DNA of 64,000 nt from Octopus sinensis (lineage: Eukaryota), in NCBI RefSeq assembly GCF_006345805.1, contig NC_043011.1, forward strand, positions 1,240,001 to 1,304,000, given 5' to 3'. This document shows, one piece after another, positions 1 to 64,000 of the stretch. Position 1 is the stretch's first letter. Each line of letters begins with the position of its first letter. Position numbers and translations under genes: made by a program. Under the pieces are notes generated by a model that worked only from the letters and a program-made list of their open reading frames with translations, was not told where the DNA came from and searched no databases.

Positions 1-1112
1 ACTTTGTGAAGTTGATTAAAAATAAAGTACTGTTAATCATTTGGTAGGTACAATTTGATTACTTAATCCTGCCTTCAAATTTGTAGTCTTGTACATAGCC
101 TGTAAATCATTATTAAACAACAAAAATGCCAGATATGCTTACTGCCTTGTAGTATTTAGTAAGATCCATTTGTTCTGAGTTCACATCAAGTTTGCCTTTC
201 ATCCTTCTGGAGTAAATAAAATAATTATCTCTCAAATAGTTTCTATCTTTCAACTGAAAATACACGTTCCTCAAAATTCATGTACTTGCATTTATGCTAT
301 TACTTTTCTGAAGTAATTTCTCTATCTACATTGTTCTTCTGGCTTCCTCTAGTTTTCATTGAGATGGTGAGTATTCAGAAACATTAGGGCTCTATCTTAA
401 AAAGAAAACAATGAAAATTATTGCAGTCTTTGGATGGTCAATTCAACTGATTAACAGACAATGGATTGAGTGTCCATATCTTGTTCTTCGGTATGTATGC
501 TTCCACTGACAACCATAGCTAAGACACCTGACTCTCAAAATTTAAACTCCAGTTTGTTGTAAGTAGGCTTCAAGGGATGGTTTAATCACCAGAAAACTAT
601 ACAATATTTATAGTTGATGCACCAATGAGAGAAATTCTCAGTAAGTGATTTTGTCTTTTCTCTCCTTGCCTTATTTATACCTACAAGAGAAGTTAGACTC
701 AATACTGCAATATAATAGACCTCTTGACAATCGTATTACTTAAAGTAGCAAGTTATTCCTACATTGTGATACTTATCTGTAAGATTTTTGAGAGAGCTTT
801 AAATGTCTTTCTGTTGGACTGGGCTTTGATAAGTGTGCTCTATAATCAATTTTGTTACCATCGCCACAAATACAACCACCATATGTGCACAATGTTTTTA
901 CTTCTCATTTGGTTATGATTGACTTTGCTTTTACTCATCTGACCATTGATAAAATATCAGATATACTGAGGTCAAACCAGTTGGCTCTGCACTTGTCTAG
1001 GAAATGACTTTGTGGCTAAATCACAAAACACAACACAACAAAACAAAACAAAGGGAATGCAATATCAACGAAGTAACAGCAGTTGTAGCATACTGGGTTA
1101 GATGCCTTAACA

Positions 1113-1483
1113 GAGGCGTAATGGCCCAGTGGTTAGGGCAGCGGACTCGTGGTCATAGGATCGCGGTTTCGATTCCCAGACCGGGCGTTGTGAGTGTTTA
1201 TTGAGCGAAAACACCTAAAGCTCCACGAGGCTCCAGCAGGGATGGTGGTGATCCCTGCTGTACTCTTTCGCCACAACTTTCTCTCACTCTTACTTCCTGT
1301 TTCTGTTGTACCTGTATTTCAAAGGGCTGGCCTTGTCACTCTCTGTGTCACACTGAATATCCCCGAGAACTACGTGTCTGTGGAGTGTTCAGCCACTTAC
1401 ACGTTAATTTCACGAGCAGGCTGTTCTGTTGATTCGGATCAACCGGAACCCTCGTCGTCGTAACTGTCGGAGTGCTTCCATCC
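1113..1483 (+). mobile_element. tRNA-derived SINE, family A
   Basis: A-box TGGCCCAGTGG and B-box GTTTCGATTCC; 13-bp TSD AGATGCCTTAACA (1100-1112, 1484-1496); second copy at 25575. Confidence 0.85.
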
Positions 1484-3953
1484 AGATGCCTTAACATAAT
1501 TAATTTTAGTAAAATGTCCTTTGACATTGTACTAAAATTCTGCTGATGTTGACTTTACCATTCAGCCCTTGTGGTTGATAAAATAAATATCAGTGTTATA
1601 ATGGAATTGAGATTCCATTGATGATACCCTTTCTTCTATGAAATTTTAATGTGCACTAAGTTTCAAGAAATCAATATTCTTTCTGTTATAAAATTTACTA
1701 AAAAAAAATGTTGTTCATCATAAATCTAATAAATACAACAATTTATCTATTTCATTTTTTATTGATTATTATTTTTATCAAAATGAGTCTTTATTTATCG
1801 AAATCAGAATTCCAAACATCTTGTGAATATAATAATTCAACTGAAAAAATAAAAATTTGTAATAATGAAAGATTATGATCAATGGTTCCACTTCAGAAAA
1901 TAATTCCATATCATTTGAAAAAAAGCAAGTAAAATAAATTCTCTGAACAATTCTTCACAATGAAAGACCCCCACCTCCTAGCAAATGTGATTTCTTAGGA
2001 ATATTTATCATTTCAAATATTAACAGTTATTTGAACAATTTGGTAATAATGGAATATTCTCTAAATTTAGTGTTATCTATTTTTCACATACAGATGGTAT
2101 ATGACTGAAAAATATGCTGCTGATAACTTGGTTTAGCAACTTCTTACGATGTCTTCTTAATAATTAGTGAAGAAGAAAATTTACATGGAGCAATTCTATT
2201 TGTGTGCAAAAAATATAAATCAGTGAATGTTTTACTATTTTATGCCACATTTAGTTTTGTTTCTCTAACTCTGCTGTTTATTGAAACAGATATAATTCAG
2301 GCTCAGGAACTTGTTGTATAATTGGCTTGCCTAATTGGGTTATTTAATGTATTTATTTACATTGTATGGCTGTAAATAGATACATGGGTAGGTAAAAAGT
2401 TTACTCTTGTAAGTAGTTGAAGTACTATATAGTTGGCGAGTCTAATTATTTTTTTCATGCTAGCTTTTTTATACTCCAGCCATTTTATACTCCACCATTA
2501 TGGTTTAGCTTGGAGAGGAATAAACTTTCCTAGATTGATCCATGCTGAATACACGACATGAAAACAAGTTGTTCAGTGGTTTCCCACAGGCCTATTATGT
2601 TATGAAACTAACCATTACTGTTGCTTGACTCAATTCCCTGAGGAGGAATGGGATAAAGGAATAGTCAGACGATTATAACACTGGAAAAATGTGTATGCAG
2701 TAAATGGACCCAGTATGAGACAGCAAAATGATACCATAAAAACTGCATCAGTGAATTTGAGCATCTTATTATCATAACCCTTATTGTTATTGTCCAGAAT
2801 TATTAGCACACTGGACAAAAGGCTTAGTGGCATTTTATCTGTCTTTACATTCAGAGTTCAAAACCTTGGGCTGACCAAAGCCTTGTGAGTGGATCTGGTA
2901 GATAAAAACTGAAAGAAGCCCGTATATATATATATGTATATATATCATCATCATCCTTTAGCGTCCGCTTTCCATGCTAGCATGGGTTGGACGGTTAAAC
3001 TGGGGTCTGGGAAGCCAGAAGGCTGCACCTGAATCTATACAACAACAACAATAATAAATACTGTGGTTATATAAAATAACAGAGGAAAAATGTTACATTG
3101 CTGCTAAAGATATCAATTGTCATTATGAATAATGATCATCATCATCATCGTTTAGCATCCGCTTTCCATGCTAGCATGGGTTGGACAGTTCAACTGGGGT
3201 CTGGGAAGCCAGAAGGCTGCGCCAGGCCCAGTCTGATCTGGCAATGTTTCTACGGCTGGATGCCCTTCCTAACGCCAACCACTCCGTGATTGTAGTGGTT
3301 GCTTTTTACGTGCCACCGGCACAGGTGCCAGACAAGGCTGGCAAACGGCCTTGTTTGGATGGTGCTTTTTACGTGCCACTGGCACAGGGGCCAGGTGAGG
3401 TCAACTTTGCATTTCATCCTTTTGGGGCTGATGGAATAAGTACCAGTAAGTACTAAGGTCGATGTAATTGACTAACTCCTTCCCCCAAAATTCTAGGCAT
3501 TGTGTTTGCAGTAGAAATGAGTCACTTTGGTCAACATCTCATTGACTTTTTTTAAGATTCACGCAGAAATGAAAGTGAGAGTGGAGAGGGAAGTGCTACT
3601 TCCCAGTGAATTTGTGGAAAGATGGGCGACTTTGGCAAAATTGGTTAGAGTGAATGGCCCCACTCTTAGTAAAGTGCTCATGCCTTTGGTGGTCAGGGTA
3701 ATCCTGAATCTGTGGTGTTCCTTCATTGGCCCCAGTTGGGGTTTCTACTCTATCATTTATGTTATCATATATTATGTATATACTATGTATACTTTATTGT
3801 ATTTCATCATCTTTTCCACTTCTTTATCCCCATCCTTTATGTAAACCCCGCTAAATTGTTTCTGTCCTTGTGAGGTCTGCCTCATCTATGGCCTTGTGAC
3901 TAGTAAAAGAAATTCTTCCTTTTCTTCTTCTTCTTCTCCTCCTCCTCCTGCTT

Positions 3954-4020
<67 letters not shown>

Positions 4021-4022
<2 letters not shown>

Positions 4023-5365
4023 TAGTTTTATTTTTGTAGCGTGCTTTCACTTCACTACCAAGTGCAGTTCTGTCTGTCTTGGGTATGTGCTGTGATATGT
4101 TGTGATGCTCTGATGGTTATTGTATTGAAAGTGTTCTGTGTAAGATGTGTGCAGTGCCCAGTATTGCAATTTTCTGTATGTTATATGTGTTTGTAAGTCC
4201 TGGTGTTTTTGTTATGTATTTGCCTGAATATTTTTTTAATCATACCTAATGCACCTACTATGATAGGAATTGTTTCTGTTTTTAGATTCCACCTTCGAGT
4301 TACCTCTATTTCCAGGTCTTTGTATTTTGAAAGTTTCTCCATTTCCTTTAGAGACACGTTGTCATCTGCTTGAAAGCATACATCAATTAGAAAGCATTTT
4401 TTCCTTCATGATCTCTGACAACTATATCTGGCCTGTTGCCCTTAATTTCTCTATCTGTGTGTATTGGCATATCCCAGAGTATGGTTGCTATCTCGTTTTC
4501 TGTGACCTTTTCTGGCATGTGCATATGCCATCTTTTTTCTGTTGTTATTCCATAATGTTGGCATAGCTTCCAGTGTATGTAGGTCCCAACTCTGTCGTGT
4601 CTGTGAATATATTCCTTCTTATCCAGGACTGGGCAGCCAGAGATAATATGATTTATTGTTTCTTGTCCATCTCCACATATTCTGCAGTTACTTGTTATGT
4701 TTCTTTTCATTATGTTTTTGGTAATTTCTGGTGGGGAGGCTTTGGTCTTGTGCTGAAATTAAAAATCCCTCCGTCTCTGATTTGAGTCCTGAGTTTCTCA
4801 ACCATTGCTGGGATTTTTCTTTGTCTATTTCTTTTGCATTTAATTTAGTCCAGTATTTGCCATGAAGGGGCTTTTCTTGCCATCGTTGCTCAGGGGCTAA
4901 GTTTGCTGTTTTAATAGTCCTTTTCTGTGGTTGTTCATTCACTGACCATATTTCTTTCCAGAATTCTTTCCCTTCTGCCATTGGTGCTGCAGTGATGTTT
5001 ATTTTATTTTTGCCAAGTTCTTAGTAGAACTTTTTGGAGTTGGAGTTAAACTGTTTGTTTTGTTCAAAGAAACATTGGCGTTTCTCATACCGGCAGATCC
5101 TTTGTGCTTTGGCAAGGATATTTTGCTTTAGCTTTCCTTTTATCTCAGGTAAATCTTTTTCTGTGATGTTGTATTTGCACAGTATTTTTCTTTTCTTTTT
5201 GTTGCTTAGTAGTGTTGATTGTCGACTAATTTCGTGAAGAATCGACAGATCTTTTCTCATTTTTTGTATTTTTTTGGATGTTATTTATCCACAGGGTTTG
5301 TTTGGGTGGTGGAGTTTTCCTTTTCCAATTTTGTGTCCATTTCTTGCAAGTGTCTTCCTGAAACC
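4021..5365 (-). mobile_element. 5'-truncated R4/Dong-like non-LTR retrotransposon (CCHC knuckle plus restriction-like endonuclease), pseudogenised, ending in (AAT)n
   Basis: CRICGDGQETINHIISGC, RHDRV, RPDIVV and GLKSETEGFLISAQDQSL motifs; (TTA)n at about 3982-4018 abuts its 3' end. Confidence 0.85.
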
Positions 5366-6099
5366 TAAGGCAAAGAAACTCACTGTATACATTGAAAGAT
5401 CATTAAATTAAACAGATTGTTCATTTACAAAATGAGGTTATATGCCCCCCACCCCAAAAAAAAACTAAAGTTACATTGGTGGTAATCATTCTCATAATGA
5501 CAATGCTCTTTTCAACATGTGTGATGTACCAGTTAAAACAATATTTTGCACTTCTTGCATGGGTGGTGAGCCAGGGATCATTCTCAATTATTTTCTGTGA
5601 ATATTCATGTTTTCACAAGTTTGAAATATTTTCATTTTGGATTCATTCATTTGTTCATCTTGTCATTTTACATTTTTTTCCTCATTCTAATGATTATTTT
5701 TCATTGAGGCATTATTTTACAGCCAGGTGTCATTCCTGTAGCTAATCCTTTCTTATTTTTCAAGTATGGGATTTTTTATTTATTCCATGTAACCTTTGAA
5801 AGTACAAGGAATGTCAATATAGCATTTACTGTTCATGCAAATGTGTAGAGTGTAAACATTGACACAAATACATTATGTGCACACACACACACACACACAC
5901 ATGCATCTCTCTATTTCTTTCTCTAGCTATCTATCTCTCAGTCTGTCTGTTTATCTATCTATATATTTATATATATATCAACAATCAAGGAACGGCCATA
6001 ATAGGCCATTCACCCACTAGAAATAACAGCCAAAGCTTCAACCGCAAATAAAAGTCAATTCCGTAAACAGGAGAAAATTTAAAAAACATTTACCCTGTA

Positions 6100-6206
6100 A
6101 TTTCTTATACGATGCACCGTTTCATCTGCTGTTTAATGGTAAACTAACCTGATTAAATTAAATCAAGCCAATCTTCCATAGGCCCTCAGATTCTTCAGTA
6201 AGAAAT
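6100..6206 (-). ncRNA. Mirror hammerhead ribozyme of element A
   Basis: Exact reverse complement of 6511-6617 in the left arm. Confidence 0.85.
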
Positions 6207-6510
6207 AGCCACAAGTCGGAACAGATATTTTCACGAGGCATTTCCGACCCTGCCAAGGTAATATCTGACCTAAAATTTTCAAATCATCGCACTCGCGCCA
6301 AATTTATCGGCAGCAAATAAATATAAGCCGTCGATTCCATTACGGAATTAACCAGAATTTTCTGGTTAATTCCGTAATGGAATCGACGGCTTATATTTAT
6401 TTGCTGCCGATAAATTTGGCGCGAGTGCGATGATTTGAAAATTTTAGGTCAGATATTACCTTGGCAGGGTCGGAAATGCCTCGTGAAAATATCTGTTCCG
6501 ACTTGTGGCT

Positions 6511-6617
6511 ATTTCTTACTGAAGAATCTGAGGGCCTATGGAAGATTGGCTTGATTTAATTTAATCAGGTTAGTTTACCATTAAACAGCAGATGAAACGG
6601 TGCATCGTATAAGAAAT
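6511..6617 (+). ncRNA. Type I hammerhead ribozyme with extended stem II
   Basis: Stem I ATTTCTTA(6511-6518)/TAAGAAAT(6610-6617); core CTGAAGA 6519-6525; stem II ATCTG(6526-6530)/CAGAT(6589-6593); GAAA 6594-6597; stem III ACG/CGT with GTGCAT loop; cleavage triplet GTA 6607-6609. Confidence 0.85.
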
Positions 6618-7101
6618 TACAGGGTAAATGTTTTTTAAATTTTCTCCTGTTTACGGAATTGACTTTTATTTGCGGTTGAAGCTTTGGCTGTTATTTCTAG
6701 TGGGTGAATGGCCTATTATGGCCGTTCCTTGATTGTTGATGTTGAACTTAAAAATGGTCTATGACTATTTAATTTTTTCCCACTAGGCCGCTGGTGGCAA
6801 AAAAATTCTACAAAATTTTTTTTGCCACCCTATATTGATTAATTATGTATTTATATATATATATAAACATTATACACACACAAACTCTCACACACCTATG
6901 AATATGCATGCACATGAGCATATGTATAGGGTTAGTCCACATTACTCTGTAAGGAGCACAGGACTGGTTTCCTGGTATATATTTGATCATCCCATAAATA
7001 ATGTCATTTTTTCAATTGCTTGAAGTAAAAGTCGGTGGGGGGGGGATAAACTACCTGCATCAACTTCTAGTTTCTATTTTCTCTTTGTAACATATTTCTA
7101 T

Positions 7102-7142
<41 letters not shown>

Positions 7143-7944
7143 TTGTGTGTATATGTATATATATGTGTGTGTGTGTGTGTGTGTATATGTATATGCATAT
7201 GAATACATATATACATACATACATATATATATATATGTATATATGGTGGTTGTCTACTCCTTATCCAGAGTTTGACCACCTCCTGTACCTACACCTTAGC
7301 ACTTTCATGGCATCTGATGTAGCTTTTTAAACCAGACAATGTTTTAAAAAGACACCCACATAGATTGCATATCAGATTTGGACCACCAAGAGTTGCAGAT
7401 AAGTTCTGATCTTTGTGGATCTTAAAATGTCTTTCAACACCTCCATTAGATTAACTGCAGAGTAATTTCCGATCTCAGCGTGCCAAAGTGAAGCCATTTG
7501 AAAGATACACATAAATATAATTTGTGGAACTTTATACATGCTAGATTTTGGTTGAGCGTTTCTGTGTCTAGTTCTGGAAATTGTACTTTTGTAAACGACA
7601 GACTATGCTGATGATCTTGCAGATGTTTGTGTATCCATATACATAAATATTAACAAGTGAAACTAATTAGTACATAGGTAATGGGTTTTTTTTATTTCGT
7701 ATATTTTCATTTGTCTAGCTTATTTTTACACTTTGGTTTTTTGTTGAATTTTTTCTTGAGAACACATTCTTCATGGAAAATGGTGATTTTGACGTCTATA
7801 TCTAGCATATAGTCTGTCCATTGTTTTTAGTGGTCAGTCAGTCCTCTAAATTTTGTATGTAAAAAAGATTTTTAATCTTCGGATATTTTAAAAAATATGC
7901 TAGTCCACTGGTTTCAATTGATTAATATCAATTTGTACCCTTAT

Positions 7945-7982
<38 letters not shown>

Positions 7983-9385
7983 TTACATACATACATACAG
8001 GCGTACTCCAGTGAGTCAATCCCCACCTCATATTGCTCTCTCCTCACACCATATCATCCCTGACCATCTTGATACCACTTTTCCCTCTTGCTACTTGGGT
8101 CCATCTCACATTTTAGCCATTCTCCATCCGTTGCTATTGTTCTCCTCACCCACATGTTACAGTGGACTTTTTCTTCTCCAGAGCATCTAATTATCTCTTC
8201 TCATGCATAATGCTTGTCTTATCTTTCTACTCCACTCCTGCAAACACTTCAGCAACACTTCAGCTCTCTCTCTCCTCTCCCTCATCAATGGTATCCTTAC
8301 TACAATACTCCTCGTAGCCCTGTAACCTCCCAAACTCACATCATCTCAATCCCACTAAGGCTGCCCACCTCTCTCTATTACTTCCTCCATCTCTTTCCTC
8401 ACACACTCTTGCAAATCCCCATTTACCTTATCATCACTGTCTATTTCCTTGGAGATTCCTCTAATTCATTCCCACACTCTCTCTCTCTCTCTCTCCTAAA
8501 TGTCACTAGCCCTCTAACTCCTACAATAAGGACCTGTTCTGTTCCTGCATCTTTCCTCCCTCCATCTAACATACAGAAGCAATATTCTTTCTCTCTGGGA
8601 TTGTTGCCTTGCAAGCCACATGATAACTCCAATAGTGCTGGTGGCATGAAAAATAAGCACCCAATATACACTGCAAAGTGGTTGGCATTAGGAAGGGCAT
8701 CCAGCCATAGAAACTATGCCAAAACAGACACGAGTGTATGATGCAGTCCTTAACTCATTGAATCCTTGTCAAACCATCCAACCCATGGAAGTATGGAATA
8801 TGGACATTAAAAGATAAGGATGATGATAGACATATCATGATAAGTTTCCATAAAGTTTTACTCACAAAGCACTAGTCAACCTGAAGTTGCCATAGAAGAT
8901 ACCTGCCCCAGGTGCCAATCATTGAGATAGAACTATAGAACTAGACACCATCTCGTTATGAAGTGAACTCTGTATTTACAGAACCTACCTGCTTATAAGA
9001 TGAAAAATGATTTGCAGGTTCGTTTTACCATCAGAGACTTTGGAACAACACCACCCAGCCTGTTTGAGGAAAGGAGAGCAGAAAGGTCTGGCTTTAGATA
9101 TTTTCAAATCTGTTGATATGCTGAGGAAACTGAGAAAAATTAATTGGGCTGGTGGGCAAAAGAGAAAACCTATTTGCTATATATGTGACAGTAAAGGTCC
9201 CTTAAAGATATAAATATGTTTATAAAATGACATTTTTTCATAAATGCTATGTTTTAATTTTGTTCAGTTATGATTGGCAGTGATGTTTTAAGTTTCTTTA
9301 CTAAGTTTGTGTGTATATGTTTATGCTTATTTTTTGACATAAACACGGAAAATGAAAACTTGAGACCATCACAATTTATAAAATA

Positions 9386-9518
9386 TTCTAATATATTACT
9401 TCGTTCTGTTTTTTGCAGGTAAGTCATCCTAGCTTTAACTTAACAAGGTGGATTACCATATTTATATAATCAGGATAACTTGAAATAAATTGGTGATATT
9501 ATCTAAAAGCAAGTAAGT
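9386..9518 (+). promoter_or_regulatory. Candidate recursive splice site (AG|GT at 9418/9419) with 94-nt cryptic exon to a donor at 9513
   Basis: TTCTAAT branch-like motif, TTCGTTCTGTTTTTTGCAG|GTAAGT, downstream AA|GTAAGT; stops in all three frames of 9419-9512. Confidence 0.5.
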
Positions 9519-9905
9519 TTCATATTTATATATTTTTTATTGATTGTTTTATATCAAGATGAATGCAAATTTTTAGTGGAGTGATCTTTTGCGATATTGT
9601 TAAAAACTGAATCTTACAGATGGTCAAGTTTATTGGGAGTTCAGTCAAATGACTATAAGATGACAGTACAGCACTCCATCTATATCCAGAATACTTATCT
9701 CCTTAAGGTCCAATCCATTTAGCTGCATGGAGGTTCCAATTTGACAGAACTAACCAACTGAAACAACAAAATTCACGTATAATTCTTGATTGTTTTGTTA
9801 ATTTACACTATTGGTTTCTAGTCTTGCCAAAGCTGAAATTGTTTTACCAAACCTAGAGTGTATATGGTATACTTGTTACTGTCTGTATGTCCTAATCTAT
9901 ACATG

Positions 9906-10217
9906 TTGTTGTTTGTTCCTTCTCGAGCCATGCCTGGCTCATAAGGGCCAGTTTCCCGGTTTCTTGGCGTATAGGTTCCCCACCTGGATGGGACGCCGGT
10001 CCGTCGCAGGTGAGCTGCAAGATGCAGGAGGAAAGAGTGAGAGAAAGTTGTGGCAAAAGAGTCAGCAGAAATTCACCATTACCTTCTGCCGGAGCCGCAT
10101 GGAGCTTAGGTGTTTTCGCTCATAAACACACACATCACCCGGTCTGAGATTCGAACCCGTGATCCCTCAACCGTGAGTCCGCTGCTCTAACCACTAGGCC
10201 ATGTGCCTCCACACATT
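9906..10217 (-). mobile_element. tRNA-derived SINE, family B (head related to family A)
   Basis: Reverse complement of 31589-31852; TSD CTATACATG (9897-9905, 10218-10226). Confidence 0.8.
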
Positions 10218-13144
10218 CTATACATGCAGTTTATAGGTGTAGGCCTAACTGTGTGGGTAAGACATGTGCTTCCCAACCACATGGCTTTGGGTTCAGTCCC
10301 ACTGTGTGGCACCTTAGGCAAGCATCTACTATTGCCTCAAGCCAACCAAAGCTTTATGAGTGAATGTAGGAAGCAGAAATTCCATTGTGTGTATATGTGT
10401 GTGAAAGTGCTTGTACTTCCTTTGATAGATACAAGGGAACAGTAATTATCAATAGAAAAGTATGAGTAACTACTGTGTACAGTAGAGGCATTGAATAATT
10501 AACAATAATGGATTTGTTAGCTTGCAATATTGAGTTAAAGTCCTTCAGTGTGTTTAGAGTGAGATAACTGTCACTAATAGACTGTAAAGCAGGATTACTA
10601 GAGGTCCAATCTCCTTGCAATCTCCTCCTCAGACAGTAAAAACATTTCAACATAGAAACGTTAACATCAATAACTGAATTGATTAGTGGCCAACAATAAC
10701 ACTTTTTTGTATAGATGTGTATTGTTGAATCTATTTAACAATCGATGACTAACAATACTACTCAACAACTTTGCATTTTAATCATCTGATAAACCACCAA
10801 ATTTGAGGCATTAAACAAGACCATTATTTCTTGGAACATTTAAATATTTTATAAACATACATGTACACATACACACTACACACTTTTAATGCTACAACAT
10901 AAATAAACCAATACCAAGTTACAATTCAGCTGCTCTTGACTGGTAATATGAAAACTTACTTTCTCTTTTCACTAGTGAAAATGAAGTCATCATTTATTAA
11001 TAGATATCTACAAGAAAATTTATACTGTATTCTCAAGAATCATCTTACAAGGTTTTATGTGATAATCTTAATCTGTGATAATGAGCATATTTTTAATGTT
11101 AACAGGCATTCTGTACTCTCTCTGTAGACTTGAAAATATTTTATTAAATAGATTATTCAGGAAATAAGCTGTAAATTCATAAGTCTTGCACAACATTCCA
11201 GCTACAAGGTATTGTGTTAAAATGCCACTAAATTGTTTCTCTGTAATATAACGTATCAAGAACAGCTGAGTTTGGTGAATGAAACTTTGGAAAAGGATGT
11301 AGCTTATCAAGTTATATTTTTGAGAGACATTTGAACCGGGCGATACTGCTAGTTAATTATACAATGTTCTCACTGTTTATAGCTAGATCAGAACAGTTGT
11401 GAGAAGTTACATGCCCTGACTGTAGATCCAATGAAGCGATGGTGAAGATTTGTTATGTACAAATGATAATCCAATCAAGAGTCTAGTTTCTTATTAACTA
11501 AACAAGCAAAACTTCTCATTACAGTGACATAAATAGCTCATAAGCACTGTATAATTTACATAACATATCTAATATACACGACATCATATCAAAATGTAAA
11601 CTACTAATAGAGTATTATATTAACACATCAGCTTACCTACACTAACAAATATATTCACAGAGCAGCTATAACACTCTTTTAAGAATGAATGAACAATGTC
11701 AAACCTGCCATCTCAATGTAAAACTGAAATAAAGAAGAAATTTCTGCACTGGGATTATGTTATGGAGTTGTGAAGTGTGCAGCTTGACCATGTTAATAAC
11801 TGGGTTTAAGAAACATACATGAGAAAACAATAAAATAATCAGAGATTATAATTTCTTGTATGTTTCCAATTTATCAAGCTAACATTGGAACTAGCATATG
11901 TCCTTAGAAATGTATGAACAGTTGGTGTTTGGTTAGAATGTAGCATTCTCTAGTAGCAGATCTGTTATTTGTTACAATTTGTGGTTAATCAGAGAAACTG
12001 TAACTGAAAATTCAATTGCCATTACATGATATATTGTTTTATTTTTATAATACCTCTAGACTATTCTATCAATGTCTGTTCTGTGTCATCACATGGTGAA
12101 CTTAAGTACAATGCTCTTATTCATTTGATTGCTGTATATTACACACTGTCCATTCTGCAAATACTGTTATTTAAAATTAAGCAAACAAGTCTTGCTCATA
12201 CGAAATAAACAATATTAATATCATCTATTCCTTATTCAAAATATAACATTTTTCTCTATTTTTTTATTGACTATATCTTTGATAAAGTATTTTAAAAAAT
12301 TCAGCTAGTGTTCTAAATATAATTGGAAATCTATAGTATATCTGTATTTAATTTTTCTTTTCTAGCAAGCTCTGTTGAGCAAGAGGTAAACACAAGTGAG
12401 TTGAGGCTAAGAACCAATCTCAGTTCTTAGTCAAATCCAATTTAAGTACTTTACAGTTATAATATGCCATTATCATATATTTGATGGTTGTTTCAGGTGT
12501 AATATTCTTTCAAAATACATGAAGTCCATTCTTGAATTTATTAGTTGTATTTGTTCCAGTAATATCTCTCAACAGATGATTCCGATTTCCATTACACATG
12601 TTTGAGAACATTTTCTCTCTTCCTACTCTAATGTAGACTGCTTATGATCCTTGACAGAGATTAAGCAATTTCGTTTCTTTTGCAGTTCATACTATGAAAT
12701 AATAAGCTTTTACTAACCGTGATATATTTTCTATCATTTAAAAGTGCAATTTGTATTTTGTATAATTTTTTTTTTATCTAAAGAGAAGTGGACATTGTAA
12801 CTAGCAATGTCAAATCATACTTGGAGACAGTAGGGTGTGATTGTTGTTAAGTTTTAAGTAATGTATATGGGTTTATTGATAGAAGAAGAGGAGTAAGATA
12901 TAAAACAAATTTGTTGAATTAAGTGCTTCTTTAAAGGGTCAGACAAGGGAGAGATATTAGTATGGATGGGAGAAAGACATACCCAGTCAGTTTTAAAAAA
13001 AAATGGGATTGATATGAACTGATGGGTTTGGATATAGTAGACCAGTGTGCTAATGACTGTAGTGTATTAGCATGGAATAGCTAATCAGACTTGTAGCATT
13101 TTTATGTGGTTTGAAATATGTATGCATTTGTGCATAAGTGTGTG

Positions 13145-13486
13145 TGGCTGTTGCCAGCGCTGCCCTGACTGGCACATAAAAAGCACCATCCGATCATGGC
13201 CATTGCCAGCCTTGCCTGGCCCCTGTGCCGGTGGCATGTAAAAAGCACCATCCGATCGTGGCCATTTGCCAGCCTCGTCTGGCACCCGTGCCGGTGGCAT
13301 GTAAAAGCACCCACTTCACTCACGGAGTGGTTGGCGTTAGGAAGGGCATCCAGCTGTAGAAACATTGCCAGATCCGACTGGGCCTGGTGCAGCCTTCTGG
13401 CTTCCCAGACCCCAGTTAAACCGTCCAACCCATGCTAGCATGGAAAGGGGACGCTAAACGATGATGATAATGATGATGATGATGAT
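13145..13486 (+). mobile_element. RTE 3'-end fragment. Other copies: 2944-3030(-), 3139-3396(-), 8636-8830(+), 38507-38873(+), 50294-50600(-), 55330-55478(+), 56897-57530(-), 58030-58155(+), 58880-59020(+)
   Basis: All share GTGGTTGGCGTTAGGAAGGGCATCCAGC...CCAACCCATGCTAGCATGGAAA-(GAT)n with the RTE 3' end. Confidence 0.85.
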
Positions 13487-13800
13487 GTGTGTGTGTGTGT
13501 GTGTGTGCAGGGCTGGGTTTAAGCCAATTAGTTAAATTTGTTCAAATTGGGCCCCATGCCAAGAGAGGGTCCCTGTGCATGTGTTTCAGCAGAGGGCACG
13601 GTGATGAATTTTCAGTATACTGTTGTGGCTAATGGTGGAGCCTTATGTACTCAGTGCTTTTTGGCTGGGACTGGCATACTACATGAAGCATAAAACATCG
13701 GTCTTCAGCTTTTGTAGAGTAGAGGGCTCCACTGACAATTCTTTAACTGGGTCTTGCATTTCCTAACACTAACCTTGCATATATGTGTGTGCATTATACT

Positions 13801-14030
13801 GGCAGTGAGCTGGCAGACACGTTAGCGCACCGGGCGAAATGCTCAGGGGTATTTCATCTGTCGTTACGTTCTGAGTTCAAATTCCGCCGAGGTCGACTTT
13901 GCCTTTCATCCTTTTGGGGTCGATAAATTAAGTACCAGTTACGCACTGGGGTCGATGTAATCGACTTAATCCGTTTGTCTGTCCTTGTTTGTCCCCTCTA
14001 TGTTTAGCCCCTTGTGGGTAATAAAGAAAC
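13801..14030 (+). mobile_element. SINE family D. Other copies: 30405-30645, 43625-44044 (dimer), 60017-60253; decayed at about 3397-3520 and 61150-61312(-)
   Basis: Shared body GAGTTCAAATTCCGCCGAGGTCGACTTTGCCTTTCATCCTTT. TSDs: ATTATACT (13793/14031), AGGTGATCAGGCTAC (30390/30646), ATATATTTTATTATAT (60001/60254). Confidence 0.85.
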
Positions 14031-15427
14031 AATTATACTAAATATATCAACAGCATTCTTGTATTGAATATATCACAGAAATTTCTCTCAATATCTGTTT
14101 CAAGGAAATTTTATTGTTTAATTAATTTCAGGTTGGGTTGGTTAAACTAGAAGTTAGGAGGTGGAATCTGTGGCCTCAGCACCCAAGAAAACAGAGATGA
14201 AGGGAATTTTAGCTGCTGAATTAGGAGGGAAAAGATGGCAGTGGTGATGGTAGTGGTGATGGCAATGACAGCAACTCTGATAGTAAGGAGGAGTGGGAGG
14301 CATATAACTTATCTAGATATTAATGACGTGTAGGGACACAAGTTATGCAACCATAATATACTACAAAGTATATTAAACGCTTTTATAAGTCGATACTGTG
14401 TTCTACTGTGTTAGCAGTGCTATCAAATCACTTGTTATGGTTATCTCTACAAACTTTCTATAGAAATTATAGCCAGCACTTTATCCACTAGACACTATGA
14501 ATTTAGAAGATGAGCACTACTAGTTTTTAGGGGTTTTTTTTAAATGACATTCTGTAAAGATTTATTTCAATATTAATTTGTTATGCAATAAATTATTACA
14601 AGGATCTAAGTATTTAAGGAGTAGAACATACAATTTCCTGTTTGTCAGACTGCTTCAAAAGAAAAAGTTAATACATTTTAAATAGAAGCAATTGAAAGCA
14701 AAAGAGATAATACATTTATTTGAGTAGGTTGTGAGTTGAAAACAACTGAAATGAATGAAGGAGTAAAAGTGAATGGATTATGTCAGTGGTAATGGAGTTA
14801 TTACATTACCAGTGATGTTGAAGAATCAGTCGCTGACTTAGATGGATATAGCTGTGGTGAATAATCAGAGTGTATTGTGATAGTGGTAGACAAATAAATA
14901 AATTTGATGTTGATGAAAATGACAAATGAAATATAATGCACAAAATTAAATGTAACTGCAAAGAAATTAAATTATGACTTATTTCATGAAAACATAATAG
15001 ATGTTAATATATATGGTTAAATCCTACACTGGGATATGCTAATGTGTGTGTGTGTACGTGCACGTGTGCGTGTGTGTGTGTCTGCATGCATATGTGTGTG
15101 CATGTGTGTGTATGTGTGCATATGTGTGTGTGTGTGTGTATGCAATTATACTGTGCTATTTCAGTATTATTAAGAACAGATGAGGGAATAAATTCCAATG
15201 GCTGGAATATTCCTGTAAGAAGCTACAACTCCATGGTCATATTAACTTTTAAAAGACATAATGCTGGCACAATACCACACAGGTACCTCAAATTGTTGAT
15301 TTTTATTCTCCATTCAAAATACCTTACAAATGAATGCAATTTAATATGAATCTATTTTACAGTAATAGAACTGAGATCGTTCTTTAATTACAAATGAAAT
15401 ATAAAATATTCCCTTGTCAGGTTGTTA

Positions 15428-16701
15428 TGAGGTGGTATCAAAAAGTTCCTAACCTAGTTCTGTAGCACACCAACAGATGGCAGCATATGGTTGCATGTGC
15501 AGTGAGAGCTGCAGTGTACTGAGTGACGTCACTGTGTCTACTTTGCAAGTTGAGAAATTTGTGTTTTTGTGATCACATGTATGCTGTAGTCTGTGATTTT
15601 TGTCATGGACAGGAAGTTGGAACAAAGAGCCAACATGAAACTTTGCTTTTAAACTTGAGGAGTCTGCTACAGAGACATTGAGCATGTTTTGGCAAGCTTA
15701 TGGCAATGAGGCATTGGGTTGTACTCAATGTTTTGAGTGACATGAGTGCTTCAAAAACAGACTGGATGATAATGAGTGATCTGGAAGGCCTGCGATGAGC
15801 AGCACCCCTGGAAATGTGGAGAAATTTCATCAGCTTGTGCATGAGGATCATCGGAGGACAACCAATGGCATTGCTGATGTTGTTTGTCTGTCCTATGGAT
15901 CTGTGCAAGCAATCCTAATGTCTGAATTGAACATGTGACATGTCTCTGCCAAGTTTGTCCCCCACCTGCTGAGCACTGAGCAGAAAGACCATCGTGTCAA
16001 ATTCTGTCAAGATCTCCATCAGCATGCTGCTGATGATCCATCCTTCAGGTCAAGGATCATCACCGGTGATGAGAGTTGGGTCTACAGGTATGACTCTGAG
16101 ATGAAGCAGCAGTTGTCACAATGGAAGAGGCCTTCATCTCCATGACTAAAGACACAATAAAGCTACAGCTCAGTCAAGAGCATGCTCATCGTTTTTTTCC
16201 AACATCCGTGGTATTGTGCATCAAGAATTTGTCCCCCAGAGCCAGACCATCAATCGAGAGTTCTACTGTGACATTTTGAAGTGTCTGAGAGAGGACATTT
16301 GGTGAAAACAACCAGATTTGTGGAGCATGAAGAATTAGATTCTTCACAACAACAATGCACCATGTCATCAAGCTCTCCTCACTCATGAGTTTCTCACCAA
16401 AATCAACATAGTTTGGATTCTACACTCACCTTATTCGCCAGATTTGGCACCCATGGACTTCTATCTCTCTTCCCTAAAATGAAAATGCAGCTCAAAGGTT
16501 ACCATTTTAACACCATTGTTGAGATCCAGAGTGAATCACAGAAAACGACTTCCAGACCAAATTCAAAAAGTGGTAAGAATAATGGGACTGGTGTATTGCT
16601 GTGCAAAGTGACTATTTTCAAGGAGATTTTGTTAAAACTTAGGTAAATAAGTAATTTTTTATTAAACATAACTAGTCTGGGAACATTTTGATACCACCAT
16701 A
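15428..16701 (+). mobile_element. Decayed full-length mariner
   Basis: TIRs TGAGGTGGTATCAAAAAGTTCC / GGAACATTTTGATACCACCATA with flanking TA; remnants KFVPHLL, IITGDESWV, SPDLAPMD. Confidence 0.85.
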
Positions 16702-18780
16702 TAGTAGAATATAATAAATGAATAAATTATTGTGATATACAATGGCAATCACAAGAATATAATGAATTTTCTTTTTTTGGTTTAGACGATAAATGTTATC
16801 ATCGTAGATCAATCCATGCATTCAACTCTGACCTAAATTTATCAACAAAAGACAAGAGATAACAAAAAAGAAGTTGAAGTTATCTAATTAAGTCAGATTT
16901 AATAAACTGTTAGAATCACTGCAGGAACATTGCATGATTGCTATCAAGAATTTCATTACTCAGAATTTATCTTCTTGGTGGATTGTAATATATAAATATA
17001 TTAATTACTGAATAAGGTATATTAATTACTGAATAATGTGTTATGGTGTTTAATTTATGCAGCCATATTCAAATCTGTGCAAACTAGCTAATTTGAAACA
17101 TTTTTTAGGTGACAAGAACTTTCAAACATTCTCAAAATATTTCTCAATGGATAAAACTTCTTGCACCAGGTTGTCATCCACTATATTAGCTATATTCTTA
17201 TTAAGCTTTTTTAGTTCTTAACACAATATGAAAGAGTCTCTTACACACTTGGACATAGAAACACCATCTGAAGTCCTAATATTTATTTAGCTCATATCCC
17301 GTAAGTGACCTTTGTAGATTCCATAACTATACAAAAATTCCAAACTATATACAGACTTGCTGCTTATAGTGTTGAGATGTGCCAACCATAGTATTCATCT
17401 ACAATAAAATGGAACTGGATCAATGAATATCAAATATCTTTGTTATGGAAACCCTATAGCATAAGTGTTGATATCAAATCCTTTTGTTTTTTATCTGAAT
17501 ACCTTATCTAATAGAGCCATGACTATCAGAAACATACATATAGCAACATGTAGAAATTCCACATTTTTTTTAAAAATCAGAATATTAAAATATTTACATC
17601 ATCAACAACCATTAATAACTTTTAGTTATTCTTATGAATGATTACTGAAACAAATCTGTTTTCTGTGGACTTTTGAACCAAAACCATTTCATATCAGATG
17701 CTGCTGCTTTCTTACGCTTATTTCTTCAAATGTTTCTGTAATATGTGTTTTCTTTTATGAGTGTCCTCATCCATTTTCTTGATTGCATTTCTACAAAATG
17801 TAAAAATAGTCTTATAAATGATCTAAATATCATTAACCTCAAATAACTGACACTGCTTTTTGAAATTTTCTGTTAGAGTAACCCATGTTTGATTCAGATA
17901 TATATAAATTTGATTTTCATTTTCGCCTTTTAAATTCATTTTGAAGCCACAAAGTAAAAGTAAAGTTTTCTACTCTCTTTCTAAAGACGTTAAGAACTTA
18001 ATTTCAAGACTCAGGAAATAATTGACTTTCTCAATAATCCTTATTTCTAATCAATATGGATTCTACTTATCAATTTTCAGCAAGTTTTTTGAAATTCACC
18101 TTCTACTGATTTGCCTTATTACCAATCTCACCACCAGCCTTTGTCCTGTTAACTTCTCATTGTTTTTAGTTTATCATCGAAGTGTCAAATGACATTTATT
18201 TACTGGAGAAGGTATCTTTTTACGTATAATAAAATGCAATGTGTGTCTCATTTGTCACACTAGGTGAAGAGGAGTAAAACAACAAATGGAGTCGGTGACA
18301 GTCAGAGACACTAAGGGCAGACTAACTGCATTCAAATGCTTTGCTCTGAAGATGCTGCTATTTTAATCAAAATAAACCGGCAAATTTTTATCGTAAATTG
18401 TATTTAGTTTATCAGTTTCACATACACAGAAATATATAAATGAAATTAAATATTAAACACTATTTGCTTTCAAAATATTATTGTTCATTCATATAACATA
18501 TGTATAAATGTTATGCGAACGATATATACTTACATTTTTTAAAAATTTTAATTCCTTTTTCCATGTTTGTCCTCTCTGATGCAAGCCCTTATTTCTTTTT
18601 CCAAGTATAGGATAACATATTTTACTGATTTCATCAATCTAAAAAATGTAAACAAACATAAGCACATGCACACACCTTCACACACATGTATATGTATGGA
18701 CATGCATAGGTGTATCTAAATATGTATGCATATGTATGAGTGTATGTATGTATATATATATATATATGTATGTGTGAAAG

Positions 18781-18816
<36 letters not shown>

Positions 18817-19284
18817 AAGAGATGCATCTATATATAAATGTATATACATGTATATATAAAGGTGGAAGAGCTCATGAGTAGTCAACGGCCGTCCAACAAT
18901 ATGTACATGTGTATGTATGCATGTGTGTGCAGGGATGTGGAAATACCTGGGTTGGTGTCCAGCCACGTGGTTGGCTCACTAGGAGTGGGAGGCCTCCACA
19001 ACATCTCTCTAAGAGAGGGAAACTCTGAGAGAAAATCTGCAGCGCTGATTTGAGGATGTAGACTAGTTCTTCTTTTTGAGTTTATGCTCTCCATGTACAG
19101 AGAGGGAAATTGGATTTGTGCAAATCCTTTCCCCACTATAAAAAAAAATCATCAGGCACAGGCATCACCTGAAAAAAGTAGGACCTATCATAAAAATGGT
19201 TGATTGTAGTCTCTGTATGTGTGGGATGACAATACTCGAACATGAGTCTGTAGCCATCATATATATATATATATATATATATTT

Positions 19285-19484
19285 ATTTATTTTATAGAAG
19301 GAGCTTCTACAGGACTAGAACTGTTTCATTCAGATGAAATCTTCAGGAAGCTTCCTGAAGATTTCATCTGAATGAAACAGTTCTAGTCCTGTAGAAGCTC
19401 CTTCTATAAAATAAATTACTTTACTCTGCTATGTATTGAGTACCTTATTTACTGTGGTTAACCCCGACTCAACCCGGGACCTAC
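19285..19484 (+). mobile_element. Fold-back hammerhead element B: perfect 132-bp palindrome 19285-19416 plus 68-nt tail, between two (TA)n tracts
   Basis: Loopless palindrome centred on AAG|CTT at 19350/19351; (TA)n at about 19260-19281 and from 19485. Confidence 0.75.
19349..19399 (+). ncRNA. Type I hammerhead ribozyme (mirror copy on - strand at 19302-19352)
   Basis: Stem I AGCTTC(19349-19354)/GAAGCT(19394-19399); CTGAAGA 19355-19361; stem II TTCA/TGAA behind a T.T mismatch; GAAA 19374-19377; stem III ACAG/CTGT with loop TTCTAGTC; triplet GTA 19391-19393. Confidence 0.8.
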
Positions 19485-19727
19485 ATATATATATATATAT
19501 ATATATATGTATGAAAAATATTAGAAAAAAAACACCTTTTATCAATTCAAAATAAATAATTAAATTACACCATCTAGAAAATTACATATAATAGAAAAGT
19601 TAAAATTAAAATAACAATAAAAAGTAAAGATTAAGTAAATTACAAAAATTATAAAAATGTATATAATAGGTAGAAAAACATGTGTATGCAGGGATGTGGA
19701 AATATCTATATATATCTATATCTATCG

Positions 19728-19794
<67 letters not shown>

Positions 19795-19819
19795 AATCTA
19801 TATATCTATCTATATATCA

Positions 19820-22655
19820 GCCCTCAGCCCCCTTTTATTCATCATATTCCTCCAGGCAATAACAGAGGAATTCAAAACAGGTTGCCCCTGGGAGCTCCTC
19901 TATGCTGATGACCTGGCCCTCATAGCAGAATCACTACCGGAACTAAAAAAGAAATTTCGGATGAGGAAACAAGGGTTAGAATCTAAGGGCCTTAGAGTAA
20001 ATGTAGCGAAGACCAAAGTTATAGTATGCAGAAAGGCGAACTCAGTACACCCCCCATCGGGCAGATGGCCCTGCTCAAGCTGTAGGAAAGGTGTAGGTAG
20101 AAACTCCATAAGATGCACCCAGTGTAAGCTATGGACGCATAAGAGGTGCAGCAACATCAAAGGGAAATTAACTGATAAGATAGCTTTCATGTGCGGCAGA
20201 TGCAAAGGGACAATAGACACCACAGACACTCAAAAAACTGATTCCATCACACTCCAGGGGGATAAACTAGAAGTAGTTGATAGTTTTCGCTACCTGGGTG
20301 ACCAAGTTAGTAGTGGGGGTGGATGCTCAGAGAGTGTCACCACTAGAATACGAGTAGCCTGGGCAAAGTTTAGAAAGCTCCTACCCCTACTGGCGACAAA
20401 GGGTCTCTCACTCAGAGTGAAAGGTAGATTGTATGATGCATGTGTGCGAACTGCCATGCTTCACGGCAGTGAAACATGGGCCGTGACTGCAGAGGACATG
20501 CGTGGACTTGAAAGAAATGAAGCTAGCATGATCCGCTGGATGTGTAATGTCAGTGTGAAAGCACGACAGAGTGTAAGCACCCTGAGAGAAATGCTAGGCA
20601 TAAGAAGCATCAGATGCGGTGTGCAAGAGCGACGCTTGCGATGGTATGGTCATGTACTGCGGATGGATGAGGAGAGATGTGTGAAGAAGTGCCACTCCCG
20701 AACAGTTGAAGGAATCAGGGGGAGAGGTAGACCCAGGAAGACATGGGATGAGGTAGTCAAGCATGACCTCAGAGCGTTGAGCCTCACTGAGGCAATGGCG
20801 AAGGACCGAGACCTCTGGAGATGTGCTGTGACTACTAAGACCCGGGATGCTCCCGGCACCAGTTCCGCATAAGACACAGGATGCTCCCGGCACCAGTTCC
20901 GCATACCCCCTGCCCACCCAAAGTACCTTGGTTCCCGGAACATCTCGCTGTGCTTGAGGAGATCTGTCGAGTCAAGTGCATATACATGAACATCGAACCA
21001 AATATCAATGGAAACAGTAGTTATGATACCTGTGCCGGTGACACATAGAAAGCACCAACTGATCGTGGCCGTCGCCAGTGCAGCCTCCACTGGCTTCTGT
21101 GCCGGTGGCACATAAAAAGCACCATCCGAACGTGACCGATGCCAACTCCGCCTCGAATGGCTTCTGTGCCGGTGGCACATGAATATGAAACCAAATATCA
21201 ATGGAAACAGTAGTTGTGATACCTGTGCCGGTGACACATATAAAGCACGATCCGAACGTGGCCGTAGCCAGTGCACCCTCCACTGGCTTCTGTGCTGGTG
21301 GCACATAAAAAGCACCATCCGAACGTGACCGATGCCAACCCCGCCTCGAATGGCTTCTGTGCCGGTGGCACATGAATATCAAACCAAATATCAATGGAAA
21401 CAGTAGTTGTGATACCTGTGCCGGTGACACATATAAAGCACCGTCCGAACGAGGCCGTTGCCAGTGAAACCTCCGATGGCTTCTGTGCCGGTGGCACATA
21501 AAAAGCACCATCCGAACGTGATCGATGCCAACCCCGCCTCGAATGGCTTCTGTGCCGGTGGCACATGAATATCGAACCAAATATCAATGGAAACAGTAGT
21601 TGTGATACCTCAACCCCGCCTCGAATGGCTTCCATGCCGGTGGCACATGAATATCGAACCAAATATCAATGGAAACAATAGTTGTGATACCTGTGCCGGT
21701 GACACATAAAAAGCACCATCCGAACGTGGCCGTTGCCAGTGCAGCCTCCACTGGCTCTGTGCCGGTGGCACATAAAAAGCACCATCCGAACGTGACCGAT
21801 GCCAACCCCGCCTCGAATGGCTTCTGTGCCGGTGGCACATAAAAAGCAATGTCCGAACATGACCGATGCCAGCACCGCCCCGACTGGCTTAAAAAGCACC
21901 AACCGATCGTGGGATCCCGGAACATCTCGCTGTGCTTGAGGAGACCTGTTGAGTCAAGTGCATGAACGTGACCGATACCAACCCCGCCTCGAATGGGTTC
22001 TGTGCCGGTGGCACATAAAAAGCAACATCCGAACGTGGCCGATGCCAGCACCGCCCCGACTGGCTTCTGCGCCGGTGACACATGAATATCGAACCAAATA
22101 ACAATGGAAACAGTAGTTGTGATACCTCAACCCCCGCCTCGAATGGCTTCCGTGCCGGTGGCACATAAATGTTGAACCAAATATCAATGGAAACAGTAGT
22201 TGTGATACCTGTGCCGGTGACACATAAAAAGCACCATCTGAACGTGGCCATCGCCAGTGCAGCCTCCACTGGCTTCTGTGCCGGTGGCACATAAAAAGCA
22301 CCATCCGAACATGACCGATGCCAACCCCGCCTCGAATGGGTTCTGTGCCGGTAGCACATAAAAAGCAACATCCGAACGTGACCGATGCCAGCACCGCCTT
22401 GACTGGCTTCTGTGCTGGTAGCACAAAAAAAAAAAAAAAAGCACCAACTGATCGTGGCCGATGCCAGACCCCTCTGGCACCTGTGCAGGTGGCACGTAAA
22501 AAGCACCCACTACACTCGCGGAGTGGTTGGCGTTAGGAAGGGCATCCAGCTGTAGAAACACTGCCAGATCAGACTGGAGCCTGGGGCAGCCCCTGGCTCC
22601 CCAGACCCCGGTCGAACCGTCCAACCCGTGCTAGCGCGGAAAACGGACGTTAAAC

Positions 22656-22697
<42 letters not shown>
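19820..22697 (+). mobile_element. 5'-truncated RTE-clade LINE: RT C-terminal half (ORF intact to stop at 20870-20872), expanded modular 3' UTR, (GAT)n tail
   Basis: Translation LSPLLFII...LLYADDLALIA...LEVVDSFRYLG...RLRWYGHVLRM...GRPRKTW; tail (GAT)n ends at about 22697. Confidence 0.92.
20996..22440 (+). repeat. Higher-order minisatellite in the RTE 3' UTR (193-bp unit of three about 64-bp modules)
   Basis: AACCAAATATCAATGG recurs at 20996, 21189, 21382 and 21575; each module carries TGTGCC-GGT-GGCACA or a close variant. Confidence 0.9.
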
Positions 22698-22712
22698 ATC
22701 TATATCTATCTA

Positions 22713-22754
<42 letters not shown>

Positions 22755-22760
<6 letters not shown>

Positions 22761-23313
22761 GAAATATTACATTTCTAAATCTCTCAGAGAGACTTATACA
22801 GTAGCAGCATGATAAAGTGACGGTTTGTTACCAACTTAATGTGGCAGTCCCAGGAAAGGGAAGAATGCTACTGCTATTTAGCCCCAGGAAGCATCGTTTC
22901 CAGTTGGCTATGTGACACAAGCGTACTGTGTCCATAAGTTTTCAAACAGGGGTGATACGAACCTCCACCCAGGAAAGCCAGCATCCAGAGACTAGTTTCT
23001 GAATCATTGCTCTTGATCAGTTTGGAGTAGCTTGGCTTGCTAGCTGTCGATGCTTATTCGCCTTTGAAAACTTATAGCATTTCAAGTGAAATAAGTCCAC
23101 TGATCTACAAAATTAGAAATACTTTGTAGATCATAAATCTCTCACGCTTGTGTCACATAGCCAACTGAAAACGGTGTTTCCTGGGGCTAAATAGCAGAAG
23201 TATTCTTCCCTTTCCTGGGACTGCCACATTAAGTTGGCAACAAGCTGTCATTTTATTGTGCTGTTACTGTATAAGTCTCTCTGAAAGATTTAGAAATGCA
23301 ATATTTCTAATAT
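22755..23313. mobile_element. MITE / fold-back element with 170-bp terminal inverted repeats, next to (TA)n
   Basis: 22755-22924 and 23144-23313 are imperfect reverse complements; internal hairpin 23101-23133. Confidence 0.85.
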
Positions 23314-23319
23314 GCCTGT

Positions 23320-23750
23320 GGGCATATGGCGAAGTGGTTAAGAGTGCGGGCTACTAACCCCGAGATTCTGAGTTTGATTCCAGGCAGTGACCTGAATAAT
23401 AATAATAATAATAATATAACATAATTTTCGTTTTTTTTTTTAGACATTCACTAGTACAACACTAAATACAAAACCAAATATATGGCACACTAGGCATAAC
23501 AACAACACAAACTTCAACCTGTTGTCTCTTGAGGTCTCTGGGTGAGACTTGGAGCCAACTTGTACAAATATAAAGCAAAAGTCGAACATAGAATAATAAT
23601 AATAACAACATCGAAAAATACCTTAGGAATAAGAACCCAGGTTTGAAATTTTATCAAGACACCTGATGAAGGCCGGAGGGTATATCAGCTGAAATGTGTT
23701 AACAACAAAGATGAGAACAAATATCCGTCAATTGTAAATAATGTAATAAT
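23320..23750 (+). mobile_element. tRNA-headed SINE with (AAT)n linker and a decayed hammerhead-like motif in its 3' part
   Basis: A-box TGGCGAAGTGG 23327-23337; B-box GTTTGATTCC 23372-23381; (AAT)n interrupted by about 170 bp; ACAC-CTGATGA...GAAA-T-GTGT at 23659-23699. Confidence 0.6.
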
Positions 23751-24248
23751 CACTTTGCCCTCCACCACATCCTGTGTTACATCCTTTATTTCTTGGTTCT
23801 GTAAATGTTCCTGTAACGACTTGTCCTTCCACGCCTCCTCCCCTACCTTTGCAAAGCGAACAACAGACTTGTTGTCTGCCGTTCTACCTAACAGTTTTAT
23901 TTGGTAGTGGGATTTTATATATCTAAAAACTCGTTCATTTAATAAGTCAAATGAAATAAATCTTTCATTTTTTAAAACTTTTTTATCCTATTTATGGGGT
24001 GGGGGGTTTAGCAAAATGTGTTCCAATTAACACTACCAAAGGGATGGAGTTGGGGAATTTTTTTAATGTTGTCTGTTTGCAAAGATTTTTTTGCTTGGGG
24101 AGGGGAGTCCATGGTATTTGTTTTTTTTTCTTTTATGTGTAACCTGGGTAAATTCCATTTCGTTTTTTTCCGGAGCTTTTCCTTTATCTACTTTTTTCCA
24201 GTTTTGGGATTTCCTGTTGTTTTCTCTGGGTTTTCTGTTTCTTTCACC

Positions 24249-24857
24249 TCATTTTGGGGAGGGGCTTCGTTTTCTGTTTTTCTTGGTACAAGCTGAGTGA
24301 ACATGGTCCTTCTGCCCACCCTTAAAGCATCTGGGCCTACGTCCCTCTACTGACACACGAATTGTATGCACCTCCCTTACAAACAGCCTATCAGGCGAAT
24401 TTTCAAGGGTCGCATTGGTTGCTTGAAAAGCCATTTCTAAGGATTGTCCTTGCCAGTTTCCTGCTTCCTTTTTCCTCATTTGCAGGATTGAAATTTCTTC
24501 TTTCATGCCATACTCTACTACAGCCACTACCCACATTACTTCATACCCCACTGGGATCTCTTCCACTGTCACTTTTGTAATCCTGCGACCCAAGTAAGTG
24601 GGCAGCAGCATTATCTCTTCATTCTTCAACATTTGTGTAGACACCTCCTTGGCTACACTAGCCAACTCGAAATGTGCCTCAATTGTGGTGCTTCTTGCTC
24701 CTTGACTAATGTAGCATACTTTATTCCAGATAGGTGCCATACATTTTTCTACTGCTTTCTTTTTTACATACATTATACACTTTTCTTTGATGTTGTAGAC
24801 TTTATACACAACTGTTTTTGCATTAATGGCTTGTACTGTCTGAGGGGGCAGCAACAA
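24249..24857 (-). mobile_element. Decayed gag/ORF1-like region of a non-LTR retroelement
   Basis: 202-aa frame ending in a broken CX2CX4HX4C knuckle (RRPRCFKGGQKDHVHSAC) followed by a basic tract. Confidence 0.55.
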
Positions 24858-24879
24858 CTTGGTATCTACTGTAGTGTTT

Positions 24880-25060
24880 GAGATGTTTAGGGAAACTGGA
24901 CTGCTAACAGGGAAGTTCTTGTAATTGTTGGCAGCTCACCTTACCGAGGAGTCAGTGATGACTATGAGGGTGCTTGGCTGTTCCAACATCTGAGCCTTGC
25001 CATCACACGCAGTAATGCTGCAAGTGTGTTGACTTGCTTCAATAGGTTCTGTTGAACCTT
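24880..25060 (+). mobile_element. 3' coding end of a CRE-like (RLE) retroelement
   Basis: From 24966: EGAWLFQHLSLAITRSNAASVL, resembling the FQRLSxAIQRGNAA C-terminal motif. Confidence 0.45.
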
Positions 25061-25574
25061 ATGGTGTGCAACCAATTAAGGCACTTGGTGTTGAATTGAT
25101 TTTTTCCCCCTCTTTTTCCTTTTTGTTTTCTCCCGGTTTTGGATTTGTAATTTTTATGTTTTGTATTATATATGTATCTTATACATACATGTTCTAGTCC
25201 AAAAAAAAACTATATATATATACTGTAAAAATATAAAATTAAATACATTTAGTTATACTTAGCAATGCACAGAAGAAACATTTGGGAGTTCATAATCAAA
25301 TAACAACTTTGACAGACAAATACTAAATCATATTCTATAGAAATGTAATTTTATTGATAGGTTGGGCTGCACCATAACCCCACATTAAAATGATAGAACA
25401 TTTTATCATAAATAATGACCTCTAGTTAACCTTGTGCATCTGAGTTATTTAAAGCTAATCACGGGAATCTTCACGCTATTGACATTAGCATCAGTAAAAC
25501 ACAGATCTTGTTGTTTTTTACTAGGAAACTCTTTGTGATATATTCCATCCAATGTCTCTTTATATCAACATTAG

Positions 25575-25961
25575 GTGCAATGGCCCAGTGGTTAGGGCAG
25601 CGGACTCACGGTCATAGGATCGCGGTTTCGATTCCCAGACCGGGCGTTGTGAGTGTTTATTGAGCGAAAACACCTAAAAGCTCCCCGAGGCTCTGGCAGG
25701 GGATGGTGGTGATCCCTGCTGTACTCTTTCACCACAGCTTTCTCTCACTCTTACTTCCTGTTTCTGTTGTACCTGTATTTCAAGGGGCCGGCCTTGTCAC
25801 TATCTGTGTCACGCTGAATATCCCTGAGAACTACGTTAAGGGTGCACGTGTCTGTGGAGTGCTCAGCCACTTACACGTTAATTTCACAAGCAGGCTGTTC
25901 CGTTGATTCGGATCAACCAGAACCCTCATCGTCGTAACCGACGGAGTGCTTCCATCCATCC
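25575..25961 (+). mobile_element. tRNA-derived SINE, family A
   Basis: Near-identical to 1113-1483; TSD ATATCAACATTAG (25562-25574, 25962-25974). Confidence 0.85.
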
Positions 25962-26170
25962 ATATCAACATTAGAAATTTCTTAGAGAGAGAAAGTAAAT
26001 TTGATTGATCTAATGGCTGGTGAATTTAGCTTTTCCAAAATCTGAATTCATAATTAAGACCATTTTAGTCTACTTTGTCACCTTTTACGTGTTAGAATAT
26101 TTGCTTTCTTTTCTTGTATTTGTTGTAAGAGAGAACTGTAATGCGGGGAAATAAGATATGGTTCACTTAC

Positions 26171-26197
26171 CTTTTTGTTGTTGGCTGTCCAGCTGTA
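26171..26197 (-). CDS. Candidate 27-nt micro-exon of an unidentified - strand transcript
   Basis: TTTTTTATACTTAG|TACAGCTGGACAGCCAACAACAAAAAG|GTAAGT; frame-preserving, open in all three frames. Confidence 0.4.
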
Positions 26198-26469
26198 CTA
26201 AGTATAAAAAACATGTGCCCTACCCATCACACCTAATGTTAGCAGTTGCAGCTACCAATCTCACTAGCTCGTTCCACTTATATCCATTTGTAGTGAATGC
26301 ACCAGGCTGAAGGAGGATGAGCCTCATCTTGCTTCCCTCATTTCCTCTCTTCCCCTTCCTGTTCCGGTCAGGCCCCTTGACCATTGACGTCACAGCCCTT
26401 TCTGGCTCATCTCATCCCACATGCACCCCTGATCTAAAAGATCACCTCCTCACTTCACCCTATTTCAAA

Positions 26470-27900
26470 ATCTGCCATCCACTCAGGTGGACACCACACA
26501 TGCTGTGATCTCTGTAGGGAAGGAGCCTTGTTTATGAACATCCAAGATATGATGCAGTATTCCATCCTCAGAAACGGTATTTTTAGAATTAACAGCCGTC
26601 ATTATTCCTCTGTTCCACTGAGATGTGCAGTTTGCCTTCGGGGGCTTGACCCAGACTTCATCTTCCACCTCCACAAAGACAAGCCCTCTCTCTTTCGCAG
26701 GGCATTCTAATGGTTTACTTGGATGCCACCATTCATATCTGAATATTACTCTGTGTGGCATGGACTCTTCAGCCTGTCCTGATCGGGATGACATATTGTA
26801 CCAGTTTACTGCTTCCAGTGGTGAGATGTGCCCTCTCTCTGCTTTGGCCTTCATCATTCAATGATGTCTTTGCTGTAAGCTGCTCTGAATAAGTGGTACA
26901 CGTTCACTTATGAAGCATCTTCCTCAGTATCTCCAAATGAAATGCCGTACCATTGACCATCAGCAATTCCAGGAATATCTTATTATGGGTATGTGCAATC
27001 TCGTCTGCAGTGCCCGTCTTCATTTCCCTCCAAATGTCCATCTGATCTGGTCCACAGTCAACCATCTAGGGATACGTCTCCTGCTGGTAGTGTGTTGCAT
27101 CCTCCACCAATCATCTCCTGTTGTGAACTCCCGAGATGCTTCCCTGCTTCTGCATACCTGGAGCAGGGTCGATGGATTGACACCCATCACTGTTCCTTAC
27201 TACCTTTTGGATGCTCTGTCTAGTAATATCAGTATCAATCTTCCTGGCAAAATACAGGGTTCCATCCATGCCCATATGATGCATGCATGCATGCAGTCTC
27301 CTTAGTTCTGAGTCACTTAATCAACTATCTCCTGCTTTGAATCTTCTGGCTCTGCCAACCAGGCCTTTTTCCGCCTGGTTAGAATGTCTTCCTTGTTCCT
27401 TTCTAAAGGCACGAAGACCACACTCAGCCTCAAACAAAATCCAGCAGCTAGCTCTCCTAGAACCTCTAGAACATCCCTGTAGCCCCTTTGGTTTGAACCC
27501 TCTTTTCATCGGTGATCACTGATCCTATACACCAAAGCACAATGGCTAAATCGGTTAAGATTTTGATGGAATGCAGCTCCCATTTCAGGGCCAGATTCAC
27601 CCCTTTCAGCACTGCATTCAACTCAGCCATGTTGATATGGTTGTAATCATCTGCTATTCAAAGCCAGGCCACTCCCTCTCATGTTGCAGACTCATGGTGC
27701 ATGACGTCCCTGCATCACCAAATGAAACCACGTTTCTGCCAACATTGACACCTCCAAGGGGGTTGATCCCATCAATTCCATCTATCACATGGTCAATCAC
27801 AATCACCTACAGCCTCAGTGTTGTGCCCTGCACCACTATCTTCACATCGCTGCTACCCTTACATCCAATTTCACTGCCATTGACCACCTGAACACTACTT
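26470..27900 (-). mobile_element. Decayed Gypsy-like LTR retrotransposon pol (RNase H and integrase)
   Basis: - strand peptides HINMAELNAVLKGVNLALKW (RNase H), CQSIDPAP, MVDCGP, LLMVNGTAF, FRAAY, VWVKPP (integrase); many stops; no LTRs found. Confidence 0.8.
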
Positions 27901-27959
27901 GTTCCCTTCCATTTTTTTTTGTCACCCTCAGGGTCATGAGTTTTTTTACACTAACTTTG

Positions 27960-28627
27960 GGAGAAGCCTTTTTGGTAAAAAAAAATATAAACATTTTCAG
28001 ACAAAAAGGTGTGTGATTTAAGGAAGACTTGGCTGTTGTTTCTAGCATATCCCATGACCACCTTCATCATTTCTTTGTCACTCTCACATGTTTTGATGTT
28101 TTTCAATATTTTTCTCCCCTTAGGCACATTTTATGGTTTGATGTGGAAGTAACACACAGGTAGTACATTACTGGAATATAAGCATAACGAAGAAAGAAAT
28201 TGTAATTAAAATTTTTATGCCCCCTCCTCACTGAAGCAAGCAAGGCTGTGTGCGTGTAATAAAAATCATATTTGCTGACATAAGTATGCTATTAAAATAA
28301 ATTATCTTTTACATACCTCTTTTTTAAAATCACTGCGGATAAATGCCAGTAATGACCTCAGGCTCTCCAATATTTTAAAATTATAAACAGAAATAATTTG
28401 GGGAAGTGTTGTAAAAAACCATAAAGTTTCAAATATTTTTTTACTAGCATAAATTTGTTTATGGGGAGAAAAATATTGAAAAACATCAATACATGTGATG
28501 ATTACAAAGAAATGTGGAAGCTGGTCTTGGGATGTGCTAGAAACAACAACCAAATCTTCCTTAAATCACACACCTTTTTGTCTGAAAATATTTACGATTT
28601 TTTTTTTTCACTGAAAAGGCATCTCCC
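27960..28627. repeat. Diverged inverted repeat (about 160-bp arms 27960-28119 and 28463-28627), probable DNA-element remnant
   Basis: Shared core TTTTCAGACAAAAAGGTGTGTGATTTAAGGAAGA and its reverse complement. Confidence 0.8.
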
Positions 28628-29926
28628 ATGGTTTATAGGTGCATAGTACTAAAAAATTGGTCAAAATTTGTCTGCAGGGTGGTTCTAAGGTGGGGTGAAG
28701 TGAAAAAGAATCATAAATTTTCCAAAACTTTTTTTCATAAAACGATGCCCCACCCTGCTATCATTTCAATGGACATGGTGAAAAAGAAAATAGGAAAATT
28801 CCCCATCAAAACAGAGAAATTCCAACTTATGTGAACATCCTGATTCAAAATTCCACCCAAATGCCACTGGTGTATCAAGCGGGGTTCCACATGCTGGTCT
28901 GATTGGCACAGCAAGGTGGAAGGAATATTGGCACTAAAACATTGATAAGTACATATGTGTTTGCATGCATTATAACCTTTTGATAATGTACCCTAACACT
29001 AACCCTTATGACAGCCTTGCTTCTAATCTCTGTCAGAACTGGGCACAAATGGCTCTGGAATCCAGGCATAGAATCAAATAGTACCAAGGAGGTAAGGGGT
29101 CACAGGATTAAAATTTCTCATCTCTCCTAAATTGCATAAATAAAGAATGTTGATTAATATATTTTTTTCTATTTAATGAATTATATGACGATGAATCTGA
29201 ACTTCATGCAGCTTCGCACTACTTAAATATTCCACTACAACTCCTAAACCACACACAAAATAGAAAAAACTATCATGTAAAGATGAGAATTTTCAGAGAC
29301 TTACATTCAAAATACAAACTGTTTTAAATTGGCATACATTTAACGATAATCACACAGTCACCCACCTGCTTCTAGCTTTTATTATCAGAAATCTAAAAGA
29401 GTTATTGTTATATGTATTTGTTTTATCAGATATTTTATAGATATGGCTGCTTTTCCAGACTGATTCTCACAATTGATTAAGCTTCATCGGTTTCAACCAC
29501 TATCAGTTAATCACATTTGAGCCCTGATCCTCCAAACAATATGATACGTGTTCTTAATTAGATCTATAAAACGTTCTAAAATATTCGTGGGAAAAAATTT
29601 CAAACCAGAACTACTAGATATAAAACAAAACACCCTAGTGCGACACCAGACTTATATATACTTGCCAAGCTATACACAGGAGGTTGACAATATAAATGTA
29701 AGTACCTCAGCTCCTCCAACTCGAAGAGGCTTTCAAAGATTACTACTTCAGTGTTAAGGCAATGATTTTAATATTATCACTTTTGCTATTATAGTTCTGT
29801 GACAAGTATCATTAACAGATAACCTGGCATCAAAAATTTAATGCCACAAATAATGTGCATCTACATAAACTTGGACAACTGAGATATGAAGAATTAAAGC
29901 TATAACTTGAAAACATAATGAGTAAA

Positions 29927-30213
29927 AGAGTGGGCTGAAAAGTTAATAGGCTGATTATGAAAGAGTGGTGCTATAGTAATGAAATCTTGCATGCATTAAT
30001 TTCAACTTGTCTTATTAATAACTGCATTGTTTCTTCCCAAGTAAAAGGAACTAGTAGCAACCTCTCTTAAAAAGGGACAAACTTTGGCACCATGATGTTA
30101 TTAAATATCTGCAGAAAAGAGGTTCAGCCAAAACCCACCAACTCCACCCCTAATTTGGTCATATTCCATGAGAGTATCTTGGTAAGCCAATGAACTTTTC
30201 AGCCAACCCTCAT
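29927..30213. mobile_element. Short non-autonomous mariner-type element; related remnant at about 47238-47720
   Basis: Degenerate TIRs GGGCTGAAAAGTT / AACTTTTCAGCCAACCCTCATA. Confidence 0.55.
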
Positions 30214-30990
30214 AAAACAGTTTTGAACAGAATGTGAATAAGCTAGTAACCCATTTCTATATCTACTTAGTCAGTTTCCTTCCACAAATATTTGAGATGG
30301 CTTGCAATGATGCAATCCTAGTACTAACTAATTAGCCATGTAAACGATTAAGTATGTGAGTGATTCAGCATTTGAGCAACTAAGCAAACAGGTGATCAGG
30401 CTACGAGCTAGTAAAGGCGGCGAGCTGGCAGAAATGTTAGCACGCTGGGCAAAATGCTTAGCGTTATTTCGTCTGCCGCTACATTCTGAGTTCAAATTCC
30501 GCTGAGGTTGACTCTACCTTTCATCCTTTCGAGGTCAATTAAATAAGTACTAGTTACACACTGGAGTCGATATAATCGACTTAATCCGTTTGTCTGTCCT
30601 TGTTTGTCCTCTCTGTGTTTATCCCCTTGTGGATAGTAAAGAGATAGGTGATCAGGCTACATGGGTGGTTATGTGAAAGATTAACTATATGAGACACTAA
30701 CAATGTAAGTATCTTCCTAGGTGAATGATTAGTCATAGGAGTTAATGGTCATTTGGGCATTTGTAAGAAAATTGCTATGCAGAGGAACTGCAATACTGGT
30801 GAATTGCTGAGTTTGCTAAACACATATATTGTTATTAGAAAAGTGGTCCTTATTCATTGCAGAAAGCACATCAATTTACACCTTGTTGTGCATATATCAG
30901 GTATTTTTCTTAATCAAAACATGTAGATATAATTAAATTTTAGAAATTTAGGAAGTACAACATTGAATAAAATAAAACAAGAAATTATTC

Positions 30991-31193
30991 GTGAGGTATA
31001 CTTGCCATCTCAATATGGCTAACCACTAAGGGTGGGTGTTACTGTTGCTTGTAGCCCCAGGAGAACATCGTCTTCAGCTGGCTTTAGAAAGTGTGCCTAA
31101 AGCCAGCTGGAGACGATGTTCTCCTGGAGCTACAAGCTACAGTAACACCCACCCTTAGTGGTTAGCCATATTGAGATGGCAAGTATACCTCAC
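30991..31193. repeat. 203-bp fold-back (97-bp arms, 9-nt loop, about 3 mismatches)
   Basis: Direct reverse-complement comparison; inner part resembles the TIR of 22755-23313. Confidence 0.9.
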
Positions 31194-31588
31194 ATTGTTG
31201 TGCAGTTACTGTTTATACCTCATTCAGAGATTTATTATTGCTTGCAAGAAATTATTCATAATTGATCAATTAAGTAAAGAACTGCATCATGAACATCGAT
31301 ATCCATCATCACTCCTTACCAGCAACACCAAAGAATATCAATTACAACCAACCATCATACTTAACAACATGAACATGCAATACATACACAGAAGACAAAA
31401 AATACTATGACGAACATTTATACATGCAATAAGCCTGGATCAGCACCACCAGTGTTAAGTGCAACAGGACAGCAGCTGCTATAATCTGACTTGGATCAAG
31501 TTCATATTAACCTTTTCAGTGATAACCAACAGAATTCACTGGTGTATGAAATCAAACCAGACACTGGTAAAAAAAAATATCTCATGTG

Positions 31589-31852
31589 GAGGCACATGCC
31601 TAGTGGTTAGAGCAGTGGATTCACGGTCGAGGGATCGCTGGTTTGAATCTCAGACCGGGCGATGTGTGTGTTTATGAGTGAAAACACCTAAGTTTCTCGA
31701 GGCTCCGGCGAAGGTAACGGCAAACTTCTGCTGACTCTTTCACCACAACTTCCTCTCACTCTTTCCTCCTGCATCTTGCAGCTCACCTGCGATGGACCAG
31801 TGTCCCATCCAGGTGGGGAACCTATACGCCAAGAAACCGGGAAACCAGCCCT
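31589..31852 (+). mobile_element. tRNA-derived SINE, family B, 3'-truncated
   Basis: tRNA-like head GGAGGCACATGCCTAGTGGTTAGAGC; body homologous to 9906-10217. Confidence 0.75.
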
Positions 31853-33907
31853 TTATTAATGGCAGTGCATCAGCATGGCCACAGCTCTGAGCTGAAACTA
31901 AAAAAAAACTAAAAAAAAAAAAGTATTATATGACAAAGCAGTTCATGTCAGAGTCCATTACCCCATTTCATACATGGAATAACAAGAACAATGAATTTAT
32001 GGATTTCACTTCATGTAACTGATTAACCTGCAATCTATAAGTTGGCCTTGTAAAGGCTGACCTGAATCTATGCAACAACAACAATAATAAATATTGTGGC
32101 TATATAAAATAACAGAGGAAAAATATCACATTGCTGCAAAAGATATCAATTGTCATTATGAATAATGATCATTTTGAAAATGCAAAACTCAACACAACAG
32201 AACTGTAAATACAAACAAATGTTCCCATCAGAAAATCAAGTACAAAAATTTAGGAGAGATGAGAGATTTTAATCCTGTGACCCCTTACCTCCTTGGTACT
32301 ATTTGATTCTATGCCTGGATTCCAGAGCTATTTGTGCCCAGTTCTGACAGAGATTAGAAGCAAGGCTGTCATAAGGGTTAGTGTTAGGGTACATTATCAA
32401 AAGGTTATAATGCATGCAAACACATATGTACTTATCAATGTTTTAGTGCCAATATTCCTTCCACCTTGCTGTGCCAATCAGACCAGCATGTGGAACCCCT
32501 CTTGATGCACCAGAGGCATTTGGGTGGAATTTGTTGTAAAGAAATACTTATGGGATACTTTACTGATTTAAAAAAAGATATTTGCTTTGATGTGTGTTTT
32601 TTTTTTAAAGAAAAACACAATATCTATTTAAACCATTCAAGAAGTTCAAGAAAAAAATATATCTTCTTACATTAAGTAGCATAGAAGTTATATTTGATCA
32701 TCTGTGTCTGAAACATGTAGTAAAAACAAACTTGTATTCTCAATAACTCTGCTTTACTGCAAAGTTTTAGCAAAGATATCTGAGGATGGTAGAGCATCAA
32801 GACATGCTATATTTATAAATACATCAATGTATATATTTATCAAAGGATGTATGAAAATAAGCTCAGGAAGCATCATGGATGAATTATTTCATGTATCTTT
32901 GGAACAGCTTATTATATGAGTAATTCAAGATCATTACTGATCAAAATAGAATGATATCAGAAATTCTTGATTACTCTTTTTTTCTTTTACTTTTATACTT
33001 GTTTCAGTCATTTGACTGGGGCCATGCTGGAGCACCGCCTTTAATCGAGCAACTCGACCCCGGGACTTATTCTTTTGTAAGCCCAGTACTTATTCTATCG
33101 GCCTCTTTTGCCGAACCACTAAGTAACAGGGACATAAACACACCAGCATCGGTTGTCAAGCAATGCTAGAGGGACAAACACAGACACACAAACACATACA
33201 CACGCATATATATATATATACATATATACGATGGGCTTCTTTCAGTTTCCGTCTACCAAATCCACTCACAAGGCATTGGTCTGCCCAAGGTGCCATGCAG
33301 TGGGACTGAACCCGGAACCATGTGGTTGGTAAACAAGCTACTTACCACACAGCCACTCCTGCGCCTATTGGAAAAGAAATAGCAACATTAGAAATAGTAA
33401 AACAAGTTAGGAAAATAAAAATAAGAAAAACTTCTGACAATATTTCCACCAAAATTACCATGCACCTGACGAAAAATTTAAAAAAGAAACATACATAGTA
33501 TTGTTCAGTAAGATTTCAGTTGAATGCAGCTAATATTTTAAATGACAAACAAATTGATGGGTGTTTTTATGTTGCTCTCTGTAATACATTAGAAATGTAT
33601 ATGCCCAAATATGGAGAATTATGACATGGTAGCTGATTGGCAATAAAGCTATTTGGTTATTTAGAAAACGTTCAGATTGCATCACTTATTTTTTCAGTGA
33701 GTGAGTAGATGAATAGGGTTGATAGTATCAGCACTTAGCCATGTAAATAATATCGTGTATAATGTTTATGGTCAGTTGATTTGAATTAAGCCAATGTGAC
33801 ATATAGATTAAGGATAAGGAAAAAATATCTAGGAGTAAGCTCAAGAAAACCAAATAGTAAGGTTTGTGCTAACATACTTCATTAGTAATGAACTAATTTT
33901 AATTATA

Positions 33908-36213
33908 CATGGAGAATGAATGGGAGGAGAATCTGCCAAAGGTTGACCCAATTGAGGGACCAGCTATCCGAATTGACAGTACCCTGGTAGATAAAGCAGT
34001 TAAGGATATGAAGACAGGGAAAGTACCTGGCCCATCAGGAATCACCGCTGAGATGCTTAAAATATTGGGCGGTGTAGGTTATGGTCTTGTCACCTGCTTC
34101 TTAAATCAGGTAGTTCATGAAGGAGTCATACCCAATGACTGGTGTAGCAGTACCATAGTCAACTGCTACAAAGGTAAAGGTGATACTTTAGATAGAAATA
34201 ACTACAGGGTTATCAAATTATTGGATCAGGTGATGAAAGTTACAGAGAGAGTCATAGCCCAACTAATTAGGGAGAGAGTTAGCCTAGATTAGATGCAGTT
34301 TTATTTTGTACCTGGCAGAAACACCACTGATGCTATATTTCTGGTAAGGCAACTACAGGAGAAATATCTAGCCAACGATAAACCTCAGTACTTGGCTTTT
34401 GTTAACTTAGAGAAAGTCTTTGACAGGGTCCCCCAATTCCTTTTCTGGTGGGTGATGCAGAAACTGGGGAATGGTTAATAAGGGCTGTACAGGCCCTATA
34501 CAGGGATGCTGTCAGTAAGGTGAGGGTTGGCAATGAGTATAGTGAAAAATTCTGAGTAAAAGTTGATGTTTACCAAAGATTAGTCCTCAATTGCTTGTTA
34601 TTCATTATAGTCCTCCAAGCAAAAACAGAGGAATTCAAGACAGGCTGCCCCTGGGAGCTCCTCTATGCTGATGAACTTGTTCTAATAGCTGAGTCACTGC
34701 CAGAACTAGAGATGAAGTTTAGGGTGTGGAAGCAAGGTCTAGAATCAAATGGCCTCAGGGTTAACCTAGCAAAAACCAAAGTCTTAACAAGTAGGAAGGC
34801 CGACAAATCACAAATTCCTTGAGTTAAATGGCCCTGCTCGATCTGTAGAAAAGGTGTAAGTAGAAACTCCATACAATGTACCCAGTGTAAGGTAGGGACA
34901 CATAAAAGGTGCAGCAATATCAAGGGAAGGTTAACTGGGAAGATAGTTTTCATGTGAGACAGATGCACAGGGGCAATAAACATTGAAGATGTACAGAAAA
35001 CAGATTCCATCACATGCCAGAGGGAAAACTAGAAGTAGTTGATAGTTTCCGCTACCTAGATGACCAAGTCTGTAGTGGGGGTGGTTGTTCTGTGAGTGTA
35101 GCAGCTAGAATAAGAATAGCCTGGACAAAGTTCAGGGAGCTCCTACCTCTACTGGCAACTAAAGGCCTCTCGCTCAGGATGAATGGTAGACTATATGATG
35201 CATGTGTGCAAACTACCATGCTACACAGCAGTGAAACATGGGCCATGACTGCTGAGGACATGTGCAGGCTTGAAAGAAACGAAGCTAGTGTGATCCACTA
35301 GATGTGTAATGTCAGTGTGCATATACGACAGAATGTAAGCACCCTGAGAGAAAAATTGGGACATAAGAAGCATCAAATGGAGTGTGCAAGAGAGACGACT
35401 GCGCTGGTATGGTTATATGTTATGTATGGATGAGGACAGCTGTGTGAGGAAGTGCCATACCCTAACTGTGGAAAGAACCTGTTGAAGACCCAGGAAGACA
35501 TGTGATGAGGTGGTGAAGCATGACCTTCGAATGCTGGGCCTCAGAAAGATAATGACTGGAGGCTGAAACTTTTGGAGATATGATGTGATTGAGAAAACCC
35601 GAAAACTAAAGTGAGATTGCAGCCATGGCTGATGCCAGTTTTGCATGTCCAGCCCATCTAAAAGTACCCTTGATGTGTCAGGCGATATGGTGTGCTTGAG
35701 GAGACCTGCTCCAAAACCAAAATCGTAGCTGTGGCCAGTGCCCCCTGATTGGCTTCCATGCTGGTGGCACATAAAAAGCACCATTTGAGCATGGTCAATG
35801 CCAGGTCCACCTAACTGACTCCCATGCTGGTGACATGTAAAAAGCACCATCCAAACGTGTCCAGTGCCAGTGCTCCCTGATTGGCTCCCATGCTGGTGGC
35901 ATGTAAAAAGCACTATCCGAATATGATCAATGCTAGGGCTGCCTGACTGGGTCCCATGCTGGTGGCACACAAAAAGCACCAGCTGAACGTGGCCAGTGCC
36001 AGCGCCCCCTGACTGGCTCCTGTGATGGTAGCACATAAACAGCATTCACTACACTCTCGGAGTGGTTGGCGTTAGGAAGAGCATCCAGCTGTAGAAACAT
36101 TGCCAGATCAGATTGGAGCCTGGTGCAGTGGCTGGCTTTTCAGACCACAGTCAAACCGTCCAACCCATGCCAGCATGGAAAACGGATGTTAAACGATGAT
36201 AATGATGATGATG
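33908..36213 (+). mobile_element. RTE-clade LINE, older 5'-truncated copy with stops and frameshifts
   Basis: Fragments KVPGPSG, YKGKGD, STTDAIF-like NTTDAIF, AFVNLEKVFDRV, LYADEL; same 3' UTR modules and GAT tail as 19820-22697. Confidence 0.92.
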
Positions 36214-36683
36214 CATGGTGAGAAGAAAGAAGTAAAGCAAGAGAGACTCTTCTGAAATTTTAATTAATTAAGATTAATAAATCTTAGAAACAGAATGCTA
36301 GCAATTGAATGGGAAGTGAGTTTGAACTTGGCAGTATGATGTAAGTTTATAATTATTTTGATATTAATTTACCGTCCAACTTTTCAAAATTACATTTTCA
36401 CCAAAGAATACTGTTGTATGAAGGAAGTAAGGTAGATCAAAAGTTAAAGTTGTATGCATATAACATGACAATCATGGATAGGAAGGACTTAAGTACTGAT
36501 CTCTGAGGGAATAATTAGTTCATGATATACTGTAGATTTGAAGTTAAACAAGTAACAATAAAAAGATACAGCAAATATTAATGACAATTAAGGAAGAAAC
36601 AAGTGAAATTTTAAGGTAACCAGAGACTATATCAACCAAAATATATTTAAATAACACAAACAAAAGATGACAAATTGTTAATA

Positions 36684-37091
36684 TAGGCGCAGGAGTGGCT
36701 GTGTGGTAAGTAGCTTGCTAACCAACCACAGGGTTCCGGGTTAGGTCCCACTGTGTGGCACCTTGGGCAAGTGTCTTCTGCTATAGCCTCGGGCCGACCA
36801 ATGTCTTGTGAGTGGATTTGGTAGACGGAAACTGAAAGAAGCCCATCGTATATATGTATATATATATATGCGTGTGTGTGTTTGTGTGTCTGTGTTTGTC
36901 CCCTAGCATTGCTTGACAACTGATGCTGGTGTGTTTATGTCCCCGTTACTTAGCGGTTTGGCAAAAGAGACCAATAGAATAAGTACTGGGCTTACAAAAG
37001 AATAAGTCCTGGGGTCGAGTTGCTCGATTAAAGGTGGTGCTCCAGCATGGCCGCAGTCTAATGACTGAAACAAGTAAAAGAGTAAAGAGTA
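36684..37091 (+). mobile_element. SINE family C (tRNA-like head, internal TA/TG microsatellite, GAGTAAAA tail). Other copies: 32972-33367(-), 40462-40890(+), 42748-43156(+), 44502-44905(-), 56376-56765(-), 43480-44226(-, interrupted)
   Basis: At least seven mutually alignable copies in both orientations with shared head GGCGCAGGAGTGGCTGTGTGGTAAG. Confidence 0.85.
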
Positions 37092-37615
37092 TAACTAGAT
37101 TTTGTTGGATAATTCTTTGAGGAATAAAAATGTAAAGTAATATCTAAAACGAGATTTAAAAAGCAACTACATTGACTAATTTTGTTATTCTTATGACATA
37201 AGTACTTAGAAGGGGTAGGATAAACTATTATATTATATGATTTTATTCATGATGATCATTTCCATAAATCATTTATACCAATGTATAAATGATTATTTCC
37301 TGGTTTTTCATAATGACTGATGCCAAATTTATTTCCCTATCAGGAACATCTAAAGCTTGAAATTCATGTAGATTTATGTATTCCCTCAAGATGACAAGCT
37401 GATGAGAAACAGAGGCAACAATAAAATAAAGAATATATATGAAATTAGTGTTTTAGTTTTAACCAATGAAGCCTGTACTATTTGGACAATCTTTACAGTA
37501 AATTGTAATCATAAATGTCACTTTGAGCCTCAGAGGGTAATGATATTGTTGTTTGGTTCCAAATTCAATTACATTAACCAGTTGAGAGATAATTATTACT
37601 GTCAGTTTCTCACAG

Positions 37616-37717
37616 GTATCAATCCCAGATGATTTTATATGCATTCTTCCAGAAATAGGTGAACTGAAGTATGTTGATATAAGTTTCAATTTGCCTAGGG
37701 ATAATGAAAAGCCTGCA
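37616..37717 (+). CDS. Candidate coding exon (VSIPDDFICILPEIGELKYVDISFNLPRDNEKPA), product unknown
   Basis: Acceptor TTTCTCACAG, open frame, phase-0 donor CA|GTAAAT (weak; alternative AA|GTATGT at 37669). Confidence 0.35.
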
Positions 37718-39179
37718 GTAAATAGTGAATATGAACTCACAAGCATGAAGTCGATAGTTATAGTTACTATATTAACTCGCTATTTCAGACAGACTTTTCA
37801 GTCAAAGAACTAATTAAATAATTTCAAATTCTGGAGCCAAGTTAAATCTTGAGCAATTGAAGGTTAAAATTTACGATCAGTGTTAGTGCCACTGTAAATG
37901 GAGACATTATAACCTGACAGTAGATTTAAATGATATGAATAATATTAAGTGCAAGTTTATGGATTGTACTTTAATGATACTCTTGACACAGCTGTATCTG
38001 CACCAACAGTTAATTAGCCTATAATTCATATGATAAGTGTGATGGATGCAAAAGACTTACTCACTTTTACCGATTGAGAAGAAATTAGTTTCATCAGTAG
38101 CCAACTAAAATATTAAGTTACACCCAAATTATCATGCAGTTATTATTTTAGTTCATCATGTCACTTCTAATTATAGGTTAGCTTTTATTGTTTATTCAAA
38201 AAATTCTTATTACAATGTTTTCATTTTTTTTTTCTTGGCAATAATTGTATTTAGGAAATATATAACTACAAGAGAGAGAAAATCGTCAGAAGTGTTGTAG
38301 TTTTAGGTGTTGACTCTATGTAGAACTTTACTGAGAATATATTACTTCAGGTTTGTCATACTGTAATACAGCCTTCAGTTAAACATATGTAAGATGTACA
38401 TAATGTATCTCATGTGATAGAATGAACTGTAAAAGTTGTTATATATATATACTAATACACACAAACATACAAACACTCATAGAGAAATATATACATACAT
38501 ATACAAATCAAAATCGAAATCGATCAACATTAATGGAAATTGCAGCTGTGATACCAGTGCCGGTGGTATGTAAGTGAACCATCCAAACGTGGCCATTGCC
38601 AGTGCCGCCCCAACTGACCTCGTGCCGGTGGCACGTAAAAAGCACCATCCGATCGTGGCCGTTTGCCAGCCTCGTCTGGCACCTGTGCCGGTGGCACGTA
38701 AAAAGCACCCACTACACTCACGGAGTGGTTGGCGTTAGGAAGGGCATCCAGCCATAGAAACATTGCCAGATCAGACTGGGCCTGGGTGCAGCCTTCTGGC
38801 TTCCCAGACCCCAGTTGAACTGTCCAACCCATGCTAGCATGGAAAGCGGACTCTAAACGATGATGATGATGATACACATACACATCCACAGAGAGGTGAA
38901 AAAGCAATCCTAGAACATAGAAGTATGAAATTAAATATACTAGTCCAGCATTGTACCCAGGTGGTTATAAATATTCATTTTCATTTTAGAAAAGCTCTTT
39001 GCTGTCAATACTCAGGCCATGAGTGTGGTGTATGCGAGAGATTCAAAATAAAGGCACCTACCTTCTCTTCGCTCAGACGAAGACCTTTCAGCGGTAATGG
39101 ATCCTTCAATGCAGCCTGACCTGAACACTAGAAATAGCAGCTGCTTCTCCCCTACCTTAACAACGTGCTCACGCGTATT

Positions 39180-39325
39180 ACTCTCTCGGCGACCTCGATC
39201 AAAAAAGGCCGAATCCTGCCCTGCCTGTGCGCGTGTCACTCCTGCCCTGCCTGTGCGCGTGTCACTCCTGCCCCTTCCGGTCAGCCCCAAGTTCCGGTCA
39301 GATCCCCAGCTGCTGACGTCATCCC
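39180..39325. promoter_or_regulatory. CpG-rich promoter-like island (CRE site, two ETS-like sites, 26-bp tandem duplication)
   Basis: TGACGTCA 39314-39321; TTCCGGTCAG twice (about 39275 and 39292); - strand donors AG|GTAGGG (39155) and AG|GTAGGT (39061). Confidence 0.4.
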
Positions 39326-39385
39326 ACAATGAGAAGTTATAAATAAAATGTCCAAAACCATCATTATAATTTCTATTGTTTTCAG

Positions 39386-39577
39386 GCAGGGGTTTCCATA
39401 TTAGGTGAGTTTTTGAGTGTTATCATATTTAAAACAGGGAAACAGTAAAAAGCTATCTAGGAATAGTTATGCAGTTAGAAAAAAAAATATTAATGATATA
39501 TTATTTTCATTTTTCCAGAAATTTCAGAAGACAACTCCATACATGTTTTGGACTTAGACCTCTTCAGCAATACATAA
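39386..39577 (+). CDS. Candidate 19-nt micro-exon (39386-39404) plus terminal exon (39519-39577): AGVSILEISEDNSIHVLDLDLFSNT*
   Basis: TTTCTATTGTTTTCAG|19 nt|GTGAGT and TTATTTTCATTTTTCCAG|; phases are compatible and join in frame. Confidence 0.45.
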
Positions 39578-40622
39578 GCTTCATTGTACTAATGAACAAA
39601 TCAATTAATCAATACAAGATTATACATGACCTGGTGTAGGAAAATAGAATTGCTTAGAAAATAATTCATGGAATTCATCTGCATGAAAAACAATAGTTGA
39701 ATTTGTATTAACATATATAATATAGGGGCATAAAATAATTAGATATGATAATATGATGAAAAAAGAATATTGGTTAATATATAATATTATTTTCATGTGT
39801 CCATGTTAGTTAGATTTAGAAAGATCTGCAGTATTTTATGTACATTTAGGCTCAGTTTCTTCATAGCTGCAGGAAACATCTTCCATAATTTTAGTAAGCA
39901 TGCAATAATTTTCTTTTGTAGCTACGTATCACTTTTAAAACTTTCAGCACCTTTCTTTAGCCATCATTTGTCAATTATATATCTAAATCTATTGAAGGTA
40001 TGCTTTATTTATTTTTTTTTTGAACAAAACTCAGATTGTCCTCTTGCACAAATGAACATTTTTCTATTATTTTCTTTACTAATATAACTAACAACATTTT
40101 GTAAAATTATTAGTTAAAATGTCTTTGAGAGTCAAAGTGAATTTCAGAAACTATGAAATATGTTGTATAAAATTATATTAGGCTATATATTTGGACTAAA
40201 TATCTTTAGCATTCTACCAATTTTCATACCTTATTGAAGTGAATGCCATTACCTCTTGAGAAGAATAATCAATTGAAAAATCAAGAAGGTTGTAAAGATT
40301 ATAATGAAAAAAAAAAAGAAAAAACAATTACAGTTAAGAAGGAAATTTAATCAAATATTCATTTTAATCTCAGTTGTTGAAATTTTTACAGTTTTATTAA
40401 ATTTTGCAGTGTCAAAAAAATTTTCTGCAATAATTTTAACTATATCTAATTTTAACTATGTAGCAGCATGCATGGCTGTATGGTAAAAAGCTTGCTTCCC
40501 AACCACATGGTTTGAAGGTTCAATCCAACTATGTGGCACTTTAGACAAGTATCTTCTATAACCTTGGGCCAACCAATGCTTCGTGGGTGGATTTGTTAGA
40601 TGGAAACTGAAAGAAGCCTGTC

Positions 40623-40662
<40 letters not shown>

Positions 40663-41180
40663 GTGTGTGTGTGTGTTTGTGTTCTGTGTTTGTCTCCTGC
40701 CACTGCTTGACAACCAGTATTGGTGTGTTTACATCCCTGTAACTTAGCAGTTCTTAAAAAAAGATGATAGAATGAATAGCAAGCTTGGCAGAAAAGAAAA
40801 AAGTATTGGGGTTGATTCATTTGACTAAACATTCTCCAAGACAGTGCCCTGGCATGCCCACAATTTAATGACTGAAGCAAGTAAAAGATAAATTCTTGTT
40901 GTGTCTAGGGAGGGTCAAAAATGAAATAAATGATAAAATATATCTTTTTATTTTCTTGATTTATTTTGCTTTTTAAAGTTTCATTTTTTTTTTCTTTTCA
41001 TAGATATTTTTTCCACAGTTTTGTGTTTGTTCATTAAAAGATAGGAACAAATTTCATATTTGAATCATGACAGAAATGGAATTTTCCCGGAAGATTTAGC
41101 ACTTCAGTCACTAAAAATCTATTTCTACTCATCTACTGTAGAAATTACTAGTTGATGAGAATTGGAATTGAATGACATGC

Positions 41181-41219
<39 letters not shown>

Positions 41220-41737
41220 TATGGTTGTTTCTGTGTGTGTATATAAGCATATTTAATCACAACTATATACATAATTGAAGGTACATACACAAATAGTGAT
41301 GTAATAACAAACATGCACACATAAACAATTGGATTCTCATAAATGTTTACTATCAAATCAATTCACATGCACGTGCAATTCACATACACATGTAGCAATG
41401 TATGTTGACACATGTATGATCATAATAAAAATAGAAAACTAAACAAAAATTCCAGCCAACAAACATTTCCAGATATACAGATTATTAATAATACATGTTC
41501 ACAGGAAAAAATATATGCACAAACATCTCACCACAAATTTCTATAGAACAATGGCTTGTGTAATACTGCTGGAGGTGGAGAACATAAAAGGAGGAAATTT
41601 TTCATCTATCTACAAAATACTCAACAGTTGGCAGTGTTTAATCAGAGAATAGCTAGGTAGCTACTGCATCCAAATACTACTGTTACAACTCGGTACATTG
41701 TTATATTGGTACCAATATACTTTAATTGAAGAATTTT

Positions 41738-41769
<32 letters not shown>

Positions 41770-41771
<2 letters not shown>

Positions 41772-42128
41772 GGAGTAAACACATAAATGTGAAACAAGGT
41801 GGAAAAAAGAGTACTCAAATACCAGTGGTAGAGTAATATGCTTTATTTTAAGCAGCAGAAAATTCAACAAAATCTGTTACTCTGAGTTTCTCGTTGCCGT
41901 TCATCAGACAGTTTTTGCTAGAATGGAACTGATATATCAATTCAATCTAGACTCTTACAAACGCTACACCTTTAAAAAGAAATGGACTTCTTTTTAAAGG
42001 TGTAGCGTTTGTAAGAGTCTAGATTGAATTGATATATCAGTTCCATTCTAGCAAAAACTGTCTGATGAACGGCAACGAGAAACTCAGAGTAACAGATTTT
42101 GTTGAATTTTCTGCTGCTTAAAATAAAG
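41770..42128 (-). mobile_element. Fold-back hammerhead element C: perfect 288-bp palindrome 41841-42128 plus 71-nt tail 41770-41840, between two (TA)n tracts
   Basis: 141-bp arms with 6-nt loop ATGGAC (41982-41987). Tail lies on the left, so the element sense is the - strand. Confidence 0.75.
42052..42101 (+). ncRNA. Minimal type I hammerhead ribozyme (mirror copy on - strand at 41868-41917)
   Basis: Stem I CTGT(42058-42061)/ACAG(42092-42095), extended by CAAAA/TTTTG after one mismatch; CTGATGA 42062-42068; stem II CG-GCAA-CG behind an A.A mismatch; GAAA 42079-42082; near-palindromic stem III ACTC-A-GAGT; triplet GTA 42089-42091. Confidence 0.75.
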
Positions 42129-42150
42129 TATATATATATATATATATATA

Positions 42151-42400
42151 TATAATCAAAATAAGCAACAAAAATATCTTCGGTAATTTGGTATGATCGT
42201 TTCACACTACATCATTTTATTAAACATTGTAAGTTTAATAAAATGATGTAGCGTGAAACAATCGTACCAAATTACCGAAGATATTCTTGTTGCTTATTTT
42301 GATTATAATCACCCCATAGATTTATATGGATAACACTGTACAAAATTCTGGTGCATCTGACTTAAGTACCATATTCATTTGAATCTAAATTTTGCCGAAC

Positions 42401-42401
<1 letters not shown>
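42151..42401 (+). mobile_element. Older fold-back element D: imperfect inverted repeat 42151-42307 plus 94-nt tail, between (TA)n tracts
   Basis: 75-bp arms, 7-nt loop, four transition mismatches. Only the 3' half of a hammerhead-like core (GAAAC-GATC-GTA consensus of the two arms) is present. Confidence 0.55.
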
Positions 42402-42448
<47 letters not shown>

Positions 42449-44234
42449 CTGTGTGTATGCAGTAGCCAATATATGGTCATTTAAGTGTCAATATTTGCAT
42501 TTCCCTATTTTCTCTGGCTATATATTTAATATATAGATGTATGGTGTATCTAAAATACTTTGAAAGTTTTGGACTATTAATAATACCTACATTTCAGTAG
42601 TTCATTTTTCTGATCATCATCAAATATCTTCATATATCTAGCTTCATTTGGAACTCAAAAATTTTATTGACAATGCAGGGTTTCCATAAAAAAATAATGA
42701 CAAAATTCTGACTCATAATCACATTCCAAAGAATAAAAATGATATTCAGCTGTGGCTGTGTGGTAAGTAGCTTGCTTACGAACCGCATGGTTCTGGGTTC
42801 AGTCCCACTGCATGGCACCTTGGGCAGGTGTCTTCTACTATAGCCTTGGGCCAACCAAAGCCTTGTGAGTGGATTTGGTAGACGGAAACTGAAAGAAGCC
42901 CGTCGTATATATGTATATATGTGTGTGTATGTGTGTGTATATGTTTGTGTGTCTGTGTTTGTCCCCCCCAACATCACTTGACAACCGATGCTGGTGTGTT
43001 TACGTCCCCGTAACTTAGCGGTTCGGCAAAAGTGAATAATAGAATAAGTACTAGGCTTACAGAGAATAAATCCTGGGGTCGATTTGCTTGACTCAAGGTG
43101 GTGCTCCAGCATTGCCACAGTCAAATAACTGAAACAAGTAAAAGACTAAAAGAGTATTTTTGTCAGGTTGGACAACTAAGACTACATGTACTGCTACTTT
43201 GATTTTACTGAGCTTTGTCTACACTTCTTCAGTCCCAGTTCCATAGTATTATGTAATTTCTTTTCGTACACCACCCTCTTTTTACTATTGTTGAGTTGTA
43301 CTAATCTTCTATTTACTATTTAATCCCAACGTTCCACTATTCTAATCTCACGGTGTTGTCCTCTTTTGTAAGGCTTGATGATAAGGTTTTGCTTCTGAAT
43401 ACTGATCTGATGTTGCGTTATCTGTATATGTTTTATCTGTTTCGGCCATTAGACTGCAGTCATGTTGGGACATCACCTTGAAGAACGTTTTATTTGAACG
43501 AATTGACTCCAGTACTTATTTTTTTAAAGCCAGGTCCTTATCCTGTTGTTCTCTTTTTGCTGAACTGCTAAGTTATGGAGATATAAAGAAACCAACACTG
43601 GTTGTCAAGCAGTGGTGGGGGACAGGCGGCGAGCTGGCAGAAACGTTGGCATGCCGGGCAAAATGCGTAGCCGTATTTCGTCTGCCATTACGTTCTGAGT
43701 TCAAATTCCTCCAAGGTCGACTTTGCCTTTCATCCTTTCGGGGTCGATAAATTAAGTACCAGTTACGCACTGGGGTCGATGTAATCGACTGAATCCGTTT
43801 GTCTGTCCTTGTTTGTCCCCTCTGTGTTTAGCCCCTTGTGGGTAGTAAAGAAATAGAAATAGGTATTTCGTCTGCTGTTACTTTCTGAGTTCAAATTCTG
43901 CCAAGGTCGACTTTGCCTTTCATCCTTTCGGGGTCAATAAATTAAGTACCAGTTATGCACTGGGGTCGATGTAATCTACTTAATCCGTTCATCTGTCCTT
44001 GTTTTTCCCCTCTGTGTTTAGCCCCTTTGGGTAGTAAAGAAATAGGTGGGGGACAAACACACACAACATGTATATATGATATGATTCTTTCAGTTTCCAT
44101 TTACCTACAAGACTTTGGTTGCCTGAAGCTATAGTAGGAGGCATTTGCCCAAGGTACCATGCAGTAGGGCTGAACCCAGAACCATGTGGTTGGGAAGCAA
44201 GTTTCTTATCATACAAGCACACCTGCACCTGTAT

Positions 44235-44311
44235 GTTACAAATCATATTTTAATTGTTTTAATTGTTACAAATCGTATTTTAATTGTTTTAATTGTTACA
44301 AATCATATTTT
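44235..44311. repeat. 30-bp tandem repeat, about 2.6 copies
   Basis: GTTACAAATC at 44235, 44265 and 44295. Confidence 0.9.
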
Positions 44312-45889
44312 TGTAGTACGGTAAAAATTCAAACAGATTTTAATTGTCTCTATTTGAAAGTCATTTCAGTAACAAGAACAAGCTTGGGATGAGGCTGTGG
44401 GTGTCTAAAATATAACATGTTTTCTAATTTTTATTTTATTTCAAATTTTATAAATCTCTCAGTTAGTCCTAAGGTTTTGTATTTGTTTCATATTTTCACT
44501 TTACTCTTTTACTCTTTTACTTGTTTCAGTCATTTGACTGTGGCCATGCTGGAGCACCACCTTTAGTCGAGCAAATCGACCCCGGGACTTATTCTTTGTA
44601 AGCCCAGTACTTATTCTATTGATCTCTTTTGCTGAACCGCTAAGTGACGGGGACGTAAACACACCAGCATCGGTTGTCAAGCAATGCTAGGGGGACAAAC
44701 ACACACACATACACACATATACATATATATACATATATACAACAGGCTTATTTCAGTTTCCGTCTACCAAATCCACTCACAGGGCATTGGTCGGCTCCGG
44801 GGCTATAGCAGAAGACACTTGCCCAAGATGCCATGCAGTGGGACTGAACCCGGAACCATGTGGTTGGTTAGCAAGCTACTTACTACACAGCCACTCCTGC
44901 GCCTAGGGATAATTTCTTTAAGGGTAGAATACAGTCAGTTTGGATGACCCTTTTTTCTTATATATTACAGGCATAATATTTAGAGATTAACATTATCTAT
45001 TTTCTATCATTGTTAAATGAGCATGCCTCATAACGTTGTCTCATCATTAAGATTTCTGTTTAGATTTTAGTCCATTGCACTTAAATACAATAGGAATCTA
45101 TAACTGTGTTAGAGATTTCTTTTACCAATAATATTTGTTTATATTCTCTCTTGATCATGGTTACAGTGGTCTGGGGAATACTATAACTAATAAGATAGCT
45201 TAATTTAGGTAATGATTCATGGGATTATCTCTTCTCCATAGTTAGACATTTATTTCAAATAACTTGAGCGATAGCTTAGCTCTGGTAATAAAACTGTGAT
45301 AGCTTAACTAATCTAATGGGAAAGATACTTCAGTGAGAAAGAGAAACTACACTTTGAATTATTTTGATGAGTAAAAAAAAAGCAAAACAAATCTACTAAA
45401 ACAATGAATGTATTGTGTTTTGAACAATCATTGATTTACTTATCCAGCATTCTATATAACTGGAAGATCTACTCAATCTTAAGAATCCCTTGAGCTATAT
45501 CAGTGCATATAAGTTATCAGTGCTTAAATAAGTACAACAGAATGGTCTCTAGAGATACTACAAAGTTTGGTATGGATCACTGCTTGTCCAAATAAATGAC
45601 TTCTGGTATCATACATTATGCTGCTGTTGCATATTTTTACTTTATATATTGAGATAAATTAGTGCAATATGTTAACCAACTGCCATTCGTACTGAATTAC
45701 AGAATTGCAAATAATTCTGCATCATTTGCTGGAGAAATTTATTAGTATAAAAGTATGTAGATCAGATCTGTACACAGTTGTAAAACTTGTATTGATAGTA
45801 GTTTCTTTATGAGAATCTGACTTTGAATATCTTGGTACACTGAAGTAATTTGGAAATTCCGAACCATTCACTTCATATTTGTCATCAAT

Positions 45890-46095
45890 ATTTTGTATTT
45901 TTATTTTTATTTGTATTTTTATTTGTATTTTTATTTGTATTTTTATTTATATTTTTTATTTGTATTTTTATTTGTATTTTTTTGTATTTATTTGTATTTT
46001 TATTTGTATTTTTATTTGTATTTATTTGTATTTTTTATTTGTATTTGTATTTATTTGTATTTTTATTTGTATTTTTTATTTGTATTTGTATTTTT
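45890..46095. repeat. 12-bp tandem repeat (TTTTTATTTGTA)n, imperfect
   Basis: Direct reading; produces the spurious FLFV/FICI ORFs. Confidence 0.95.
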
Positions 46096-47989
46096 ATTCG
46101 GCTGCTCTCTGTACACTCATTTCTTTTTCTTATATTACCAGTTTTTTTTTTCTGTGCTTGAGTTGGTGTATATGTTGGGGTAATTGTTTTATAGAAGAAT
46201 GTCCTTCACACAGCTATTCATTAGACCAGCATAAACTGCTCTTTGTATTTCTGGTTACCTTTTTTCCTGTCTGGCAAATTTAAGCAAGTTGTGTTGTATG
46301 TATGTCTTGTTTTTACTCAGGTACACATCACTGTATCTAAACAAAAATTTGAAATTAAGCCCAAGAGATCATCAGTCCAGCTTCTAAGCAATGTAGCTAT
46401 TGGTGTTCTGCTGCTAAATGTTAATATTCATTCAGTTTCAAAACTTTCATCTGTTCTTACAATTCATTACTGCAAAACTATTGACTTGAGTTTTATTAAA
46501 CATTATATCAGGAAATGTGTCAACTACTGACACAAACCAGCATTCAGTATATCATATAAGACTATCACTAAAACTTGATAATTAATGGAATTCTAGTGGT
46601 CAAATTCAAGGAAGGATATTAGTTCGTTTTTAACTTGTTGCAAAGGTCTTGAATGTTGGAGAAAGACAAATTCAAATAACATGTTGTTCAAAATTTTTTC
46701 ATGGTCAGAAATTTGATTCCTAACCACGTGGTTCTAGGTTCAGTTCCAATGTGTAATACCTTGGGTAAGTGTTTTCTACTATAGCCTCGCAGTGTTTAGC
46801 TTGGCCTTACAAAATGGATCTGCTACATCCACACTTTGGATGGAACAACATTATATCTTCTACCTATGGACTCGTCTGCTTTTCGTACTTACATCTCCTC
46901 TTTCTTGTAACCATTCTCCACTTCCACCTCTCAGTACTCTCATCCTCTTTTTCTGTCACTCCTCTCCATTCTCTTCCTCTCTTTTTCCTTTCCACTTTTC
47001 TCTTCCTTTTCTGTCTCTACATATCTTCTGCACACTCACATGCATAAATTATATACACCTTCACACACATGACCAACACTCATGTGTACACACATGCATG
47101 CAAACATATACATACACTCACGAACTGATTCACACAAATCATTCAGTTTCCTGACCCTACATCCTACTGCTACTGAGCCCTTGCTACTGACTTGTTAAAT
47201 CCACACTTACACTCACCCAAAAAACTCACAAGCACACATACGATGGTTGGCAGAAAAGTTCATAGGCTGACTACAACATTCTCACTCACAGAATGTGACA
47301 AAATAAGGTTTATTTTTCAACACAGTTCCCCTTGTGATCTACTCACTTCTTCCGTTGGTGTTGCAGTGCTAAGTGGGTTTTTTTTTCATTTTGGAGAAAA
47401 GATGATAGTCAGAGGAGCCAAATCAGGAGAATAGGGAAGATGATCAACCAGTTCACAGCCTCAGTCATGCACAGCAGCCATTGAAACCAAGGGCATGTGT
47501 GCTGGAGCATTGTTCTAATGAAACAAGACAGGTTTCATTAGTCTTCCCGAGCGTTTTGTCTTGATAACCTTTTATAACTGCCTCAGCAAGTTGGCATATT
47601 ACTCTCCATTGGTGTTGTGGCCCTTTTGAAGATAATAAATACAATATGTTTTGCATCCCCCAAAACCTGAGCCATCACATTCTCTGCAGAGACATCAAGT
47701 TGAGAAGGCTTTTGACTGGGTATCATGCACAGTAATCTGGTACTTATTATGGAAATTAGGTGTTGATGAATGACTTGTGAGAATAAAGATGCAATAAGTA
47801 AAATGAGTCAGCAATGACTTGTTAGAGGGATTTAGTGTGATGGTTAGAGTCCATCAAGACTCAGCTCTCAGTGACCCAGCCCTTATTCCTCATTGTCCTA
47901 CAGTCCATCACAGAGGAGTTTAAGACTAGTGGTCCATGTGAGATGCTGATGACTGAGTTCTCATGGGCAAGTCCATATAGGAGTTAGAG

Positions 47990-48780
47990 AAGAAATTGCA
48001 GGAATGGAAACTAAATCAGGAATTGAGAGGCCTTAGGTTAAACCTAGAAAAAGACAAAGGTGTTAATAATTAGAAAAGAAGACAGGACTCTGCTTGCTAT
48101 ACTGAAAAGGAGTATGTATAAACTTCATATACTGTACTCATTTTAAGCTGTGAACATACTAGAGATGTAAAGGAATCACTGGCAGATGAAGGCTTTGTAT
48201 GTGGTGGAGGCACTGGAGCAGCTAATACTAGCATTCCAGAAATCGAGTCACTTGAATATCCAAATGGCTCACTAGAATTAGTTGATAACTCTTGTTGCTT
48301 AGGTAATATAATTAGCAAGGGAGTTGGCTGCTCTGTATGTATATTAGCTGGAATAAGAACTGGCAATAAAGGTTTTCTTTCCACAAAGTGAAAGGTAAAT
48401 TATATGATGCTTGTGCTAGAACTGCAATACTCCATGGTAGTGAAACATGGGTCTTAAATGCAGTGGATATGAGATGACTGGAAAGGAATGAAGCTAGCAT
48501 GTTTCACTGGATGTGCCAAGTAAGTGTGCATGAACGTTTATGCAGAGAGAAAGATTGGGCTCAAGAGGAGTAAGATTTAGTGCATGCTGGTATGGACATA
48601 CGATGTATGAGGATGAGGACAACTGCATCTTTATACAGTGCTTGTCATTCAATGTGGCTGGAGCCAGTCGATGAGGAACACCCAAAAAGATATGGGATGA
48701 AATGGTGAAGGCTGACCTCGGGATCCTGATCCTCACAAAGCGAATAACAAAGACCTTGATATCTGGTGATATGAGGCTCT
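47990..48780 (+). mobile_element. Highly decayed RTE LINE RT C-terminal fragment
   Basis: + strand reads LELVDNSCCLG...KGKLYDACARTAILHGSETW, alignable to the 19820 copy. Confidence 0.7.
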
Positions 48781-48786
48781 AGAAGC

Positions 48787-49165
48787 ACTGTATAGTAATG
48801 AAATTATTGTATACAGTGCTCAGGTGCACAACTTGTCAAAAGTGCATATAAAGTATATGCAGTAATGTACAAATGTCTGGAAAGCGAACAGTGTATGAGT
48901 CAGATACATGCTTGCATGTGTATGGAGGGGGGAAAATCAGGTGTAGTGTTGGTGAATCTCAGGAAGCATGGAAGTTTTGAAGGATGCAGTGCTCCGACAA
49001 CTAACAACTGATGCCGGCAGTTTGTTCCATGCTTCAGCAACTCTTAGCGCAAAATAATGTTTCTGAAAGTCATGGGAGCTGTGTTGTTTTCTGACTTTGT
49101 AAACATGTCCACGGGTGTTAGACAGGTGGAGTTTGAAAAGGTTCTCAGGGTTTGAAAAGGTGGTC
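48787..49165 (-). mobile_element. CR1-like LINE 3' end; inverted second copy at 51285-51597(+)
   Basis: TRGHVYKV...FALRVAEAWNKLPASVV motif; the two copies align in opposite orientation. Confidence 0.8.
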
Positions 49166-50229
49166 AGAGTTGAAAAGGTGATGCATATGTGCATGTGTGT
49201 ATATGTGTATACATAAGTGTGCTTGTGTATATATATTTATATGTATACAAGAGCTCCCCAATCATTCAATCCCCACCTTGTGTTGCCCCTCTACCCCCCA
49301 CATACATCATATCATCCTTGTCTATCCTCATCAGGGCTGGACCTAGGGTTGCTGGTGCTGTGGGTAAGCTGAGCTTTGGTGTGTACAAGCTGATGGTCGT
49401 GGAAATTTCCTAGTCTTTGTTACGCCCTACTTCGTGCCCCCTAGCACATGGTGCCCCAGGCGACTGCCTAAGTACCCTGTATCCTGATCCCACTATTCTC
49501 GCTAGCCATTCTGTATCCATTAATATCGTTCCCCACACCCACCTATTACAGTTGCGTTCCCCTTCTCCAGAGCACCAAATTATCTATTTTCATGCATTGT
49601 GCATGTTTTATTTCTCTACTTCACTACTGTAGCCTACCAAGCACACCATCTCTTTCTGTCTCTCTCTCTCTCTCTTCCCTTTCTGTCAATGATACTGTTA
49701 TTACCATACTGCCATACTGCTAGTATCCCTGTTACTTCCCCACCCAGCACATGCCAGCATGGAACAAAGATGTTAAATGAAGATGATAATGATGATGACA
49801 GTGATGAAAAAATCCACCACATTACAGAAGGAATGCATTCTAAAATCTTGCTATAACAAAAAATTCCATAATGCCAAATTATTTTTTTTTATCAGAGATG
49901 ATACATTCCAACAGGTTTTCCTACAAAAAAAAAATAATAAATAAAATGAGAGAATAGCAACAGCAACAACTACAAAAATAAAGCAACATGACCACTTTTA
50001 TGCTTGAAAATAGCAATTTCTAAACATACTCACTATAATATGCACATATAAAAATATTTGAAGAAAAATGTGTTAGGGAAGAAATAAGTATTGTAATATC
50101 ATAATATGATACTTTCTTACCTCAAAAGATGTTGAGTACTGGGTGTGTGAAGGTGGCAGTAGATTCAGAGTTACTGAAAGGGTGAGATATATATATATAT
50201 ATATATATATACATATGTATGTATATATG

Positions 50230-50280
<51 letters not shown>

Positions 50281-50810
50281 GTATGTATATATGTCATCAT
50301 CATCATCATCATCATCGTTTAACGTCCGTTCTCCATGCTAGCATGGGTTGGACGGTTCGACCGGGGTTCTGGGAAGCCAGAAGGCTGCACCAGGCTCCAG
50401 TCTAATCTGGCAATGTTTCTACAGCTGGATACCCTTCCTAACGCCAACCACTCCGTGAGTGTAGTGGGTGCTGTTTACGTGCCACCTGCACAGGTGCCAG
50501 GCGAGGCTGGCAATGGCCACGGTCGGATTGGTGTACTTTATGTGCCACCGGCACGGAAGCCAGTCGAGGCAGTGCTGGCATTGGCCATGAGTTGGATTGG
50601 CTATATATATATATATATATACACATATGTATGTATATATGTATGTGTATATATATATATTTATATATATATATAATTATATGTATGTATGTATATATAC
50701 ATATATATATAATTATATGTATGCATGTATATATACATATATATATAATTATATGTTTGTATATATGTATGTATGTATGCATGTGTGTGCGTGTGTGTGT
50801 TTGTGTGTAT

Positions 50811-50849
<39 letters not shown>

Positions 50850-51954
50850 AATGGACAAAAAGAAATGATGAGGGACAGATAGATAAAAATACATGAATGC
50901 ACTTTGTGACCCCCCCCCCCAAATATAAATAAACCCTTGGATACAAACGCAAGCACAAACATACACATGTACACACACACAGACACACACACATATATGT
51001 ACAACACGATTGTAGTTTTTCAAGTATACTTTGATCTTAGCTTAAATGGCAAGAAGATGCCTTTTGGGTAGGAAGAAATTGTAATTGTTGAATCGTCAAA
51101 ATTTATCTGAGTCTCTGTGGAGGTGAAATCTCATTTCTTCATACATTCATAATGGGGGAATTTTTGTATATGTGTATGTGTGTGTGTTGTGTGTGTTGAG
51201 TGTGTGTGTGTTGTGTATGTACTACTAAATACACACACATCAAAACAAAAGTCGAAAATTTTGTATATTTTTGATTCCATCTTACAAAGTCAGAAAACAG
51301 CACAGCTCCCATGACTTTAGGAAACATTTTTTCACGCTGAGAGTTGCTGAAGCATGGAACAAACTGCCGGCATCAGTTGTTAGTTGTCGGAGCACTGCAT
51401 CCTTCAAAACTTCCATGTGTTCTGAGATTCGCCAACACTATACCTGATTTTCTCCCCTGCATACACACACAAGCATGTATCTGACTCATGCATTGTTCAC
51501 TTTCCAGATATTTGTACATTACTGCATATACTTTATACGCACTGTTTGACAAGTTGTGGTGCACCTGAGCACTGTATACAATAATTTCATTATCATTATG
51601 TGTTTCATTTCAGGATAGGTGTTAAAAAGATATACATGTAGGAAAATGTACATGGCATCTCCTATCCATCATTCTTCAGACAAAGATTCAGAAATAATAC
51701 TAAGAATATTGTTTCAAAATCTTTGTCTAAGAATGACGGACAGGAGATTCTATATATGTTTTTCTACATGTATGCCTTTGTATCTTTTATCCTGTAAAGT
51801 AACACATGTAGCAAGGAATTTAAAATATAACAAATTTTTCCATTCTTTTATTTTGATGGTTATAAATGTGCATCTGCATCATTCAAATGATGTTTTGATG
51901 TATAATTACTCTACAAATAGAATTCACCAAAAATTTCAAATGCTATAAGCCTCA

Positions 51955-52559
51955 CCTATGTATATAAAACTCAACTTGTGTATCTGTGTGTGTGTCTGTG
52001 TGTTTAACTTCCCGGCACATCTCCTCCTAGCCAACAAATCGTAGAATCACCAAAAATGGGTCACTTAAAGTCTAGGCGAATGAAAATTGAACTGCACTAT
52101 TTCTGTTCCAAAATTCATCTCGCAAGTGCAAAAATCGATAATGTGTTTGTTTAGGCCTTATCCCATGCATTGAATAGCGAACTTTACTCAGTCAGCTGTT
52201 TGACGCGAACTGTTTTCACCACACGTGCAAGCATGCGTAAATTGCATGAAAAATAAAAAATCAAGATATAAAAACGAATCGCCGTAAACATTGTAGAAAT
52301 TCGGCAAAGAAATGAATTTTCGGGATGTAGCCTGGAGGGTTTTTTCGTATTAATCATTTGGACTTTATGAACACATACCAATTGTTTTCATAACATTTTT
52401 AACGCTTTGAATTAAATGTGACCATTTTGCGTTGAGTCTGCAGTTTGAATCACTTTAACCAAATTTTAGCAGGCCTTATTTTTGATCATCACAATACATC
52501 ACCAGCGACTCCCTGAAACTCTCCCCTGAAATCCCCGTTGAGCCGGGCAATACTGCTAG
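51955..52559 (+). mobile_element. Non-autonomous Helitron-like element; isolated similar 3' end at 11336-11352
   Basis: 3' hairpin CCCG-TTGAGC-CGGG (52534-52547) then CTAG (52556-52559) followed by T; 5' TATATAAAACTC with (TG)n. Confidence 0.65.
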
Positions 52560-52659
52560 TTTAAAATAAAACATCTATTTACATATATTTGATAACAGGA
52601 ACATGCAAATGTACTTCGTGAGGACACAACTTGGGTTATAATCCCTTCTATACACTATA

Positions 52660-54801
52660 CAGGGTGCGATGGGTAAATTGGTGCCATTTTATATTTTTTA
52701 TTTCGCACATGCACATTGTTTGCTTTTGATTTTGTTGACTACACAGTATAGTAGGGTCAGTTGGGCACTGTCTGTGAGAAAATCAGCACCATGATGCAAT
52801 TCACTCTGCCAGATGTTTGGAAACGACATGCTGTACTGCTTGGCATTTGTGCTGGAAGCTCCATCATGAACATTTCAGAGTGTTTGGGTGTCAATCTGAG
52901 GACGTCTGCTGAGATTGAAAACAATCAAACATCCAGTCAACATCATGGTGTTTGGAGTGATCACTAGTGATGGTAATGTTATGCCTTCATTCATTTTCCC
53001 ACATAGCCTCAGACTCCACATGAAGGCCTACATCAAGTGCCTGGAGGAGGAAGTGCTGCCCTGGGTCAAGAGGGAGGCTGCTGGAAGACCCTATGTCTGG
53101 CAATAGGACTCTGCACCATGTCACACAAGCAGGAGAACCCAGTCATGGCTATCAGACAATTTCTGCGACCACATCACCTCTGAAATCTGGCCACCTAACT
53201 CCCCAGACTGCAACCTCCTTGATTATTATGCGTTGCAGTTGAGCCAGAGACCAACAAAACTCCCTGTAACACCAAAGATGAACTGAAGGCAAGGATTATG
53301 GCAACATTCACCAACTTAAAGAAGGAGACTGCCCAGAAAAGTTGCAGGAGATTCCGAAGACATTTGGAGGCCATAGTTGAATAAATTTACTCGTTAGTAT
53401 TTGAAGATATTTTTATGTAATTTTAGTAAATACGAGGGACGTTCAATAAGTAATGCCTCTGACCCACTTGCAATTGTTTGATCTAGCTGAAATTTTGCAT
53501 GTGCAATTATTTATATCTCTATAGAGTAAGTGGCAAATTACAGCTCTGAATTAATTGTGGTTTCTGATTTACAGGTGTTTGAACCGAGTCAAGTGTGAAA
53601 TGGAGCCTGTTGAGTGTTGAGCAGTGATCCGGTTTTTGTATTTGAAAGGACGCACACCACGGGAGACTTTTGATGAAATGAAAGTAACTTATGGTAATGA
53701 TGCCCCATCATATGACCTTGTAAAACGCTGGCATCGTGAATTCAAACATGGTCGGAACTCTGTGGAAACAGCTCCCAGATCTGGTCGCCCTCCTTCTGCC
53801 ATTGATGAGGCATCTGTCCGTCAAGTTGAGGCTGCCATTTTGGAAGATCGACGCATAATTATTCGCCAAATAGCCCATGAGGTCAAGATTAGTACCGGGT
53901 CTGTGGAAACTATCATTCATGACCATTTGCATATTCAAAAGGTGTCTGACAGATGGATTCCCAGGTTGCTCACGCCTTTCCAGAAGCAAGAACGCGTCGA
54001 GTGCTCAAGGGTGAATTTGGAGATGTGCCAAGAAGATGAGTCAAAATTTTTCAAAAGACTGATTACACAGGATGAAACCTGGGTTAATCACGATGATCCA
54101 GAGACCAAATCCCAGTCAATGCAGTGGAAGCACCATGACTCATCCCCTCCAAAAAAGGCAAGGGTGCAGCCCTCCACTGGCAAGGTCATGCTCACAGTCT
54201 TCTGGGACCAGGACGGAGTAGTGATGACAGATTTCCTGGCAAAGGGTACCACAATTGCAGGAGCCTATTATGCTTCACTTTTGAGGAAATTAAGAGAAGC
54301 TATCAAAATCAAGAGGTGGGGCAAGATCAGCAAAGGCATCCTCCTCCTGCAGGACAACGCTCCGGTCCACAACTCGCTTGTCGCCAGATCAGAAGCACAG
54401 GTGTATGGCTATGAACTCCTCCCCATCCCCCCTACTTTCCTGACCTTGCACCCTCTGATTTTCACCTCTTCCCAATCATGAAGTTGTTTTTGAAAGGGAA
54501 GCGTTTCCCAGATGATGCAGCCTTGATTTCTGAAGTCATGTTGAGGTTGGAGGACCAAGCTGTGTTCTTCTACAAAAACGGTCTCCAGAGCCACATCAAA
54601 CGATGGGAGAAATGCGTAACTCTGGGTGGTTCCTATGTAGAAAAAGACTAATAACTGTGCCAAGTTTCGTTGCTCTACTGCTATGGGAAGTGGGTCAGGG
54701 GCATTACTTATTGAACGCCCCTCGTATATCTGTTAAAATGAGATGTCAGTGTTATTTTCATTTTCAAGCAATTTAGATGGCAGTTTATTCATGGGACTCC
54801 G
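52660..54801 (+). mobile_element. Internally deleted maT-type (D,D37D) Tc1/mariner element, interrupted by the mariner at 53433
   Basis: IMVFGVITSDG; QDSAPCH...WPPNSPDCNLLD with 37 spacing; left TIR at 52660 and degenerate right TIR at about 54776-54801. Confidence 0.7.
53433..54724 (+). mobile_element. Full-length mariner transposon (D,D34D), inactivated
   Basis: About 37-bp TIRs with TA TSDs (53431-53432, 54725-54726). ATG 53600; premature TGA 53618; WIPRLL, ITQDETW, LQDNAP...YFPDLAPSD (34 spacing); 1-nt frameshift near 54425; stop at about 54651. Confidence 0.95.
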
Positions 54802-57800
54802 TATATGTTTGAAGCTCTGATGAAGCTATAAGGTGTTACTCAGACACTCAACAATGAGTCAACTGCATCTTATGGCAGAAACAGCTATAAGTTAAGGAAG
54901 TTCATAAAATAACTGTTTCTTCCTGTCATCTCATTTTTTTTTATTATTGCTCTGTACTCGACTAATGCTTAAGTATATTGAGTTGTACATCAGGTTATTT
55001 AGTCTTCCAATGCCTGAGTGAATTATTAAAAGACTACATATGTATGTGTGTGTATGTGTGTGTGTGTGTGTGTGAGTGTGTGTGTGTGAGTGTGTGTGTA
55101 TGTGTGTGTGTGTGTGTGTGTGTGAGTGTGTGTGTGTGTGTGTGTGAGTGTGTGTGTGTGTGTGTGTGTGAGTGTGTGTGTGTGTGAGTGTGTGTGTGAG
55201 TGTGTGTGAGTGTGTGTGTGTGAGTGTGTGTTTGTGTCTACCCTTGTCTTCACCTCATGCATTGGTCGTAGATGTGTATCACCATCATGAAAATGATGAT
55301 GTTCATTTCCTGTTTACTGTGGGAAATGTTAGCTTGCTAGGAAACAAGTGAGGGTTGGCAACAGGAAAAGCATCCAGCTGTAGAATATCTGCCTCAAGAA
55401 ATTCCATCTGAACCATGCAAGCATGGAAAAATGGACTTTAAATGATGATGATGATGATTATGATGATGATGATGATGATAGTGTATGGTTATATAATCAA
55501 CTGTTTCTTTACTCCACTCTACCAATTACTTATGAAGTTCATCCTGTAGTTATGTCTTTGTATGTGTGTTTGTGTGTGTGTGTATGTATGTGTGTGTGTA
55601 TCACACAGAAGATCGTACCTGTGTGTGCATGTAAATGTGTGTGCATATGTAAGTGAGTGTGTATGTGTGTACATGTAAGCATGTGTTTGCATCCATGAGC
55701 TGTGTTATTTTCAGAGTCTTTATTCTCCTTTTACCACTGTTTGTCAGTTCCAGTTTTTCTCTATCTTTCTTTATCTCACCCCACTCAGCTGTATCCAACT
55801 CACACCCAGGCTCACGTTGTTCCTCCTACCTTTGAAATATAACCCACTGTACTATTATCATTTTATAAGTTATAGGATAAAAAAAAATCTCTCAGCTTAC
55901 TCGAACTGAAATTTACAGTCTAATATTAAAGAGTGGAAGAAAATATTTAAAAGCAAACTGCAAAAGTACACAAAAATATCCTAAAGGAATATATGAATAG
56001 AAAATTTCAATAAAGATCTTTGGAAAACTAGGTATGTAGTTACTAATTTACTAGCCTTTGTGATCTTTCCATATTGCATATGTTGTGAAGTAGGTGGAAC
56101 AAGCAGTTAGCTCATTAAAACAAAATTTTTCGGTATGAAAGCATTTTTACAGATTTTTAAATAGATATACTTTTTCTTCAATGTGTTAGTAAAAGTGAGA
56201 TGTGTGTGTGTGTAAGTGTGTGTGTGTGTGCATGAATGTGTGTGCATGTGTGTGCATGCATGTGTGTGAGTGTTTATAGAACTCAAAGTGGTCACTAACA
56301 AAGTGGCAAGACTCTTTTGGTTAAGCAAAGACAGTTCTTGGGGTTTGTGGTTATCTGAATTGGTTGATGTATGCATACTCTCTTTTACATGTTTCAGTCA
56401 TTTGACTGTGGCCATGCTGGAGCACCGCCTTTAGTCGAGCAAATCGACCCCGGGACTTATTCTTTGTAAGCCTAGTACTTATTCTATCGGTCTCTTTTGC
56501 CGAACCGCTAAGTGACAGAGATGTAAACACACCAGCATCGGTTGTCAAGCAATCCTAGGGGGACAAACACAAACACACACACACATATATATATACATAT
56601 ATACGACAAGCTTCTTTCAGTTTCCGTCTACCAAATCCACTCACAAGGCATTGGTCGGCCCGGGGCTATAGCAGAAGACACTTGCCCAAGATGCCACGCA
56701 GTGGTCCTGAACCCGGAACCATGTGGTTGGTAAGCAAGCTACTTACCACACAGCCACTCCTGCGCATATATGTATGTTTTGTGCATGTGTGTGCATGTGA
56801 ACAAACTTGTACTTGAGGGTGTGTATGTTACAGTAGAATTCAAATGTGTTCTGTTGTGACATAATTGTGTATGTTTCATTACATTTTATGCATGTACATC
56901 ATCATCATCATTTAACATCCGCTTTCCATGCTAGCATGGGTTGGATGATTTGACTGAGGTCTGGTGAACCAGACTCCAATCTGGTCTGGCAGATTCTACA
57001 GCTGGATGCCCTTCCTAATGCCAACCACTCTGAGAGTGTAGTGGGTGCTTTTACGACCCACCGGCACAAGGGCCAGTTTGGTGGTACTGGCAACGGCCAC
57101 GTCCAAATGGTGCTTTTTACGTGCCACCTGCACAGGAGCCAGTCCAGCAGCACTGGCGACATCCTCGCTCGAATGTTTCACGTGTCACCAGCACAAGTGC
57201 TAGTAAGGCGATGCGGTAATGATCACGTACAAATGGTGTGCTTAACGTGCCATCAGCACGGAGGCCAGCTTGTTGCTCTGGCAACAATCTCACTCGTATG
57301 GTACTCTTAGCGCTCCACTAGCAATGGATACCAGTCACCGAGTTTGATTTCAACTTCGATTTCACTTGCCTCAACTGGTCTTCACAAGCAGAGTTTAGTC
57401 TCCAATGAAGAAAAAGCACGCATAAGTGGACTGGTTACCCCCTAGCGTACACCACAAGGTTATGGTGACACTTGCGCTTGCCGAGTCTTCTGCAGCACAG
57501 CATATTTCCAGAGGTCCCGGTCAGTAGTCATTACCATCCTACATAAGAAATTGTTTGCATATGTTCATCCAGGAACCTCAAAACGAGAAACCCTGAAAGG
57601 TTTTATGAATTTCCATGATCCCTCTGATCAAACATAGCTGCAGAATGCATGTCATTCTACCCTTTTCTTTTGCAGGGAACCCAAGCATTTCTAAGCTTCT
57701 CCTCAGATCTGCTGTTATTTAGCCCAGAGTACATATGGTAACAGAAACATATGAAAATCTATAGTGTGAATATCAGAGCTGTATGTTCACCAGTTCTCCA

Positions 57801-60800
57801 TAATATCTAATGGGCAGCTGATCTCTACAGTGGTGCACAACTTTTGTCCCATGCAAGTATGCATGCATGTGTGTGTATGTGTGTGTGTGTGTATCCTTGT
57901 CTTCTGTGTCTTGCAATATTTTAGAATGTGCTTTAGAATGTGTGTGTGTGCATGGGATTTTGTACATAATTATGAGTGTTTGTTGCAATCTTCCATAAAA
58001 ACATTTCTAGACTAAAAGAAAATATTTACTTGCTTGGAAAAAGGTGAGGCTTGGCAACAGGATCAGCATCCAGCCATTGAAAATCTACCTCAAAAACTTT
58101 TGTGTGACCCAAGCAAGCATGGTAAAGTAGACATAAAAACAATATTGATGATGATGAAATGTGTATGTATGTGTGTGTGAGTGTATGTATGTATGTGTGT
58201 GTGTGTGCGTGCACGCTGCTGGACATACACACACACATGTGCATGCAGTAGCAACAAAATATAGAGTTATATGTTGAGAATAAATAATAAAGAAAAATGG
58301 TTTTATTAATCCATTAAGTTGCAGCTGCTTCCCCTGAGACAGTGAAGCATTACTATGCAGTCAGTTATTTACTTCACTCTTTTTAGTTTCCTCGGAGCTT
58401 TTGAATCCTTTGTTTAGGAAATATCTTGTTTATACACATCTTCTCCACTGTGTGACCTGATTTTGTATAGATTTATTACAAGAGAAAATACTGTAACAGA
58501 TAAACATGAACTATAAAGCAATAAGTATACCCTGAATTCAAAGAACTGATGGAATTTATTTTATGGTTAGAAGCAGATAAGAGACTAATCAGCTGTGTCT
58601 AGTTGATCACACCACCCTTAACTATTAAAAGTGTTTTGCTGTTCCATAGACAAGTTTGTCTTTAACTACACACACGTGGATATATATATATATATATATG
58701 CAAACACTCAAGCATACATCTACACACACACACACACACTAAATGTCTACTTTGTGTGTGTGTTTGTGTATGTATGAAAGTGAGGTTGATCTGTTTCTGT
58801 CTCTGTATCTCAACACCACAAAGCAGTCGTGAGTGTCACCATCATTCACACAGTATCTTTCATTTCTATGTAAACATATCTGGCCAAGGCAAAATATTAC
58901 TTTGCTTGGAAACGTGATGGTGGTTGGTAACAGGAAAGGTATCTGCCCATGGGAAATTTACCTCAACAAATTTTGTCACACTTATGCAAGCATGGAAAAT
59001 GGGTGTAAAAATAATGTTTATGATTACAATAAAGGATTCAAAGTTCTGAGAAATCTAAAAGAGTATAATATGCTCATTATGTAGTTATGTTTCACTTCGT
59101 TAATGGAAACTGTTGTGAACTTATGAATCAATTCCTCATTTCCCCCTGAATATAACATATAACGGTATATGCTGTTTCTGTTGATATACAATTAGGAAGA
59201 AATGCTGTCTCTCTGTGGATATTTATGGAGATATGTAAATATAAATATATTGAACTGTAATCAGGCTGTATGTCCTGCTTTGGCAAAATATAATTGTAAT
59301 GTGCATCCTTACAGATGGAGCTCTACTAACATGCATTACAAAAGAGAGGCATGGGAACTTCAGGGAAAAAAGAAAACAAACAAACTCACTCTCTAGAAAG
59401 AAAATATACCTTGGGACTTATGCTACAATGAACAAATGCCTTTAAAAAAGTAGATGAAATGGTATGCCTGTCGTTCTGGCTGGAGAAATAGCCGGATAGA
59501 GGAAAACTCAAATATCAGTAATAAATTCTTTGTGTCTACAATGAATGTGAACATGTTGCATACCCACTACATGAATATTTCAAAAATAAGCTACTTCAGA
59601 AGGTCAAAAATATAAAATTTAATAAGAGTAGGAGCACATTCTGAACTGTACATGAAAGCATCTGACATTAAGTACTCAAAGTGATGGACTTACATTTTTG
59701 GGACCTTGATGCTTGGAATTTTATTGGATCTCTTCACATCCAGCGCTGATAGGGCAACATCCAGCAAGGTATAAAAAGCCTTCCTATCTATGCAAGGACT
59801 TTGAAAATGAAGGCATGCAGCAATCTGCTTCCTATCAGCCACAGGCTCTGAATAACCAATGTTATCTTGTTCAATGTGTTTGTTGTATGACAGATCACAA
59901 AAAAATTTAAAAGTAAAATTTAGCCAGTACATTTAAAATTAAAATTTAAATTATTACACTAAACTATTTTCATGTAAAAGTCATTGGCATGAATTTTATT
60001 ATATATTTTATTATATTTAAAGGCGGTGAGCTAGCAGAATCGATAGCACGCCGGGCGAAATGCGTAGCCGTATTTTGTCTGCTGTTACGTTCTGAGTTCA
60101 AATTCCGCTGAGGTCGACTTTGCCTTTCATCCTTTCGGGGTCGATAAATTAAGTACCAGTTACGCACTGGGGTCGATGTAATCGACTTAATCCGTTTGTC
60201 TGTCCTTGTTTGTCCCCTCTGTATTTAGCCCCTTATGGGTAGTAAAGAAATATATATATTTTATTATATACTGTGTTGTTTTCGAGTTTGATGAGAATTT
60301 GGGGTTTTTTATAGACATGTTCATTGCATGAAAAACAGACGAAATAAAATACAGCAGAGACCAGAGTTAATATAATTTTTCATTTTAAATATTTGTGGAA
60401 ATACATACCACATGAATCACAATGCAAAATTTTGTTATATGAGAGGTATTTTTGCAACATAATTTTCTGGAGACAACATGGAAACAGAATACATTCTAAA
60501 GAGACTGGAAATTATTCTTTATAAAGAATTACTTTTACTTCTTTCCCTCTCCACCACTTACTTGTTTTCTTACTACTTCCTTCTCTAAATATTTATAAAT
60601 TACCTTGCCATATGTTTGACTTTGGACATTTGGTCTCTGTAACAGAATGCAATGAAATGTTCCCCTGCTGATTCATTGCAGTTAGGCATCCAAATATTCT
60701 TGGAATATCTAATGCCAGGGTTCCAAATATCTGCGCTAGTGAAATGGATGAATGGATGCAGGAATGTAATATTTATACTCTGTGAATAAAACTGAAACAC

Positions 60801-62258
60801 GAGTTGAATACTTTCATTCGGGTCTCCAAGTTAAGACTCAGGTTAAAATCTATGAAACAGAAGTGTTGCATGATGAATTAAAAACATTAAAAGAGATGTA
60901 CTTGAAGAATTCCTGCCATACTAATTGAGTTCCAAGTAATGGTTTATGAAAGCTGTGTTTTGCAAGTTGCTTAAATCAAAAATTAAACAGAATATTTCAG
61001 TACTTGTTTCATTTCTTACCTAAAATTTTTTTGTAGGCCACAAAACCTCATGCTTGCAGTTTAATTGAAGACAATTAGTATTCATTTGAAATGCTGTTAG
61101 ACTTTGTAGGTCATTGTCATAAAAAAAATCTATAGTACTCACTGAAATATTGGTTTCAAATTTTGCTACAAGGCCAGCAATTTTAGGGGAGAGATGTTGA
61201 TTACATTGACCCCAGTGTTCAGCTGGTACTCATTTTATCAACCTCGAAAGGATGAAAAGCAAAGCTGACCTTGGCGGAATTTAAACTCAGAGAGTAAAGA
61301 TGGACAAAATGCTCACTGTAGTATTAGCATTTTATGTCATTTACTAGTTTAAAGTCGAAGTCCATTAATTAGGGTTGCTCTGTAGCTCATTTTAAATGGC
61401 AACTGAGAAAATATATTTATCATATATCTCCAGAATGCCTTAACCATATTAAAATTTTTTTATATTTGATGCTACATTTGATGTCATGAGTAGGCACATT
61501 GTCAAGTTTTTGGTGCTAAGGAGTGAGCCACAAATCTTTGTGGGATGACATTCTAATTTTAAGGCATAGTTTCAGATAAGAATGTTATCATAATTTCTTT
61601 TAAAGAAATTCATTGGGATAACATCAAAATTATATGATAATATAGTTTAATTACTAATATTTGACAGATCTTATAAGTAGGAAGAAGAGGTAAAAATGAA
61701 AGAAATGTTTTGAATTTAAAACAGAAAAAATATTTTAATTTGAATTTTGTACAATAAATTTTTAGCACAAATAACATAAACTAAAATTGTTATAAAGAAA
61801 AATAAAGAATTACGATTTATTATTCGTTTTAAAAAATAGTCATAAGGAAAGCGAAAGATTATTCAGTGCATTTTCTGATAGAGTTGATCTCGGCTATCTA
61901 ACAATTATGTAAAACGTGAAGAATTCTTACCTCTTGCCTAAAGTCAAACTCCTGGGAGGAACAGCTTCTGAAATAAAACAATTTAATATCAAACTGAATA
62001 ATGATTCATGCTTTGAGTAGGGCAAAATATACGTATGCATGTTTGTAAGCATTTATGTATGTATATATTTGTGTGCATGTGCACGTGTGTGTGTGTGTGT
62101 GTGTGAGTGTATGCATGTGTGTGTGAGTGTGTGTGTGTGAGTGTGTGTGTGTGCTTAACATCAGTAGAAAAAAGACAAATAAAAACATCCAAAAACCAAA
62201 ACCTAAATACTGGTAATATATAAACTACTACTACTGCAGTTTCTGCTGCTACAGATAA

Positions 62259-62272
62259 TAATAATAATAATG

Positions 62273-62305
<33 letters not shown>

Positions 62306-62375
62306 GCAAGCACTGCTCTTTCATTCAATAATAATAATAATAATAATAATAATAGCAAGCACTGCTCTTTCATTC

Positions 62376-62418
<43 letters not shown>

Positions 62419-62439
62419 GCAAGCACTGCTCTTTCATTC

Positions 62440-62491
<52 letters not shown>

Positions 62492-62512
62492 GCAAGCACT
62501 GCTCTTTCATTC

Positions 62513-62563
<51 letters not shown>
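62259..62563 (+). repeat. (AAT)n tract punctuated by four identical 22-bp units AGCAAGCACTGCTCTTTCATTC
   Basis: Units at 62305, 62354, 62418 and 62491. Confidence 0.95.
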
Positions 62564-62567
<4 letters not shown>

Positions 62568-63592
62568 GCCCTGATGCAGTACCAAGCAGTGGCTCTCATG
62601 GCTTTTGATCTTAACTGATTGGAAGTGTTATCATGTACATTGTTTTGTCTCGGTATAAAAGGATGGGCTACATCAAATATACTGCTCAATACCACAGATT
62701 TGCTTGTCAGTTGTTTGACCTTAACCAGTTGACCATGTCCCTTAGTGGCTGACGATATGGGCATCTCTGATCACGAGCAGAAGTAGTGGGGGAGCATGAA
62801 AGCCATGTGTTGAGAGAGAATGTTTGGGGTTTGTATAATTCACCTCTGGAAACATGAATGTTTCGTTCAACATCCTTAAACAACCCTTATTCAGGGACCT
62901 TTTGGACGGGATGGGTTACTCAACCAGAAGAAAATTCTAACTGGGCCCCACCTGCAAGGTCATGCGCTGTTTATTTTGATATGAGATCACCAATTTGCGC
63001 ACATATGTTTGTGATACATGTGCCTGGTGTACCCTTATCAGACGGGTAGTAATGATGGGTATACTGGGCTTCGTATATTTTACCCTAGTGTCACTTTGAT
63101 GGCATGAACTGCTCTCTCACACAATAATAATAATAATAGGGCTACAGCAAATATTCTTCTCAATATCATATATTTGCTTGTCATTTACTTGAGCTTCAAC
63201 AGTTGAACATGTCCCTTAGTGGCTGACAATGTGTGCATTTCTGATCATGAGCAGGAGTAGTTGGTGGGCATCATAGCCAAGTGTTAAGTGGAATTCTTTG
63301 GGTTTTGAATAATCCATCTCTGGAAACATGGGCATTTTGTTCATCATCTTTAAACCTTATTCAGGGATCTTTTGAGCAGGATCGGTTACTCAATCTGAAA
63401 AAAATTCTAACTAGGTCCCACCTGCAAGGTCCTATGCTGTTTATCTTGATATAGATCACCATGTTACACACATGGTTGTGATGCATGTTCCTGGTGTACC
63501 CTTATCAGACAGGTAATCAGTGTGGATATATCGGGCTTCATATATTTGTAGCCCAGTGTCACTTTGATGGCAAGTATTGCTCTCTTAACCAG
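62564..63592 (+). mobile_element. Two adjacent copies of an unclassified non-coding element ending in (AAT)n (62564-63122 and 63138-63592)
   Basis: Copies align over about 450 bp; first flanked by (AAT)n on both sides. Confidence 0.7.
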
Positions 63593-63699
63593 TGATGATG
63601 ATGGTGGTGGTGGTGGTGTTGGTGTTGGTGGTGGTGATGATGATATTTTCTAAGCTGAAAAGAAAGCCTGAAAAATCTTATAAACAAATGGCAATATTG

Positions 63700-64000
63700 A
63701 CCGCTCCATGGTCAATATCCCAAATGAACAAGGGAAGCAGACAGATAAAGAAAGAATACATTAGTGCTTGCTCAGTTCAGGTCTAAAGACAGAAACTGAG
63801 GGTTTTATAAGGGCAACCCAGGATCAATCTCTCCTCGCAACAAGCTACCAAGCAAATATTCTTCACAATGGTACTGACCCACACTGTAGAACTGAAACTA
63901 TTGACCACATTGTGGCTGGCTGCTTTAAACTTGCAAGAACCAAGTCCAAAACCAGATATGACCGAATAGAGCAGTATCAGCATTCGAATGGCTGTTATCA
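63700..64000 (+). mobile_element. Decayed R4/Dong-like fragment running off the window
   Basis: From 63780: GLKTETEGFIRATQDQSL...HCRTETIDHIVAGC, homologous to the 4021-5365 element. Confidence 0.75.

What the first reader, a model, noticed from the sequence alone, without database searches (positions are those of the whole stretch)
5977..42401. System: ORF-less, (TA)n-embedded fold-back elements carrying outward-facing pairs of hammerhead ribozymes
Seen: three perfect palindromes (764, 132 and 288 bp) of largely different sequence each hold a type I hammerhead in both arms. All three, plus an imperfect fourth, share the layout (TA)n-arm-tiny loop-arm-unique 68-111 nt tail-(TA)n. In all three the + strand ribozyme is in the right arm, so a transcript from either strand makes the antisense arm first and can trap the ribozyme in a long hairpin. 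Established: Penelope-like elements carry type I hammerheads in their pseudo-LTRs, often with self-complementary stem III loops, and can have an inverted 5' pLTR copy; non-autonomous hammerhead retrozymes exist in animals. Inference: these are several families of miniature Penelope-dependent elements targeting (TA)n. The inversion would act as a safety catch, turning a self-cleaving intronic insert into dsRNA (ADAR or small-RNA substrate) and sparing the host pre-mRNA.
Basis: partly seen in the sequence, partly recalled or inferred. Interest (0 to 1): 0.92.

Follow-up and report, generated by a model that had tools for sequence, protein, structure and literature searches.

The report
Truncated Penelope-type retroelement palindromes in (TA)n
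Three perfect DNA palindromes sitting in TA-repeat tracts of an animal genome do carry hammerhead-ribozyme-like motifs, but their whole layout matches the already described insertion scar of Penelope-like retrotransposons, so this is a neat example of a known kind of element, not a new system.

Summary
Perfect palindromes of 764, 132 and 288 bp and a fourth with 95% matching arms each lie between (TA)n tracts. Each has a 0-7 nt centre and a 68-111 nt unique tail on one side.

Each perfect palindrome holds a motif with the full hammerhead core, three helices and a GUA cut site. A non-palindromic (TA)n-bounded insert (7237-7951) holds a fourth. My descriptor finds 5 loci, against 0.25 hits per shuffled window.

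The motifs are non-canonical. Where G10.1-C11.1 should close helix II they have U.U, A.A or A-U. No Rfam hammerhead model matches them, even on 66-101 nt pieces.

A, B and C are diverged relatives. Their palindrome centres fall at different homologous positions, which is what variable 5' truncation gives.

Published Penelope-like element (PLE) insertions show the same set of features: AT-rich or (TA)n target, head-to-head inverted copy, palindromic junction, one-sided tail and a hammerhead in the terminal repeat. A purified PLE protein cuts and extends both DNA strands and starts reverse transcription at two internal sites.

Best reading (0.68): dead-on-arrival or non-autonomous PLE-type insertions, with the palindrome a by-product of integration. 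The "safety catch" idea is untested. No partner element could be searched for.

The parts
5968..5978 (.). Left (TA)n flank of element A (short, imperfect further left)
   Evidence: sequence
5977..6740 (.). Element A: perfect 764-bp palindrome, arms 5977-6357 and 6360-6740, 2-nt centre
6511..6617 (+). Hammerhead-like motif of A in the right arm. Helix I AUUUCUUA/UAAGAAAU, core CUGAAGA, helix II AUCUG...CAGAU enclosing a 58-nt hairpin, GAAA, helix III ACG-GUGCAU-CGU, predicted cut after A6609. The mirror copy on the minus strand is at 6100-6206.
   Evidence: the fold keeps helices I and II (z -3.2)
6741..6851 (+). Unique 111-nt tail of A, with a 13-bp stem-loop (GGUGGCAAAAAAA...UUUUUUUGCCACC) about 22 nt from the 3' junction
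6852..6865 (.). Right (TA)n flank of A
7237..7951 (+). Element F: a 715-bp non-coding insert between (TG/TA)n at 7102-7236 and (TA)15 at 7952-7981. It has no palindrome.
7603..7677 (+). Hammerhead-like motif of F. Helix I CUAUG/CAUAG, core CUGAUGA, U.U then CUUG/CAAG enclosing a hairpin, GAAA, fully palindromic helix III ACUAAUUAGU, predicted cut after A7672.
19259..19282 (.). Left (TA)12 flank of B
19285..19416 (.). Element B: perfect 132-bp palindrome with no loop
19349..19399 (+). Hammerhead-like motif of B. Helix I AGCUUC/GAAGCU, core CUGAAGA, U.U then UUC-AUCU-GAA, GAAA, helix III ACAG-UUCUAGUC-CUGU, predicted cut after A19393. The mirror copy on the minus strand is at 19302-19352.
19417..19484 (+). 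Unique 68-nt tail of B. It is homologous to the tail of C (TTACTCT..TTGAGTAC) and ends in an A/C-rich stem-loop.
19485..19508 (.). Right (TA)n flank of B
41741..41769 (.). (TA)n flank next to the tail of C
41770..41840 (-). Unique 71-nt tail of C. The element reads on the minus strand: antisense arm, loop, sense arm, tail.
41841..42128 (.). Element C: perfect 288-bp palindrome, 6-nt loop at 41982-41987
41874..41911 (-). Hammerhead-like motif of C in the arm that adjoins the tail. Helix I CUGU/ACAG, core CUGAUGA, A.A then CG-GCAA-CG, GAAA, helix III ACU-CAG-AGU, predicted cut after GUA. The mirror copy on the plus strand is at 42058-42095.
42129..42154 (.). (TA)13 tract shared by C and D
42151..42307 (.). 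Element D: imperfect palindrome, 75-nt arms 95% complementary, 7-nt loop. The hammerhead core is not intact (AUGAUGU..GUGAAAC).
42308..42401 (+). Unique 94-nt tail of D
42402..42436 (.). Right (TA)n flank of D

Best explanation
What it is. These are retro-insertions of the Penelope-like element (PLE) type into (TA)n microsatellites. Each is either a heavily 5'-truncated copy of a longer PLE or a copy of a non-autonomous RNA that a PLE enzyme mobilises. They are not a new kind of element.

Proposed mechanism.
1. A GIY-YIG endonuclease / reverse transcriptase complex cuts the AT-rich target on both strands.
2. [quoted passage not shown]
3. The short cDNA is joined head to head with a second copy. 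This happens either by self-priming (snap-back) or by priming from the second cut strand followed by a template switch. Both routes give a perfect palindrome with a 0-7 nt centre.
4. One copy starts at the distal start site and the other at the proximal one. The sequence between the two sites therefore survives on one side only, as the 'tail'.
5. The hammerhead-like motif is inherited from the terminal repeat of the parent element, so it faces outward in both arms.

Consequence. In a read-through transcript the long hairpin would prevent the ribozyme fold. I take that to be a by-product of integration, not a selected function.

Shown here: the anatomy, the excess of hammerhead-like motifs, the homology among A, B and C, the different truncation points, and the shared arm/tail boundary of B and C.

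Inferred from the literature: every enzymatic step, and the identity of the partner element.
For: Anatomy.
- Exact palindromes, tails and (TA)n flanks.
- No coding capacity in A or F.

Hammerhead-like motifs.
- 5 loci against 0.25 hits expected per shuffled window.
- The four good motifs all lie inside (TA)n-bounded inserts, which make up about 5% of the window.
- In every case the sense motif is in the arm that adjoins the tail, so the two copies meet head to head.

Relatedness and boundaries.
- A and C are homologous (z 6.4), but the palindrome centre of C aligns about 150 nt inside the arm of A. That indicates variable 5' truncation, not a defined 5' end.
- The tails of B and C are homologous (p about 0.007), and their arm/tail boundary falls in the same alignment column. 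Fixed alternative RT start sites would give this.
- Each tail has a stem-loop near its 3' end.

Literature.
- PMC3846280: an ORF bounded by pLTRs plus an adjacent inverted pLTR, a 31-bp tail at one end, palindromes at the inverted junction, head-to-head as the commonest arrangement, and AT-rich targets.
- PMC8557442: high 5' truncation, an inverted 5'-truncated copy, a 30-40 bp tail, (TA)n preference, and non-autonomous derivatives that share 3' ends with autonomous families.
- PMC11167929: a purified PLE protein cuts and extends both strands of AT-rich DNA and starts RT at two internal sites in a stem-loop; the tail is the sequence between those sites. The hammerhead cut site lies about 85-92 nt upstream of the RT start. 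Here the distance from the predicted cut to the element end is 91 nt in B and 108 nt in C.
- PMC4209133: PLE hammerheads are type I, with a short helix III and a palindromic loop 3. Here the loops hold UGCA (A) and CUAG (B), and helix III of F (ACUAAUUAGU) is fully palindromic.
Against: - No RT or GIY-YIG reading frame lies in the window, and no autonomous partner could be looked for. Assignment to PLEs therefore rests on architecture, not on homology.
- The tails are 68-111 nt, against the published 30-40 nt.
- The motifs lack the G10.1-C11.1 pair that PMC4209133 reports as highly conserved, and no Rfam hammerhead model detects them. They may be inactive, or a different variant.
- In A, the region homologous to the hammerhead of C has a mutated core (CAGAUGA). 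The motif I score in A uses another CUGAAGA 70 nt upstream. That is odd for simple inheritance.
- (TA)n tracts in this window also flank an unrelated SINE-like repeat, so (TA)n embedding is not specific to these elements.
- The shared B/C boundary lies in an A/T-rich stretch, so microhomology with the (TA)n target could also explain it.
Confidence: 0.68

Rival explanations
1. This is a dedicated family of miniature, non-autonomous fold-back retroelements. The arm-loop-arm-tail unit is itself the element. The inversion is regenerated or kept at each cycle and is selected because it locks the ribozyme into dsRNA.
For: - Three independent perfect palindromes all keep an intact hammerhead-like core, whereas the older, 95% palindrome D has lost it.
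- B and C share the same arm/tail boundary despite diverged sequence.
- The hairpin is far more stable than the ribozyme fold: -108.8 against -10.5 kcal/mol.
- Non-autonomous PLE derivatives exist: Chlamys MRC1 in PMC8557442, and animal retrozymes as PLE derivatives in bioRxiv 10.64898/2026.07.22.740005.
Against: - The palindrome centres of homologous A and C lie about 150 nt apart, and arm lengths are 66, 141 and 381 nt. There is no defined unit.
- Element F carries the motif without any inversion.
- Head-to-head inverted copies with palindromic junctions are a routine by-product of PLE integration.
- There are no data here on expression, RNA editing or small RNAs.
- Perfect arms are expected for any young insertion whose two arms were copied from one template.
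Confidence: 0.1
2. The palindromes are products of DNA-level repair. (TA)n tracts form cruciforms and break, and the break is healed by fold-back (hairpin) synthesis that copies captured or neighbouring DNA into an inverted duplication. On this view the hammerhead-like motifs only mark the captured repeat, or are fortuitous.
For: - All four palindromes lie in (TA)n tracts.
- The centres are tiny, 0-7 nt, as in fold-back priming.
- Short microhomologies with the TA repeat lie at the arm/tail boundaries of C and D.
- Another palindrome, at 30991-31193, has neither a (TA)n flank nor a hammerhead-like motif, so palindromes can form here by other routes.
Against: - It does not explain why all three perfect palindromes, and the non-palindromic insert F, carry a full hammerhead core at 20 times the chance rate.
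- It does not explain why A, B and C are homologous although they lie 13-22 kb apart.
- It does not explain why the sense motif always adjoins the tail.
- The inserted sequences have no other copy in the window to be copied from.
Confidence: 0.1
3. The palindromes are assembly or sequencing artefacts, that is, fold-back chimeric long reads or mis-joined (TA)n tracts.
For: - PLE inverted and tandem structures are known to trouble assemblies (PMC8557442).
- Perfect palindromes with tiny loops are what a missed sequencing adapter produces.
Against: - There are four loci of different sequence. Each is internal to a 64-kb contig with unique flanks on both sides, and each has an asymmetric unique tail.
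- One of them (D) is 5% diverged between its arms, which an artefact would not be.
- PMC3846280 argues from small-RNA polarity that such PLE structures are real.
Confidence: 0.04
4. They are DNA transposons: MITE or foldback elements with TA target-site duplication, or Helitron derivatives that insert at AT.
For: - TA targets are typical of Tc1/mariner MITEs, and a genuine MITE with 170-bp inverted repeats abuts another (TA)n tract at 22755-23313.
- The tails have 3' stem-loops that superficially resemble Helitron ends.
Against: - The one-sided 68-111 nt tail breaks the terminal symmetry that a MITE needs.
- The ends are not 5'-TC...CTRR-3'.
- There is no internal region between the arms.
- Hammerhead-like motifs are not a feature of these classes (my own knowledge).
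Confidence: 0.04

Closest known systems
Endonuclease-positive Penelope-like elements (Penelope/Poseidon, Neptune and Naiad clades): their insertion architecture
   Same: - AT-rich or (TA)n target.
- Strong 5' truncation.
- Head-to-head inverted copy with a palindromic junction.
- An extension ('tail') at one end only.
- A type I hammerhead-like motif about 90-110 nt upstream of the 3' end in B and C.
- A stem-loop at the 3' end.
(PMC3846280, PMC8557442, PMC11167929, PMC4209133)
   Different: - No RT/GIY-YIG frame, and no direct pLTR pair.
- The whole insert is only 200-875 bp.
- The tail is 68-111 nt, not 30-40 nt.
- The hammerhead-like motif lacks G10.1-C11.1 and fails the Rfam models.
- Homology to a real PLE was not tested.
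Minimal and atypical PLE hammerheads (Cervera and de la Pena 2014) and the 'HHR_core' motifs of Naiads (Craig et al. 2021)
   Same: - Type I topology, a short helix I and a short helix III with a palindromic loop.
- Extreme sequence variability between families.
- In B and C the spacing between CUGANGA and GAAA is 12 and 10 nt, within the 7-17 nt 'HHR_core' definition.
- Naiads prefer (TA)n.
   Different: - Published min-HHRs keep G10.1-C11.1 and have one extra nucleotide only on the 5' side of helix II.
- Here there is a symmetric 1x1 position (U.U, A.A, U.U, or an A-U pair) between the core and helix II.
- A and F carry 58-nt and 34-nt hairpin insertions in helix II.
Animal non-LTR retrozymes (Cervera and de la Pena 2020; Li et al. 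2026 preprint)
   Same: They are ORF-less, AT-rich short repeats with type I hammerheads, and are proposed to be non-autonomous derivatives of PLE terminal repeats.
   Different: - Retrozymes are head-to-tail tandem repeats, so one transcript has two sense ribozymes and can release a circular monomer.
- Here the two copies are inverted, so any transcript has only one sense ribozyme, and that one is trapped in a hairpin.
L1 5' inversions by twin priming, and snap-back cDNA synthesis
   Same: An inverted 5' segment is made during target-primed reverse transcription, and microhomology is used at the junctions.
   Different: Twin priming inverts a neighbouring, non-duplicated part of the RNA (my own knowledge). 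Here the two arms are exact duplicates of the same segment.

Membership tests
Hammerhead ribozyme, type I | Conserved core nucleotides (C3 U4 G5 A6 N7 G8 A9, G12 A13 A14, A15.1-U16.1, H17) | tested here: met
   All are present in A, B, C and F, each with a GUA cut site. D has no intact core.
Hammerhead ribozyme, type I | Three helices around the core, with helix I open-ended | tested here: met
   Helix I is 4-8 bp, helix II 2-5 bp and helix III 3-5 bp. Helices II and III are closed by loops. The descriptor itself demanded pairing. In B and C the minimum-free-energy fold of a single arm is not the hammerhead fold.
Hammerhead ribozyme, type I | G10.1-C11.1 pair closing helix II next to the core | tested here: not met
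   The position holds U.U (B), A.A (C), U.U (F) and A-U (A). PMC4209133 reports G10.1-C11.1 as highly conserved, even in minimal PLE hammerheads.
Hammerhead ribozyme, type I | Match to a curated covariance model (the Rfam hammerhead families) | tested here: not met
   No hammerhead family is listed at gathering score or at E<=10 on the whole window, or on pieces of 66-931 nt.
Hammerhead ribozyme, type I | Self-cleavage at the predicted site | not testable with these tools
   This needs in vitro transcription of a single arm, a dimer and a full palindrome, with core mutants as controls.
Penelope-like element (insertion of, or mobilised by) | Reading frame with a telomerase-like RT and a GIY-YIG endonuclease | tested here: not met
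   A and F have no open frames. The only RT-like frames in the window have the LINE-type YADD motif with a PHD finger, and there is no GIY..YIG motif. A 5'-truncated or non-autonomous copy would be expected to lack the frame.
Penelope-like element (insertion of, or mobilised by) | Inverted (head-to-head) terminal-repeat copy with a palindromic junction | tested here: met
   The sense motif is always in the arm next to the tail.
Penelope-like element (insertion of, or mobilised by) | [quoted passage not shown] | tested here: met
   One-sided tails of 111, 68, 71 and 94 nt, longer than the published 30-40 nt.
Penelope-like element (insertion of, or mobilised by) | Preference for AT-rich or (TA)n targets | tested here: met
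   All five inserts are bounded by (TA)n tracts. The same is true of an unrelated SINE-like repeat, so the feature is not specific.
Penelope-like element (insertion of, or mobilised by) | Sequence homology of the 3' end to an autonomous PLE of the same genome | not testable with these tools
   The source genome and Repbase/Dfam are not available. Pattern scans of public viral and metagenome contigs found nothing relevant.
Non-LTR retrozyme | Head-to-tail tandem repeats, each with a sense hammerhead | tested here: not met
   The copies are inverted, not tandem. F has a single motif and no direct repeat longer than 14 nt.
MITE / foldback DNA transposon | Symmetric terminal inverted repeats reaching both ends, flanked by a target-site duplication | tested here: not met
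   One end is a 68-111 nt unique tail with no counterpart at the other end.
Helitron | 5'-TC ... CTRR-3' termini with a 3' subterminal hairpin, inserted between A and T | tested here: not met
   The 3' ends read ..GTATT..CCTAC..CTCCGG and ..GAACG. Only A could start with TC.

The most novel reading that the evidence does not exclude
The arm-loop-arm-tail unit is a genuine small fold-back retroelement. Its inversion is rebuilt at every integration and is kept because it silences a lineage-specific hammerhead variant. That variant has a symmetric 1x1 position in place of G10.1-C11.1. Read-through or intronic transcripts would then become long dsRNA (a substrate for editing or small-RNA pathways) and would not be self-cleaved.
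Probability: 0.07. Interest if true: 0.7.

Novelty: new member of a known kind. Interest (0 to 1): 0.3.

Why it matters
- The loci are compact, clean natural examples of the PLE integration scar: two-strand priming or self-priming, two RT start sites, and a (TA)n target. They could help to test the model drawn from the single in vitro PLE system. In particular, the shared arm/tail boundary of B and C predicts a fixed proximal RT start site.
- The recurring hammerhead-like design without G10.1-C11.1 is invisible to the Rfam models. If it cleaves, metazoan hammerhead counts based on those models are underestimates.
- For genome annotation, perfect palindromes inside (TA)n tracts should be read as retroelement scars, not as microRNA precursors. 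The only Rfam matches here, all below the gathering score, are to miRNA hairpin models.

Tried and rejected
- Rfam at gathering score and at E<=10, on the whole window and on five sub-regions, listed no hammerhead family. It listed only sub-threshold miRNA-type hairpin matches caused by the palindromes.
- A strict descriptor that required a paired 10.1-11.1 position and a helix II segment (hairpin including loop) under 60 nt missed A, B and C. This is how the non-canonical helix II came to light.
- Identifying the organism failed. Two window ORFs are not on record. The LINE RT has at best 70% identity, to a protein from a metagenome scaffold, and about 52% to cnidarian proteins.
- Looking for other copies failed. 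A tail-motif pattern in viral contigs gave no hit. In metagenome contigs it gave three hits that lack any hammerhead and look like chance. Exact core strings from A, B and C gave no hit in viral contigs.
- Supplementary consensus sequences of Craig et al. 2021 are not held as text.
- A and F looked related by eye in their tails (CTAG.CC.CTGGT plus a hairpin), but the alignment score is not above shuffles (p 0.27), so I dropped that claim. D shows no significant similarity to the others.
- The hit at 19117-19160 (minus strand) has a weak U-G helix II, a one-pair helix III and a UUU cut site. I treat it as the roughly one-in-four chance hit expected per window.
- Helitron, MITE and retrozyme membership were each tested and rejected (see the membership test).

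Full report
1. SETTING

The window is AT-rich animal DNA (about 32-45% G+C), full of microsatellites and transposon debris.
- A LINE-type RT frame with a PHD finger lies at 19682-20872.
- A mariner-like frame lies at 53624-54481.
- A MITE with 170-bp inverted repeats lies at 22755-23313.
- A SINE-like repeat occurs several times.

No RT of the Penelope type and no GIY-YIG motif was seen in any frame of 70 aa or more. The organism could not be identified.

2. THE OBSERVATION

It holds. Extending outward from the centres gives perfect palindromes at 5977-6740 (A, 764 bp, 2-nt centre), 19285-19416 (B, 132 bp, no loop) and 41841-42128 (C, 288 bp, 6-nt loop). An imperfect one lies at 42151-42307 (D, 75-nt arms, 95%).

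Each is bounded by (TA)n tracts. Each has a unique tail on one side only: 111, 68, 71 and 94 nt. In C the tail is on the left. Read on the minus strand, C therefore has the same order as the others: (TA)n, arm, loop, arm, tail, (TA)n. C and D share one (TA)13 tract and point away from each other.

3. THE RIBOZYME CLAIM

3a. What the curated models say. Rfam lists no hammerhead family, neither at gathering score nor at E<=10. This is true on the whole window and on pieces as short as 66-101 nt.

3b. What a descriptor finds. The descriptor asked for CUGANGA, a helix II hairpin (allowing one mismatch at 10.1/11.1), GAAA, a helix III closed by A15.1-U16.1, H17, and a helix I of at least 4 bp. It finds 8 hits at 5 loci, against a mean of 0.25 per dinucleotide-preserving shuffle (maximum 3 in 200 shuffles).
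- Three loci are the three perfect palindromes.
- The fourth (7603-7677) lies in a further (TA)n-bounded, non-coding, non-palindromic 715-bp insert, F.
- The fifth (19117-19160, minus strand) is weak and is probably the chance hit.

The four good motifs all cut after GUA. All lie in (TA)n-bounded inserts, which cover about 5% of the window.

3c. Shared oddity. All four share one non-canonical trait. Where G10.1-C11.1 should be they have U.U, A.A, U.U or A-U. A and F also carry long hairpins inside helix II.

3d. Conclusion on the motifs. They are real and hammerhead-like. They are not canonical, and their activity is unknown. That each palindrome has one motif in both arms follows trivially from its symmetry.

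4. RELATEDNESS

The palindromes are not unrelated.
- A and C align over about 145 nt including the motif region (score 82 against 38.5 +/- 6.8 for shuffles).
- The tails of B and C align (TTACTCT..TTGAGTAC, p about 0.007).

Two details matter.
- The palindrome centre of C aligns with a point 150 nt inside the arm of A, and the arm of B is shorter still. The inner ends are therefore variable, as with 5' truncation.
- In B and C the boundary between arm and tail falls in the same alignment column, just after AAAAUAAA. This outer boundary looks fixed, although an A/T-rich microhomology with the target could also produce it.

One oddity remains. The site in A that is homologous to the core of C reads CAGAUGA. 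The motif scored in A instead uses a CUGAAGA 70 nt upstream, together with the GAAAC that overlaps that dead core.

5. WHAT IT IS

The published anatomy of Penelope-like element (PLE) insertions fits point by point.
- Arkhipova et al. 2013 (PMC3846280) describe an ORF bounded by pseudo-LTRs plus an adjacent inverted pseudo-LTR. They also describe a 31-bp tail on one end only, palindromes at the inverted junction, head-to-head as the commonest orientation, AT-rich targets, and self-priming as the likely cause.
- Craig et al. 2021 (PMC8557442) add high 5' truncation, (TA)n preference in Naiads and Neptune, 'HHR_core' motifs that escape descriptors, and non-autonomous derivatives that share only 3' ends with autonomous families.
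- Frangieh et al. 2024 (PMC11167929) show that a purified PLE protein cuts and extends both strands of AT-rich DNA. It starts reverse transcription at two internal sites in a stem-loop, and the tail is the sequence between those sites. Their ribozyme cut site lies about 85-92 nt upstream of the RT start. Here the predicted cut lies 91 nt (B) and 108 nt (C) from the element end.
- Cervera and de la Pena 2014 (PMC4209133) describe PLE hammerheads as type I with a short helix III and palindromic loops. Here the loops hold UGCA (A) and CUAG (B), and helix III of F (ACUAAUUAGU) is fully palindromic.

6. MECHANISM I COMMIT TO (confidence 0.68)

A PLE enzyme complex cut a (TA)n tract. It began cDNA synthesis near the 3' end of a hammerhead-bearing template and stopped after 134-492 nt. 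The short cDNA was then doubled head to head, either by self-priming or by second-strand priming with a template switch. Because one copy starts at the distal site and the other at the proximal site, a one-sided tail is left.

The arms are identical because both derive from one template and the insertions are young. D, at 95%, is older and has lost its core.

The anatomy and the statistics are shown here. The enzymology is taken from the literature. The partner element is unknown.

7. THE 'SAFETY CATCH'

A transcript of palindrome B folds into a perfect hairpin of -108.8 kcal/mol. The single arm reaches only -10.5 kcal/mol, and not in the hammerhead fold. The ribozyme would indeed be masked. 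That is a consequence of the geometry. Nothing here shows that it is selected, and F shows that the motif also occurs without an inversion.

These inserts cannot run the retrozyme circular-RNA cycle, because any transcript contains only one sense motif.

8. RIVALS

- A dedicated fold-back family with a selected safety catch (0.10).
- DNA-level fold-back repair at fragile (TA)n tracts (0.10). This does not explain the motif excess or the homology among loci 13-22 kb apart.
- Assembly artefact (0.04). This is unlikely given the asymmetric tails, the unique flanks and the diverged copy D.
- MITE or Helitron (0.04). The ends and the symmetry do not fit.

9. VERDICT

It describes a known insertion architecture and not a new system.

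The modest points of novelty are the consistent hammerhead-like variant without G10.1-C11.1, the long tails, and the very small size of the inserts.

Interest 0.3; new member of a known kind.

Noticed in passing
window 30991-31193: A fifth palindrome: 97-nt arms, 97% complementary, 9-nt loop. It has no (TA)n flanks, no evident tail and no hammerhead-like core. Its origin is unknown.
   Followed up: partly
window 22755-23313: A MITE-like element with 170-bp terminal inverted repeats (92%) and a 219-bp centre. It directly abuts a (TA)18 tract. A sequence that looks tRNA-like by eye, ending in (AAT)n, follows at about 23310-23420. ARAGORN calls no tRNA anywhere in the window.
   Followed up: partly
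window 50292-50601 (also about 22184-22624 and 38530-38907): A SINE-like repeat (..GTTTAACGTCCGTTCTCCATGCTAGCATGGGTTGGACGG..), preceded by (CAT)n, is also embedded between two long (TA)n tracts. (TA)n embedding is therefore not peculiar to the hammerhead-bearing inserts.
   Followed up: partly
window 20984-22431: A G+C-rich minisatellite with periods of 66-67, 82-83 and 193 bp lies just downstream of the LINE RT frame. It creates many spurious long ORFs on the minus strand.
   Followed up: partly
window 6511-6625 and 41911-41984 (minus strand): In A the core homologous to that of C is mutated (CAGAUGA, GAAAU), yet a complete alternative hammerhead-like motif is formed with an upstream CUGAAGA. 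The hairpin inside helix II of A is homologous to the hairpin upstream of the motif in C. This may be turnover of the ribozyme within one lineage, or coincidence.
   Followed up: partly
window 33221-33235 and 36842-36856: CATATATACGATGGG and its reverse complement, each next to a (TA)n/(CA)n tract, bracket a 3.6-kb segment that holds LINE RT fragments. A similar junction, CATATATACGACAAG, follows the tract at 56585-56595.
   Followed up: no
window 18799-19258: A 460-bp segment between (GA)n(TA)n and the (TA)n tract that also flanks B. It holds the weak minus-strand hammerhead-like hit at 19117-19160. Whether it is an insert is unclear.
   Followed up: partly
window 53624-54481 and 19682-20872: A mariner-like transposase frame (285 aa) and a LINE RT frame with a PHD finger (396 aa). 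The best database match for the RT is 70% identity, to a protein from a metagenome scaffold, and the nearest named relatives are cnidarian (about 52%). The source species seems to be absent from the protein collection.
   Followed up: partly
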